From Ruditapes philippinarum (Eukaryota): a stretch of DNA of 64,000 nucleotides. This document shows positions 1 through 64,000 of this stretch, piece by piece (positions within the stretch are counted from its first letter, which is position 1; the number at the start of each line of letters is the position of its first letter). Under the pieces are notes generated by a model that was not told the origin of the DNA, did not search any database, and saw only the letters and a list, made by a program, of their open reading frames with translations. The DNA lies in the NCBI RefSeq assembly GCF_026571515.1, contig NW_026864070.1, positions 62,001 through 126,000 of the forward strand, given 5' to 3'. The position numbers were made by a program, and so were the translations under genes.

Positions 1-345
1 TTTGGTTCCGCCCCATTTGTTTTCCCTCGTTAAAGGGGACCACCTTTTTATTACTTGGGGACCTAATGCCGCTTTTCATGGAATGGCACGGAAGTTGTCA
101 CATTTTTGAAGGTCTATTGAATAACCCCCGTATAGCACATCTGCGATGTTTCTAAATTCCCCAAATTTTTACTATTTTCATGTTTAAAATCGTTGAATTC
201 TGAATAAAGCCGGTGCTAGGGGGCGTCGAACGGTAAACTTGCACTTTACAGTACCGTTTCCATGAACGGCTCAACAAAACCGAGCCTGCAACATTTTCAA
301 TTTTGTCGTGTTGGGCTTTTTTTAGGGATTCTGTATTTATCTATT
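1..345. mobile_element. Degenerate fragment of a dispersed non-autonomous repeat carrying the core CCGGTGCTAGGGGGCGT
   Basis: The same core recurs on both strands at about 1240, 1580, 3495, 7935, 8665, 15130, 18150, 25330, 28670, 30445, 52280 and 52550. No coding capacity. Confidence 0.55.
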
Positions 346-2295
346 TAAAACACTAAAAACCATTTGGGGTGTTACCATGGATCTTCCAGAATTTAAATAC
401 AGAAAATGTTTGGGGAATACTTGGAATTTACTGGGTTGAAGGGGTACTCAAAAACGAAAATTAATCTTTTAATGGATCTTGACTGATATAACAATTGAAA
501 ACACTTGAAGAGGAAGATAGAAAACATACTTATATCCATTTTCGGCATCCCTGGTTTCATCCCAGTACAGGATCTCATCCGAAGGGATTTGAGTATTGCT
601 CTGGTCGGCGCTATATGGTGTGAGAGATATTACACTTTCCTTTGCCTCTCGTAAATAGACTGTGTAAAGCCCAGTCTGCAATTTCAGAGCTAGTATTTGT
701 TTATGCTTTAATAACTATCGTGGGATCTAATCTTTTTTTAATTTTAATCAGTTTTAACGTATACCATTTCATAAAACAAAAGGCCAAAGTTATACATGTA
801 CGTTTTCCCAAACCTAGTGCAATAAACGTTTTTGATAAAATCTAAATCGTTTTTGGCATAGTTGACGCCGTTTCTGGCACCAAATGTATTAATCAATTTT
901 CTAAATCAACTCATGTTTAATACCGTTTATCATACAACTGCAGGTGCAAATGCTATGTTGTAAAAAGTTGCTCCGTATATCATCACTTCAGTATAGTTTT
1001 ATTTTGTTCTGGTCCTTTCTCGTTATTGACTTTATTACTTTAATGTGTTGCAGTTTTAATGACGTTAATGACGGTGCCCCGGAACGTAAGTGATGTTACA
1101 CTTTACTTTATTTCATGAACAAATTCAAACAAATAAAGAAAAACGTTTCCCTAAAGAACGCCAAAGAATATAAAATTAAAATGATGCATGCTCCGTTTGA
1201 TTAAACCTGTCCATGGAAAGTGCTAGTTACCGTCCACCCCTACTAGCACCGGCTTAAGCAAATTTCAAAATTTAAACTCGAAAATAGTAAAACTTTGAAT
1301 TTAGAAACATCTGCATATGTGCAAGAAGGCGGCAATCATGGAACCTTCGACATAATACTTTTGTGTCATTCCGCGATTCATAATATATGTTTGCTTTCAG
1401 CTAATTGTAATGAATGTCGTTTTTTATCCAACTTACTTTTCATTTTGATCATAAAATAGAGAGAATATGAATCTCTAAAGAAAATCCAAAACGGCAACAT
1501 TTGTTGCAGGCTTTTTGCTTTGATTGAGTCTAGCCTGTTCATGTACGGGACTGTCAAGTGCAAACTACCGTCCACGCCCCCTAGCACCGGCTTAAGTGAA
1601 TTCACAATTTAAACATGAAATGGTAAAATGTTGAATTTAGAAACATTCGCCGATGTGTTCATACGGCGGTTATCAAGGAACCTTCAATGTGACACCTCCG
1701 TTCCATTCCATGCAAAGCGGTGTATGGTTTTGTAGTACACATTTTGTTTGTTGTATTTTATTTGTAGTACACTTAATATTAAAATAGCCGATCAAATGCA
1801 TCCACATTTTTGTGCATTTTTTTAGATAGGATAAGGCATAAAATCCTTCTATTTCAAAAAGCCTTTTGATGATTTGTTCCTTTCTGTCATTATACTTGTA
1901 GTATTTTCACTTTAACCATTCTTAAGTCGCCGCCTTTCCTCGTTGATCTTATTTATCATAGGTTTTTTCATTTTAAGGTATTAAAAAAACATTTAAATTG
2001 TAAACACTTTAGTATTAGATGGTTTTAAAATCTCATGAAATCTAGGCTACAATTTACTTTTGTTTCAATTATACTGTGTTTTATTTTAAAAGTACTTCAA
2101 AATCTCTGATCCCCTTTCAAAATTCCATTTCATTTAGTTTCGCCCATTTGGTTCTCGTTTAGGGCACTTTCATTTTTTCACTTGGGGACAATATGCCACT
2201 TTTCAAGGAATGGCTCGGACTTATGACATTGAACGTTCCATGTAAACGTCATATGAACACCTGCAGGTCATTGTTAAATCTGCATTACACACATT

Positions 2296-2532
2296 TGAGC
2301 CATGTCACGACAAAACCAACATAATGGGTTTGCTACCAGCATGGATCCAGACCAGCCTGCGAATCCGCGCAGTCTGATCAGGATCCATGCTGTTCGCTTA
2401 CAAACCCTATAACAAGTAAAGAAACTGATAGCAAACAGCATGGATCATGATCAGTCTGCGCGGATGCGCAGGCTGGTCTGGATCCATGCTGGTCGCAAAC
2501 CCATTATGTTTGTTTTGTCATGACACGGCTCA
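2296..2532. mobile_element. Palindromic MITE with ~105-bp terminal inverted arms
   Basis: TGAGCCATGTCACGACAAAACCAACATAATGGGTTTGC... pairs with ...GCAAACCCATTATGTTTGTTTTGTCATGACACGGCTCA. The matching site in unit 2 (~29395, CACACATATGTGAAATGAC) is empty. Confidence 0.9.
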
Positions 2533-3769
2533 TTTGTGAAACGACGTGTATTTTGACTAAATTCTTCAATCACAGTTATAGTTTACATATAGTTATGACA
2601 ACAGCAACTACAACTACAACCACATGTTTAGGTATTACATCTACACATGCCATTTTAAATATAAAAGAAACCATTCAATAATGAATTATGAGAGACTATG
2701 TCAAGATATATATTATGAATATGTTCAGTACAGAGGTAGAATTAGCTATTTTTCACATTATATAATTTTTAGTTTTGTTTTGCCAAGCACATTTGGTTAT
2801 ATAAGCTTATAAACGCGAGGTGTTAATACCCTAAATTTAATGATAACGAAAAGTGTATGTAGGTATTTTTTAAGAACATATACCCTTAACTGAATGATAC
2901 TGAAATTTGTGTGTAGTAATTTTTAAGGACATCTTTACCTATCTAAGCTAAACGTTTTGCATAATTTATATACAATCAAGATACTATCACCAGTTTTATA
3001 ACATATCATGCGGTTTTACTTCAATGTTACATTTTATTTCTTTTCTCCTTATCTATTATTTAAATGTGCTCCTCATAGATATTGTGGTTTATTTAAAAAA
3101 AGAAACATTTTTAACCCTGCTGAACATTATAAAATGGGACTGAACCTGGTCCGACTGCACGGATGAGTATGCTAATCTGGATCAGGTTCATCACTTTCGG
3201 TTCCAACAGTGTACATGTTAATTAATGTCTTATAAAATGTAACGATATCGTCTACTGAAAAAATTTGTTATTCACCAGTAGTTTGATAAGGTATCAAATG
3301 ACAGTGTACATATTTCTATGGAATTTATGTTTCATTCGTGTAGCACATCAGGTTTAAAATATGATCATGCTTGTGTCAAATAGGATTAGGATTTATTTGT
3401 CCCGTACTTCACTTCATTGTTGTTATATTTGTCTGGTCCTTCGGGATAATTGATGCCAGCACTATTAAGTGTTGATAATTGAGTACCGCTCAAGGCGGTG
3501 CTAGGGGGCGTGAGGGATGTTCCACTTATTCATTATTCTTCATGTACAGACTCAATCAAACCGAGTCTGCAATTTTCATGTAATTTTTTTGTGATTAATG
3601 CTTCTGAGGGATCACTTTGTTTCCAGATTTTTGTAACTGTTCACATGAAATAGAAATATGTTTATGATACACAACAATACAACAAGGAAATTATGAAGTA
3701 AGTTGCACTAGTTTGGAAGGCAGAGCCACTTATCACCTAGTGGATACACGAACAGTGATTTATATGTAG

Positions 3770-4500
3770 TGTGTATCTATCAAAACAGTACAAACTTTCA
3801 TTCAGCTTTTATTTAAGATAACAATATGTACAAAAGCAATTTTTTCCTTTTTTATTTATTTTTTTATCTTTCTTTTATCTCTCCTTATCACATTTTTCTT
3901 GCATTTTTGGCCAGTACTTCAGAACATGACAGGTAATTTATTTCCCACTCCAAAGTGTGATAAATCATTTTTTTTCCAATAAAGATACAGTTTTTAATTT
4001 AAAAATGAAAAACAACTAGAAAACAGTGCAGTGTTTGACCTTAAAAATCAAAGTTTGACCATATTTTGTTTTGAATATAAGGTTTAATCAGCGGTAAGAT
4101 TATTTTGATGATATGCATTCCTAGATCCACTGGTATTAGGGTTTCCCGGGTTTTTTCTATTGACATATGTATACCCTTGTTTAGTTAACATAATATGAAA
4201 AACACGGCGTGTTTAACTCCTATTTCTATTAAGAGTTACGTTGGAATTTTTCAACGTTACGTTCATTCTTTGGAGATCAAATAAAATTTGTTCATTCCGC
4301 AAGTTTTAAACACGGATATAAAGTTGTTGCTTTGTTCTGTTTATATGATAATTTAACCATCAACGTTTACCTCATCTCATACCACATGCAAGTATTCTTT
4401 ATAACTATTTCGTAGTGTTTTCTCATTCATTATTATAGCATATATTAATTTACCATAGACTGTGAAAAGCAATGATCATTAAGATATTTTTAAGGTACCA
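3770..4500 (+). promoter_or_regulatory. Conserved upstream block of the LRR genes (candidate promoter plus non-coding first exon), copy A
   Basis: Homologous blocks precede all six copies (about 15610, 22135, 30720, 41330, 49205). They contain TATA-like, GGAATTTT(T)CA and TTCATTCYGCAAGT motifs. Each ATG follows a splice acceptor (TTTCAG|AAYTATG), so an upstream UTR exon should exist. Confidence 0.35.
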
Positions 4501-4501
4501 A

Positions 4502-6310
4502 GACTTGGATAAATTTCAAAAATTAAGAACTTTCAAGCTTCAACTGGTCAGTACATACGATTTTTCTACACTTTATAAAACACTTTTGCCACAATAATTA
4601 ATCAATGATAAACGAATTTCCTAATTCAGAAAACTTTTGCACGGGAAAAGGTTACCTTTCTAGCATGTAATTCTAACAAAGCTTTTTTACTAACGGTATT
4701 GTTAAACATTATACTATGTGGACCTGTGACGAAGTTTGTAGAGCACTCTCTTTTCTTTTAGACAACATTTATGTCAGGTTTGGTAATACCCTATTTAAAA
4801 AGATCATAGGAATTCCAATGGGTGCTAATTGTGCACCCCTGGTCGTAGATTTGTTTTTGTACTGCTATGAAAGAGACTTTATGTTAAGTCTCTCTGAAGA
4901 TAAACAACAAGATGTTATAGTCGCATTTAATAATACTTTCAGATACATTGATGATATTTTTAATTTGGATAATTCTTATTTTGATCAAATGGTTTCTGAC
5001 ATTTATCCGCACAAACTACAACTTAATATAACGAACTCTTGAAATTTTAGTACATCATTTTTGGATATTCATATTACTATCAACAACAATTCTATTCTGA
5101 TAAAAGAGATGACTTTGACTTTTGTATAGTTAATTATCCACACTTAGATGGAGACGTACCCATGCAACATGTTACGGGGTATATGTTTCTCAGTTGATTA
5201 GATTCGCTAGAGCTTGTAGCAATGAAAAGGATTTCAACGAGCGGAATATTTTTATTACCAGCAAGCTTCTAAAACAGGGCTACCGCTTCATAAATTACAG
5301 AAATATTTTTACTAAATTTTACAATCGTAATTTTGATTTAATTTCAAAATTCAATAGTGATTTAAAAACTCTTTTGCGACAAGGGATTAGCCAGCCTGGT
5401 TTTTATGGCGATGTGATTTACAAACTTCGTAAGATTTTGGGTCATGGTAATTTTTCTGCTGTTTTACTAAAATCATTAAACGTTTTATAAAAAGAGGTTA
5501 TGACCCTACTTTTTAAGACATACTGCATACTTAGTGTTCAACCATTTTACAGTTGGACACCACGCTTTCCTCTTTTGATTACATCTGACGGACCAAGTGG
5601 GAGACTCTACGATGGACAGTTCTTAAAGCCCTTTGGGACTGAATTGTCGTAATGTTCGTCTTCTGCCTTGCTTCGTCGGGCCCTTGTAGGTGATTTTCTT
5701 GTTGCTCTGTCTTCCTTTAGGACATAAAGTACTTTTGGTATGGTCTTCGGGTGTACTTTTATATGTTTCTACATGATCATTTTGGTGTTTTACTTATTTA
5801 ACCTTTTGTAACCATAACAACTTTTAGAATTTCACTTGGCGGGGATTCATTTTAATTACACTGTCTCGTTTATAGGAACATGGTTGGCTAAGAGCGAGGT
5901 TTGGTGCACCATTAACCGGTTTAAACTCACCAGCATTCATTTTTATGCCGCTGACCTTTCCAAGGCGGTGCCCCTCTCTGTTCCTCAGATGTATGTCTAT
6001 GTTGTTTCATACTGTTTTGGTGACACTTTTTCTTGTGTCCCTTGTTGTTTTCTCGTCTACGGTAAGTATCTTCCTATGTGCCCTTTGACTTTGTGGGCCT
6101 GTTGTTCGATCATTTATTTGTTTTCTTTGAATTCCTTATCAGTTACAAATTATGTATTCTTTTAGTGATTTAACTGTCCGTGCCCTGTCCTGTTTTTCGT
6201 TTGCGGTCCACCTGGGCTCCTTGCCACTGGCTCTTGTTGCTGGGTCGTGTGGGGGTTGCGTTCATTGAACGCCACCTTTCCTTGTTGATCTTTTTTATCA
6301 TATTTTTGCC
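4502..6310 (+). mobile_element. 5'-truncated, frameshifted Penelope-like retroelement (Naiad-type RT) with 3' tail, upstream of LRR copy A
   Basis: Motifs STYDFSTLY, GIPMGANCAPLVVDLFLYCYE, FRYIDD, DKRDDF and YGVYVSQLIRFARACS. The ORF ends near 5626 without a C-terminal GIY-YIG. It starts after TAAGGTACCAA, where B/B' copies (16337, 42050) have no insertion. Confidence 0.85.
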
Positions 6311-6540
6311 CCTTGCCACTCACCTGTGGGATCAAGTCTTGTCATGGACGACTTGGAATTCTTTTATATGATGAAGATATCCAGCTAGCTTATTGAAGAT
6401 CGGTTGTTCTACTCAGATGTCCGTTTGTGTCTGAAGTAATGCACGAAGGAGCACATGAGGTCTTCCTTCAACAGTAAGGATGCAAAGATGCCATATGACC
6501 TTTAAAATGTTGATATGACATAAAACCCAACAACAATAGA
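6311..6540 (+). mobile_element. tRNA-derived SINE, 5'-truncated, just upstream of the acceptor of copy A
   Basis: Homologous to the fuller SINE copy at 22942-23210 (…TATCCAGCTAGCT…GCCATATGACC…AAACCCAACAACAA tail). Confidence 0.7.
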
Positions 6541-6598
6541 AAAATAATTTTTCTACTCATTTTATCAAAAATTCTATTTTTTTTATCTTTTCAGAACT

Positions 6599-9386
6599 AT
6601 GTCTGTAAGACGATTTTCCTTTTTCCTATACATGCTTTGTCCATTCATCATTCAAGTTGGAACCAAAAATGTCACGTGCCCTGCCTCATGTGAATGCGAC
6701 ACTTTCTTTGGAAAAAAAGAAGTAGGTTGTGCTAACCTCACTGATGTTCCGTCAAATATTCCCGAGGACACCAATTTGCTAGATTTAAGTGGGTGTAATA
6801 TATCCCACATTCATATTCAGCCGCTGGAAAAGCTCTTCAAATTACAAATCTTCACCTTTCAGGAAATAAATACAAATGATGAGAATTACAATCTTACAGC
6901 CTTGGACTTGCCACTTCTGAATGAAATAGTCGTCGATGGCGGCGTTTCAACTTCTATCCCACAGCTGTTACCATCTTATATTGGTACGCTTAGTGTTGCA
7001 TATAACAATCTAGGAACACTAAAGTCTGGTAGTTTTAAGAACTACCCAAACTTAGAAACGTTATTATTGTGGGACTGTATGTTAATGAAATTAGAAGCTG
7101 GTGTGTTGGATAATATTCCTTCTCTTTCAACACTTGAGTTTAATAGAAACAATCTAAAAGATGACAGTTTTCCGTTGGGCGTATTCAAGAAAAACCAAGC
7201 ACTTGACTCTGTTTCATTTTTTGCAAATGAATTGAAACACGTAGTGTCCAATCTTCCAAGTTCTGTTACAAGTGTCGATTACAGCGCCAATACCATATTT
7301 GAGCTTCGAGCTTACGACTTCAAATCTACGCCGAATCTGATATACCTGTATCTTCAACAGAATATGGTATGCAAATTTCTTTTAATATTAAAATGTCATC
7401 GTTGTTAGTTATACATGTATATAAAACCAGGCAAATATAACTCGCAAAACAAACAAACAAACAAACAAACGAAAACGCGAACAACCATAGAGATATTGCA
7501 GATATCGTAATTTCCTTATTTCATACCAAACAACAGCCCACAAACGTTATGTTTAAACCAGAGTTGCATTTGATGGGTTAGACATACTAATCTCGTTGGA
7601 TTTGAGTTACAATAACATCAATAAATTATAGCATCAGTGTAGTTGAAACTTATTAATTTTATTGCTTCAAATACACGTTAAAACCAGTGAACAAATTATA
7701 TCTACATATATATACAGTAAGTAAATTATGAGAGGGGTAACATGTTCTACTAACATTAGATTAAGTCCGTCGTAAGTAATGTACCCAAAACAAAAATGAA
7801 TCTGCATACATATAAACATAAAAATCTTTAAAAGTGGAGATCCCTCGAGAACAGTGAGGGGAAGTATTTTAAATATGTAAATTACAAACTCGGTTTAATT
7901 GAGTCTGATGGGAAGGGTAACGGTTTTCACTCCCCCTAGCACCGGCTTTAGCACATATCAATCTTCAACACCATTTAGTTTTAGAATCAGTGAGTGACCG
8001 CGAAGATGTAGAAAATTTCATAAAACTGAAATTAAGTAGGAACAGCTTATTACTACTGCCATACACCACTTGACATCTGGTGACCCAGGATATTTCATTG
8101 AATTTATTCAGACAGTGGCATTCAGTGTTGTGTTAAAGATAAAAAGTTAACAGCACTTTGTTAAGAGTCTCATATATTTATTGTATCCACATCAAAAGTA
8201 AAAAGCATCATATTGATAGCCAATACTATATGAGCTATTACGATACTTGTAATATATAAGTATTGATGAAAATACAGATCAGGACTCAATAGACCATATT
8301 GTTTTACCAGACTCCGTGTTCATCAGAATAAATCAAATAATTACCATTGTCCTTCCTCATAGATTAGATATCAACTTGAAAAAACTGTACTAGAAATAGC
8401 ATGCTTAGAATAAATTCATTGTTACATTTGCAAGGAATGGGAATTTACAGTTGATCTAAATACCGATCTTGATTCTAAAATTGATTCTTATTTTAATCCG
8501 TTATTTTGGTATCTGTTTTGTTATTCGTCCATTTCATGCAAAAATAGATTTTCTTTTTTGAATAGAGAAAATATTAATCCCTTACGAAAATCCAAAATGT
8601 CAAAATTGAAAATGTTGCAGAGTCGGTTTAATTGAGCATGTACAGTGCAAACTACCGTCCATGCCCCTAACACCGGCTTAAGTAGAATTCAACATTTAAA
8701 CATGAAATGGCAAAATTTTGAATTAATAAACATCCGCAGATGTATTCATATGGCGGTTATCATGAAATCATCATTTTATTACATTTTGAGTATGTACCAT
8801 TTAATTTTAGCAAAATTTAGGTCATTTTGAGTTTTATTGCACAGTGAAAATTTAGACAGGATCAGTTAATCCTGATATTTTCTAAGTGAACACAGGGCCT
8901 TCTACACTATGCATTTTCATTAAAATACGATATATCCATTATCGATTTATTATAATTTATTTGTTCTTCCGCATTTCTGCATGAAGCAGAACAATCACTT
9001 TTACATATTATTTTCAGATTAACCAGTTGAAGGACTTTACGTTTGCCGGCTTAACTTCACCTTTAGAGCTGAATTTGTCATATAACTGGATAACAGCCAT
9101 TGCCAAAGATGCATTCAAATCATTACAATCAAGCAAGATTGACCTCAGTTTTAATAAGTTACAAAGTCTTCAAGCTGAGGTTTTCTCTCATCTTACAAGC
9201 AGTGCTAATGTAAATCTGGGTGGCAACTTGTGGAATTGTGATTGTCACCTAAGATGGTTGAGAGAAGCACTAGACAATGCCACTTATACCATTGAGCTTC
9301 CGTACACTCTTAAATGTGCAACACCAGTCAAGCTCGCAGGAAAGTCTTTCATTGATCTTAAACCAAGCGATTTTGTGTGTATGTAG
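6599..9386 (+). CDS. Secreted LRR-only protein, copy A (predicted 378 aa; exons 6599-7366 and 9018-9386; exon 2 destroyed; one LRR deleted in exon 3)
   Basis: Signal-like N-terminus, LRRNT CPASCEC..EVGC, LxxLxLxxN repeats and LRRCT NLWNCDCHLRWL..CATP..FVCM*. Acceptor AG 6593-94, donor GT 7367, acceptor AG 9016-17; phase-0 join keeps the frame. Confidence 0.8.
7564..7648 (+). pseudogene. Relic of LRR exon 2 in copy A (acceptor and donor ends deleted)
   Basis: TTGCATTTGATGGGTTAGACATACTAATCTCGTTGGATTTGAGTTACAATAACATCAATAAATTA matches the interior of exon 24530-24745. The flanking TTTCAG and AAG|GTAAAT are absent. Confidence 0.8.
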
Positions 9387-10243
9387 GACAAAATTTCATT
9401 ATTCAAATAGATATTTTATATTTCAAATTTGAGCAGACTTTTATATGTAAATTGCTTAATCAGATAATAATTATGTACTAGACACACGGATTAGAAAACA
9501 TTGTTCAATGTTTCATACTTCATTTATTATTTTACGCTTTCCAGTCGGAGAGACAAGAGGCAATCTTCATAACGTAAAATATCTCTTTTTTCCGAACCAC
9601 ATTTTGAATGTGTAATACATCAATTACTACAATTTGCATGTTTGAAAACTTGTAAAAAATTAATACAGGCACAACAACATTGAAAAGATATAATATTGTT
9701 TTGAACCGAATACACAACTTTGCGAGTAACAATACAATATATTTAGAGTTTAAATTGATCCTGAGTTGCAATAACATATAATAATACTTAAAGTACTGAA
9801 TAAATGAGGTTTAGAAATTTTGAAAAATTTTGATTGTTGTATTCCTTGTATCATCCGGTAATTTTTTTTGGCCAGTGCTATAGTACGTGAGAGATGTTAC
9901 ACTTTCAGACTACTGAGTAAAGCCTAGTCCTCAATTTTATAGCTAGTATTTGTTGATGCTTTCAAGACAAAGGTCTATGTTCTTCATCATATAGTGCAAT
10001 TAGTGTTTTTGACATAATCTGAATAGATTTTGACGTCGTTTATGGCATCAAATGAATCGAATTGATCTTTATCAATTTTCGAAATCATCTCATGTTTAAT
10101 GCCGTTTTTCATACAACTGCAGGTGTTTTTGTTTTGTGGCACTTGTAAAAGTTGCTCCTTATTTCTCTCCAGTATAGTTATATTTTTTATATTTTGATAA
10201 TTCATTCTAATACTTCACTGTGTTGCTGTTTTGATAACGTTAA

Positions 10244-10827
10244 GGTAGTACACCCTAATGCACTATCTCCACTTTGAAGAGTATTTAAATAGGCTAGAAT
10301 CACTGTCAAGTGTATTGAAACACGGTAAAAGTATTTTATATTTTGCAAGACCAACCAATATACATTAAAGAAAATTTAGGCAAACTTTGAAAACAGCCCC
10401 TTATTGTGGAAAACTTTTGGGCTTTTGGGATATTTCAATTAAGGCTTTTTATGTAGGGAAATGGTCAAATAAGTGTTTAAAGGGGGTGGGGTAGGGTTAC
10501 AATTTTTTTTACATATTTAAAACATTTCGTTTAGGAACTATCATTTTGCTCGTTTAATTTGCTACCTGAATGTCATTATTTGTTTCTTAACAATGAGCAA
10601 TAGGAAAACATTTTTCATAACGATGTTATTACAGATTATTTAGAGTTTCCTGATTTCTGAAAAAAGCCCTTCTAATGGCAAAGTTTTAGTTCAGAAAAAT
10701 TCCCATAACTCATAAACCACATGGTAAATATTGTTTAAATTTTGCATACAGGTGACATTTAAGGCATATAACTGTCCTATGATGTCAATTTTACATTTCC
10801 TCATAGTGTCATTAGGGGTGTACTACA
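10244..10827. mobile_element. Non-autonomous TIR element with TTAA target duplication (Kolobok-like GG..CC ends), internally deleted
   Basis: TTAA|GGTAGTACACCCTAATG…CATTAGGGGTGTACTACA|TTAA. The empty site ATAACGTTAAT is seen at 20140 and 36160. Confidence 0.8.
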
Positions 10828-12735
10828 TTAATCCAGGTGCCACGGAACGTAGTGTCGTTACACTTTACTCTTTCTCTTAAGAACAAATTCCAGTACCGTC
10901 CATGAACAGACATAATAAAAAATGATGAAAAAAAATGAACACAATCCCCACATGACCAAGCAACAAAGGACTAGCGGCAAGGAGCCAAGCAGGACCCCCA
11001 ACAAAAAACAGGGTAGAGCACAAGGCAAACTGAGCCTGCATTGTTTAAATTTTGCCGTGTTTGCCGTTCTTCGGGGATTATGTTTTCCTCTCTTTCATAC
11101 AATTTCCGATACATCCCGTGTAAAGCTATATTTTTTACCATGGACATTCACCCTCGACATTATTTTAGCTCAAATGTTTTTTCTTTCTCTGTTAGTTTGT
11201 TGTTTTTTGGTTTTTTTTTTGTTTTTTTTTTGTGGGGTTGGGTAATTGTCAACTGTCCTTAACGAATAATTATTTTGCAATAAAGAATATGAATATTTTT
11301 ATAAAATATATTAAATCATACATATGCATAGTGTGTAGCTGGAATACAGATATAGTTACCCGCACTCCAGAGCATTGGCCCATTTTTTCTGAGGTTAACT
11401 TATTTGACAACAGAGATAAGGATAGCGATAGAAATATCGTATTCAAAACCTCGTTCATTGGTTTCTTTTTCTCAGGTTTCAACATTATTGTGACAACATG
11501 GAACGTGTTTTACTTTTTGCCTATGAAATAAAAGAGAAAAACATCAAAACACTGAGGAACAAATCAGATAGCCTCGAGTTTCGATGCTCTTTCTAGTATA
11601 TAACGTTTTCGAGGGCGTTTTTTTATGTCTCACAATACTTTATTTTGATGGTAATATAACATACAGAAGGTAATTGTTAAAACTGCATTATACACATTAT
11701 GTGAAATGACGTGAATTTTGACTAAATTCTTCAATCAGATTAATAGTTTACATATAGTAATTACAAAAGCAAAAACAACTACAACCACATTTTTAAGTCT
11801 TAATCCTACACATGCCATTTAAATTTTGAATATGTTCAATACAGAGATAGAATTAGCTTTTTTTACATTATATCAGTTTTAGTTTTGTTTTGCCAAGCAC
11901 ATTGGGTTACGAGTATATGAGCTTATAAACACGAGGTGTTAAATTGTACATACAGCATACCCTTAATTTAATGATAACGAAAAGTGTTTGTAGGTAATTA
12001 TTAAGAACAAAACATATACAATTAACTTAATGATAACGAAAACTGTGTGTAGTTAATTTGAAGGACATCTTTACCTTTCTAAAGCTGAACGTTTTGCATA
12101 ATTTATATACAATCAAGATATTATCGCCATTTTTATAACATATACTTTTGAAACATAATAATACTGCTTTACTATACTATTACATTTTATTTCTCTTCTC
12201 CTTGTCTATTATTTATATCTGTCACTCAAAGTTACTATAGTTCATTAAAAAAAATTATTGTTTACCCTTGACCTGCTGAATATTTGTAAAAGATTTATTC
12301 CGGTTCCAAGTCAATATTTGAACTGAGCCTGGTAAGACTACACGGATGTGCATGTTAGTCTGGATCTATACTGGTGACAAAGGGTTATCATTTTCAAGAC
12401 CAACAGGGAACACGTTAAGAATGTCTTATAAAATGTAATAATATGATGTTCAGTTATGTCCAACCTACTCAGTAGTTTGTAATGATATTGAATGACAGTG
12501 TACATATATTTTTTGTGTTTGTTTTTTGTCTGATAATTTCTCGTTTATAAATCTACTGAATTGTTAAGCAAAATAAGATGTTTTGTTACATATGATATAC
12601 TATACATAAATATTTGATACTTATTATTCATTATGTTTGTTCCTTTTCATAAATATTTTGATCCTATTTATAGATATTTTGTTTCTATCTATAGATATTT
12701 TGTTACTATTTATAGATGTTTGTTACTATTTATAG

Positions 12736-13777
12736 ATGTTCTTACATGGACGAAGATTAACAAAGGTGTATGAGGAGATAGGTATGGCCGTGTTACCTGA
12801 CGAGTATCTGCCTGATGATTATGAAGGTCCTAATGTCGGCTCATGTGAGAAAATAGTCGGTATATAGCTTTATTTGTGTATTTGTGTATTAGTAGGACAT
12901 TGATTCTCGAAAAAAGAAAACAACACAGAATATTTTACCTTCAAGACATATTGTCGAAAACCGTCAGTCTCTCCTCATTAGATAACAGATACAAAGTACA
13001 AGTTTGTAAAAAATAAGAAAGGTGAAAATTGGAGAAACACCAATTACCTTAGTATTTCCATGTTGGGCTTTCTTTAAGGATTCTTTTTTATTCTCTATAT
13101 TATTTTGTTGGTAGAAATTATGGCTATTCAAAGCATTGTTAATTAAAAGTGAGTTTATAAAGCATTCCTGGTCATTCATACAATCTATACATATTTAAAA
13201 GAAGTACCAGAAGCGACAGAAAGTATCACACTACCTATAACAGTATATTCAAACTATATTTATTGTATTGAGATGCTTTGCGTATATCACAGTTTTTTCA
13301 TAAGGAATTCAGCAAACTAATATTGGTAGATAAGCAAACTAAAATTGATAGATAATTATAAATTAATGATTGTTAAAATAATGAAAAAGTTCCGAGAAAA
13401 TAGTTAAACTAATTCTATAGATATAGACATTTATTGAAGATTTACTGGTAAGTATTTGTGACACGTATTGGCCAGCCTGTGTTCAAGTGTAAAAAGCATC
13501 TTTTATTTCCTCAATATTTTGAGAGCAAACATTTTGGAATATTTTGAACAAAAATTAGCTAGTGTGTTAACTCTTTGATTCATTCTACAAAATAGAGTGA
13601 CACATTTTCAGCGTTTGTTATATTTCATTGCAGTCAAAATGTTAGTAGACATGCAGAGCGATGTTTTTCGTGAATATATAAAACATCTCTCAAGTGACAA
13701 ATATGGGGTGGACCTAGAAGAACGTAAAAATTGCTGACACACCAGTTGCTTCGTTTAGAAAACTAAATATAGACTTG
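12736..13777 (+). pseudogene. 3' fragment (last two exons, 12736-12859 and 13634-~13777) of a CRAL-TRIO alpha-TTP/clavesin-like gene
   Basis: TATAG|MFLHGRRLTKVYEEIGMAVLPDEYLPDDYEGPNVGSCEKIV-G|GT, then TGCAG|..KMLVDMQSDVFREYIKHLSSDKYGVDLEERK(+1 frameshift)ADTPVASFRKLNID. Phases match (G+TC). The HG..LPxEY motif is typical of the CRAL-TRIO C-terminus. No upstream exons found. Confidence 0.75.
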
Positions 13778-14980
13778 CAAGATATTACACGTGAGACTCG
13801 TGCATTTTCGTTACAAGTATTAAAATGGGATTATTTGCATATCGTATATTATACATATATTAGAATTTGACAATGTTGCGATTAATTTTGTATTATGAAA
13901 AGTAACGTATGTCAATAAGGCTGAAAAACGTACCATAATACTTAAATCAATATAACAGGCTCGGAATATTTCAGAAGTTTAAATAGCTACATGAGGTACA
14001 AAACGTTACAACTGGTGACAAAAATGATAATGTTGTTAACATTTATGTTCATTATTTCTTATGTCCAGGAAAGATTCAACGATGCAAAATATATGTTTAT
14101 TTGAATGCAACTTTCTCCTGATTTTTATAATTGTCGTTTATTACGAACCCTACTTTTCATTTGAACATTTGTATTTTTATAAAGGCATGTAGTGAACTTT
14201 TATTAAGATTTAAGTAACCGGTACAATATGTCCCATTCTTTTTGCATTTCATTAGATAGGTTAAGGCATAAAATTCTTCAATTTTCAGATAGCCTTTTGA
14301 TGCTTAAGTGTCTGTTAATGTGTATGTGCTTCTAGTTTGTCCACTTAAACATTCTTTTCAATGTAAAAAAAAGTTACACCCCCCAAAAAAAAATTATACA
14401 CCTTTTATTGTTTGGTTATAAAAATCTCCTGCGATCTAGGCTATAATTTAGCTTTGTTTGTATCAAACTGTGGCCTATTTTAAATGTACTTTATACTTCT
14501 TCCGTATACATACCGTGTCAAACACTACATGATAGAAATTTAAATGTAGGTCAGACGCTAGCATTTATTTTCCCATAGACTTACATTATGAGAGATGGTC
14601 ACTTATCCCACATTAAATTTGAGCTTTCCTGCTGAAGAAGTGATTTTTCTAGGAGAATGAAATGCCTGACACATAAAAATGACAAATTGAATTGAAATTT
14701 TCTGCTGATCACTGGACTGACATGCACTGTTTATTAATGCAAATATCCAAGTAAAAAATAATCATAGAGAATCATGAAATATTTCATTTTCTTTAGAAAA
14801 CAATACAGTGTTAGATTCTAAATTAGTTTTCATACTTAAAAACATCCCATTTTCTTCCAATCACCTCATGTCCCACTGAATCTTATGGTTTTATGTACAG
14901 ATTCAATCAAACCATGTCTGCAATTCTCTTGTAATTTTGTTGTGATTAATACTTCCGAGGGATCACTTTGTTTCCAGATT

Positions 14981-15267
14981 TTTATACTTCACAACAGCAG
15001 GTGTCAAGTGCTGTGTGGCAGCTGTAAAAAGTTGCCCCGTTCTTCACTTCAGTGTTGTTATATTTTTCTGGTCCTTCGGGATCATAGATGCCAGCACTAT
15101 TAAGTGTTGAGAATTGAGTACCGCTCAAGCCGGTGCTAGGGGGCGTGAGGGATTTGCACGTATTCATTATCCCTCATGAACAGACTCAATCAAACCGAGA
15201 CTGCAATTCTCTTGTAATTTTGTTTTGATTAATGCTTCCGAGGGATCACTTTGTTTCCAGATTTTTT
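14981..15267. mobile_element. ~290-bp unclassified non-autonomous element (full-length copy, preceded by a partial copy at 14890-14980)
   Basis: Near-identical to the reverse complement of 52150-52440. Absent at the matching unit-2 position (~39830). Older partial copies lie at 3400-3630, 18070-18275, 25255-25470 and 30360-30580. Confidence 0.75.
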
Positions 15268-16448
15268 TTCTTTTTCCCTGCACTTTTTTAGCCAATCGCT
15301 GGCGATGTTGCAACGCAAAAGTATGACCTGCATTGGTTTTTTTTATTGTTTTAAGTGTATAATGCTGTATCTTATGAAATATTGCTATAAAATCATTCAA
15401 CAGTAAAATTATATTGCTGAATCTTATGATCCATTCTCGAAAGATTTGTAACATAGAATGCACACGGATAACGTTTTAATTAACAAACATTTTATAGTGT
15501 TGAAAAAATAGAAATCTATTTATTTACTTATTTACTTGTTTGTTTGATTATTTATTTATTTATTTATTTTCAAATTAAAGTAATACTCAGTATACAATCA
15601 AAAATCATTTATGATAAGTTTATCAATCTAAACAGCAAAACTTTCATTCAGCTTAGAAATACAAAACTTTGTGCAAAAAGCAATATTTTCTATTAATATT
15701 TTTTATCTCTTCTTTTTACAGTTTTTTGCATTTGTTTTTGAAAAGTACAAGTAGTTTTAACCGCTCCAAAATGTAAGAAACATTTTTAGTTTATCTGCAA
15801 ATGAAGTTAATTATAAAGAAACATTTTTTTAGATTTAAAACAAAATAACGGCGCGAGTGTTTGACCTTAAATATATAAAATTCAAGAATGCCATATTTTG
15901 TTTTGGTGTTACAACACTTTGTTTCTATATATTGGTTGTTATCAGCGTGAATTATTTTGATGATATGCGTTCCTAGATCCGCTGGTATTAGGCTTCAGGT
16001 ATTCCATTGATGTATATATTCTTTCATTTCATACATAAATAAAAGAGGAAGTCTTCTCCTATTTCTACAAATAGTTACTATGGAATTTTTCAGGCACGTT
16101 ACGCTTATTCTTTTAAGATTAAACAAAAGATATTCATTCTGCAAGTTTGAAACACAAAACGGATTATAAAATTGATGAGTATTTTCCAGTTTATTTAATA
16201 ATTTAACTCATCTCTCATCACATGTAAGTATTCTTTAAAACTATTTCTTTTTTCTCATTATTAAAACATACAATGTAAATTATTTAATTTAGACTGTTTA
16301 TAACAATGGTCATATATATGATTATACTATCTAAGATACCAAGCATACACCACCTTTTCATCATATGAAAAATATATCTCGAGCCCGATGATTCGAACAT
16401 TACAATTAATTTATACTGAAATAAACAAAAATGAAGAGTATGTTTAAT

Positions 16449-16740
16449 GAGACGTGCATGGCCGATAGAAGAGCACATGAGACCTTTCTCCACAAGTAAA
16501 GCTTATTAACCTCGAACCACTTGCCCTTCACCTCTGGGTTCCTATCTTACTATCAAACTAGCATATGGAATGTCTGTGGCTCTACTCAGGTGCCAGTTTG
16601 TGATTGAGATAATGTACAGAGGATCACATGAGGTCTTAAAGCTAGGGTTAGGGTTTACTTCAAACAGTCAAGCTGAAAAGTCGCCATATGACATTTACAA
16701 AGTGTCGGCGTGACTTAAACACAACAACAACAACAAGAAA
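16449..16740 (+). mobile_element. tRNA-derived SINE upstream of copy B
   Basis: Same family and same position relative to the acceptor as in the other five copies; (CAA)n tail. Confidence 0.65.
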
Positions 16741-16789
16741 AACATTATATTTATTTTAAAAATTCTGCTGTTTTTATATTTTCAGAACT

Positions 16790-19291
16790 ATGTCTGTAAG
16801 ACGATTTTCCTTTTTTCAATATATGCTTTGTCCGTTCATCGTTCAAGCTGTAACCAAAAATGTCACGTGTCCTGCCTCATGTGAATGCGATATTTTCTTT
16901 GACATAAAGGAAGTAGAGTGTGCTAACCTCACTGATGTTCCGTCAAATATTCCCGAGGACACCAATTGGCTAGATTTAAGCGGGTGTAATATATCCCACA
17001 TTCATATTCAACCGCTGGAAAAGCTCTTCAAATTACAAATCCTCACCTTTCAGGAAATAAATACAATTGACGAGAATTACAATCTTACGGCCTTGGACTT
17101 GCCATTTCTAAATGAAATAGTCGTCGAAGGCGGCGTTTCTACTTCTATCCCACAGCTGTTACCACCTTATATTGGAACGCTTAATGTAGGAGAAAACAAT
17201 CTAGGCACTCTAAAGTCTGGTAGCTTTAAGAACTACCCAAACTTAGAAACGTTAACTTTGTGGGACTGTATGTTAACGAAATTAGAAGCTGGTGTGTTGG
17301 ATGATATTCCTTCCCTTTCCTCACTTGAGTTTCATAGCAACAATCTAAACAAAGACAGTTTTCCTTTGGACGTATTCAAGAAAAACCAAGCACTTGACTC
17401 TGTTTCATTTTTTGATAATGAATTGAAACACGTAGTGTCCAATCTTCCAAGTTCTGTTACAAGTGTCGATTACAGCGACAATGCCATTTTTGAGCTTAGA
17501 GCTTATGACTTCAAATCTACGCCGAATCTGATATGCTTGTATTTTCTACAAAATATGGTATGAAAATTACTGTTCATGTGAAAATGTCGTCATTGTTAGA
17601 GATATATATAAAATCATGCATGTAATACTCTAACAACAATCGCAAAACAAACAAACAAACATAGAAAGCATATATTAATATATCTATTTGTCTTTTTCTT
17701 ACTGCATTGAGGTTTTATTATTAAGTCATAAAATGTCATGTTTAGTCATTTGATTACTAGATTTTACAAGAACGATATTTTTACAAAGGAGTATTAGTAA
17801 ACGTAAACGACCATGGAGTTTAACTTTAACTCCATTATGGGCCCCTTTTAGTTCTTATTATTTCACTTATTTCATGTCCTTCCCCTTCTTTCACCACCCT
17901 TGATTCCTCTACCGGTTTTGGTTCGGTGCACTCTGGGTGCCCTGCTGTTGTAGGGGGCTGCATCCTGTGAACGTTCCCTTTGCCTTGTTGATCTTTGTTC
18001 TCGTTTGTTTTCTCAATAAATTAAATCTGATGGAATGTGTAAGTATTCTCACGTCCCATAAGAACGGCTCTGTGTTGTTATATTTTTCTGGTACTTCAGG
18101 ATCATTGATGCCAGCACTATTAAGTGTTGAGAATTGAGTACTGCTCAAGCCGGTGCTCGGGGGCGTGAGGGATGTTGCACTCATTCATTATCCCTCATGT
18201 ATAGACTTAGTCAAACCGAGTCTTCAATTTACACGTAATTATTTTGTGATTAATGCTTCCGAAGGATCACTTTGTCATAAAGCAACCTTCAAAACCATTA
18301 TGTTTTGGCATTAGTGAGTGACCGCGTAGGTCTAGAAATGTCTTGTTTACTAAACTGAAGTTAAGTAAGAGCAATTTTAACACCTGCCACACAGCACTTG
18401 ATACCTGCTGACCCCATAATATTACGTGACTGAATTGAGACAAACAGTAACATTCAGAATTGTTGTTAAATGTCAAAAGTTAGTAGCACTTTGTTAATAT
18501 TCTATTATACAAGATAATAATGAACAACATTTCATAATTCTATTATTTTTTTTCATGTTATTAATAAAGTACATCTATTATATTCACTATCCACAAAAAA
18601 GTAAGTAAAATATCATATTGATGCATACATATGTGTTTACTACCATTATTAAAATTTGTGTTGGTTCTAAGAGTAGTTTCGAAGTGAATATTAGTATTGA
18701 TACAAAAATAAATCATATAGACCATACTATAATACCTGTTTCTAAACTCATGCATGTTCATTAATATTCTTATATCATTATACTATCAACTATTTGTCCT
18801 TCCGCATTAAATCATGAAGCAGAACAATCATATTTACATAATATTTTCAGATTGCACATTTGGAGGACTTTACCTTTCAAAGCATGGTCAATTTACAAAT
18901 CCTGGACATGAGTTACAACAATTTATCTGCAGTTACTAATAATACGTTTGCCGGGTTAACTTCACGTTTATGGCTGAATTTGTCATATAATTGGATAACA
19001 GCCATTGCCCAAGATGCATTCAAATCATTGCAATCAAGCAGGATTGACCTCAGTTTTAATAGGTTACAAAGTCTTCAGGTTGAGATTTTCTCTCATCTTA
19101 CAAGCACAGCTAATGTAAGACTAGCTGGCAACTTGTGGAATTGTGATTGTCACCTAAGGTGGTTGAGAGAAGCACTGGACAATGCCACTTATACCATTGA
19201 GCTTCCGTACACTCTGAAATGTGCAACACCAGTCAAGCTCGCAGGAAAGTCTTTCATTGATCTTAAACCAAGCGATTTTGTGTGTATGTAG
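16790..19291 (+). CDS. Secreted LRR-only protein, copy B (predicted 402 aa; exons 16790-17557 and 18851-19291; exon 2 cleanly deleted)
   Basis: Both exons are open (768 and 441 nt) with canonical GT at 17558 and AG at 18849-50. At ~17820 the intron jumps from CCATGGAGTT to sequence found downstream of exon 2 in copy C (~25000). Confidence 0.8.
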
Positions 19292-21986
19292 GACGAAATT
19301 TCATTATTCAAATATATATTTTATATGTCAAATTTGAGCAGACTTTTATAATTATGTAAAATGCTTAATCAGATAATAATTATGTACTAGACACACGGAT
19401 GAGAAAACATTGTTCAATGTTTCATACGTCATTTATTATTTTACACTTTCCCGTCGGAGAAACAAGAGGCAATCTTCATAACGTAAAATATCTCTTTTTC
19501 CCGAACCATATTTTGAATGTGTAATACATCATATCTAATACTACAATTTGCATGTTTGAAAATTTGTAAAGAATGATACAGGCAAAACAACATTAAAAAA
19601 TATAATATTGTTTGAACCGAATACACAACTTTGCGAGTACAATACAATATTTTGAGAAATTCTTGATCCTGAGTTGCAATGACAGATAATAATATTTAAA
19701 ATACTGAATAAATGAGGTTTAGAAATTTTGAAAGATTTTGATTGTTGTATTCCTTGCGCCATCTAGTTAAGGATCTCAACAAAAGAGATTGGAATATTTT
19801 TTGGCCACTGCTACAGTACGTGAGAGTTGTTACACTTTCAGACTACTGAGTATAGCCTGCTTTCAAGACAGAGGTCTATGTTCTCCATCATACCGTGTAA
19901 TAAGTGTTTTTGACATTATCTGAATCGTTTTTGACGTCGTTTCTGGTATCAAATGAATCGAGTATATCTTTTTCAATTTTCGAAATCAACTCATGTTTAA
20001 TGCCTTTTATCACCCAACTGCAGGTGTCAATGCTTTGTGGCAGTTGTAAAAGTTGCCCCTTATTTCTCTCCAGTGTAGTTATATTTTTTATATTTTGATA
20101 ATTCATTCCAAAACTTCACTGTGTTGCTGTTTTGATAACGTTAATCCAGGTGCCACGGAACGTAAGTGACGTTACACTTTACTTTATCTCTTATGAACAA
20201 ATTCCAGTACCGTCCATGAACAGACATTATAAAAAATGATGAACAAAATGAACGCAATCCCCACATGACCCAGCAACAGAGGACTAGCGGCAAGGAGCCA
20301 AGCAGGACCCCCAACAAAAAACAGGGTAGAGCACAAGGCAAACTGAGTCTGCATTGTTTTAAATTTTGCCGTGTTTGCCGTTCTTCGGGGATTATGTTTT
20401 CCACTGTTTCATTCAATTTCCGATACATCCCGTGTAAAGCTATCTTTTTACCATGGACATTCACCCTCGACATTATAATAGCTCACATGTTTTTTCTTTG
20501 TCTGTTTGTTTGTTGTTGTTGTTGTTTTTTTTTTGTGTGTGTTTTTTTTGTGGGGCGGGGTAATTTTAAGTCAACGGTTCTTAACGAATAACTATTTTGT
20601 AATAAAGGATATGAATATTTTTATAAAATATATTAAATCATACATATGCACAGTGCGTTAGCTGGAATACAGATATAGTTACCTGCACTCCAGAGCATTG
20701 GCCCATTTTTTCTGAGGTTTTACTTATTTGACAACAGAAAAAAGGATAGCGATAGGAATATCGTATTCCGAACCTCGTTCTTTGGTTTCTTTTTCTCGGG
20801 TTTCTACATTATTGTGAAAACATGGAACGTGTTTTACTTTTTGCCTATGAAATAAAAGAGAAAAACATCAAAACAGTAAGGAACAAATCAGATAGCCTCG
20901 TGTTTTGATGCTCTTTCTATTATATAACGTTTTCGAGGGCGTTTTTTTATGTCTCACAATACTTTACTTTGATGGTAATATAACATACAGAAGGTCATTG
21001 TTAAATCTGCATTACACACATTATGTGAAATGACGTGTATTTTGACTACATTCTTCAATCAGAGTAATAGTTTACATAAAGTTTTGACAACAGCTACAAT
21101 AACTACAACCTCATTCTTTAAGTCATGCCATTTAGAATATAAAAAACTTCCGTTCAATAATGAAATATGAGAGACAATGTCAAGATATATATTATGAATA
21201 TGTTCAATACAAAGGTAGAATTTAACAATGAAAAATGATATCATATCATTTAAGTTAGGTTTTGCCAAGCGGATTTGGTAATATAAGCTTATAAACGCGA
21301 GGAGTTACAACTATATAACCTAAATTTAATGATAACAAAAATTGTGTGTAGTTTTTTTTAAGGACATCTTTACCTATTAAATGGTTAACGTTTTGCATAA
21401 TTAAAATACAATCAAGACATTATCGCCGGTTTTATAGCATATACTTATTGAAACATAATCATACGGCTTTACTATACTGTTACATTTTATTTCTCTTCTT
21501 ATATCTGTCACTCACAGTTACTATGGTTCATTAAAAAAAAAAAAAAAAAAAAACTTTTGACCTGCTGAATATTTGTAAATGATTTGTAAATGACTTATTC
21601 CGATTCCAAGGAAATATTGGAACTGAGCCTGTTCAGACTGTACGGATGTGCATGCTAGTCAGGTCAAAGGCTTGTTACTTTCAGTTCCAACAGGGAACAC
21701 GTTAAGAATGTATTATAAAATGAACATAAAACCTGTTCAATGTTTTAACGATATTGAATGACAGTATTTTTTTTGTGTGTGTTTGTGTTTCATATATCAG
21801 GTTCAAACCTATGACTTTGCTTGTGTAAAATAGCACAACATGGAAAGTATGTAATATAAAGTACCAGTGTGGAAGGCAGAGCCAATTTTCACTTATTAGA
21901 CACATATTTTTATTAACACAATAATAGTGTTAGATTCACGAATAATAAATAGAAATTTATTTATTATTTATTTATTTCTTTACATT

Positions 21987-22132
21987 NNNNNNNNNNNNNN
22001 NNNNNNNNNNNNNNNNNNNNNNNNNNNNNNNNNNNNNNNNNNNNNNNNNNNNNNNNNNNNNNNNNNNNNNNNNNNNNNNNNNNNNNNNNNNNNNNNNNNN
22101 NNNNNNNNNNNNNNNNNNNNNNNNNNNNNNNN
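21987..22132. other. Assembly gap (N run) at an (ATTT)n microsatellite
   Basis: Flanks correspond to the ATTT tract at 49020-49210 in unit 2. Confidence 0.9.
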
Positions 22133-22941
22133 TTATGATAAGTGTATCTATCAAAATAGCACAAACTTTCATTCAGCTTAGAAATTATATACAAAAATAT
22201 GTACAAATCAATCTGTTTTGATCTCTTATCTCATTTTACATTTGTTTTGGCTAGTACTTCAGAAAAGTACAGGTAGTTTTTAACCACTTCAAAATATTAG
22301 AAACATTTTATTTCATCTGCAACAGAAGTTAATTATAAACATACATTTTTTTAGATTTTAAACAAAATAACGGCGGAGTGCAAGAATTCCATATTTTGTT
22401 TTGGTAATAAAACACTTTGTTTTTGTATATAAGTTGTTATCAGCGTTAATTATTTTGATGATATGCGTTCTTAGATCCACTGGTATGAGGCTTCGGGTTT
22501 TTCATTGATAAAGGTGTAAATTGTTTAATTTCATACATTAATAACCCGACAAGTCTTCTCCTATTCATATAAACAGTTACGTTGGAATTTTCAGGCTTAT
22601 TCTTTGAATGTCAAGCAAAAGGTTTTCATTCCGCAAGTTTGAAACACTAAACTGATATAAAGTTGTTGTTTTAACTGTTTATTGGATAATTCAACTACCA
22701 AGTTTTAGCTAATCTATCACATGCAAGTATACTTTATAACTATTCCTTTTTTTCTTCATTATTATAACAATATTTTTAAATCAGACTATTTATGAAAATG
22801 ATCATAAGATATGATCATACTTTCAAAGTAACACGGCTCTATACCACCTTTTCATCATTTGAAAAATATCTCTCGAAGCCGCTGACCTGAATATTACAAA
22901 TAGTTTGACACTAAAACACACACAAATGTAGAATATTTTAT

Positions 22942-23210
22942 GGGGTGGGGATCCGTGGCCTAGAGTTAAAGATTGTTGTCTTCGAACCGCTGACCCCACA
23001 CCTGTGGGTTCAAATCTTACCAGGGACTTCGGATTCTTTTATGTGAGGAAGCTATCCAGCTAGCTACTGGAACGTCGGTGGCTCTACTCGGGTGCCTGCT
23101 TATGCCTTAAATAATGTAATGTAATGTAATGATGCCTTCCTTAACCGGTAAAGCTGAAAAGTCGCCATATGTCCTTTAAAGTGTAGGTGTGACTTAAACA
23201 CAACAACATA
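22942..23210 (+). mobile_element. tRNA-derived SINE upstream of copy C
   Basis: A-box-like CGTGGCCTAGAGTTAAAG and B-box-like GGTTCAAATCT, followed by the conserved body (…GAGGAAGCTATCCAGCTAGCT…AAAGTCGCCATATG…) and a CAA tail. Confidence 0.75.
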
Positions 23211-23280
23211 AACATTTTTAAAAAAAGATATTTTTTTTCATTTATTTTAACAAATCGTCTGTTTTTATTTTTTCAGAACT

Positions 23281-26200
23281 ATGTCTTTTAGACGATTTTC
23301 CTGTTTTCTATACATGCTTTGTCCGTTCATCGTGCAAGCTGTTACCAAAGATATCACGTGTCCTGCCTCATGTGAATGTGAAACTATCTTTGGCGCAAAG
23401 GAAGTAGATTGTTATAACCTCACTGATTTTCCATCAAATATTCCTGAGGACACCAATTACCTAGATTTAAGTGGGTGTAATATATTCCACATTCCTATTC
23501 AGCCACTGGAAAAGCTCTTCAAATTACAAAGGTTCGCCTTTCAGGAAATAAATACAAATGAGGATAATTACAATCTAAGGGCCCTGAACTTACCACTCCT
23601 GAATGAAATAGTCGTCGATGGCGGCGTTTCAACTTCTATCCCACAACTGTTACCACCTTATATTAGTACGCTTAGCGTAGCAGAAAACAATCTAGGCACT
23701 CTAAAGTCTGGTAGCTTTAGAAACTATCCAAACTTAGATTCGTTATTTTTGTCGGACTGTATGTTAACGAAATTAGAATCTGGTGTGTTGGATGATATTC
23801 CATCTCTTTCATTACTTCAGTTTAATGACAACAATCTAAACGAAGATAGTTTTCCTTTGGACGTATTCAAGAAAAACCAAGCACTTGAGTCTGTTTCATT
23901 TTTTGATAATGAATTGAAACACGTAGTGTCCAATCTTCCAAGTTCTGTTACAAGTGTCGATTACAGCGGCAATGCCATTTTTGAGCTTAGAGCTTATGAC
24001 TTTAAATCTACACCGAAACTGATATACTTATCTTCAACAAAATATGGTATGAAAATTACTGTTATGNNNNNNNNNNNNNNNNNNNNNNNNNNNNNNNNNN
24101 NNNNNNNNNNNNNNNNNNNNNNNNNNNNNNNNNNNNNNNNNNNNNNNNNNNNNNNNNNNNNNNNNNNNNNNNNNNNNNNNNNNNNNNNNNNNNNNNNNNN
24201 NNNNNNNNNNNNNNNNNNNNNNNNNNNNNGCAAAACAAACCAACAAACACAGAAACCATAAATTAAAATATCGTTATCTGTTTTTTCTTCTAACTGAATT
24301 GAGGTTTTGAAAATTATTAAATTATAAAATGTCACGGTTAGTCATTTGATTACTAGTTTTTACAAGAACGATATTTTACAAAGGAGTAGAAACTAAACGA
24401 AAACGCAAACGACTATGGAGTTATTACAATTATTAGAATTTCCCTTGCTCATACCAAGGTCTCCACAAACAACAGTCTACAAATGTTATGTTTATACCAG
24501 AGCTGAATATATTACAACGTTTATTTCAGATCACAAATGTTGAAGACTTTGCGTTTGATGGGTTAGACAAACAAATCTCGTTGGATATGAGTTACAATAA
24601 CATCAATAAATTAAGCAGAAACACATTAGCTGGGTTAACAGGAGCGTATTCACTACATATGAGTAGTAATAACATAAGTGTTGTGGATAAAGATGCATTT
24701 ACACAACTCGTCTCTTTACATGATCTCAAACTAGACCAAAACAAGGTAAATATTAAAAAGAATCCTCTTGATTAAACTAATCTTATTTTATTGCTTCAAA
24801 TACACGTAATAACCTATATAAAAATTACAACAACATGTAATATATTGGTTAGGTTACAAGTTCTTCTAACACTAGATAAAGCCCTTCGTATGTCATTACC
24901 CAAGAAGAAAATTGTGTCTGCACACAAATAAACAAACAAATCGGAAAGAAGGGAGATCCCTCGAGAGCAATGAAAAGAAGCAGTTGTCCCTTGTCCCTTT
25001 AATTCCCTTATGGGCCCCTTTAAGTTTTTATCATTTCACTTATTTCATGCCCCTCCCCTTCTTTCGCCACCCTTGATTCATCTACCGATTTGTTTCTGTG
25101 CCTTCTGGATGCCCTGATGTTGCAGCAAGGTGTTGGGGGGCTGCGTCCTGTGAAGGTTGCCTTTGCCTTGTTGATCTTTGTTCTCGTTTGTTTTCTCAAT
25201 TAATTACATGTGATGGAATGTGTAAGTTTTCTCACGTCCCTTAAGAACGGCTCAGTGTTGTTATATTTTTCTGGTACTTAGGTATCATTGATGCCAGCAC
25301 TTTTAAGTGTTGAGAATTGAGTACCGCTCAAGCCAGTGCTAGGGCACGTGAGGGATGTTGCATTCATTCATTATCCCCCATGTACAGCTTTAGTCAAACA
25401 AAGTCTGCAAATTTCATGTAATTCTGTTGTAATTAAGTCTTCCGAGGGATAACTTTGTTTCCAGATTTTTAAGCATAAATCAACCTTCAACACCATTATG
25501 TTTTTGCATCTGTTAGTGAACGCGTAGGTATAGACAAAAAACAATTTACTAAACTGAAGTAAAGTAAGATCATTTCTTAAACCTGCTTTACAGCACTTGA
25601 CACCTGCTGACTCCATGATATAACGTGATTGAATTGAAACAGACAGTAACATTTTATATTGTTGTTAAATGTCAAAAGTTAGCAGCACTTTGTTAAGACT
25701 CTGTTATACAAGATAATAACGAACAACATTTCATAATTCTATTTTTTGTCATGTTATTAACAGAGTACCTTTATTGTATCCACTATCCACATAAAAAGTA
25801 AGTAAAAATCATATTGATGCATACATATGTGTACTTCCATTATTAATATTTGAGTTAATACAATACTTTTATTCTAAAAGTAGTTTCTAAGTGAAAATAA
25901 GTATTGATACAAAAACAAATCATATAGACCATACTATAATACCTGTTTCTAAACTCACGCATGTTCATTAATATTCTTAAATAAATTTGTTATAAACTAA
26001 TTGTCTTCCGCATTTAAGCCAGAAGCAAAACAATCATATTTACATAATATTTTCAGATTGTACATTTGGAGGACTTTACCTTTCAAAGCATGGTCGATTT
26101 ACAAAACCTGGACATGAGTCACAACAATTTGTCTGCAGTTACTAATAATACGTTTGTCGGGTTAACTTCACTTTTATGGTTGAATTTGTCATATAACTGG

Positions 26201-26497
26201 ATAACAACCATTGCCCAAGATGCATTCAAATCATTACAATCAAGCGACATTGACCTCAGTTTTAATAGGTTACAAAGTCTTCAGGTTGAGGTTTTCTCTC
26301 ATCTTACAAGCACAGCTAATGTAAGACTAGCTGGCAACTTGTGGAATTGTGATTGTCACCTAAGGTGGTTGAGAGAAGCACTGGACAATGCCACTTATAC
26401 CATTGAGCTTCCGTACACTCTCAAATGTGCAACACCAGTCAAGCTCGCAGGAAAGTCTTTCATTGATCTTAAACCAAGCGATTTTGTGTGTATGTAG
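23281..26497 (+). CDS. Secreted LRR-only protein, copy C (exons 23281-24046, 24530-24745, 26057-26497; 474 aa if a 2-nt deletion near 24030 is an error, otherwise a pseudogene)
   Basis: All splice sites are canonical, and exons 2 and 3 are intact. ATACTTATCTTC here versus ATACTTGTATCTTC in B' and C' gives a -2 frameshift about 35 bp from an N gap. Confidence 0.7.
24067..24229. other. Assembly gap (N run) in intron of copy C
   Basis: N run. The corresponding stretch in C' (~51095-51153) is short and TA-rich. Confidence 0.9.
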
Positions 26498-27384
26498 GAC
26501 GAAATTCATTATTCTGAGTACAAATAGATATTTTATATGTCAAATTTGAACAGACTTTTATATGTAAAATGCATAATCAGATAAAATATATACTAGACAC
26601 GCGGATAAGAAAACATTGTTCAAAATTTTATGTGCCATTTATTATATAACGCTTTCCAGTCTGAGAAAAAAGGGACAATCAGCATTGCGCAAAAATATTC
26701 CCTATTCCCGAACCATATTGTGTATGTTTACTGTGTAATATTTTACATGTTTGAAAAATTGTAAATAGTTATACAGGCAAAACAACATTGAAAATATAAG
26801 AATGTCATTATTACAACCGAATACACCGCTTTACGATACGATTACAATAGTAGTTAAAATACTGAATAAATGAAATTCGAAATTTTGATAGATTGTTTGA
26901 TTATCAATACTTTGTTCGAAATAAGTAAGCGGCATGTGGTTTTGTAAAGGAACATGATTTTATTTTTCGAATAATTCTATATAAAAAAAAATTGAATTCA
27001 AATATAACATTGGCATCAGCATAATGATACTGACTCGAATTCGGATGGACGGTCTTTTGGTAAAACATTGTGAACACTATCACGAAATCATACAATTAAC
27101 ACATGTTCGACCGACTTAAACAGCATAATTAACATAAAGTCTGTCATTGTTTAAAAAGGTCTTTTTTCCCAAAAACAAAGTGAATAAAATATGTGTAGTA
27201 ATCACCAACTTCAACTGCATTGAATCAAGACAAAATCAAGCTCACAATTGGCTAATAAATAGTAAATTTAATACTATTATGACCACTGGCAAGGAAACAT
27301 ATTCATAAACTAACAAATGAAAACGCATTACTTGTGTATGATTAACATATATATTATATTTACAGGTATGATTTCTTTTCTTAT

Positions 27385-27508
27385 CAATCACAGTTTGAAG
27401 AGGCCCAGCACTTGGGCCTTTGTAATCATCTTGTAGATATTCAGTTGGTATTAATGACTTGTCAATATCTTTATTAATACTAACCATTGTGTTACCATGG
27501 ATCTTCAG
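27385..27508 (-). pseudogene. Orphan exon of a second CRAL-TRIO paralogue (minus strand)
   Basis: KIHGNTMVSINKDIDKSLIPTEYLQDDYKGPSAGPLQTVI-G. It is 124 nt, the same length as and homologous to 12736-12859. The donor is mutated (G|ATAAG) and the acceptor is deleted relative to the 54781 copy. Confidence 0.75.
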
Positions 27509-29544
27509 AATTTATATCAGAAAATATTAGATTTTTTTAATAATGTTGAAGGCACTAAACCAAATATAATCTTTAATGGAAATAAAGATCTGACTGACAT
27601 AACAATTGAAGCGTGAGAGAAACATACTAGTATCCTTTTCGGCATTCCTTGTATCATCCCAGAAAAGGATCTCATCCAAAGGGATTCGAGTATTGTTCTG
27701 GTCGGCGCTATATGGTGTGAGTTTGCCTCTCGTAAACAGACTGTGTAAAACCCAGTCTGCAATTTCAGACCTAGTATTTGTTTATGCTTTCATTACTATC
27801 GTGGGATCTACTCTTTTCTTAATTTTAATCACTTTTAACCTAAACTATTTCATTAAACAAAAGGCCAAAGTTATACATGTACGTTTTCCCTAACCTAGTG
27901 CAATAAACGTTTTTGTCATAATCTAAATCGTTTCGGCATAGTTGACGTCGTTTCTGACACCAAATGTATTAATCAATTTTCTAAATCAACTCATGTATAA
28001 TGCCGTTTATCATACAAATGCTATGTTGCAGATGTAAAAAGTTGCCCCGTATATCATCACTTCAGTATAGTTTTGTTTTGTTCTTGTCCTTTCTGATTAT
28101 TGACTTTAATACTTTACTGTGTTGCAGTTTTAATGACGTTAATGCCGGTGCCCCGGAACGTAAGTCATGCTACACTTTACTTTATGTCATGAACAAAGTC
28201 AAACAAATAAAGAAAAACGAAATCCCTAAAGAACGCTAAAAAATATCAAATTAAAAATGATGCATGCTCAGTTTGATTGAACTTGTCCATGGACAGTACT
28301 GGAAAGTGCTAGTTAACGTCCACCCCTACCAGCATCGGCTTAAGCAGAATTCAAAATTTAAACTCGAATATATTAAAATTTTGAATTTAAACATCTGCAA
28401 ATGTGTCCGTACGGCGGCAATCATGAAACCTTCGACATAATACTTTTGTGTCATTCCACGATTCATAATATATGTTTGCTTTCAGCTGATTGTAATGAAT
28501 GTCGTTTCTTATCAAACTTACCTTTCATTTTGATCATAAAATAGAGATAATATGAATCTCTAAAGAAAGTCCGAAATGTCAAAATTGAACATATTGCAGG
28601 CTTGGTTTGATTGAGCCTAGCCTGTTTATGTACGGGACTGACAAGTGCAAACTAACGTCCACGCCCCCTAGCACCGGCTTAAGCGAATTCAACATTTAAA
28701 CATGAAATAGTAAAATGTTGAATTTAGAAACATTCGCCGATGTGTTCATACGGCGGTTATCAAGAAACATTCATTGTGGCACTTCCGTGTTATTCCATGC
28801 AAAGCGGTGTATGATTTTGTAGTACACATTTTGTTTTCCTCTATTTCATTTGTAGTACACTTGATATTCAAATAGCCGATCAAATGTATCCACATTTTTG
28901 TGCATTTATTTAGATAAAATCTTTCTATTTCAAAAAGCCTATTGATGATTTGTTTCTTACTGTCATTATACTTGTAGTATTTTCACTTTAACAATTCTTA
29001 ACTACGCCGCCTTTCCTTGTTAATCTTGTTCATCATATTATTTTCATTTAAAGGAATTAAACAAAACACCTAAATTGTAAACAATTTTGCATCAGATGGT
29101 TTTAAAAATCTCATGAAATCTAGACTACAATTTACTTTTGTTTTAATTATACTGTGTTTTATTTTAAAAGTACTTCAAAATCTCTGATCCCCTTTCAAAA
29201 TTCTATTTCATTTAGTTACGCCCATTTGCTTCATTTAGTTTCGCCCATTTGCTTCTTGTTTAGGGCACACTCATTATTTCACGTGGGAAACATATGCCGC
29301 TTTTCAAGGAATGGCTCTAACTTATGACATTGAACGTTCCATGATAACCGCCATATGAACACTTACAGGTCATTGTTAAATTTTCATTACACACATATGT
29401 GAAATGACGTGTATTTTGACTAAATTCTTCAAACATAGTAATAGTTTACAACAGCAACCACATTTTTTAAGTATCTACAGATGCCATTCAAAATATAAAA
29501 TAAACCATTCAATAATTAATTATGAGAGACTATGTCAAGATATG

Positions 29545-30132
29545 TCAGACTGCACGGATGTGTATGCTAATCTGGTCAGACTGCACGGATGTGTATGCTA
29601 ATCTGGTCAGACAGCACGGATGTGTATGCTTATCTGGTCAGACTGCACGGATGTGTATGCTAATCTGGTCAGACTGCACGGATGTGTTTGCTAATCTGGT
29701 CAGACTGCACGGATGTGTATGCTAATCTGGTCAGACTGCACGGATGTGTATGCTAATCTGGTCAGACTGCACGGATGTGTATGCTAATCTGGTCAGACTG
29801 CACGGATGTGTATGCTAATCTGGTCAGACTGAACGGATGTGTATGCTAATCTGGTCAGACTACACGGATGTGTATGCTAATCTGGTCAGACAGCACGGAT
29901 GTGTATGCTTCTCTGGTCAGACTGCACGGATGTGTATGCTAATCTGGTCAGACTGCACGGATGTGTATGCTAATCTGGTCAGACAGCACGGATGTGTATC
30001 CTTTTCTTGTTAGACTGCACGGATGTGTATGCTAATCTGGCCAGACTGTACGGATGTGTATGCTAATCTGGTCAGACTGCACGGAAGTGTATGCTAATCT
30101 GGTCAGACTGCACGTATGTGTATGCTTTTCTG
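29545..30132 (+). repeat. 31-bp minisatellite, ~19 copies (TCAGACTGCACGGATGTGTATGCTAATCTGG)
   Basis: Direct tandem repeats with period 31 (29545, 29576, …) and no spacers. A single monomer lies at ~3148-3180 in unit 1. Confidence 0.95.
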
Positions 30133-31433
30133 AATCAGGCTTATCACTTTCGGCTCCAACATGGTACAGGTCAATTAATGTCCTATAAAGTGTAACGATA
30201 TCGTCTACTGAAACAAATTGTTATTCACCAGTAGTTTGATAAGGTATCGAATGACAGTGTACATATTTCTATGGAATTTGTGTTTCATTCTTGAAGCACA
30301 ACAGGTTTAAAAATATGATCATGCTTGTGTCAAATAGGATTAGGATTTAGTTGCCACGTACTTCAGTGTTGTTATATTTGTCTGGTCCTTCGGGATCATT
30401 GATGCCAGCACTATTAAGTGTTGAGAATTGAGTACCGCTTAAGCCGGTTCTAGGGGGCGTGAGGGATGTTCCACTTATTCATTATTCTTCATGTACAGAC
30501 TCAATCAAACCGAGTCTGCAATTTTCATGTAATTTTGTTGTGATTAATGCTTCCGAGGGATCACTTTGTTTCCAGATTTTTGTAACTGTTCGCATGAAAT
30601 AGAAATATGTTTATGATACACAACAATACAACAAGGAAATTATGAAATAAATTGCACTAGTTTGGAAGGCACAGAGCCACTTATCACCCAGTGGATACAA
30701 AAACAGTGATTTATGATTAGTGTGTATCTATCAAAACAGTACAAACTTTCATTCAGCTTTTATTTAAGATAACAATATGTACAAAAGCAATTTTTTCTTT
30801 TTTATTTATTTTTTTATCTTTCTTTTATCTCTCCTTTTCACATTTTTCTTGCATTCTTGGCCAGTAATTCAGAACAGGACAGGTAATTTATTTCCCACTC
30901 CAAAGTGTGATAATCATTTTTCCAATAAAGATACAGTTTTTAGATTTAAAATGAAAAACAACTAGAAAACAGTGCAGTGTTTGACTTAAAATCAAGTTAA
31001 CCATATTTTGTTTTGAATATAAGTTTATATCAGCGTAAGATTATTTTGATGATATGCATTCCTAGATCCACTGGTATTAGGTTTCGGGTTTTTCTATTGA
31101 CATATGTATACCTTGTTTAGTTACATATATGAAAAACACGGCGTGTTTACTCCTATTTCTATTAGGAGTTACGTTGGAATTTTTCAACGTTACGTTCATT
31201 CTTTGGTGATCAAATAAAATATTTTCATTCCGCAAGTTTTAAACACGGATATAAAGTTGTTGCTTTGTTCTGTTTATATGATAATTTAACCATCAACGTT
31301 TACTTCATCTCATACCACATTGCAAGTATTCTTTATAACTATTTCGTAGTGTTTTCTCTTTCATTATTATAGCATATATTATTTACTATAGACTGTGAAA
31401 AGCAATGATCATTAGATATTTTTAAGGTACCAA

Positions 31434-33250
31434 GACTTGGATAAATTCAAAATTAAGAACTTTCAAGCTTCAACTGTCAGTACATACGATTTTTCTACAC
31501 TTTATACAACTTTTGCCACATAAATTAATCAATGATAAACTAATTTCCCTAATTCAGAAAACTTTTGCACGGGAAAAGGTTACCTTTCTAGCATGTAATT
31601 CTAACAAAGCTTTTTTACTAACGGTATTGTTAAACATTATACTATGTGGACCTGTGACGAAGTTTGTAGAGCACTCTCTTTTCTTTTAGACAACATTTAT
31701 GTCAGTTTTGGTAATGCCCTATTTAAAAAGATCATAGGAATTCCAATGGGAGCTAATTGTGCACCCCTGGTCGCAGATTTGTTTTTGTACTGCTATGAAA
31801 GAGACTTTATGTTAAGTCTCTCTGAAGATAAACAACAAGATGTTATAGTCGCATTTAATAATACTTCCAGATACATTGATGATATTTTTAATTTGGATAA
31901 TTCTTATTTTGATCAAATGGTGTCTGACATTTATCCGCATGAACTACAACTTAATAAAACGAACTCTTGAAACTTTAGTACATCATTTTTGGATCTTCAT
32001 ATTACTATCAACAACAATTCTATTCTCACGAAAATCTATGATAAAAGAGATGACTTAGATGGAGACGTACCCCATGCAACATGTTACGGGGTATATGTTT
32101 CTCAGTTGATTAGATTCGCTAGAGCTTGTAGCAATGTAAAGGATTTCAACGAGCGGAATATTTTTATTACCAGCAAGCTTCTAAAACAGTGCTACTGCTT
32201 CATAAATTACGGAAATATTTTACTAAATTTTACAATTGAAATTTTGATTTAATTACAAAATTAAACAGTGATTTAAAAACTCTTTTGCGACAAGGGATAA
32301 GCCAGCCTAGTTTTTATGGCGATGTGATTTACAAACTTCGTAAGATTTTGGGTGATGGTAATTTTTCTGCTGTTTTTACTAAAATCATTAAACGTGTTAT
32401 AAATAGACAATATTTTAAGACATACTGCATGCTTAGTGTTCAACCCTTCTACAGTTGGACACCACGCTTTTCTCTTTTGATTACATCTGACGGACCAAGT
32501 GGGAGACTCTATGATGGACAGTTATTAAAGCCCTTTGGGACTGAACTGTCTTCTGCCTTGCTCCGTCGGGCCCTTGTAGGTGATTTTCTTGTTGTGCTGT
32601 CTTCCTTAAGGACATTAAGTACTTTTGTTATGGTCTTTGGGTTTACTTTTATATGTTTCTACATGATCATTTTGGTGTTTTACTTATTTAACCTTTTGTA
32701 ACCATAACAACTGTTAGAATTTCACACGGCGGGGATTCATTTTAATTACACTGTCTCGTTTATAGGAACATGGTTGGCTAAGAGCGAGGTTTGGTGCACC
32801 ATTAACCGGTTTAAACTCACCAGCATTCATTTTTATGCTGCTGACCTTTCCAGGGCGGCGCCCTCTGTGTGTCCCCAGATGTATGTCTATGTTGTTTCAT
32901 ACTGTTTTGGTGACACTTTTTCTGGTGTCCCTTGTTGTTTTCTCGTCTACGGTAAGTATCTTCCCATTTGCACATAGTTTTTATTTCTTTAATTACCACC
33001 ACCCCCGGTCTACTGTCCCTTCCCATGTGCCCTTTGACTTTGTGGCCCTGTTGTTCGATCCTTTATTTGTTTGATTTCCTTATCAGTTACAAATTATGTA
33101 TCATTTTAGTGATTTAACTGCCCTATCCTGTTTTTCGTTTGCGGTCCACCTGGGCTCCTTGCCACTGGCTCTTGTTGCTAGGTCGTGTGGGGGTTGCGTT
33201 CATTGAACGCCACCTTTCCTTGTTGATCTTTTTTATCATATTTTTTGCCA
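31434..33250 (+). mobile_element. Duplicate of the Naiad-type Penelope-like RT relic, upstream of copy A'
   Basis: Same motifs (GIPMGANCAPLVADLFLYCYE, SRYIDD, KIYDKRDD, SQLIRFARACS) and the same insertion point as 4502-6310. Confidence 0.85.
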
Positions 33251-33475
33251 CTTGCCACTCACCTGTGGGATCAAGTCTTGTCATGGACTTGGAATTCTTT
33301 TATATGATTAAGATATCCAGCTAGCTTATTGAAGATCGGTTGTTCTACTCAGATGTCCGTTTGTGTCTGAAGTAATGCACGAAGGAGCACATGAGGTCTT
33401 CCTTCAACAGTAAGGATGCAAAGGTGCCATATGACCTTTAAAATGTTGGTATGACATAAAACCCAACAACAATAG
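33251..33475 (+). mobile_element. tRNA-derived SINE, 5'-truncated, upstream of copy A'
   Basis: Duplicate of 6311-6540. Confidence 0.7.
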
Positions 33476-33532
33476 AAAAATAATTTTTCTACTCATTTTA
33501 TCAAAAATTCTATTTTTTTTCTTTTCAGAACT

Positions 33533-35285
33533 ATGTCTGTAAGACGATTTTCCTTTTTCCTATACATGTTTTGTCCGTTCATCATTCAAGTTGGAACCAA
33601 AAATGTCACGTGCCCTGCTTCATGTGAATGCGACACTTTCTTTGGTAAAAAAGAAGTAGGTTGTGCTAACCTCACTGATGTTCCGTCAAATATTCCCGAG
33701 GACACCAATTGGCTAGATTTAAGTGGGTGTAATATATCCTACATTCATATTCAGCCGCTGGAAAAGCTCTTCAAATTACAAATCTTCACCTTTCAGGAAA
33801 TAAATACAAATGATGAGAATTATAATCTTACAGCCTTGGACTTGCCACTTCTGAATGAAATAGTCGTCGAAGGCGGCGTTTCAACTTCTATCCCACAGCT
33901 GTTACCATCTTATATTGGTGAGCTTAGTGTAGCATATAACAATCTAGGCACTCTAAAGTCTAAAATCTGGTAGTTTTAAGAACTACCCAAACTTAGAAAC
34001 GTTATTATTGTGGGACTGTATGTTAATGAAATTAGAAGCTGATGTGTTTGATGATATTCCTTCTCTTTCAACACTTGAGTTTAATAGAAACAATCTAAAA
34101 GATGACAGTTTTCCGTTGGATGTATTCAAGAAAAACCAAGCACTAGACTCTGTTTCATTTTTTGCAAATGAATTGAAACACGTAGTGTCCAATCTTCCAA
34201 GTTCTGTTACAAGTGTCGATTACAGCGCTAATACCATATTTGAGCTTCGAGCTTACGACTTCAAATCTACGCCGAATCTGATATACCTGTATCTTCAACA
34301 GAATATGGTATGAAAATTACTTTTAATATTAAAATGTCATCGTTGTTAGTTATACATGTATATAAAACCAGGCAAATATAACTCTGAAACAATCGCAAAA
34401 CAAACAAACAAACGAAAACGCGAACAATCATAGATATTTTACAGATATCGTAATTTCCTAACTTCATACCAAACCATCCACAAACAACAGCCCATCAATG
34501 TTATATTTATACCAGAGTTGCATTTGATGGGTCAGACATACTAATCTCGTTGGATTTGAGTTACAATAGCAATAAAGTATAGCAGTAGTAGTGTAGTTGA
34601 TAACGGTGCATTTAGAAAACTGTTGTCTTGACATGATTTCAAACTAGATTAATAAACATCCGCAGATGTATTCATATGACGGTTATAATGAAATCATCAT
34701 TTTATTACATTTTGAGTATGGACCATTTAATTCTAGCAAAATTTAGATCAATTTTAGTTTTTATTGCACAGTGAAAATTTAAACAGGATCATTTGATCCA
34801 TCTTTTCTAAGTGAACACAGGGCCGTCTAAACTATGCATTTTCATATAAATTATTAAATAAATTATTTGTTCTTCCGCATTTCTGCATGAAGCAGAACAA
34901 TCACTGTTACATATTATTTTGAGATTAACCATTTGGAGGACTTTACGTTCGCAGGGTTAACTTCACCTTTAGAGCTGGATTTGTCATATAACTGGATAAC
35001 AGCTATTGCCAAAGATGCATTCAAACCATTAAGATTGACCTCAGTTTTAATAAGTTACAAAGTCTTCAGGCTGAGGTTTTCTCTCATCTTACAAGCAGTG
35101 CTAATGTAAATGTAGGTGGCAACTTGTGGAATTGTGATTGTCACCTAAGGTGGTTGAGAGAAGCACTGGACAATGCCTGGACCTATACCATTGAGCTTCC
35201 GTACACTCTCAAATGTGCAACACCAGTCAAGCTCGCAGGAAAGTCTTTCATTGATCTTAAACCAAGCGATTTTGTGTGTATGTAG
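33533..35285 (+). pseudogene. LRR copy A', pseudogene (exons 33533-34307 and 34924-35285; exon-2 relic ~34518-34650)
   Basis: 7-nt duplication TAAAGTC/TAAAATC at ~33960 (frameshift), 10-nt deletion at ~35030 (ACAATCAAGC), +3 nt at ~35178, and acceptor weakened to TTTTGAG. Shares the 72-nt LRR deletion of copy A. Confidence 0.85.
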
Positions 35286-38200
35286 GACGAAATTTCCTTT
35301 TCAAATATATATTTTATATGTCAAATTTGAGCAGACTTTTATATGTAAAATGCTTATTCAGATAATAATTATGTACTAGACACACGGATGAGAAAACGTT
35401 GTTCAATGTTTCATACTTCATTTATTATTTTACTTTTTCCCGTCGGAGGAACAAGAGGCAATCTTCATAACATAAAATATCTCTTTTTCTCGAACCATAT
35501 TTTGAATGTGTAACACATCATATCTAATACTACAATTTGCATGTTTGAAAATTTGTAAAGAATTATACAGGCAAAACAACATTGAAAAAATATAATATTG
35601 TTTGAACCGAATACACAACTTTGCGAGTACAATAAAATATTTTGAGAAATTCTAGATCCTGAGTTGCAATAACATATAATAATACTTAAAATACTGAATA
35701 AATGAGGTTTAGAAGTTTTGAAAGATTTTGATTGTTGTATTCTTTGTGCCATCCAGTTAAGGATCTCAACAAAAGAGATTGGAATATTTGTTTGGCCAGT
35801 GCTACAGTACGTGAAAGTTTTTACACTTTCAAACTGAGTATAGCCTAGTCTTCAATTTTATAGCTAGTATTTGTTTATGCTTTCAAGACAAAGGTCTATG
35901 TTCTCCATCATATAGTGCAATAAGTGTTTTGACATAATCGGAATCGTTTTTGACGTCGTTTCTGGCATCAAATGAATCGAATTGATCTTTATCAATTTTC
36001 GAAATCAACTCATGTTTAATGCCGTTTATCATACAACTGCAGGTGTCAATGATTTGTGGCAGTTGTAAAATGTTGCCCTGTATTTCTCTCCAGTATAGTT
36101 ATATTTTTGATATTTTGATAATTCATTCTAATACTTCACCGTGTTGCTGTTTGATAACGTTAATACAGGTGCCACGGAACCTAAGTGACGTTACACTTTA
36201 CTTTATCTCTTATGAACAAATTCCAGTACCGTCCATGAACAGACATAATGAAAAAATGATGAACAAAATGAACGCAATCCCCAAATGACCCAGCAACAAA
36301 GGACTATCGGCAAGGAGCCAAGCAGGAACCCCAACAAAAAAACAGGGTAGAGCACAAGGCAAACTTAGCCTGCATTGTTTTAAATTTTGCCGTGTTTGCC
36401 GTTCTTCGGGGATTATGTTTTCCTCTGTTTCATACAATTTCCGATACATCCCGTGTAAAGCTATCTTTTTACCATGGACATTCACCCTCGACATTATAAT
36501 AGCTCAAATGTTTTATTCTCTGTCTGTTTGTTTGTTGTTTTTTGTTTGTTTTGTTTTTTTTGGTGGGGTGGGGTAATTTTAAGTCAACTGTCCTTAACGA
36601 ATAACTATTTTGCAATAAAGGATATGAATATTTTAATAAAATATATTAAATCATACATATATGCACAGTGCGTGTGCTGGAATACAGATATAGTTACCCG
36701 CACTCCAGAGCATTGGCCCATTTTTTCTGAGGTATACTTATTTGACAACAGAGAAAAGGATAGCGATAGAAATATCGTATTCAAAACCTCGTTCATTGGT
36801 TTCTTTTTCTCGGGTTTCAACATTATTGTGACAACATGAAACGTGTTCTACTTTTTGCCTATGAAATAAAAGAGAAAAACATCAAAACACTAAGGAACAA
36901 ATCAGATAGCCTCGTGTTTCGATGCTCTTTCTATTATATAACGTTTTCGAGGGCGTTTTGTTATGTCTCACAATACTTTATTTTGATGGTAATATAACAT
37001 ACAGAAGGTCATTGTTAAATCTGCATTACACACATTATGTGAAATGACGTGTATTTTGACTAAATTCTTCAATCAGAGTAATAGTTTACATATAGTAATT
37101 ACAAAAGCAAAAACAAGTACAATCACATTTTTAAGTCTTAATCCTACACATGCCATTTAAATTTTGAATATGTTCAATACAGAGATAGAGTTAGCTTTTT
37201 TTTACATTATATCAGTTTTAGTTTTGTTTTGCCAAGCACATTGGGTTACGAGTATATGAGCTTATAAACACGAGGTGTTAAATTGTACATACAGCATACC
37301 CTTAATTTAATGATAACGAAAAGCGTTTGTAGGTAATTATAAAGAAGAAAACATATACAATTAACTTAATGATAACGAAAACTGAATGTAGTTAATTTGA
37401 AGGACATCTTTACCTTTCTAAAGATGAACGTTTTTCATAATTTATATAGTACAATCAAGATTTTATCGCCATTTTTATAACATAAACTTATTGAAACATA
37501 ATCATACGGCTTTACTATACTATTACATTTTATTTCTCTTCTCCTTGTCTATTATTTATATCTGTCACTCAAAGTTACTATAGTTCATTAAAAAATATTG
37601 TTAACCCTTGACCTGCTGAATATTTGTAAAATACTTATTCCGGTTCCAAGTCAATATTGGAACTGAGCCTGGTCAGACTGCACGGATGTGCATGTTAGTC
37701 TAAATCTATACTGGTGACAAAGGGTTATCATTTTCAGTTCCAACAGGGAACACGTTAAGCATGTCTTATAAAATGTTATTATATGATGTTCAGTTATGTT
37801 CACCCTACTCAGTAGTTTGTAACGCTATTGAATGACAGTGTACATATATTTTTTGTGTTTGTTTTTTGTCTGATAATTTCTCGTTTATAAATTTAGTGAA
37901 TTGTTTGGAAAAATAAGATGTTTTGTTACATATGATATACTATACATAAGTACAAGTTTGTTAGAAAAAAGGTGAAAATTGGAGAAACACCAATTACCTT
38001 AGTATTTCCGTGTTTGGCTTTCTTTAATGATTCTGTTTTTCTCTATATTATTTTGTTGGTAGAAATTATGGCCATTTAAAGCATTGTGAATTAAAAGTTA
38101 ATTTATAAAGCATTCCTGATCATTTATACAATCTATACATATTTAAAAGAAGTACCGGAAGCAACAGAAGGTATCACACTACCTATTGCAGTATATTCAA

Positions 38201-38568
38201 ACCACATTTATTGCATTGAGATTCTTTGCGTATATCACAGTTTTTTTTCCAAAAGAATTCAGCAAACAAATATTGGTAGATAAGCAAACTAAAATTGATA
38301 GATAACTATAAATTAAAGATTGTTAAAATAATGAAAAAGTTCCGAGAAAATAGTTAAACTAATGCTATATGTAGACATTTATTAAAGATCTACTGGTAAG
38401 TATTTGTGACCCGCATTGGCCAGCCTGTGTTGAAGTGTAAAATGCATCTTTTATTTCCTCATTATTTGGAGATCAAACATTTTGGAATATTATGAATGAA
38501 GATAACTCTATGATTCATTCTACAAACTAGAGTGACACACTTTCAGAGTTTGTTATATTTCATTGCAG

Positions 38569-38711
38569 TCGAAATGTTAGCAGACATGCAGAGCGTTGAT
38601 TTCCGTGAATATATAAAACATCTCTCCAGTGACAAATATGGAGTGGACTTAAAAGAACGTAAAAATGATGACACACCAGTTGCTTCGTTTAGAAAACTAA
38701 ATATAGACTGA
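38569..38711 (+). pseudogene. Isolated terminal exon of the plus-strand CRAL-TRIO gene (unit-2 duplicate)
   Basis: TTGCAG|TC-EMLADMQSVDFREYIKHLSSDKYGVDLKERKNDDTPVASFRKLNID-TGA is an open frame. The preceding exon is missing because ~385 bp are absent at ~37950. Confidence 0.75.
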
Positions 38712-40486
38712 CAAGATCTTACATGTGACATTCGTGCAGTTTCGTTACAAGTATTTAAATGGGATTATTTGCATTGCGTATTTTATACATATATTAGTAT
38801 TTGACAACGTTACAATTGATTATGTATAATGAAAAGTAACGTATGTCAATAAGACTGAAAACGTAACATAATGCTTAAACAATATAAGAGGCTCGAAATG
38901 TTGCAGGGGTTTAATAAGCTACATGAGATTCAAAACGTTACCAGTGGTGACAAAAATGATCATGTCGTTAACTTTTTTGTTCATTATTTCTTATGTGCAG
39001 GTAAAAGATTCCACGATGCAAAATATATGTTTATTTTTATGCAACTTTCTTCTGATTTTAATAATTTCGTTTATTACGAATCCTACTTTTCATCTGAACA
39101 TCTATATATTTTTATTAGGACATATAGTGAACTTTTATTAAGATTTAAGTTACCGGTTAAATGTATCCAATGGATTCTTTTGCATTTCATTAGATAGGTT
39201 AAGACATAAAATCCTTCAATTTTCAGATAGCCTTTTGATGCTTTGGTGTCTATGAATGTCTATGTGCTCCTAGTTTGTCCACTTCAACATTCATTTGATT
39301 GTAAAGAATTTTTACAATCCCCAAAAATTATACACCTTTTATTGTTTGGTTATAAAAATCTCCTGCGATCTATGCTATAATTTAGCTTTGTTTGTATCAA
39401 ACTGTGGCCTATTGTCAGACGCTAGCATTTATTTTCCCATAGACTTACTTTATGAGAGATGGTCACTTATCCTACCTTAAATTTGAGTTTTCCTGCTGAA
39501 GAAGTGATTTTTCTAGGAGAATGAAATGCCTGACACATAAAAATGACGTCAGACGCTCGCATTGATCATATTATATAGGAGTATTCAACCAAATTTGTTT
39601 GCAAAATAACTTCAAATAGCATTACCCACCTTTTAATTGAAATTTTCTGCTGATCACTGGACTGACATACACTGTTTATAAATGCAAATATCCAAGTTAC
39701 CAATTATCATAGAGACTTTTGCAATATTTCATTTTCTTAAGAAAACAATATAGTATTAGTTTCTTAATTAGTTTTCATACTAAAACATTCCATTTTCTTC
39801 CAATCACCTCATGTCCCACTGAATCTTACGGTTTCCCTTGCACTTGTTTCAGCCAATCGCTGGCGATGTTGCAATGCGAAAGTATGACCTGCATTGGGTG
39901 TTTTATTGTTTGTAAGTGTATAAAGCTGTATCTTATGAAATATTGCTATAAAATTATTCAACAGTAAAATTATATTGCTGAATCTTATGGTCGATTCTCG
40001 AAAGAGTTGTAACATGGAAAATGTGCATGAATATTTTACTTGAACAGAATAAATTCTTCTTGAATATAATATCATTTTCCTATTTAAAGTAGGGTTTTAT
40101 CCTTTAAGTAAATATTTTTACAAGCATTTTGAAAACATTCTTTATTAAAATTTCAAACAATACTTTTTGCAGTAGATGTATAGCTTCAAACACTTTAAGT
40201 CAACTATAAATAAACTGATATATAAAGAATATTCTAGGTTTAATGATACCGAACATTGTGTGTAGTATATTTTAAGGACATCTTTACTTATTAAAGCATA
40301 TCTATATATAATGGTTAACATTTGCATACTTTATATACAATCAAGATATTATCGTTAGTTTTATAACATATCATTATTGAAACATAATCATGCCGCTTTA
40401 CTATACCGTCTATTATTTATATGTACCACTCACAATTACTGTGGTTTATTTTTTTAAAACATTGTTAACCATTGGCCTTATAAATA

Positions 40487-40705
40487 TGAGCCGCGTCACG
40501 ACAAAACCAACATAATGGGTTTGCGACCAGCATGGATCCGCGCAGTCTGATCAGGATCCATGCTGTTCGCTATCAGTTTCTGTACTTGTAATAGGGTTGG
40601 TAAGCGAACAGCATGAATCCTGATCAGACTGCGCTGATGCGCAGGCTGGTCTGGACCCATACTGGTTGCAAACCCATTATGTTGGTTTTGTCGTGACGTG
40701 GCTCA
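40487..40705. mobile_element. Palindromic MITE, same family as 2296-2532, opposite orientation
   Basis: TGAGCCGCGTCACGACAAAACCAACATAATGGG…CCCATTATGTTGGTTTTGTCGTGACGTGGCTCA. Confidence 0.9.
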
Positions 40706-41134
40706 ATTATGTGTTAAAGACTATTCAGATTCTAATCTAATATTGGAACAAAGCCTGGTAAAATTGCACTAATGTGGCATGTTAGTCTGGATCCATACTA
40801 GTGACAAAGGCTTTACATTTTCAGTCCTAACAGGGTACATGTTAAGAATGTCTTAAAAATTGTAATTATATGGTGTTCAGTTATGTTCAACCTACTCAGT
40901 AGTTTGTGACGATAAGGAATGACAATGTACATATATTTTGTATTTGTTTTTCATTCGTGTAGCATATCAGATTCAAAACTATGGTCATGCTTGTGTAAAA
41001 TTGGATCTGTAACCGTTCACAGGAAAAAGGAAATATTTTTATGATGACAAAAAGTTCACCCAGTAGGCACTCGGGTTACGTATTATTTACCAAACGTTTA
41101 ATAGTGTTGAATTCACGAATAAGAAATTGAAATT

Positions 41135-41160
41135 TATTTATCTATTTACTTGTTTGTTTG

Positions 41161-41196
<36 letters not shown>

Positions 41197-41290
41197 TTTG
41201 CTTATTTATTTATTTATTTATTCATTTATTTAATTATTTACTAGTTTGTTTGATTATTCATCTAATAGTATTTATTTATTAATTTATTTG
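41135..41290. repeat. (ATTT)n microsatellite
   Basis: Imperfect ATTT run. A shorter counterpart lies at 15520-15570. Confidence 0.85.
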
Positions 41291-42156
41291 CAAATTAAGG
41301 TCATACTCAGTATACAATCAACAATCATTTATGATAAGTCTATCTATCTAAACAGCACACACTTTCATTCAGCTTAGAAATACAAAAGATTGTGCAAAAG
41401 CAATAATTTTTTTATTAATGTTTTATCTCTTTTTATTACATTTTTTTGCATTTCTTTTGAAAAGTACAAGTAGTTTTAACTGCTCCAAAATGTAAAAAAA
41501 ACATTTTTGTTTATCTGCAAATGAAGTTAATTATAAAGAAGCATTTTTTTAGATTTAAAACAAAATATCGGTGGAGTGTTTGACCTTAAAAATCAAGTAT
41601 GCCGTATTTTGTTTTGGTAATACAACACTTTGTTTCAGTATATTGGTTGTTATCAGCGTGAATTATTTGGATGATGTGCGTTCCTAGATCAGTTGGTATT
41701 AGACTTCAGGTTTTCCATTAATTTATATATTCTTTAATTTCATACATATATAAAACAGGAAGTCTACTCCTATTTCTACAAATAGTTACTCTGGAATTTT
41801 CAGGCACGTAACGCTTATTCTTTTAAGATTAAACAAAAGATATTCATTCCGCAAGTTTGAAACACAAAACGGATTATAAAATTGATGTTTTTTTCCAGTT
41901 TATTTGATCATTTAACTCATCTCTCATCACATGCAAGTATTTTTAAAAACTTTTACTTTTTTCTCATTATTATAACATTCAATGTAAATTATTTACTATA
42001 GACTGTTAATAACAATTGTCATATATATGATTAAACTATTTAAGGTACCAAAGGATGCACCAGCTTTTCATCATTTGAAAAATATATCTCGAACCCGGTG
42101 ATTTGAACAATACAATTGATTGAAACTGAAATAAACAAAAATGAAGAGTATTTTTA

Positions 42157-42445
42157 TGGGGCGTCCATGTCCGATAGAAAAGCACATGAGGTCTTTCTAA
42201 ACCAGTAAAGCTGATTAGGCTCGTTGACTTCGAACCACTTGCCCTTCACCTCTGGGTTCCAATTTTGCTATCAAACTAGCATATGGAACGTCTGTAGCTC
42301 TACTCAGGTGTCCGTTTGTGCTTGAGATAATGTACAGAGGACCACATGACGTGTTCTTCAAACAGTAAAGCTGAAAAGTTGCCATATGATATTTATAAAG
42401 TGTCGGTATGACTTAAACACAACAACAACAACAACAACAACAAAA
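42157..42445 (+). mobile_element. tRNA-derived SINE upstream of copy B'
   Basis: Duplicate of 16449-16740 with a (CAA)n tail. Confidence 0.65.
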
Positions 42446-42489
42446 CATATTCATTTTAACAATTCTGCTGTTTTTATATTTTCAGAATT

Positions 42490-45400
42490 ATGTCTGTAAG
42501 ACGATTTTCCTTTTTTCTATATATGCTTTGTCCGTTCATCGTTCAAGCTGTAACTAAAAATGTCACGTGTCCTGCCTCATGTGAATGCGACACTTTCTTT
42601 GGAATGAAGGAAGTAGATTGTGCTAACCTCACTGATATTCCGTCAAATATTCCCGAAAACACCAATTGGCTAGATTTAAGCGGGTGTAATATATCCCACA
42701 TTCATATTCAACCTCTGGAAAAGCTCTTCAAATTACAAATCTTCACCTTTCAGGAAATAAATACAAATGAAGAGAATTACAATCTTACGGCCCTGGACTT
42801 GCCACTTCTGAATGAAATAGTCGTCGATGGCGGCGTTTCTACTTCTATCCCACAACTGTTACCATCTTATATTGGTGCGCTTAGTGTAGCATATAACAAT
42901 CTAGGAACTCTAAAGTCTGGAAGCTTTAGGAACTACCCAAACTTAGAAACGTTAAGTTTGTGGGACTGTATGTTAACGGAATTAGAAGCTGGTGTGTTGG
43001 ATGATATTCCTTCTCTTTCCTCACTTGAGTTCAATAGCAACAATCTAAACGAAGACAGTTTTCCTTTGGACGTATTCAAGAAAAACCAAGCACTTGACTC
43101 TGTTTCATTTTTTGATAATGAATTGAAACACGTAGTGTCCAATCTTCCAAGTTCTGTTACAAGTGTCGATTACAGCGACAATGCCATTTTTGAGCTTAGA
43201 GCTTATGACTTCAAATCTACGCCGAATCTGATATACTTGTATCTTCAACAAAATATGGTATGAAAATTACTGTTCATGTGAAAATGTCGTCATTGTTATA
43301 TATATATACTTATATATAAAACCATGCATATAATTCTTTCAAAAGAATTGCAAAACAAACAAAAACACATAGAAAGCATAAATAAACATAGCGATATCTG
43401 TCTTTTTCTTACTACACTCATGTTTTGGCAATTATTAAATCACAAAATGTCACGTTTAGTCATTTGATTACTAGATTTTACAAGAACGATATTTTTACAA
43501 AGGAGTATTAGTAAATGTAAACGACCATGAAGTTATTACATTTATTAAAATTTCCTTAGCTCATACCAAGGTATCCACAAACAACAGTCTACAAATGTTT
43601 ATACCAGTGTTGAATATAAATATTACAACGTTTATTTCAGATCACAAATGTTGAAGACTTTGCTTTTGATGGGTTAGACAAACAAATTTCGTTGGATATG
43701 AGTTACAATAACATCAATAAATTAAGCAGAAACACATTAGCTGGGTTAACAGGAGTCTATGAATTACATATGAGTGGTAATAACATCAGTGTCGTAGATA
43801 AAAATGCATTTAGACAACTCGTCTCTGTAAATGATCTCAAACTAGATCAAAACAAGGTAAATATTACAAAGACTCCTCTTGATGAAACTTATTTCTTTTT
43901 ATAGCTTCAAATACACGAAATAACCAATATATAAATAACAACAACACGTAAACATCAAAATATTGGTTGGGTTACCATGGCAGAGTTATGCCCCTTTTAC
44001 TTTGAAAATAATATGAAATTTTCAGTTTCCGTCCATTATCTCCCCAACGGTACAACACATTCAACTCAAACTTGACAAATGGATATGTCATGAGAATTCG
44101 AATTTGGTCATGGTTTGATGATTTTTGGCAGAGTTATGCCCCTTTTACTTTGAAAATAATATGAAATTTTCAGTTTCCGTTCATTATCTCCCCAACGGTA
44201 CAACACATTCAACTCAAACTTGACATATGGATATGTCATGATAAAATACAGGTCAAGTACGATTTTGGTTATGGTTCAATGATTTTTTGCAGAGTAATGT
44301 CCCTTTTACTTTGAAAATAATGTGAAATTTTCAGTTTCTGTTCATTATCCCCAATAGTGTTACATATTCAACTCAAATTTGACATATGGATATGTCAAAG
44401 GAATGCGCAGGTCAAGTTGGAATTTGGTCATGGTTCGATGATTTTTGGTAGAGTTATGTCCCTTTCACTTTGAAAATAATTTGAAATTTTCAGTTTCCAT
44501 TCGTTATCTCCTCTAGGGTATTACACATTCAACTCAGATTTGACATATGGATACGTCAAAGGAATGCACAGGTCAAGTTTGAATTTTGTCATTATTCAAT
44601 GATTTTTTTGCAGAGTTATGCCCCTTTAACTTTGAAAGAAAAGAAATTTTCAGTTCCCTTTCATTATCTCCCCAACATATTCAACTCAAATTAAAGATAT
44701 GGATATGTCATAAGAATGCATTGGTCAATTTCGAATTTAATCATGGTTTGATGATAGCTGGCAGACTTATCTCTCTTGAACTTTGAATTTTAAGTTTACG
44801 TTCATTATCTCCCCAATGGTTGTACACATTCAACTTAAATTTCACATATAGATACATCTTAGGAATAAGCAGTTCAAGTTTGAATTTGGTCGTGGTTCAA
44901 TGATTTTGGACAAACTTATCTTTCTTGAATGTTGGAAAAATTTTGAATTTTCAGTTTCAGCACTCATACTTTTGTGGAAATGTATGTGGCCATTATTTTG
45001 GCTACAAATATGCAATATGCAATTTACAAAAGGTTAAGACTGAATAATTTCAGTGCCTTTAACAGTGTATAACAATGGTTTATGTTAACATTGAATAGTT
45101 TTAAGGTCTTGGCATGATGACACATTTCTAGTTAATACTCTATTATACAAGATAATAACGAACAACATTTCATAATTCTATTTTTTGTCATGTTATTAAT
45201 AGAGTACATTTATTGTATCCACTATCCACAAAAAAGTAAGTAAAATATCATATTGATGCATACATATGTGTTTACTATCATTATTAAAATTTGAGTTGGT
45301 ACACTACTTTTATTCTAAGAGTAGTTTCGAAGTGAATATAAGTATTGATACAAAATCAAATCATATAGACCATACTATAATACCTGTTTCTAAACTCATG

Positions 45401-45939
45401 CATGTTCATTAATATTCTTATATCATTATACTATCAACTATTTGTCCTTCCGCATTTAATCATGAAGCAGAACAATCATATTTACATAATATTTTCAGAT
45501 TGTACAGTTGGAGGACTTTACCTTTCAAAGCATGGTCGATTTACAAAACCTGGACATGAGTTACAACAATTTATCTGCAGTTACTAATAATACTTTTGCC
45601 GGGTTAACCTCACTTTTGTGGTTCAACTTGTCATATAACTGGATAACAACCATTGCGCAAGATGCATTCAAATCACTCAAATCAAGCGACATTGACCTCA
45701 GTTTTAATAGGTTACAAAGTCTTCAGGTTGAGGTTTTCTCTCATCTTACAAGCACAGCTAATGTAAGACTAGCTGGCAACTTGTGGAATTGTGATTGTCA
45801 CCTAAGATGGTTGAGAGAAGCACTGGACAATGCCACTTATACCATTGAGCTTCCGTACACTCTCAAATGTGCAACACCAGTCAAGGTCGCAGGAAAATCT
45901 TTCATTGATCTTAAACCAAGCGATTTTGTGTGTATGTAG
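42490..45939 (+). CDS. Secreted LRR-only protein, copy B', intact full-length form (474 aa; exons 42490-43257, 43641-43856, 45499-45939)
   Basis: Exons of 768, 216 and 441 nt are all open, with phase-0 GT-AG introns. Signal peptide, LRRNT, ~16 LRR strands, LRRCT, and a stop right after the last Cys-Met. Confidence 0.88.
43980..44960. repeat. ~160-bp tandem array (~6.5 copies), Helentron/HINE-like internal repeats, in the last intron of B'
   Basis: Units begin CAGAGTTATGCCCCTTT at about 43981, 44129, 44290, 44450, 44610, 44762 and 44910. Absent from the other copies. Confidence 0.8.
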
Positions 45940-46560
45940 GACAAAATTTCATTATTCAAATAGATATTTTATATGTCAAATTTGAGCAGACTTTTATATG
46001 TAAAATGCTTAATCAGATAATAATTATGTACTAGACACACGGATGGGAAAACATTGTTCAATGTTTCATACGTCATTTATTATTTTACGCTTTCCGTCGG
46101 AGAGACAAGAGGCAATCTTCATAACGTAAAATATTTCTTTTTTCCGAACCACATTTTGAATGTGTAATACATCATATCAAATACTACAATTTGCATGTTT
46201 GAAAATTTGTAAAGAATTATACAGGCACAACAACATTGAAAAGATATAATAATTTTATAGCTAGTATTTGTTGATGCTTTCAAGACAAAGGTCTATGTTC
46301 TTCATCATATAGTGCAATAAGTGTTTTTGACATAATCTAATAGACTTTGACGTCGTTTCTGGCATCAAATGAATCGAATTGATTCTTATCAATTTTCGAA
46401 ATCGTCTCATGTTTAATGCCGTTTTTCATACAACTGCTGGTGTTAATGTTTTGTGGCACTTGTAAAAGTTGCCCCTTATTTCTCTCCAGTATAGTTATAT
46501 TTTTTATATTTTGATAATTCATTCTAATACTTCACTGTGTTGCTGTTTTGATAACGTTAA

Positions 46561-47354
46561 GGTAGTACACCCCTAATGCACATTCTCCACTTTGAAGAGT
46601 ATTTAAATAGGCTCGAATCACTGTCAAGTGTATTGAAACTGAGGGGTGTGGGTTCAAACCCCAGAAGGGGCAACTTTTTTTCTTTCTTTTTTTTCTTTTT
46701 AATATTTTTTATGAATTTCTCAGATCCCAAATGGAAGAAAAAAAGTGTTTAATTTTAATTATATAATTATTGTAGGTATTTATTTGCTAAAAAATGCCAA
46801 ATTTAATAGCAAATATGATACCAGATATTTTTAAAGTTTAATAAAATAAATACTACACGGTAAAAGTATTTTATATTTTGCCAGCCCAACCAATATACAT
46901 TAAAGAAGATTTAGGCAAACTTTGAAAACAGCCCCTTATTGTGGAAAACTTTTGGGATATTTCAAATAAGGCTTTTTACGTAGGGAAATGGTCAAATAAG
47001 TGTTTAAAGGGGGTGGGGTAGGGTTACAATTTTTTTTTACATATTTAAAACATTTCGTTTAGGAACAATCATTTTGCTCGTTTAATTTGCTACCTGAATG
47101 TCATTATTTGTTTCTTAACAATGAGCAATAGGAAAACATTTTTCATAACGATGTTATTACAGATTATTTAGAGTTTCCTCATTTCTGAAAAAAGCCCTTC
47201 TAATGGCAAAGTTTTAGTTCAGAAAAATTCCCATAACTCATAAACCACATGGTAAATATTGTTTAAATTTTGCATACAGGTGACATTTAGACATATAACT
47301 GTCCTATGATGTCAATTTTACATATTCTCATAGTGTCATTAGGGGTGTACTACC
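46561..47354. mobile_element. Non-autonomous TIR element with TTAA TSD (Kolobok-like), longer copy
   Basis: TTAA|GGTAGTACACCCCTAATG…CATTAGGGGTGTACTACC|TTAA. Same insertion site context as 10244-10827. Confidence 0.85.
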
Positions 47355-49019
47355 TTAATCCAGGTGCCACGGAACGTAAGTGACGCTACACTTTACTCTA
47401 TCTCTTAAGAACAAATTCCAGTACCGTCCATGAACAGACATAATAAAAAATGATGAACAAAATGAACGCAATCCCCACATGACCAAGCAACAAAGGACTA
47501 GCGGCAAGGAGCCAAGCAGAACCACCAATAAAACAGGGTAGAGCACAAGGCAAACTGAGCCTGCATTGTTTTAAATGTTGCCGTGTTTGCCGTTCTTCGG
47601 GGATTATGTTTTCCTCTGTTTCATACAATTTCCGATACATCCCGTGTAAAGCTATCTTTTTACCATGGACATTCACCCTCGACATTATAATAGCTCAAAT
47701 ATTTTTTCTTTGTCTGTTTGTTTGTTGTTGTTTTGTTGGGGGTTGTGGGGCGGGGTAATTTTAAGTCAACTGTCCTTAACGAATAACTATTTTACAATAA
47801 AGGATATGAATATTTTTATAAAATATAGTAAATCATACATATGGACAATGTGTTAGCTGGAATACGGATAAAGTTACCCGCACTCCAGAGCATTGGCACA
47901 TTTTTTCTGATGTTTACTTATTTGACAACAGATAAAAGGTTAGTAATAGAAATATCGTATTCAGAACCTCGTTCATTGGTTTCTTTTTCTCGGGTTTCAA
48001 CATTATTGTGACAACATGGAACGTGTTTTACTTTTTGCCTATGAAATAAAAGAGAAAAACATCAAAACACTGAGGAACAGATCAGATAGCCTCGAGTTTC
48101 GATGCTCTTTCTATTATATAACGTTTTCGAGGGCGTTTTGTTATGTCTCACAATACTTTATTTTGATGGTAATATAACATACAGAAGGTCATTGTTAAAT
48201 CTGCATTACACACATTATGTGAAATGACGTGTATTTTGACTACATTCTTCAGAGTAATAGTTTACATAAAGTTTTGACAACAGCTACAATAACTACAACC
48301 TCATTTTTTAAGTCAAGCCATTTAAAATATAAAAGAATCCATTCAATAATGAAATATGAGAGACTATGTCAAGATATATAATTATTAAATTTAATGATAA
48401 AGAAAATTGTGTGAAGTCATTTTTTAAGGACATCTTTACCTCTTTAATGGATAACGTTTTGCATAATATATATACAATCAAGACATTATCGCCGGTTTTA
48501 TAGCATATACTTATTGAAACATAATTATACGGCTTTACTATACTGTTACATTTTATTTCTCTTCTCCCTGTCTATTATTTATATCTGTCACTCACGGTTA
48601 CTATGGTTCACTGAAATAAAAAAAAAATATTGTTAACCCTTGACCTGCTGAATATTTATACAAGAAGTCAATATTGGAACTGAGCCTGTTAACACTCACG
48701 ATATGCTTGCTAGTCTGATTCTATACTAGTGACAAAGGCTTAACATTTTCAGTTCCAACAAGGTATAGGTTAAGAATGTCTTCTGAAATGAACATAAGAC
48801 CTGTTCAATGTTTGTAACGATATTGAATGACAGTTTTTTTGTGTTTGTGTTTCATATATCAGGTTCAAACCTATGACTATGCTTGTGTAAAATAGCACAA
48901 CATGGAAATTATGTAATATATTGTACTAGTTTGGAAGGCAGAGCCAATTTTCACCTATTAGACACATGTTTTAATTAACACAATAATAGTGTTAGATTCA
49001 CGAATGATAAATAGAAATT

Positions 49020-49143
49020 TATTTATTATTTATTTATCTATTTACATTTTTATTAAAAAAGTTATGTATTTATTTATTAATTTATTTATATTAATTTATT
49101 CATTGATTCATTTATTTATTTATTTATTCATTCATTCATTCAT

Positions 49144-49178
<35 letters not shown>

Positions 49179-49210
49179 TTTGTAAATTGACATTCATTTA
49201 TTTATTTACT
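49020..49210. repeat. (ATTT/ATTC)n microsatellite
   Basis: Direct inspection. It explains the low-complexity ORF 48989-49300. Confidence 0.9.
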
Positions 49211-49981
49211 TTCATTCAGCTCAGAAATTATATACAAAAATATTTACGAATGCAATCTGTTTTGATCTCTTATCACATTTTTTACATTTGTTTTGGCTAG
49301 AACTTCAGAAAAGGTAGTTTTTAACCACTCCAAAATATTAGAAACATTTTATTTCATCTGCAACAGAAGTTAATTATAAACATATATTTTTTTTAGATTT
49401 TAAACAAAATAACGGCGGAGTGCATGAATTCCATATTTTGTTTTGGTAATAAAACACTTTGTTTTTGTATATAAGTTGTTATCAGCGTACATTATTTTGA
49501 TGATATGCGTTCTTAGATTCATTGGTATGAGGCTTCGGGTTTTTCGTTGACAAAGGTATAAATTGTTTAAGTTCATACATTAATAACCCGGCAAGTTTTC
49601 TCCTATTCATATAAATAGTTACGTTGGAATTTTCAGGCTTATTCTTTGAATGTCAAGCAAAAGGTTTTCATTCCGCAAGTTTGAAACACTAAACTGATAT
49701 AAAGTTGTTGTTTTAACTGTTTAGTGGATAATTCAACTACCAAAATTTAGCTAATCTATCACATGCAAGTATACTTTTTAACTATTTCTTTCTTTTTTTT
49801 ATTATTATAACAGTATTATTTGATTCAGACTATAAATGAAAAAGATCATAAGATATGTTACTTTAAAGGTAACACGGCTCTATACCACCTTTTCATCATT
49901 TGAAAAATATCTCTCGAAGCCGCTGACCTGAAAATTACAAATAGTTTGAAACTAAAACACACAAAAATGTAGACTATTTTA

Positions 49982-50242
49982 TGGGATGGGGATCCGTGGC
50001 CTAGAGTTAAAGATTGTTGTCTTCGAACCGCTGACCCCACACCTGTGGGTTCAAATCTTACCAGGGACTTCGGATTTTTTTATGTGAGGAAGCTATCCAG
50101 CTAGCTTATGGAACGTCGGTGGCTCTACTCGGGTGCCTGCTTATGCCTTAAATAATGTAAGGAGGGGCACATGATGTCTCCCTTAACCGGTAAAGCTGAA
50201 AAGTCGCCATATGTCCTTTAAAGTGTAGGTGTGACTTAAACC
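49982..50242 (+). mobile_element. tRNA-derived SINE upstream of copy C'
   Basis: Duplicate of 22942-23210. Confidence 0.75.
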
Positions 50243-50300
50243 ATTTAAAAAAAAATTTCATTTATTTTAACAAATTGTCTGTTTTTATCTTTTCAGAACT

Positions 50301-53300
50301 ATGTCTTTTAGACGATTTTCCTGTTTTCTATACATGCTTTGTCCGTTCATCGTGCAAGCTGTTACCAAAAATATCACGTGTCCTGTTCTCATGTGAATGT
50401 GAAACTATCTTTGGCGCAAAGGAAGTTAGATTGTTATAACCTCACTGATGTTCCATCAAATATTCCTGAGGACACAATTACCTAGATTTAAGTGGGTGTA
50501 ATATATCCCACATTCCTATTCAGCCACTGGAAAAGCTCTTCAAAATTACAAAAAGGTCGCCTTTCAGGAAATAAATACAAATGAGGAGAATTACAATCTA
50601 AAGACCCTGAACTTACCACTCCTGAATGAAATAGTCGTCGATGGCGGCGTTTCAACTTCTATCCCACAACTGTTACCACCTTATATTTAGTACGCTTAGC
50701 GTAGCAGAAAACAATCTAGGCACTCTAAAAGTCTGGTAGCTTTAGAAACTATCCAAACTTAGATTCGTTATTTTTGTCGGACTGTATGTTAACGAAATTA
50801 GAAGCTGGTGTGTTGGATGATATACCATCTCTTTCATTACTTCAGTTCAATGACAACAATCTAAACGAAGATAGTTTTCCTTTGGACGTATTCAAGAAAA
50901 ACCAAGCACTTGACTCTGTTTCATTTTTTGATAATGAATTGAAACACGTAGTGTCCAATCTTCCAAGTTCTGTTACAAGTATCGATTACAGCGGCAATGC
51001 CATTTTTGAGCTTAGAGCTTATGACTTCAAATCTACGCCGAATCTGATATACTTGTATCTTCAACAAAAATATGGTATGAAAATTACTGTTCATGTGAAA
51101 ATGTCGTCATTGTTATATATATTTATATATAAAATCATGCATAAAATACTATTGCAAAACAAACCAACAAACATAGAAACCATAAATTAAAATATCGTTA
51201 TCTGTCTTTTTTTCTTACTGAATTGAGGTTTTTGAAAATTATTAAATTATAAAATGGCACGGCTAGTCATTTGATTACTAAGATTTTACAAAGAACGATA
51301 TTTTACAAAGGAGTAGAAACTTAACGAAAACGCAAACGACTATGGAGTTATTTTTTAAAATTATTAGAATTTTCCCTTGCTCATACCAAGGTCTCCACAA
51401 ACATCAGTCTACAAATGTTATGTTTATACCAGAGCTGAATATATTACCAACGTTTATTTCAGATCACAAATGTTGAAGACTTTGCGTTTGATGGGTTAGA
51501 CAAAAAACAAATCTCGTTGGATATGAGTTACAATAACATCAATAAATTAACGGGAAACACATTAGCTGGGTTAACAGGAGCGTATGAATTACATATGAGT
51601 AGTAATAACATCAGTGTTGTGGATAAAGATGCATTTAGACAACTCGTCTCTTTACATGATCTCAAACTAGACCAAAACAAGGTAAATATTAAAAAGAATC
51701 CTCTTGATTAAACTTATTTTATTTTATTGCTTCAAATACACCTAATAACCTATATAAAAATTACAACAACATGTAATATATTGGTTAGGTTACAAGTTCT
51801 TCTAACACTAGATAAAGCCCTTCGTATGTCATGTACCCAAGACAAAATTGTGTCTGCATACAAATAAACAAACAAATCGGACAGAAGGGAGATCTCTCGA
51901 GAGCAATGAAAAGAAGCAGTTGTCCCTTGTCCCTTATGGGCCCCTTTTAGTTTTTATCATTTCACTTATTTCATGCCCCTCCCCTCCTTTCGCCACCCTT
52001 GATTCATCTACCGATTTGTTTCGGTGCCTTCTGGATGCCCTGATGTTGAAGCTGAGGTGTTGGGGGGCTGCGTCCTGTGAAGGTTGCCTTTGCCTTGTTG
52101 ATCTTTGTTCTCGTTTGTTTTCTCATTTAATTACATGTGATGGAATGTGTAAAAAATTCTGGAAACAAAGTGATCCCTCGGAAGCATTAATCACAACAAA
52201 ATAACATAAGAATTGCAGACTCGGTTTGATTGAGTCTGTACATGAGGGATTATGTATAAGTGCAACATCCCTCACGCCCCCTAGCACCGGCTTGAGCGGT
52301 ACTCAATTCTCAACACTTTATAGTGTTGGCATCAATGATCCCGAAGGACCAGAAAATATAACAACACTGAAGTGAAGTACGGGGCAACTTTTTACGGCTG
52401 CCACACGGCACTTGACACCTGCTGTTGTGAAGTACAAAATTTTTCTCACGTCCCATAAGAACGGCTCAGTGTTGTTATATTTTTCTGGTACTTAGGTATC
52501 ATTGATGCCAGCACTTTTAAGTGTTGAGAATTGAGTACTTGCTCAAGCCAGTGCTAGGGCACGTGAGGGATGTTGCATTCATTCATTACCCCCATGTACA
52601 GCTTTAGTCAAACAAAGTCTGCAAATTTTCATGTAATTCTTGTTGTAATTAAGTCTTCGAGGGATAATTTTGTTTTCCAGATTTTTAAGCATAAACAACC
52701 TTCAACACCATTATGTTTTTGCATCTGTTAGTGAACGCGTAGGTTAAAGACAAAAAACTCTTTTACTAAACTGAAGTAAAGTAAGAGCATTTCTTAAACC
52801 TGCTTTACAAGCACTTGACAACATGCTGACTCCATGAAATTACATGATTGAATTGAGACAGACAGTAACATTCAGTTTTGTTGTTAAATGTTCAAAAGTT
52901 AGCAGCACTATTGTTAAGACTCTGTTATACAAGATAATAACGAACAACATTTCATAATTCTATTTTTTGTCATGTTATTAATAGAGTACATTTATTTTTC
53001 CAGCTATTTCCCCAAAATTAATTTAAAATTGAATTTTATTGATCCCAAAAATATTTTGATTACTATCATTATTAAAATTTGAGTTGATACAATACTTTTA
53101 TTCTAAGAGTAGTGTCGAAGTGAATATAAGTATTGATACAAAAACAAATTATATATACTATTACACAAGTTTCTAAACTCATGCATGTTTATTAATATTC
53201 TAAAATAAATCTCTAATAAACTAATTGTCCTTCCGCATTTAAGCAAGAAGCAGAACAATCATATTTACATAATATTTTCAGATTGCACAGTTGGAGGACT

Positions 53301-53722
53301 TTACCTTTCAAAGCATGGTCGATTTACAAAACCTGGACATGAGTCACAACAATTTATCTGCAATTACTAATGATACGTTTGTCGGGTTGACTTCACTTTT
53401 ATGGTTGAATTTGTCATATAACTGGATTACAACCATTGCCCAAGATGCATTCAAATCATTGCAATCAAGCGACATTAACCTCAGTTTTAATAGGTTACAA
53501 AATCTGAAAGCTGAGGTTTTCTCTCATCTTACAAGCACAGCTAATGTAAGACTTGCTGGCAACTTGTGGAATTGTGATTGTCACCTAAGGTGGTTGAGAG
53601 AAGCACTGGACAATGCCACTTATACCATTGAGCTTCCGTACACTCTCAAATGTGCAACACCAGTCAAGCTCGCAGAAAAGTCTTTCATTGATCTTAAACC
53701 AAGCGATTTTGTATGTATGTAG
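50301..53722 (+). pseudogene. LRR copy C' (exons 50301-51074, 51463-51681, 53282-53722); exon 1 frameshifted as assembled, possibly a real gene with consensus errors
   Basis: About 7 single-base indels in exon 1, mostly homopolymer length changes (GAAGTTAGA, CAAAATT, TATATTTAG, CTAAAAGTC, CAAAAATATG). Splice sites are intact; exon 2 (+3 nt, in frame) and exon 3 are open. Confidence 0.65.
52150..52440. mobile_element. ~290-bp non-autonomous element inserted in the last intron of C'
   Basis: Absent in copy C (25223 GTGTAAGTTTTCTCACG). Reverse complement of 14981-15267. Confidence 0.8.
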
Positions 53723-54670
53723 AACGAAATTTATTATTCCTAATACAAATAGATAATTCGAGCAGACTTTTATTTGTAAAATCATAATCAGATAAAAAAA
53801 ATATATACAAAATACATGGATGAGAAAACATTGTTCAATATTTTATAAGCCATTATAATTTTACGCTTTCCCACCGGAGAAAAAACGACAATCTACATTG
53901 TGCGAAAATGTTTCCTATTTCCGAACCATATTTTGAATGTCCACTACGTAACTACATTTTACATGTTTGAAAAACTGTAAATAGATCTATATAGGCAAAA
54001 CAACATTGAAAATATAATTATGTTATTGTTAAAACCGAATACACCGCTTTACGATTACAATACAATATTTTGAGAAATACTTGCTCCTGAGTAGTTGCAA
54101 TAACAAATAATAGTACTTAAAATACTGAAGGAATGAAATTCAAAATTTTGGAAGATAGTTTGATTATTTATACTTTGTTCGAAATTAGTCGATGTTTAAA
54201 AAGTCTTGTAAGCGGCATGTGGTTTTGTAAAGGAACATGATTTTATTTTTCGAATAATTAACTAAACAAATTGAATTTAGATATATAACATTAACATCAA
54301 GAAATCACACAGTGCATAATGTTACCGACTTGATATTGGATGGACGGTCTCTTGGTAAAACATTGTGGACACTATTTTAACAAAGTCATACAATTTACAT
54401 GTTCGACCGACTTAAACATAGCATAAGGTATGATATTGTTTAAAAAGGTGTTTTTCCAAAACAAAGTAAATAAAATAAGTGTAGTGATCACCAGCTTCAA
54501 CTGCATTTAATCAAGACTAAATCAAGCTTACTATTAGCTAATTAATAGTTAATTACATACTATTATTACCACGGGCAAGGAAACATATTCATTAACTAAC
54601 AAATGAAAACGCATTATTAGTGTATGATTAACATATATATTATATTTACGGGTATGATTTTTTTTCTTAT

Positions 54671-54781
54671 GAATCACTGTTTGAAAAGGCCTTTCTAATC
54701 ATCTGGTAGATATTCAGTTGAAAGCAACGACTTGCCAATATCTTTATAAACACTAACCATTGTGTTACCACGGATCTTCAT
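54671..54781 (-). pseudogene. Duplicate of the minus-strand CRAL-TRIO orphan exon
   Basis: TTTAAG|MKIRGNTMVSVYKDIGKSLLSTEYLPDD*KG. Acceptor retained, with an in-frame TAG, a 13-nt deletion and a dead donor. Confidence 0.7.
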
Positions 54782-55625
54782 CTTAAACAACAGAATTTAT
54801 ATCAGAAAATGTTTGGATATTTGAGGCCACTAAACCAAATGGAAATAAAGATCTGAATGATTTTACAATTGAAACACTTGAAGAGCAGGAGAAACATACT
54901 AGTATCCTTCTCGGCATCCCTTGTATCATCCCAGTACAGGATCTCATCCGAAGGGATTTGAGTATTGCTCTGGTCGGCGCTATATGGTGTGAAAGATGTT
55001 ACACTTTCTTTTGCCTCTCGTTAACAGACTGTGTAAAGCCCAGTCTGCAATTTAAGAGATAATATTTGTTTATGCTTTCATTGCTATCGTGGGATCTACT
55101 CTTTTCTGAATTCTAATCACGTTTAACGTAAACTATTTCATTAACCAAAATGCTAAAACTATACTTTTCCCCTAACCTAATGCAACACATGTTTTTGGCA
55201 TAATCTAAATCGTTTTTAACATAGTTGACGTCGTTTTTGGCACCAAATCGAGTAGGTCTATAAATCAATTTTCGAAATTCACTCATGTTTAATACCGTTT
55301 ATCATACAGCTACAAGTGTAAATGCTATGTTGCATATAAAAAAAGTTGCCCCGTATATCACTTCAGTATAGTTTTTTTCTAAAGAAAAAAGGAATCCCTA
55401 AAAAACTCTAAAATACAAAATTGAAAATTTTGCACGCTCGGTTCGATTGAGCCTGTTCATGGTGAGTACTGGAAAGTGCAAGTCACTGTCCATCCCTCCC
55501 AGCACTGCCTTTAGCAGAATTCAAAATTAAAACACGAAAACAGTTCATTTTTGAATTAAGAAACATTTGCAAATTATGGAACCTTCAACATGACACTTTT
55601 GTGTCATTCCACGATTCAAAATATA
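54764..55625 (+). repeat. Third copy of junction block X closing the array
   Basis: Matches 371-1390 and 27491-28480 (e.g. CCCAGTACAGGATCTCATCCGAAGGGATTTGAGTATTGCTCTGGTCGGCGCTATATGG). Sequence is unique afterwards. Confidence 0.85.
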
Positions 55626-55674
55626 CCGGTAGGTTTGTTTTCAGATGTTTTTCCTATTTTAATGATTGTCCTAT

Positions 55675-57005
55675 TTTTCATTGTCCCCCACCTTTTCAAA
55701 GAAAAAAAGGGAATATAGAAATAGGCTCCGTCCGTCTGTCTGTCCGCACTACTCTAGGGATAGAGGGCCATCTAACTGTAAACAGAATAAAAGAGAACAA
55801 TAGAGTTCATTCCGTAACAATAGAGTAAGGGGTCATTGGTCCTCTATTAAACAATAGAAAATAATAAAAGAAATGGCCCCTTATTCCATTACGGCCGGAC
55901 TCCCGTCCGTCTGTCTGTCTGTCCGCACTCACAGGAGAGTAATTATGTGGCTAGTGGGACAATAGGTAACTGTTCTTTCTCTTTGATGTCATTCATTCCG
56001 TAATGCTTTTATGTGTCTATTTTCTTTTGTGTGGCTAAAAAGAACAATAGAGAGAACAATAGAGTAGCCACATAATTACTGTCCTGTGAGAACGTCCGTC
56101 TGTCTGTCCGTCACACCTTCGTGCCCGTCCATAACTTTGTCATTTATCAAAGGAATCTGAAATAACTTGGCACAAATGTTTTTTATAATAAGACGATGTG
56201 TCATGCGCAACAACCAGACCCCTGCCTCCAAGGTCAAGGTCGAACTTGCTCATTTAAGGTCAACATTGTCTATTTGAGATATTTGTCGTGTCCGCTCCAT
56301 AACTTTCTTATATTTGAAGGGATTTTGTAAATACTTGCCACAATTGTTCACAATAATGAGAAGATGTGTCATGCGCAACAACCGGTCACATACCTCCAAG
56401 GTCAAGGTCACACTTGGAGGTCAAAGAATAACATAGTCTGTTATAGGGTATATTTTGTGTCCGGTCCATAACTTTTTCATACATCGAAATATTTTGTAAA
56501 TACTTGCCACAAATAGTCACTATAATAAGAAAATGTGTCGTGCACAACACCTGCATCACTACCTCCAAGTTCAAGGTCAAAGTTAGAGGTAAAAAAATAA
56601 CATAGTCTGTTTTAGGGTATATTTTGTGTCCGATCAAGAGCTTCTTCAGGACTTTAAACTAACTAGGCACAAATAGTCACTATAAGAAAACGATATGTCA
56701 AGTACAACACCTGCACCTTAACCTCCAAGGTCAAGGTCAATCATAGATGTAAAATGATAACAGTCTGTTATATGGTATATTTTGTGTCCTGTCCGTAACT
56801 TCTTCATAGATCAAGGGATTTTGAAAATACTTGGCACAAATAGCCAATGATAAGATGATATGTCATGCTTTACACCTGTGTCCCTACCTCCAAGGTCAAT
56901 GTCACACTAAGAGGTCAAAGATTTACATAGTCTGTTATAGGATATATTTTGTGTCCGATCTATAACTTCTTTATAGTTCAAGGGATTTTGAAATTACTTG
57001 GCATA
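55675..57005 (+). mobile_element. Helentron/HINE-like non-autonomous element: (GTCY)n head plus ~170-bp tandem units (~5.5 copies), with nested inserts in the head
   Basis: TTTTT…CCCCCACC…GGG, then CCGTCCGTCTGTCTGTCCG. Units carry CCATAACTT…ACTTGGCACAAAT…CCTCCAAGGTCAAGGTCA at about 56129, 56298, 56466, 56635, 56793 and 56960. Confidence 0.75.
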
Positions 57006-57812
57006 AATACAGTTGACTCTCAATAAGTCAAAATCGTTTTACTCAAAATTCCGCTTTAGTCGAAGAACTTCTAAAATCCCGTCAAATTTCCTTCTTATCT
57101 TTGTATTTTAACTCAGCTTAGGTCAAATTTTGACTTATCGAGACTCCTATTTAGTCTGTTTTATGAACATCAACTTCATACAATACTGTTGTTTTAATTC
57201 TTTCGAGGAATTATTGGCCTGATTTTCCAAAATGCTTATACTTCACATCAGCAATAGTCAAATGACATGTGGCAGCTGCAAAAAGTTGCCCGATACTTCA
57301 CTTCAACTTCTCTGGTCAATCAGAATTATTAGCACATTAGTTAGTTTTGAAGATACCGCATGAGACATGTTACACTTTTACATAATTTGTTATGAACAGA
57401 CATTATCAAACCGGGTCTGCATATAATTTTCATATAATATTCTTGTTTTACTGCTCTCGGGGAATCTCCCTTTTCCAGATTTTTATTGCATACACAAAAA
57501 ACAAGTAATTAGATACCATAGTTATCATAAACATGTGTATAACTGTGTCAATAAATTTGTTTACTTATTTTACCCGACAGAACGTCTTAATATTGCCTTT
57601 TTAAAATATAGTTCTCATGTCACCAGCTGAATAATTTCTGTGGCAGCTCTGTTATTCAGACGGTGGAAATTTAATTGCTTTAACTCGACATTTACGGAGG
57701 GATAAAACATTATAGTTACATGAATGGAAAATATTGTTCGTAATAGGATGAAATGGTTAATTGTATGCTTAAATATAAAATAAGAAGAACTATTCATACA
57801 TTTCTTTTGTGC

Positions 57813-58066
57813 TTAAGATTTAATTGTTTGTTTCACACCAATACAGTATATGTCATACGGCGACGTTCCAGCTTCAGTTGAGTAGGAAGACCTCAAATGG
57901 CCTTCCGTGCAGTATTTCAAGCACGAACAGACACCTGAGTAGAACCGAGACGTTCTATAAACTAGCTGAATATCTTCCTTATATGAAAGAATCCAAAATC
58001 GAACCAACAGCGGTGAGGGTCAAGAGGATTGAAGTCAACGACCTTCACCACTCGGCCACGGACGCC
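57813..58066 (-). mobile_element. tRNA-derived SINE (minus strand)
   Basis: Reverse complement reads GGCGTCCGTGGCCGAGTGGTGAAGGTCGTTGACTTCAATCC…GGTTCGATT…GGTTCTACTCAGGTG…GCTGGAACGTCGCCGTATGAC. Confidence 0.8.
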
Positions 58067-59659
58067 ACTTTATGTTTCAGAGGTCAATAGCAGGTAATTT
58101 AAACAAACAAACATTAAAATAGATAGTAAATGATGATTCGTAAGGACAGGCTTAACCAGGAAAAAATACCAGAGAGAGTACGTAAACCAGTTTTCTAGCA
58201 AGTCACCAACGTCTTGCATACATTATCAAGAAAAATGCTGCTTAAACTTAATATTAAGAATGCCAATAGTATGGTAATCAGCGATAATCCAAGCTCTATG
58301 ATTGATAAATTCACTAATAATAAAATTTTTAAAACACTTTTGAAACGTTCGAAACGCTAAAAGTTTAGCATCCTCTTCGGCCTGGCTTGAATTTAAGGGG
58401 ATATTACACTGTACTTAAAATCAATTACTATCCAATTAGCCCAATCATTCATTATCTATTCCGATTAAACATATGTTTTGTTATGATTGCAGGTATTGTA
58501 ATGATCATGTTGACATGTGCCGCCATGATCAATTGTATTTCAAATGAACAATAGAGAATCCTTTATCATATTGTTAGGATATCAAGATCAGATAACTCTG
58601 TGCATGTTTAGTTGTACAGTGAATAGGATAACTTTCCTTTACATGATATTCATTAAAGCTATGTTATATATATGATCATGCCACTCTGATACCTGGTCAT
58701 TCTCACTTGAGCTCTGGTCTTTACAACATGTATTAAATGATTATAATAAATAGTAGAATGGTTTGAATCTTGTTATCATCCATACAACATAACACATATT
58801 AAATGTTGTTAAATTTGACAATATGAAAATATTAGACATTTATTGATTTAACTGCGCCTAATTTAAACTAATGCAACACATTGTTTGTCACAACATGCAT
58901 TTTTCAAGGTCATCCGAGGTCAATTTGCAGCTGTATCGGCTTTGTGGTAGATTGTAAGTTTATTAAATTCAAATGCTAATAACTGCTCGACTTGATGAGC
59001 TTGATATTAAAATTATTTATAATGCCACAAATATAAATGTATATATATGCGTTATTGAAACCTCCATTTGTTGATTTGTTCAAAACGCAAACCATGTATA
59101 ACGGCTATCATCAATTATTAAACCAGTTTTCAGCGATCAACATCAAAATTGTTAAAGTCAATGACTCCAAATCATTAGAAAGTACAACCAATTGACATTA
59201 ATTATAATTTGTTTTGAAACACAAAGTTTTACGGTTATTTGTTTTAATTTCAGGTCACGCGAAGTTGACCTATATTTTACGTGGTCGATTAAGATACGCA
59301 GTAGCAGTAGCCATGTAATATTTCTATCAAACTTGAGTTTTAACAGAAAATGTCTTATTCTTTAATATATCTGAACTAAGTGACATAACCTTATTAGAGT
59401 ATACCCTGTTAAAACATGTATTATCGTGTCATACGGTCTCATTATTACATGACTTTGATTTTACCACAAATTAAATTGAATGTTTTTGTAACCTAGTCAG
59501 AGATGCTGACATTGTTGTTTCATATAAAAGAAAAGGCTCGTTCCGAATTTTAAGATGTGAAAAAAATGTTCATAAGTGGCCTAATTAGTTGAAACTTCTC
59601 TTATATTTGACAATGTAATTTTATAATTTAACAATGGGCATCGTTTTAAAAGTTGAACC

Positions 59660-62459
59660 ATGTTTAACAGCCATTTTGTATGCCTGGTTCTAGTCTCAAG
59701 AACGGGGACAAGGTTAGTGTCATTGAAGAAGTATGCAGCCAGATAACAAGAATAACAAGAATTCATAATAAATACAGAAACAAGGAGTATGCTTCCGATA
59801 TGCAAATGTTGGTAAGATTATAATGCTTTATACATGAATGGTAAAAGAAACATAATTTTACACCGAGTGGTATTGTATTTAGATTTTTCTCAGGAGCTGA
59901 AATAGAATTTTTTTTTTTTTTTCAGATATTTCTGAAAACTATTATTTTATTTAATTGATAATAATTTACAATTTTAAACATAAACTCTTCTTGTCTCGGT
60001 TAGTATTTACAATACGGTAAAATATGTTAAAACTAGGTATGGGATACCACGTTAGCACAAGATGCTGCTACATGGTCTGAGAATTGTTATTTGGCACATC
60101 AAAAACGTGGTCTTGGAGAGAATCTAGCCTATCAATGGAGGACCGTGTTCTAAAACCCTCTGACGTCATCATTAAAGCTATTAAAGGATGGTACGATGAG
60201 AAGTTCTCGTGGAAATGGTCTAAAAATTGTAGAGCAGCGTGTCATTATACTCAGGTTTGACTATATAAATGTTCATATACATTCAACACCGTGTATATTA
60301 ATATACAGTGGACACTGTGTATGTTAATATATGATAAACATCGTGTATAAATATGTGTAAAACTATTGCTTTTTTGTCGATGCTACATTTACATCTTTTA
60401 TAAATTTTAGCTTCAGAAATTAAAACTTTCTTCATTATATTTAAGTCATTATCACAACAATCTGCATTTGATTTTCTTGGAATGTTCAGTATCTGTTAAT
60501 TTAAAAGAACAACACTTAAACGGTCTTCATTTTCAAGACGTTTACTTACTTATGTGCTCACAATAACTTCGTAATTGGTAAAATTAAAACTGACAAAAAA
60601 GATATTACAGATTTATTTTATTTTGTTTTATGTTTGTATAAATAATGTTAAGTGTAATTAAACAAAAGAGAAATAATGAAATAATTTTACTTTATACTGT
60701 TTGCTGTGTTGAAGGAGTATATTAAGATTAAATTAATTATGTTCTTATTATACAATACTGATGTTTTTTTTATAAATGGTAATAGTTTAACTTTAGGAAA
60801 CAAAACTTAAAAGAAATTTATCGACTATAACGGACATTTGCTTCATTTGTAACGCCATTTGTTCCCAGGAGAACTGCTAAATAGCCTAGTTATTTCGTAT
60901 TCTGCTCGTATTTACTTATCTAACCATAACGGTTAATGATAATTTACTTAATTAACTCTTGTCTTATCAACTGATATCAAAATTGATAACAGTTCTATTT
61001 GACGTTCATATAAAACTTATTAATTATGAATTGGCGATACTAATAGAAAATAAATCTGCCATAACGATATAGTCACAAAGGTGGTAATAATATATTGTGA
61101 CAAAACGGGTCTATGTTAACATGACATATTGCTATTTATGCTATAATATAATAAATTTCACAGTTCTATTGCTGTGTTATGTTATTGGTAGACAAATTCA
61201 ATTTTGTGTTTTAAAGTTCTGCTATAGGATAAAGCACTTTTTTTCTTTTTTTGGAATGCGACAAGGCAATATGATATTTTGATAGCTTTAACTTTTATCC
61301 CTATTTTGAAACTAATGTACTGTCAATTGTTTTCATTTGTTTAAAAGTGTAAGGGTTAGCCATTAATTACATATACTGACCGCAACAGATCTGTTATTAT
61401 ATAGATAGCCAAATAATTCTTGAATCATATAATTATTTCAGATGGTTTGGGCCAAAACGACAAAGATCGGTTGTGCTTATAGAATTTGCAATCAGTTGAG
61501 GACGTCGGGGTCACCAATACAGAATGCCCATTTTCTTGTTTGCTTTACAACCCACCTTGAGTATGATCAATTTCTTTGGGGTATTTCTGTGTTGAACACA
61601 TCCTTAAAGTGCAAGTTGAAGTGTTATAACGATGCACGAGTTTAACTGAATAAATTAAATTATAATAAATTATTTTGTGCATGCTAAATGTATATTTTTT
61701 TTTAATTTTTGAGAGTTTATTCACCTTTTAACTACGTTTGTTTTAACAAAACATAAATGGGTTCGTACATGGCCGAGTGGTTAAGGTCGTTGACTTCAAA
61801 CCACATGCCCGTCACCGCTATAAGTTCGTATCCCGACAGGAAGTTTGGACTCTTCCATGCGTTGAAGATATCCACCTAGCCTGAAATAATGCACGGAAGT
61901 CCCCTGAGGCATAGTGCGTCGCTGTGACGTAATACCCCCCCCCCCAAAAAAAATAATAAAACAAACCAAAATAGACAAACAAACAAAACGTACATTAAAA
62001 GCTACGAGAAATCAAAATTGTATTTCACTTAAAGGTCACTGACGAAAGGTAACCCCAAGTGTATTTTACGTACTGATATCATGCATTGAGGGACACACAT
62101 TCTCCACCAGGAAAGTTAGACGTCCCCATATATCCTGAACAGTTGAGACTTATAACTCAAGGCGAAAAAAATGCTAAGACCAAAAGCATTAACAAAACGT
62201 ATAATTAGTAACAATGTTACTTCCTATAAAATTATGTCTAACACGAAGTTTACATTTTCATGAGATTTTGTATTTTTTCATTATGGTATATCTTGCCGTT
62301 TGTGTTCAAATTCGTTTTTCTTTTTAATTTGAAATATTGTATAACAGGGGAAACTACTATGGTCAATATCCATTTTGGTATGGAAAACGCTGTGCAAAAT
62401 GTGGCAAAACAGATATATGTCAGAAAGGCCTTTGCTGCTCTAAAGCACAAGCTCGCTGA
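59660..62459 (+). pseudogene. CAP/SCP-domain gene (CRISP/PI16/GLIPR1-like), disrupted; exons ~59660-59811, 60037-60254, 61442-61556, 62348-62459
   Basis: RIHNKYRNKEYASDMQML|VWDTTLAQDAATWSENCYLAH..GENLAY..WYDEK..CHYTQ|MVWAKTTKIGCA..FLVCF(Y)NPP|GNYYGQYPFWYGKRCAKC..CQKGLCC..*. Lesions: probable 8-nt duplication ~59743, -1 at ~60145, -1 at ~61546, and donor GTGAGT changed to TTGAGT at 61557. Confidence 0.85.
61757..61912 (+). mobile_element. Partial tRNA-derived SINE in CAP intron
   Basis: TGGCCGAGTGGTTAAGGTCGTTGACTTCAAACCAC…GTTCGTATCC…TGAAATAATGCACGGA. Confidence 0.75.
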
Positions 62460-64000
62460 ACCCAATTTTTGCCAAAGGGTAACTTTATTTTTTGCATTTC
62501 GATTAAAACAAATTTTATTCCTTTGGCAATATAAACATCACCAATATCATTTTCATTGTTTTTTTAATCAAAATTTATATTATCCAGATACGACATAATA
62601 ACGTTGATTCTAATATTAGCTTTTTGACTTTTAATTGCATCTGTATGATAAAAAGCATAACAATATCCTGGAATTGATACAAATAATACATTAGAAATAT
62701 TTCAAGCGACCAACCTCACTATTTTATTTGAATGTGAGAGATGACCTATCTGTTTAAGTGATTAGAAATGATTTGTTACAAATAATTATAAATAGGACTA
62801 CAAAAGGCAGATGTCTATATATATATATATTATTCATTACAGGTAAAAGAGACGAAGAGGAATTAACAAGCCACGGAAAATCTCAAACGACAATACGAAA
62901 ACGGCCACATATTAACAAAATTTCAGTATTAATCCAAATAAGACATGACGGTAAAATATTACATATTGGCCATATTCAACAAAAGTATCAGACGAAAATA
63001 AAGACTTATGTACTGAAGTATCTACTACAAAAGAAAAATGTGTTAGAGAAACAAATCGTGTCAGACATTGTATTGTTATTGTATATGGTGACAAGGTGCT
63101 ATATATAAGGTTACAAAGAATTCTAAAGAACGTCCAAAACGGTAAAATTTAAAAAATATTGCAAGGTCAAAACAGTTTGACTGAGCATGTTCATGGACAG
63201 AACTGGAAAACGTTTGTATGAATGCTTTATAGTAGCAATATACCTGCAGAATACTAAGCTGAACCATAAAACATACTTTTCCCTGCTTCTTAAGATATAA
63301 GAACAATATTAATTGTAACTTCTTATTATCAATTTTCTGAAGATATTTTATTACATGTAATAAAATGATATAATAGAATATCTCAAAAGTAAAAGTAATG
63401 TTTTCAGTCTCATTACTTGTTTTATATAAATTTATTAACAATATAGAAAAGCACCGTAAGTAAAGTTAGATGAGCACTATAAATTGTTTAATATCTATAC
63501 GGTGTATCTATAATTAGGAAATGTTATCAAATCCTTTATATGCAGAAATTGTTTGACTATTTTATATTTCATCAGTGTTAAAATATTAACAAAGTTGTCA
63601 AAATAAATTATGATGCTATTTAACCATTGAGGGACCTGCAAACGTTTTGTTTTCTTTGAAAGGTATCTAAATGTGTTAAATTTCTTTTAATACAAACTTA
63701 AACCTTTACACCAGGCAATGCAAATAATAATAATAATAATGCAAATAATATTTGTCACTTATCAATGTCACATATTTTGAATTCTCGACATAGGTGATTC
63801 TTAAAATAGCATTAATCTTTTAAAATATATAAAAGGTTAATAGCATTTATATTTACTGACGTCAGTAAAACTAGCAATACTCTATAAATAACATGATAAC
63901 TACCTGACAATGCAAGTCTCTAATGATACAACGGTACTCGACGATCATGTAAATGGGATACATGTCGTAATAGGCTAGATTACAATTGAACATCAACTTC

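Follow-up and report, generated by a model that had tools for sequence, protein, structure and literature searches.

Our analysis of the window, a 64-kb stretch of DNA from the Manila clam, Ruditapes philippinarum, revealed an array of LRR genes in which a three-repeat cassette exon is retained by some copies and has been removed from others. The reading that we regard as probable is that this exon was gained by duplication and later lost twice in frame; that, among the shortened copies, A is likely selected, B is tolerated (relaxed or diversifying) and A' is a pseudogene; and that the products bind ligands on their concave face in an array that evolves by birth-and-death.

The gene array and the loss of its middle exon

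The window holds six copies of one gene, all on the plus strand, arranged in two units of ~27 kb, ABC and then A'B'C'. A splice acceptor lies 4 nt upstream of the ATG in all six, so what is called exon 1 here is the first coding exon only. Among the 455 candidates of a protein search with the first coding exon of copy A, five proteins matched, all of them named Ruditapes philippinarum. The RefSeq models in the matched clusters come from one 145-kb contig and comprise B (402 aa), B' (474 aa) and pieces of C and A'; three further full-length models of 474 aa, known as proteins only, lie on the same contig beyond the window. Together with the six copies inside it, these bring the array to at least nine copies. 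No RefSeq model or database protein matching copy A was found in this search, in its clusters or in a short-protein search, and the closest database proteins to those of the array are from Manila clam. A metagenome scan gave 53 pattern matches, none of them a relative, and Rfam returned no match for the upstream repeat. Searches of the open literature found no paper that describes this array. We infer that the array evolves by birth-and-death and gene conversion.

The encoded architecture consists of an N-terminal hydrophobic stretch or signal peptide, an LRRNT, 16 LRRs in the intact form and an LRRCT at the C-terminal end, with no other domain, and Pfam reported LRR families alone in three of three proteins. 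C27, C31, C33 and C44, as well as the motif NxWxCxC...C, are invariant in all 37 alignment rows and form cysteine caps at both ends. By hydropathy, the N-terminal hydrophobic stretch is weaker in B, and no later 19-residue window exceeds 1.2. These sequence features suggest that the array products are likely secreted LRR-only proteins; the best fold match of the model is the LRIG1 ectodomain.

As assembled, B' is the sole intact three-coding-exon gene of the six copies. As read from the sequence, its first coding exon lies at 42490..43257; exon 2 (43641..43856) codes for LRR10-12, and the last exon (45499..45939) for LRR13-16 and the LRRCT, and the whole gene corresponds to the RefSeq model XP_060565143 (474 aa). 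The description of exon 2 in the earlier note, as a 216-nt phase 0-0 exon with both introns at one LRR register, was confirmed in B' and in C (24530..24745), both with AG/GT borders: the two introns are of phase 0 and interrupt the repeat at the identical position, between QQNM and I and between DQNK and I. In C, the 216-nt exon is intact, the first coding exon (23281..24046) lacks 2 nt close to its end, next to an N gap (24067-24229), and the last exon lies at 26057..26497. In C', exon 2 (51463..51681) is followed by a last exon at 53282..53722 and preceded by a first coding exon (50301..51074) whose seven small indels may be assembly errors; being single-base and clustered, they look like read error. 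The claim that exon 2 is intact in C, B' and C' thus held for all three as to reading frame, but not as to length in C', where three extra A make it 219 nt. The frameshifts of exon 1 as assembled in C (-2 nt) and C' (the seven indels) had been missed.

Copy B lost the exon by a deletion of its own. Its first coding exon (16790..17557) and last exon (18851..19291) are open and together are 100% identical to the RefSeq model XP_060565146 (402 aa). At the junction between them (17820..17824), 574 nt of C (24423-24996, including exon 2) are replaced by 3 nt at 17821-17823, which bears out the ~0.6-kb deletion at ~17820 reported before.

In copy A, the first coding exon (6599..7366) codes for the signal peptide, LRRNT and LRR1-9 and is open up to a phase-0 donor. 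What is left of exon 2 is a relic at 7564..7643, with deletions of the acceptor (47-50 nt), the interior (56 nt) and the donor (87 nt). The last exon (9018..9386) is open, with an in-frame deletion of 72 nt, or one LRR, between 9037 and 9038 and between two TAC words. A' has a first coding exon at 33533..34307, frameshifted by a 7-nt insertion, a relic at 34518..34647, and a last exon at 34924..35285 that has a GAG acceptor, the 72-nt deletion common with A and extra -10 and +3 indels. The two relics have in common the 47-50-nt deletion that took the acceptor, together with an overlapping internal deletion of ~55 nt; the donor was lost separately, by the 87-nt deletion in A and in A' by a different one that also took ~1.1 kb of intron. 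Exon 2 is therefore, as had been stated, a splice-dead relic in both copies, with acceptor and donor deleted. The 72-nt loss inside exon 3, not noticed earlier, means that A lost four repeats. The frameshifts of A' (+7 and -10) had likewise gone unnoticed, and we take that copy to be a pseudogene. The joined reading of exons 1 and 3 is stop-free in A (378 aa) and B (402 aa), in agreement with the description of these exons as open.

Two other readings of copy A were rejected. Its short last exon is not a hybrid of exon 2 and exon 3, as the acceptor region is of exon-3 type. Nor does the relic yield a productive cryptic exon, as both candidate acceptors run into stops when paired with the donor-like site at 7717.

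Because the B deletion spans the region of the A relic, a single loss, with B derived from an A-type allele, would in principle be possible. This was rejected on the intron flanks of B, whose identity is 90% and 96.5% with B' as against 74% and 65% with A. The B flanks group with exon-intact copies, and the losses in the A lineage and in B are thus independent. With their different deletions, they support the proposal of two independent frame-preserving losses.

Direction of change

The array is related to a conserved LRR-only family of ~400-415 aa from bivalves and amphioxus, with which it has in common the caps, the position of intron 1 and homology over the full length. Members include Mactra KAL4233427, Mercenaria XP_053407746, Ruditapes XP_060600682, Crassostrea XP_022300173 and Branchiostoma KAI8477609, which carry automatic names only. 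Six accessions of this family were looked up and had no associated paper, and the family appears undescribed beyond these names. A profile search found it in clams, oysters, mussels, pearl oyster and amphioxus, and a Mactra protein of 407 aa, from a search of cluster representatives, aligns to B with seven gap columns. The array differs from this family by its low identity (29-39%), its long branch, its copy number (at least nine) and the three extra repeats of its intact copies.

The outgroup consisted of 36 proteins, 396-436 aa long and covered to 89% or more, taken from the 120 listed of 136 matches after partial and distant matches were dropped; the core was taken to run from the first cysteine up to the NxWxCxC motif. 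The core was 325-329 aa in 35 of these 36 full-length relatives from bivalves and amphioxus; the remaining one lacks the motif and is not measurable. In four longer cluster mates the core was 326-329 aa, a 1213-aa Mytilus model being left out of the count. In the array, the core is 323 aa in B, 299 aa in A and 395 aa in four intact proteins. B comes near the 13-repeat core of the family in length, A and the intact copies do not, and the array proteins are length variants of that family. As the outgroup relatives lack exon 2 and their core length is fixed, the exon is likely a lineage-specific gain and B would be back at the ancestral length. The long form had been taken as the ground state; this was not borne out, the outgroup lengths indicating that it is derived. 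Intron 1 itself is likely ancestral, since 7 of 14 partial proteins, among them one from the clam's own conserved 408-aa paralogue, stop matching at the intron-1 position or no more than 6 residues from it.

The source of the exon is indicated by self-comparison. Exon 2 is paralogous, in register, to the first 72 codons of exon 3: the two form the best ungapped self-match, at an offset of exactly 72, with a score of 135 (next best, 83) and 29 of 72 residues identical. In a tree with 36 outgroup units, the exon-2 and exon-3 units of the array fall on one side of a branch (support 90/93, not starred), a clustering that may be attraction given the very long array branch (2.06). Measured against the outgroup unit, exon 2 is nearer than the exon-3 unit in 33 of 36 comparisons, so that the copy retained by B is the more changed one. 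At the start of intron 2, 22 codons (43857..43922 in B') weakly resemble the family's next coding repeat (shuffle p 0.01-0.04, on a score of our own design and three related copies; between 52 and 207 of 3612 GT-start controls reach similar scores), which is no more than suggestive of a decayed remainder of a longer duplicate.

We propose that a tandem duplication copied the end of an ancient intron, with its acceptor, along with the first three repeats of the last exon, and that a new GT donor then closed the first duplicate copy, giving a 216-nt phase 0-0 middle exon. A duplicated intron end together with a new donor would place both introns at one register. Two different deletions later removed the exon without a shift of frame, with a predicted 13-repeat B and 12-repeat A beside the 16-repeat form; B would thereby have returned to the ancestral length, and A in addition lost a fourth repeat in frame.

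Selection on the short copies and alternative readings

Comparison of A with A' gave a dS of 0.084 and a dN of 0.017 (dN/dS 0.21; 20 synonymous and 15 non-synonymous changes, p = 1e-5 against neutrality), with a non-coding divergence of 0.061. Since the acceptor loss is common to A and A', their divergence postdates it. Of the changes private to A, 5 are synonymous and 3 non-synonymous (p = 0.017). The non-coding rate, which overstates the coding expectation, predicts ~5.3 frameshifts in each lineage, as against none seen in A and two in A'. Gene conversion blurs the dN/dS estimate, as copies outside the window carry three of the eight non-synonymous states that, within it, are private to A'. 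Judged from these comparisons, A was likely under purifying selection after the exon loss and is likely still a selected gene.

In B, 4 private changes are synonymous and 15 non-synonymous, which is the ratio expected under neutrality; B' has 9 synonymous and 5 non-synonymous ones (Fisher p = 0.03). One of the B changes, L10Q, falls in the signal peptide. The exon-intact copy C has 2 and 6, so the ratio of B is not specific to short copies. B is tolerated, and could be relaxed or diversifying. The suggestion that both copies encode functional shortened solenoids is accordingly upheld, indirectly, by purifying selection for A but not for B.

That A and B are young pseudogenes, with exon loss neutral in redundant copies and frames open only for now, seems to us unlikely. 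It would account for the neutral ratio in B and the frameshifts already present in A', and it agrees with the lack of an A protein in the collection searched and of an A- or B-specific transcript among the listed read joints and short-protein candidates. It does not sit well with the low dN/dS between A and A', with zero frameshifts in A where about five were expected, or with in-frame losses that are both exact multiples of 24 aa, and the private changes of exon-intact C weaken the argument from B.

AlphaFold models of B and B' were continuous solenoids, with pLDDT values of 90.6 and 90.3, and 97 at the B junction. Across eight copies, C' left out, 35 of 80 concave-face sites are variable as against 58 of 285 others (p = 7e-5), or 41 of 163 when core positions are removed from the comparison group (p = 0.005), and pN/pS is 0.45-1.5 on the concave face and 0.2-0.4 elsewhere. 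Five of the 15 B-only residues are on this face, two of them adjoining the new junction. The variation likely fits a ligand-binding surface and, by analogy with scallop LRR-only proteins (PMC5877582), the array products could possibly have a role in immune recognition.

A stronger interpretation is that repeat number is itself actively selected, with 12-, 13- and 16-repeat receptors binding different ligands and intact copies toggling between 13 and 16 repeats by skipping. This would make sense of the concave-face bias, of the position of the B-only residues, of three repeat counts within one array and of selection on A. We consider it very unlikely, because only in-frame losses survive, so that two losses in six copies need no positive selection, and because the array is rich in indels (9-15 per kb between A and A').

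Four of 24 available read runs were searched, with all contigs, over 6500-19400, which covers copies A and B; repeats filled the tables, and the listing comprised 15 of the 328 joints, 24 of the 2461 loose ends and 32 of the 50738 pieces. The joints 7366>9018 (A) and 17557>18851 (B) were absent among the 15 joints listed, which, being swamped by repeats, gives no evidence either way. One contig of run X5, a run guessed to be RNA, stops exactly at 17557 and continues for 76 letters elsewhere; as it carries letters of exon-intact paralogues, it supports the donor and not the B junction. In a short-protein search across the B junction, the RefSeq A' model was the only one of four candidates to span it. 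None of 13 array-type database entries came from Logan, as compared with 8 of 11 cluster members of the conserved 408-aa paralogue. Cover of the first exon of A was low in X5 and X12, again repeat-swamped and no evidence either way.

Finally, it is highly improbable that the B deletion, or the recurrence of ABC as A'B'C', arose in assembly, whether from a mis-join or from two haplotypes placed in tandem: the two N gaps, the error-like indels in C and C', the lack of a contig bridging 17820-17824 among those listed and the high heterozygosity of the species (1.69% in the wild type, according to PMC6831834) could suggest it, but there is no N near the B junction, both its flanks are B-specific, B keeps 17831-18490, which is absent from B', three B-type and three C-type copies on the 145-kb contig are more than two alleles allow, the units differ by 3-10% in non-coding DNA, and run X1 has zero-difference contigs in the A intron and upstream of B.

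Comparison with known systems

Change of repeat number via symmetric LRR exons is a known process in brown algae, ciliates and vertebrate NLRs. The ROCO genes of Ectocarpus (PMC3341825) resemble the array in their frame-symmetric LRR exons, dead LRR exons in introns and repeat-number variation among paralogues; they differ in that many one-repeat exons are shuffled there, also to the opposite strand, whereas the array has one three-repeat exon, probably gained once, and lost twice. In NLRP3 and other vertebrate NLRs (PMC6642158) and in Tetrahymena (PMC6564038), a fixed LRR exon border likewise lets repeats drop, and repeat number varies. Exon 2 of the array is such a symmetric exon at a fixed LRR register. 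NLRP3 varies by splicing, a mode that is hypothetical in the array; Tetrahymena has thousands of phase-2 exons, and an array gene has a single cassette. The many equal-length single-repeat exons per gene of the ROCO and Tetrahymena type are not found here, and with a single three-repeat cassette per gene the array is not an exon-shuffling array.

By description rather than sequence, the array can also be likened to the scallop LRR-only proteins CfLRRop1-6 (PMC5877582), likewise from an invertebrate, and to mosquito APL1, a cluster of secreted LRR paralogues with gene conversion.

What is particular here is a probable gain followed by a double loss, where the length of the family is otherwise fixed. 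The broadest version of this history, in which a 13-repeat family fixed from amphioxus to oysters gained a cassette in the Manila clam lineage, amplified, and now provides secreted receptors of 12, 13 or 16 repeats, by deletion in some copies and skipping in others, whose diversifying concave faces bind different microbial ligands, is one that we put forward as quite doubtful. The array offers, side by side, a natural series of the birth of a cassette exon (a duplicated acceptor and a new donor), its decay and two reversions, and its near-identical 12-, 13- and 16-repeat proteins would permit a direct test of the effect of repeat number on ligand binding.

Family membership of the array

An LRR-only family of about 400–415 aa is conserved from bivalves to amphioxus (P0098 and P0162–P0199 in our protein set), and the automatic names of these members disagree with one another. 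For six member accessions of this family, our literature search found no paper. On sequence comparison, the clam array is placed as a fast-evolving offshoot of the family (branch 2.06), and its branch nests near a Mactra/Mercenaria paralogue.

Probable exchange, and loss, among the copies

The 3' flank of copy A is closest to that of B' (9038–11799 vs 45591–48314, 96.6%), and the 3' flank of B is closest to that of A' (18943–21124 vs 34944–37137, 96.3%). In both cases these partners differ from the closest partners of the 5' parts, a mismatch that we attribute to exchange between the copies, by gene conversion or by crossing over. P0012, an array-type protein model from outside the window, is closest to A in exon 3 (108/115) although it retains exon 2.

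A and A' share a 72-nt in-frame deletion in the last exon, which removes one LRR (9037|9038 and 34943|34944) and is flanked by TAC on either side. The repeat number of A is the ancestral count minus one. Within A's exon-2 relic region (7562–7722), AG sites are found at 7560–7563 and GTAAGT at 7717; an exon made by using them would contain a stop.

Array boundaries and associated repeats

As positions 358–2297 match the 3' flank of C (27482–29399), a further C-type copy likely lies immediately left of the window. The right end of the array seems to be near 55600.

In the copies, the first coding exon is directly preceded by a dispersed repeat (6321–6560 and equivalents); an Rfam search with this repeat returned no match. 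An inverted copy is located at 57827–58060, and its head carries A-box- and B-box-like words, resembling a tRNA-derived SINE. Tandem arrays of 31 nt and about 169 nt occupy 29544–30126 and 56127–57009, respectively, and another of about 161 nt, within B' intron 2 (43980–44907), replaces a segment that B, C and C' have.

Follow-up and report, generated by a model that had tools for sequence, protein, structure and literature searches.

A tandem array of predicted secreted LRR-only genes in the Manila clam whose concave face evolves faster than its outer face

The window analysed here, a stretch of 64,000 nucleotides of AT-rich DNA (positions 62,001 to 126,000 of contig NW_026864070.1, RefSeq assembly GCF_026571515.1) whose RefSeq protein matches are named Ruditapes philippinarum, contains six tandem copies of a multi-exon LRR-only gene, all on the same (+) strand and spaced 6.5-10.3 kb apart. 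In copy 1, the first exon (exon A; 6599..7366 (+), 256 codons) ends in a phase-0 GT donor and encodes a predicted signal peptide, an LRRNT cap and repeats 1-9, with a Pfam match to LRR_8. The predicted signal peptide (6599..6664 (+), codons 1-22) corresponds to a hydrophobic N-terminus judged by eye. It is followed by the LRRNT cap (6665..6769 (+)), which carries C27, C31, C33 and C44 and a hairpin whose codon 39 (6713-6715) reads K, I, A or M across the copies. Further downstream, a 48-nt stretch (7226..7273 (+), codons 210-225) encodes the ELKHVVSNLPSSVTS linker. Beyond exon A lies the decayed remnant of a middle exon with its acceptor deleted (7564..7650 (+), ends approximate), followed by the last exon (9018..9386 (+)), which falls short of its counterparts in copies 2, 3, 5 and 6 by 72 nt, i.e., one repeat, and which encodes an LRRCT of 50 codons (9234..9383 (+)). 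Copy 1 as a whole has an open 378-aa, 12-repeat frame.

Two further copies are intact. Copy 5 (42490..45939 (+); exons 42490-43257, 43641-43856 and 45499-45939), when spliced, consists of three coding exons of 256 + 72 + 146 codons with an open 474-aa, 16-repeat frame that equals RefSeq protein P0047, and copy 2 (16790..19291 (+); exons 16790-17557 and 18851-19291), which is without the middle exon, has an open 402-aa, 13-repeat frame that equals P0051. The remaining copies run into early stops by frameshift. Copy 3 (23281..26497 (+); exons 23281-24046, 24530-24745 and 26057-26497) has lost 2 nt close to where exon A ends, with an assembly gap (24067-24229) beginning about 40 nt past the deletion. 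Copy 4 (33533..35285 (+); exons 33533-34307 and 34924-35285), the sister of copy 1, combines a 7-nt insertion, a weakened acceptor and a 10-nt deletion, and is likely a pseudogene. Copy 6 (50301..53722 (+); exons 50301-51074, 51463-51681 and 53282-53722), the sister of copy 3, bears eight single-base indels in exon A, which could mark a pseudogene or be sequencing errors, and which look like read errors. Among reads placed on the copy-5 reference, the 12 indels listed out of 33 and half of the 40 variants listed out of 400 fall in an intron repeat or the 3' flank. Three additional proteins of 474 aa each (P0001, P0046 and P0307), recorded on a contig equal in length to that of the window (145,137 bases), match no window copy; the whole array is thus likely to have at least nine members, those beyond the window being known from proteins.

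Repeat number, a variation missed by the earlier note on this DNA, differs among the copies, with 16 repeats in copies 3, 5 and 6, 13 in copy 2 and 12 in copies 1 and 4. The 216-nt middle exon, which supplies three repeats, is present in copies 3, 5 and 6 only; copies 1 and 4 retain just a remnant of it, and are also without 72 nt of the last exon. This exon is likely to have arisen as an internal duplication of venerids that was lost again in some copies, because it resembles the start of the last exon (25/72 residues alike) and is found in the Mercenaria protein P0002 while missing from 20/20 outer relatives. Four public runs, of which one is recorded as RNA and three are guessed to be RNA, were compared with copy 5. 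In three of the four, RNA contigs of the gene family lack both copy-5 introns, with the junctions at GT-AG. The fourth run gives one contig of 1138 nt that passes from exon A to the last exon beyond the 72-nt gap, with 20 letters between and no gaps. Since this contig joins exon A to the short last exon and carries the diagnostic letters of copies 1/4, it shows that transcripts of the 12-repeat form are made and spliced. Letters of the copy 1/4 and copy 3/6 types both occur in RNA contigs, and the window contains no convincing counterpart of a 5' leader present on one of the RNA contigs.

The domain order of the encoded protein is a hydrophobic N-terminus, LRRNT, repeats and LRRCT followed by the stop, and the Pfam matches on the three exon translations are to LRR and LRRCT only. 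An AlphaFold2 model of copy 5, made with a 25-sequence alignment, is a single 16-strand solenoid (pLDDT 91, pTM 0.85) whose strands coincide with the register assigned from sequence (60-65, 84-87, 109-113, 130-134, 154-158, 178-182 and on), while a low-confidence helix at 8-24 lies at the predicted signal peptide. The N-terminal hydropathy peak is 1.36 in copy 5 and below 1.03 in copy 2; beyond residue 30, no segment of 19 residues exceeds 1.1 in the same scan, and the stop directly follows the LRRCT. Inspection by Pfam and hydropathy reveals neither the transmembrane helix nor the TIR domain of Toll-like receptors, and the C-terminal coiled coil typical of APL1/LRIM proteins is absent from both the model and the frames. 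The VLRs of jawless vertebrates have a C-terminal stalk and membrane anchor, neither of which is found here, the protein stopping two residues past the last LRRCT cysteine region. On these defining features, together with the completeness of the genes, the identification of the array as VLR, TLR or APL1 was rejected.

Searches with the protein provide little further discrimination. Fold and PDB sequence searches return generic LRR likeness only, at 15-28% identity in the fold list; the best PDB sequence match is ALS, over residues 236-388 only, and the best fold match is LRIG1 (24% identity). A representative-protein search recovers mostly giant generic LRR proteins and an Atlas search unrelated LRR clusters. 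The RefSeq labels IGFALS, SLIT and LRRC70 likewise reflect generic LRR likeness and, differing as they do among near-identical copies, have no functional meaning.

The positions at which the copies differ were placed in the register LxxLxLxxNxL, with positions 2, 3, 5, 7 and 8 as concave and 1, 4, 6, 9 and 11 as core, and were counted in the six copies over the 402 codons of exons A+B, with masking of indel codons, of 8 codons in copy 6 and of 9 in copy 4. Variable sites make up 30/65 of the concave positions, as against 7/65 in the core and 36/152 at other repeat positions (one-sided Fisher p=0.001); the corresponding counts are 11/35 in the LRRNT, 7/22 in the signal and 2/50 in the LRRCT. 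A fairer comparator is the non-hydrophobic, or exposed, convex class, defined by residue type and not by computed accessibility, in which 30/107 sites vary (two-sided p=0.021). These counts bear out the proposal of the earlier note that amino-acid differences concentrate at the exposed x positions of the strands. Every variant listed there is present in the sequence; some of them, namely the F/L of QIFTF/QILTF, the P/R/L of PLELNL and the F/L of LLWFNL, are core positions. Exon A carries the excess (22/45 concave vs 22/101, p=0.001), mostly in repeats 4-6, and neither the last exon alone (8/20 vs 14/51, p=0.23) nor the middle exon alone (3/15 vs 5/39, p=0.39) is significant. Of the concave sites, 35/65 never vary while others take 3-4 residues.

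The same note had described the linkers as nearly identical and the LRRCT, there given as about 55 aa, as almost frozen, and had counted both toward a pattern of diversifying selection. Within the window the ELKHVVSNLPSSVTS linker is invariant at the DNA level over its 48 nt in all six copies, but in sequences from outside it changes at three positions, 211, 216 and 222, varying in P0306 and P0307. The near-constancy of the LRRCT holds, with dN/dS 0.05 across the copies; its use as a sign of diversifying selection does not, since this region is the most conserved one family-wide, with an 84% majority share in 20 outer relatives and 35/49 residues identical to Mercenaria. Its constancy is mostly due to purifying selection, an old trait common to the whole family, with perhaps some homogenisation: the synonymous rate in the LRRCT is 0.46-fold, a borderline result (LRT 4.3; tree-free p=0.09). 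In the VLRs of jawless vertebrates, LRRCT inserts vary, unlike the frozen LRRCT of the clam.

Rates were estimated with our own implementation of the GY94 codon likelihood (F3x4), using separate IQ-TREE trees for the two exons and naive empirical Bayes for sites. By class, dN/dS is 1.08 for concave positions, 0.66 for the LRRNT, 0.47 for exposed convex positions, 0.44 for the signal, 0.31 for buried convex positions and 0.17 for the core, which like the LRRCT is under purifying selection. The difference between concave and exposed convex positions, the contrast by which the earlier note proposed to judge its claim, is strong (LRT 14.8, p=1.2e-4), and it persists when double-nucleotide changes are allowed (p=9e-4 and 3e-3), the concave value then becoming 0.99 and 0.89. 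Tree-free minimum counts agree, with 0.31 replacement changes per concave site vs 0.13 per exposed convex site (p=2e-4), and the excess remains with the intact copies 1, 2 and 5 alone (p=0.002). That the concave face evolves faster than the convex face can therefore be regarded as firm. As a class, the concave positions are not different from 1 (p=0.66), a range of about 0.67-1.45 not being rejected.

Site models without multi-nucleotide change favor a fraction of codons above 1 (M2a/M1a p=0.0125, M8/M7 p=0.009, M8/M8a p=0.0025), placing 3.6-4.1% of codons at dN/dS about 4.5, and the support remains without copies 4 and 6 (p=0.002) and with the intact copies 1, 2 and 5 (p=0.023); it is not significant per exon (p=0.10 and 0.11). 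Seven of the 10 best sites are concave, while concave positions account for 65/402 codons, although the best-scoring site, codon 330, is not concave. A mixture model within the concave class assigns a quarter of its sites a dN/dS of 3.5-3.8 (p=0.004 without double changes). In exon A the fast concave codons under this model, with naive empirical Bayes posteriors of 0.60-0.99, are, in copy 1 (6776..7288 (+)), codons 60 (6776), 84 (6848), 130 (6986), 135 (7001), 156 (7064), 178 (7130), 183 (7145) and 230 (7286). Power is low throughout, there being six sequences, three of them with broken frames.

Multi-nucleotide mutations are a known cause of false-positive selection signals (bioRxiv 10.1101/165969), and 13 columns here, 9 of them concave, require two or three bases to change in one step. 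Once the double-change rate is left free, the signal vanishes (M2a/M1a p=0.29; concave-class test p=0.32), and this model improves on the single-change null (LRT 15.6) at a fitted rate of 7.9%. In non-coding paralogous DNA of the window, by contrast, adjacent doubles amount to only some 2.6% (20 in excess, from 13,734 columns with 769 mismatches), and with an intron-calibrated rate fixed at 2.2%, M2a/M1a gives p=0.065 when run over all sites and, for the concave class by itself, p=0.034. The gap between the two faces survives double-change rates and the M2a/M1a result does not; hence "faster" is firm, and dN/dS above the neutral value at concave sites is suggestive only. The earlier reading of diversifying selection on a binding surface is accordingly sustained for the relative rates and, by both the class value and the site models, including the M7/M8 comparison it proposed, left suggestive for values above 1. 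These results give room to an explanation by relaxed constraint, under which the ancestral ligand was lost and the concave face drifts at dN/dS about 1 while the fold and LRRCT are kept, with multi-nucleotide mutations imitating sites above 1. The concave-class values of 0.89-1.08, the disappearance of the site signal under the free model and the broken state of 3/6 copies are all in line with this. On the other side, the free model requires far more doubles than non-coding DNA shows, and drift would sit poorly with the 35/65 concave sites that stay invariant.

The concave class had been named by a reader who had seen the window copies, and a held-out test was therefore run on eight proteins from outside the window, namely three RefSeq copies and five JGI fragments, which are relatives and some of whose assemblies may contain errors. 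The set includes P0307 and P0308; P0246, which equals window copy 4 and is misaligned over the middle exon, was left out. These sequences bring 50 residues unseen in the window, of which 16 fall on the 80 concave sites vs 10 on the 134 exposed convex sites (p=0.011). Further, of the 15 new concave residues in exons A+B, 7 lie on the 12 sites already flagged (p=0.012), new residues appearing at codons 60, 84, 135, 178 and 183, a return to the same sites that again argues against relaxed constraint.

A comparison with Mercenaria extends the contrast to an older divergence. The array groups with Mercenaria P0002 in a separate clade on a long branch (support 100/100), and between copy 5 and P0002 only 21/80 concave positions (0.26) are identical, as against 69/134 convex ones. 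In an outer-type pair from the same two species (P0064 and P0061; support 98/95) the relation is reversed, with 50/65 concave (0.77) and 67/109 convex positions identical, giving a face x gene interaction of z=3.9 (p=1e-4); the one-to-one orthology of both pairs is assumed from the tree, and the array branch is longer overall. The concave excess is thus seen at three time scales, among the window copies, in the held-out sequences and relative to Mercenaria.

This recurrence also bears on whether the pattern might be an artefact of assembly errors, of an uncollapsed second haplotype or of gene conversion. Copies 4-6 do repeat the layout of copies 1-3 about 27 kb further on at 89-94% identity, copy 6 has its eight indels, codons 126 and 135 do not fit the exon tree, and the exon A and last-exon trees (IQ-TREE) differ. 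Errors and conversion are, however, blind to the repeat register, and the excess holds tree-free, in intact copies only, in other samples and against Mercenaria. Moreover, a home-made PHI-like test finds no clustering of incompatible sites (p=0.25-0.86), and the diagnostic letters of the copy 1/4 and 3/6 types recur in RNA contigs. We regard an artefactual origin as very improbable.

The true relatives of the array, at 30-38% identity, constitute a lophotrochozoan secreted LRR family of proteins of about 400-415 aa from Mercenaria, Mya, Mactra, oysters, Mytilus and Lingula, labelled in RefSeq as 'slit-like', 'podocan-like', 'FLRT3-like' or 'ALS-like'. They share with the array the LRRNT, the repeat spacing and the LRRCT, with 38 invariant columns in 25 sequences, and differ from it in that the array has three extra repeats, groups in its own clade and has replaced concave residues. 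Over 190 pairs of outer relatives the mean identity of the concave (0.45) and convex (0.43) positions is alike. By majority, the concave residues R208, F209, V229, G230, W253, D275 and W394 are near-invariant in the 20 outer relatives, from clams to Lingula, and the array has replaced all of them except D275, a loss which would also be expected under relaxed constraint. Variants of outer-type genes at the concave face number 0/65 in nine Ruditapes sequences and 2/65 in 14 oyster sequences, with 5/65 and 6/65 in two other clusters (not significant).

The Mytilus members qualify the drift scenario from another direction. Paralogues there share 15-24/65 concave residues (in one comparison 16/65 concave vs 50/110 convex), yet each type keeps 60-63/65 between species. 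Since these faces differ between paralogues and are nevertheless kept between species, a face that has changed can, in this family, remain subject to selection. Weighing this with the evidence above, we consider relaxed constraint an unlikely, if substantial, alternative for the clam array. The Mytilus pattern of change after duplication followed by freezing would fit fixed specificities, as expected if the copies were proteins of matrix, shell or gametes or of the inhibitor type that had, after duplication, each come to bind a host ligand of its own without a microbial arms race. The short-long-long repeat pattern and vertebrate matches are podocan-like, and the neighbours found by language model comprise LRR carriers and inhibitors along with immune LRR proteins of mosquitoes. 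Nonetheless, young copies that are 80-97% alike, the additional variants found in other samples, frequent gene death and changes in repeat number would better fit a moving target, and specialisation on host partners appears rather improbable, more so than relaxed constraint.

Comparable patterns are known from unrelated or distantly similar systems. The plant PGIPs are described as secreted LRR proteins encoded in small clusters with pseudogenes, with variation mainly in the exposed xxLxLxx region and positively selected sites (PMC4115169). The array resembles them in being a cluster of predicted secreted LRR genes with probable pseudogenes and xxLxLxx variation, and positively selected sites are suggested in it, with no sequence relationship expected; PGIP ligands are known fungal enzymes, whereas any ligand of the clam proteins is putative. 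The tandem secreted LRR genes of Anopheles, APL1/LRIM1, are reported to show very high replacement diversity and gene conversion (PMC3050937; PMC9222773). Features of the PGIP/APL1 type found in the array are tandem paralogues with births and deaths and the enrichment of replacements at xxLxLxx exposed positions. APL1, however, ends in a coiled coil (PMC3050937) while the clam proteins end at the LRRCT, and immune function is shown for APL1 only. The amphioxus VLR-like protein Bf66946 is described as binding Gram-positive bacteria via acidic concave residues (PMC4731796); VLRs and Bf66946 resemble the array in their LRRNT-LRR-LRRCT horseshoe and variable repeat number, and the clam face is, like the concave residues of Bf66946, acidic. 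The VLR, according to the same source, is an incomplete germline gene assembled somatically from flanking cassettes (PMC4731796), whereas the clam copies are complete germline multi-exon genes of 12-16 repeats with GT-AG introns and have no cassette library and no stalk or anchor.

Closer to home, the scallop LRR-only proteins CfLRRop-1 to -6 are summarised in a review as being induced by and binding microbial patterns (PMC5877582); they too are bivalve proteins consisting of LRRs only, likened here by description and not by sequence. The LRR genes mentioned in the main text of a challenge transcriptome of the Manila clam are different ones (PMC7430831). We found no report of this array or family in the open-licence literature on clam, bivalve and invertebrate LRR genes; most work on bivalve immunity appears in subscription journals, so a prior report is possible. 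Taken together, the observation is real and likely a new example of the known pattern of PGIP, APL1 and VLR-like proteins.

The array encodes a predicted secreted LRR-only family whose concave face evolves about twice as fast as its outer face. With modest confidence, we attribute this to selection for novel binding specificities, acting on roughly a dozen sites and leaving the scaffold and caps intact. The ancestor would have been a roughly 405-aa LRR protein of bivalves and brachiopods with a conserved concave site. A venerid copy may have gained three repeats and lost the conserved concave residues, thereafter multiplying in Ruditapes by tandem duplication and losses in a birth-and-death process. 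The product of each gene would be secreted as a soluble horseshoe that grips its target by an acidic, aromatic concave face; in copy 5 this face has 18 D/E, 12 aromatic and 2 K/R residues among 80 positions. The concave sheet is the putative binding site by what is general in LRR biology, and its make-up would match a target that is a basic protein or a polymer of the cell surface; substitutions, like differences in repeat number, may tune what target fits. By analogy with PGIP, APL1 and the amphioxus VLR-like protein, the most likely target would be a variable foreign molecule, such as a microbial surface or a secreted parasite enzyme, and on this analogy we lean toward selection for new specificities against variable foreign ligands.

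A bolder and distinctly more tentative proposal is that this is an undescribed lophotrochozoan secreted LRR family whose ancient face is kept in most lineages and was re-invented after duplication, independently in venerid clams and mussels. The Manila clam might then possess a germline, VLR-like repertoire in which both concave residues and repeat number (12, 13 or 16) vary so as to keep pace with microbes or with parasites like Perkinsus. The pattern as such is already familiar from plant and insect LRR genes and is useful to specialists more than it is surprising. For a farmed clam, it supplies a concrete and expressed candidate recognition family, with some dozen residues and three naturally occurring length forms as candidates for binding. 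Finally, a single family that combines a conserved ancestral face with a rapidly evolving derived one provides a clean system for how LRR proteins gain specificity.

The six tandem gene copies do not share a constant number of LRRs, having 12, 13 or 16, and the differences stem from two changes: a phase-0 exon encoding three repeats was lost, and 72 nt were deleted in frame. The sites concerned lie at 7564-7650, 9018-9040, the 17820 region, 24530-24745, 43641-43856 and 51463-51681, and the 12-repeat form is seen in the spliced state in an RNA contig. Contigs from public RNA runs that were compared with copy 5 also begin with a 5' leader, upstream of 42489, for which the compared stretch offers no alignment. 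A search for the leader motif across the window gave no convincing match, and hence the first exon may lie outside the window or differ.

At a larger scale, a block of ~27 kb looks to have been doubled, with copies 1-3 matched by copies 4-6: the stretches 3143-25225 and 30096-52152 are 89-94% identical in their non-coding portions. This apparent doubling may represent either a segmental duplication or a second haplotype. A minisatellite of 31-nt units at 29544-30126 (18.8 copies, 93%) marks the junction of the two three-gene blocks. Copies 1 and 4 are each preceded by disrupted reading frames of reverse-transcriptase-like type (4677-5490 and 31605-32701), which have been duplicated along with these copies; the motifs in these frames are reminiscent of Penelope-like elements, and a Pfam search with the two copy-1 fragments returned no match. 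Further, arrays of ~160-170-nt units are found at 43980-45110, within an intron of copy 5, and at 56127-57009; they are likely a mobile satellite-like repeat, and the former is highly abundant among the RNA-run contigs. Additionally, a 290-nt element occurs in opposite orientations at 14980-15268 and 52151-52439 (93% identity), and is present in an intron of copy 6 as an insertion relative to copy 3.

Beyond the clam, mussels possess several paralogues of this LRR family (P0286-P0298, Mytilus), which, judging by their accessions and the lengths of their contigs, are apparently neighbours in the genome. Their concave faces are very different between paralogues, yet each is kept across Mytilus species. 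The outer relatives, which lie outside the subfamily of the array, constitute an unnamed family of secreted LRR proteins of 400-415 aa ranging from bivalves to Lingula (P0053-P0072). In the 25-sequence alignment A1, their concave residues are near-invariant in repeats 6-10 and 14-16, a pattern of sequence conservation pointing to a putative ancient conserved ligand.

Follow-up and report, generated by a model that had tools for sequence, protein, structure and literature searches.

What kind of system do the tandem leucine-rich repeat (LRR) genes of the Manila clam Ruditapes philippinarum form? The window analyzed here, a whole stretch of 64,000 nucleotides corresponding to scaffold positions 62001-126000, contains six LRR paralogues (A-F), all on the plus strand and in tandem. 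An initial annotation of this DNA had read them as a six-gene array for a rapidly diversifying, VLR-like recognition system. Our analysis indicates that the underlying observation, an array of secreted, capped, LRR-only proteins, is real; the rapid diversification and the analogies to VLR and LRIM/APL1 were unsupported or overstated. The six tandem copies were found as described, and the array continues beyond the window: the whole scaffold (145 kb) carries ten copies, with U1-U4 upstream of the window's six.

The copies follow a common gene model. Exon 1 runs from the ATG to '...QQNM|GTATG' in phase 0, an optional middle exon of 216 nt encodes 72 aa with three LRRs, and the last exon ends in '...PSDFVCM*', with the stop right behind the LRRCT. 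The gene models of the six copies bear out the proposed layout of a predicted signal peptide, a 4-Cys LRRNT, LRRs, a 4-Cys LRRCT and a stop. All coding splice sites are in phase 0 and at the same LRR position (after 'N-x'), so that whole LRR modules can be dropped with the frame kept. Searches were run exon by exon, and whole-protein searches were made with P0001 and P0272, two database entries identical to the spliced models. Joined exons were used for alignments and trees; N gaps were kept unfilled. The features of the window are as follows.

358-54500, plus strand: two three-gene blocks of ~27 kb (A-C and D-F) with approximate boundaries; outside the genes their identity is 85-94%.
6599-7366, plus strand: A, exon 1 (signal peptide, LRRNT, LRR1-9 start); intact.
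7566-7628 (scaffold 69566-69628), plus strand: A, intronic fossil of the three-LRR middle exon, which this copy has lost; 86% identity, exon residues 8-28.
9018-9386, plus strand: A, last exon with LRRCT and stop; a 72-nt in-frame deletion leaves one LRR fewer.
16790-17557, plus strand: B, exon 1; intact.
18851-19291, plus strand: B, last exon with stop; the middle exon is deleted in B.
21987-22132, no strand: N gap in the intergenic stretch from B to C; both flanks align collinearly to block 2, which has ~160 bp in place of the gap.
23281-24046, plus strand: C, exon 1; 2-nt deletion near the 3' end, a frameshift as assembled.
24067-24229, no strand: N gap in C intron 1; it begins 21 nt downstream of 24046, the final base of exon 1.
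24530-24745, plus strand: C, middle three-LRR exon; open.
26057-26497, plus strand: C, last exon; open. The NCBI model has exons 2-3 only (232-aa XP_060565145 / P0275).
33533-34307, plus strand: D, exon 1; 7-nt insertion, frameshift, pseudogene.
34520-34649 (scaffold 96520-96649), plus strand: D, two fossil pieces of the middle exon.
34924-35285, plus strand: D, last exon; A-type 72-nt deletion plus a 10-nt deletion (frameshift).
42490-43257, plus strand: E, exon 1; intact, covered by RNA contigs.
43641-43856, plus strand: E, middle exon (LRR10-12); both junctions are GT..AG joints in RNA contigs.
45499-45939, plus strand: E, last exon with stop; RNA coverage as 3'UTR to at least 46251.
50301-51074, plus strand: F, exon 1; seven frame-breaking indels (six of 1 base, one of 2 bases), mostly in short homopolymers.
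51463-51681, plus strand: F, middle exon; one extra codon, open, otherwise 100% identical to the U2 middle exon.
53282-53722, plus strand: F, last exon; open.

The predicted lengths of 474, 402 and 378 aa were all correct. Copy A encodes 256+122 = 378 aa and B 256+146 = 402 aa, the latter identical to NCBI XP_060565146 / P0001; E encodes 256+72+146 = 474 aa and is identical to NCBI XP_060565143 / P0272. These intact length variants contain 12 (378 aa), 13 (402 aa) and 16 (474 aa) LRRs. The genes are already annotated by NCBI, where copy E carries the name 'IGFALS'. A literature search found no paper on this locus, and the terms Manila clam and 'acid labile subunit' gave nothing relevant.

Within the window the reading frame is open in A, B and E alone; C, D and F are frameshifted. 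On the scaffold as a whole the frame is open in six of ten copies (U1-U3, A, B, E) and broken in the other four. The 2-nt deletion of C sits 18 nt before the exon-1 donor, and exon 1 of F may be either a pseudogene or badly polished sequence. The sequence comes from one draft assembly of 15,874 contigs, and many of the frameshifts of C, F and U4 are homopolymer-length changes that could be sequencing errors. The earlier claim of gene birth and death is supported. Neither N gap touches coding sequence; the flanks of the one in C intron 1 are collinear with E and F, which have 63-76 bp in its place. An ORF at 23281-24261 was discarded as an artefact that reads through this second gap. Repeats and duplicated blocks are abundant in the region. 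A Pfam scan of five intergenic window ORFs (≥100 aa) gave no match; these include paired 'YIDD'-containing ORFs at 4716-5042 and 31644-31970.

Next we consider transcription and splicing. The GT..AG joints 43257|43641 and 43856|45499 of copy E occur in RNA contigs of two independent studies. These contigs confirm both junctions of the 474-aa form. The introns of E are uncovered, and the coverage extends without a break past the stop codon into the 3'UTR. A joint skipping exon 2 of E (43257 to 45499) was absent among the joints listed. In run X21 the first mates are mostly on the minus strand, which is the expectation for plus-strand RNA in a stranded library. At 95% likeness the exons of E were hardly covered by the raw reads of runs X21 and X23, which lend no support beyond this strand bias. 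These data show that genes of the array are transcribed and spliced as predicted, and that the protein ends at the LRRCT. One RNA contig joining exons 1 and 2 has 1 difference in 109 nt from exon 1 of E and 10 differences in 173 nt in exon 2, and these exon-2 differences are of the U2/F type. Because this contig is a mixture of E and U2/F, the transcripts are not assignable to one copy; the contig is possibly a chimera between paralogues.

The encoded proteins belong to the LRR class. Pfam LRR_8 (PF13855) was detected in every exon with E=1e-10 to 1e-22, and only LRR-class families were found. LRRCT (PF01463) scored 19.4-21.2 bits against a cut-off of 20, and LRRNT (PF01462), which is recorded for some relatives, had no match in the window's exons at E<0.01. 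The cap cysteines C27, C31, C33 and C44 as well as C426, C428, C452 and C473 are invariant in 24 family members, and 16 tandem repeats of the LxxLxLxxN type can be laid out. At the N-terminus a basic RR and a hydrophobic core of 13 residues are present, and 'VQA' precedes the mature end. This N-terminal stretch is the only hydrophobic window, and nine N-glycosylation sequons lie downstream of it. TM, TIR, stalk and GPI tail are all absent from the array proteins; in every copy and relative a single residue separates the last LRRCT Cys from the stop codon. AlphaFold2 (mean pLDDT 90, pTM 0.84) places beta-strands at positions 3-5 of each assigned repeat and predicts a 16-strand horseshoe. Hydrophobicity, sequence ends and model together support the original description of a secreted, capped, LRR-only protein without TM, TIR or GPI tail. 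The solved structures nearest to the model are LRIG1, Toll, TLR5 and the Nogo receptor. The top PDB match by sequence is IGFALS (7wrq, E=3e-46), a local match over only a few stretches.

The phylogenetic tree groups the array copies in a clade with a support of 100/100, a long stem and a very short crown. The sister of this clade comprises a Ruditapes gene (scaffold C15416:533870-541109) and its Mercenaria orthologue XP_053398360, a protein of 476 aa named 'slit homolog 1-like'. Like the array, both have three exons joined in phase 0, 16 LRRs and a protein ending in '...PSDFVC'; they differ from the array copies in being single-copy and one-to-one, with an identity of 42-52%. Because the sister gene is single-copy with a one-to-one orthologue, it appears to be the conserved parent type. 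The array, in turn, is an expanded, faster-evolving offshoot. It is nested in an old family of ~410-aa proteins from bivalves, Lingula and amphioxus. These invertebrate proteins are the nearest relatives, and vertebrate relatives were 23-29% identical in the protein search. Relatives are named IGFALS, CPN2, platelet GP V or phospholipase A2 inhibitor-like in the source databases; such names are similarity labels.

The copies differ preferentially on the putative binding face. Variable sites occur at 31 of 80 concave x positions and at 36 of 163 convex x positions (Fisher P=0.009), and three or more states were found at 11 concave and 4 convex sites. The concave multi-state sites and the differences between copies are densest in LRR4-6. 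Strand-focused variation, as initially reported, is seen as an excess of replacements at the x positions of LxxLxLxxN strands; the LRRCT shows almost no change. The dN/dS ratio is 0.36 overall, 0.65 at concave x (bootstrap CI 0.33-1.29), 0.35 at convex x and 0.05 in the LRRCT; purifying selection on the caps is strong. Concave and convex positions differ only marginally in omega (bootstrap P=0.086), and positive selection was not found in any of the site classes tested (all omega <1). A concave patch in LRR4-6, picked after seeing the data, has an omega of ~1.0. Since omega is <1 throughout and the concave/convex contrast is marginal, relaxed constraint could explain the pattern. With these ratios and intact copies that are 88-95% identical, the term 'rapidly diversifying' was an overstatement.

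Sequence exchange between copies, another earlier claim, is supported by mosaic identity and by a permutation test. Copies E and U1 are 99.3% identical in the LRR part of exon 3 versus 94% elsewhere; F and U2, 93% identical overall, reach 100% in exon 2 and 99.2% over the 3' half of exon 1. The PHI-like permutation test for exchange gave P≤0.003.

These results are probably best explained by a tandem expansion, in the Ruditapes lineage, of a gene for a soluble, N-glycosylated, Cys-capped LRR-only protein, with birth and death of copies. The ancestral form would have had 16 LRRs and three coding exons. Unequal crossing-over would have enlarged the array, and a ~27-kb block of three genes would have been duplicated from A, B, C to D, E, F. 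The three-LRR exon would have been lost separately in the A/D lineage and in B, and one more LRR would have been lost in A/D. Gene conversion or recombination presumably keeps shuffling segments among the copies. We infer that the copies act as extracellular binding proteins and differ somewhat in ligand specificity.

Several other explanations have to be weighed against this expansion. The scaffold might concatenate divergent haplotypes of a shorter locus, which would make the true copy number smaller. Bivalve genomes show high heterozygosity, this draft assembly has gaps within the array, and the end of a second scaffold (C10525) carries two copies, one of which (H2) has the 1-nt deletion and the stop codon of U4 and looks like its haplotig. 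We consider such an artefact improbable: block copies differ by 6-15% and also in structure (B lacks the exon present in E, and A has an insertion of ~1 kb absent from D), NCBI annotates five gene models at the locus, and B-type/C-type pairs, including the extra pair U1 and U2 upstream, occur three times on one scaffold. A possible but rather unlikely alternative is neutral birth and death in a duplication-prone region, with redundant copies, weaker constraint on exposed concave residues and tolerated module losses. The dN/dS values below 1 everywhere, the wide confidence interval at concave sites, the four broken copies among ten, the very young crown of the clade and the abundance of repeats and duplicated blocks in the region are all consistent with it. 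Convex x residues, however, are also exposed and vary only half as often; the sites with at least three states cluster in LRR4-6; and the caps are strongly constrained in the six intact copies (omega 0.05).

The function of the proteins can also be read in more than one way. They could be humoral carriers or inhibitors like IGFALS, carboxypeptidase N subunit 2, LRG1 or the snake PLA2 inhibitor beta, rather than pattern recognition proteins, and the duplicates would then track different protein partners, e.g. toxins or proteases of algae or pathogens. The identical architecture (secreted, capped, LRR-only), the top PDB match and the names of the relatives speak for this reading. We nevertheless regard it as unlikely, although worth serious consideration, since the identity is just ~23-30%, the names are labels of similarity, and an array that expanded in one lineage and contains pseudogenes would be expected of environment-facing genes more than of hormone carriers. 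The array might instead be a germline repertoire of soluble receptors, a population-level analogue of VLR for pathogen or allo-recognition. The variation would arise from modular phase-0 LRR exons, from unequal crossing-over and from gene conversion in which broken copies serve as donors, and copy number and binding face would differ between individual clams. We judge this improbable. It is very improbable that a germline VLR-like system uses the copies, including broken ones, as a bank of cassettes for individual-specific receptor repertoires. Exchange among copies, modular phase-0 exons at one LRR position, pseudogene copies kept in the array and the RNA contig with an E-type exon 1 and a U2/F-type exon 2 are compatible with such a bank. 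But every intact copy is complete with ordinary GT-AG introns, stalk and GPI anchor are missing, the proteins differ by only 5-12%, and there is no indication of somatic change; the mixed contig can represent an allele, a copy missing from the assembly or a chimera.

Under the tandem expansion with birth and death that we favor, humoral non-self recognition like that of bivalve LRR-only PRRs is the most likely candidate role, by analogy and tentatively. Binding of endogenous or toxin proteins like ALS, CPN2 or PLI-beta would come next. Large lineage-specific expansions of recognition genes, e.g. TLRs, C1q and lectins, are common in bivalves. The array opens no new immune-system category. It is a compact, well-resolved example of the growth of an LRR family and of change in repeat number, in which fossil exon remnants show the in-frame loss of whole LRR modules. 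The conserved single-copy sister gene can be used as a control, and the three intact length variants are natural material on how LRR number and the variable LRR4-6 patch relate to ligand binding. If the immune role is true, the locus may provide a marker for disease resistance in the farmed clam.

How does the array compare with known systems? With the VLRs it shares a capped LRR solenoid with a presumed concave ligand face, a variable number of LRRs and variation at strand x. The VLR gene, however, is incomplete in the germline, is assembled somatically from flanking cassettes, and encodes a Thr/Pro-rich stalk and a GPI anchor. The intact clam genes are complete in the germline (~six copies differing by 5-12%), are spliced conventionally and end at the LRRCT. 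We therefore rejected VLR membership: the germline genes are complete, GT-AG introns are removed in RNA, and there is neither stalk nor GPI tail. The 'VLR-like' analogy is only architectural, and nothing indicates somatic change, in line with the initial annotation, which had seen no sign of somatic assembly. LRIM1/APL1 and Manduca leureptin are secreted LRR immune factors of the haemolymph, and APL1 is tandemly duplicated and polymorphic. Leureptin was a weak match (P0076, 24% identity, E=2e-11), with no specific sequence relationship. LRIM/APL1 proteins carry a coiled coil at the C-terminus together with a Cys motif through which they heterodimerise, whereas the clam proteins end at the LRRCT; the analogy fails on this tail, and membership was rejected because there is no coiled coil and the model is free of long C-terminal helices. 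Membership in the Toll-like receptors was rejected as well, on the lack of a TM window and on the stop and 3'UTR in the last LRR exon. What is present are the features of the capped extracellular LRR class, LxxLxLxxN repeats and 4-Cys caps at both ends. IGFALS, CPN2, LRG1 and the platelet GP V ectodomain are soluble glycoproteins with the same order of signal peptide (a predicted one in the clam), LRRNT, 13-20 LRRs and LRRCT. Vertebrate ALS itself has about 20 LRRs and works in the IGF/IGFBP ternary complex. The vertebrate IGFALS-type genes are single-copy and conserved with defined endogenous partners, whereas the clam genes form a lineage-specific array with an identity of ~25%.

A close counterpart in kind is found in the scallop Chlamys farreri, where the LRR-only proteins CfLRRop-1 to -6 have been described as pattern-recognition receptors; binding to LPS, peptidoglycan, glucan and poly I:C and modulation of haemocytes have been proposed or demonstrated for them (PMC5877582). 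They are molluscan and LRR-only with several paralogues, and are the kind of system that the earlier note had proposed. The comparison is one of descriptions, not of sequences: 1-4 recognised LRR domains are reported for the CfLRRops, while the clam proteins have 12-16 LRRs, both Cys caps and a young tandem array. The clam array is of a kind already known from the bivalve LRR-only PRRs (PMC5877582), an ordinary lineage-specific expansion that shows no sign of being an antibody-like system.

The window covers positions 62001-126000 of a 145,137-bp scaffold (C12557) of the Manila clam Ruditapes philippinarum. Self-comparison together with tblastn recovered six copies of one gene in it (A-F), arranged head-to-tail on the + strand, as the initial annotation had proposed. 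All copies share one gene model. Coding exon 1 comprises 768 nt and has the 3' end '...QQNM|GTATG'; an optional second exon of 216 nt reads 'TTTCAG|ATCACA ... CAAAACAAG|GTAAAT'; the last exon starts with 'TTTCAG|ATT...' and ends with '...PSDFVCM*', the stop being one residue past the final cysteine of the C-terminal cap (LRRCT). The coding junctions are all in phase 0 and occupy the same repeat position, after the 'N-x' of LxxLxLxxN-x; therefore the exons contain whole numbers of LRRs. The acceptor 'TTTTCAG' is located 4 nt before every ATG (window 6594-6598, 16785-16789, 42485-42489 and the equivalent position of the other copies), and it is conserved before the ATG of a related gene on scaffold C15416 too. 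An acceptor so close to every ATG implies a putative non-coding 5' exon upstream in each copy.

Only A, B and E have open frames within the window, and the lengths predicted for the family (378, 402 and 474 aa) were right. Copy A encodes 378 aa (12 LRRs); copy B encodes 402 aa (13 LRRs) and is identical to NCBI XP_060565146 ('LRRC70-like'), while the 474 aa of copy E (16 LRRs) are identical to XP_060565143 ('IGFALS'). The NCBI names IGFALS, slit-like and LRRC70-like are similarity labels. Copy C has lost 2 nt, 18 nt ahead of the exon-1 donor, and copy D carries a 7-nt insertion in exon 1 plus a last exon shortened by a 10-nt deletion; NCBI models these copies as fragments of 232 aa (C) and 157 aa (D). 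Exon 1 of copy F contains seven frame-breaking indels (six of one base, one of two). These are mostly homopolymer-length changes, so poor polishing of the repeated region may be their source. Two assembly gaps interrupt the window:

Assembly gaps in the window
21987-22132: intergenic, without coding sequence; flanks collinear with the paralogous block (~160 bp there)
24067-24229: intron 1 of C, 21 nt past the last exon-1 base, without coding sequence; flanks collinear with the paralogous block (63-76 bp there)

An ORF spanning the second gap was rejected as an artefact.

A search of the whole assembly extended the family. Four more copies (U1-U4) are located upstream of the window at C12557:18801-60286 (loci L013-L019). 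U1 (XP_060565147), U2 (XP_060565148) and U3 are open three-exon genes of 474 aa each. U4 is not open, its frame being interrupted by a stop codon and by numerous one-base indels. The scaffold thus carries ten copies in total, six of them open. Two further broken copies were found on the minus strand at a scaffold end, C10525:215920-225872 (L022, L023). One is of the A type with a truncated exon 1; the other has three exons and shares a 1-nt deletion and a stop codon with U4. Because of these shared lesions, the C10525 copies are possibly an alternative haplotype (haplotig) of the U4 region. The gene on C15416 (533870-541109; L024, L025) is a single open gene of 479 aa; its three exons show the phase-0 structure of the array copies, to which it is only ~50% identical, and the protein search returned no annotated protein matching it.

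The arrangement of the copies indicates how the array was built. The segment ~358-27400 is repeated at ~27482-54500 with 85-94% identity, intergenic DNA included, so A, B and C match D, E and F. U1 and U2 form a third pair of B-type and C-type genes, and U1 is 94.5% identical to E over 4.7 kb, introns included. Such a block pattern is what unequal crossing-over of tandem units would produce. Modules were lost as well. In A and D the middle exon is gone apart from fossil pieces in the intron (window 7566-7628 in A and 34520-34649 in D), and the two share a 72-nt in-frame deletion of one LRR in the last exon. The middle exon was lost separately in B, because its nearest relatives E and U1 retain it. 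The gene birth and death that had been claimed is supported. The exchange between copies that had likewise been suggested is evident from mosaic identities: between E and U1, identity reaches 99.3% over the LRRs of the last exon vs ~94% elsewhere; between F and U2, it is 100% for the middle exon and 99.2% across the 3' half of exon 1, vs 93% overall. Four-gamete incompatibilities, assessed by a PHI-like permutation test, gave P=0.003 for exon 1 of nine copies and P<0.0005 for the six three-exon copies.

The window contains several other elements. About 1.1 kb in intron 1 of A (7646-8722) is absent from D and all other copies and was probably inserted recently. Upstream of A and D, the duplicated block contains a pair of 108-aa ORFs carrying a 'YIDD' motif (4716-5042 and 31644-31970); they resemble part of a reverse transcriptase but had no match in Pfam. 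A repeated element of 1-1.8 kb with 85-94% identity and short ORFs on both strands lies downstream of A, B, D and E (10825-12612, 20138-21366, 36157-37952, 47352-48388), and the one ORF searched against Pfam had no match. There are two more tandem arrays at 29544-30132 and 56119-57009; one has a period that is a multiple of 31 bp with 94% identity, the other a period of ~170 bp with 73-75% identity.

RNA-derived contigs of two studies (X1, whose data type is RNA by guess only, and X12) cover all three exons of E, leaving intron 1 and the 3' part of intron 2 uncovered. The joints 43257|43641 and 43856|45499 are present in these contigs with GT..AG ends, and the contigs continue past the stop to 46251, so that the 3'UTR measures at least 310 nt. 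None of the joints listed for the RNA contigs on copy E leads to a downstream exon. Raw reads of a further RNA run (X21) are sparse on the exons, and their first mates map mostly to the minus strand, which is what + strand RNA gives in most stranded libraries. In the RNA contig at window 43148-43812 the end of exon 1 is E-like, with 1 difference in 109 nt, and exon 2 is of the U2/F type, with 10 differences in 173 nt (e.g. GCA>CGG at 43726-43728). This contig could represent an allele, an unassembled copy, a recombinant or a contig chimera; since it joins two types of exon, the transcripts are not attributable to one copy.

Intron 2 of E also holds a tandem repeat (43980-44907; period 161/320 bp, 3-5 copies, 76-78% matches) that is very deep in all four RNA runs, with a contig word depth to 87,000 and a raw-read depth of ~300, and none in the flanking intron. 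It is probably a widely dispersed, transcribed repeat or SINE-like element outside the mRNA of copy E.

The encoded protein has the layout that had been described, namely LRRNT (the N-terminal cap), LRRs, LRRCT and stop. Pfam detected only LRR families, with the LRRCT at threshold. The sole hydrophobic window is N-terminal and consists of RR, a 13-residue core and then VQA; hydrophobicity, Pfam and the AlphaFold2 model revealed no TM, TIR, stalk, GPI signal or coiled coil. The sequence carries nine N-x-S/T sequons, and its cap cysteines follow a 4+4 pattern. From an alignment of 24 sequences AlphaFold2 returned a confident horseshoe (pLDDT 90, pTM 0.84), in which the strands correspond to positions 3-5 of each of the 16 assigned repeats. 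The best Foldseek matches were LRIG1, Drosophila Toll, TLR5 and the Nogo receptor, and the best solved relative by sequence was IGFALS. The fold is a generic extracellular capped-LRR fold.

All copies were projected on the codons of E, and each site was assigned to a class by its place in the repeat: strand core (1, 4, 6, 9), concave x (2, 3, 5, 7, 8), convex core (11, 14, 19, 22), other convex x, and caps.

Pooled Nei-Gojobori dN/dS of the six open copies; the pairwise counts pooled here lack phylogenetic independence
All sites: 0.36
Concave x: 0.65
Convex x: 0.35
Strand core: 0.20
LRRCT: 0.05

Variable sites make up 31/80 of the concave vs 36/163 of the convex positions (Fisher P=0.009), and sites with at least three residues number 11 concave vs 4 convex, being densest in LRR4-6. 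Both the frozen LRRCT and the strand-focused pattern are real, and the earlier proposal stands as to the latter. Its claim of rapid diversification is not supported: concave omega is 0.65 and the open copies are 88-95% identical. The pooled omegas of the six open copies give no support for positive selection (bootstrap CI of concave omega, 0.33-1.29), and the difference between concave and convex omega is marginal (bootstrap, one-sided 0.086). Divergence of the concave face, LRR4-6 above all, is most likely proceeding under relaxed or weakly diversifying pressure.

Relatives were sought with single exons, or with the database proteins equal to the spliced models, as queries. Outside the species, the nearest protein is XP_053398360 from Mercenaria, which has 476 aa, 42% identity and the same C-terminus. 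The next relatives are ~410-aa proteins (31-40% identity) of Mya, Mercenaria, Ostrea, Ruditapes, Lingula and amphioxus, and every one of them has the same caps. The trees place the array copies in a tight clade on a long stem, sister to the C15416 gene plus the 476-aa Mercenaria protein (95/92 support). By this placement the single-copy C15416 gene looks like a conserved, parent-type one-to-one orthologue of XP_053398360, and the array like an expanded offshoot. No Mercenaria counterpart of the array was among the proteins found, and an exhaustive HMMER search with exon 1 yielded no clusters above 50% identity besides the array's own. The array is most likely a young tandem expansion of soluble LRR binding proteins in the Ruditapes lineage.

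What these proteins do is a matter of competing explanations. A role in immune recognition is our best guess, held tentatively and at somewhat less than an even chance. That the proteins act as carriers or inhibitors is a live rival; so is neutral redundancy of the array copies. The initial annotation was correct and could be extended as an observation; its interpretation is supported in part.

The VLR likeness that had been suggested does not extend to the mechanism: every open copy is a complete germline gene with ordinary introns, and neither a stalk nor a GPI anchor is present. The proposed likeness to LRIM/APL1 fails since the clam proteins have no coiled coil. Identity as a TLR was rejected, the protein being without TM or TIR. 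Secreted LRR-only recognition proteins are already known in bivalves: CfLRRop-1 to -6 of the scallop Chlamys farreri have been described as pattern-recognition receptors that bind PAMPs and induce effectors (PMC5877582). The category of LRR-only proteins is in use for shrimp too. The clam array adds a further, uncharacterised case of the CfLRRop kind.
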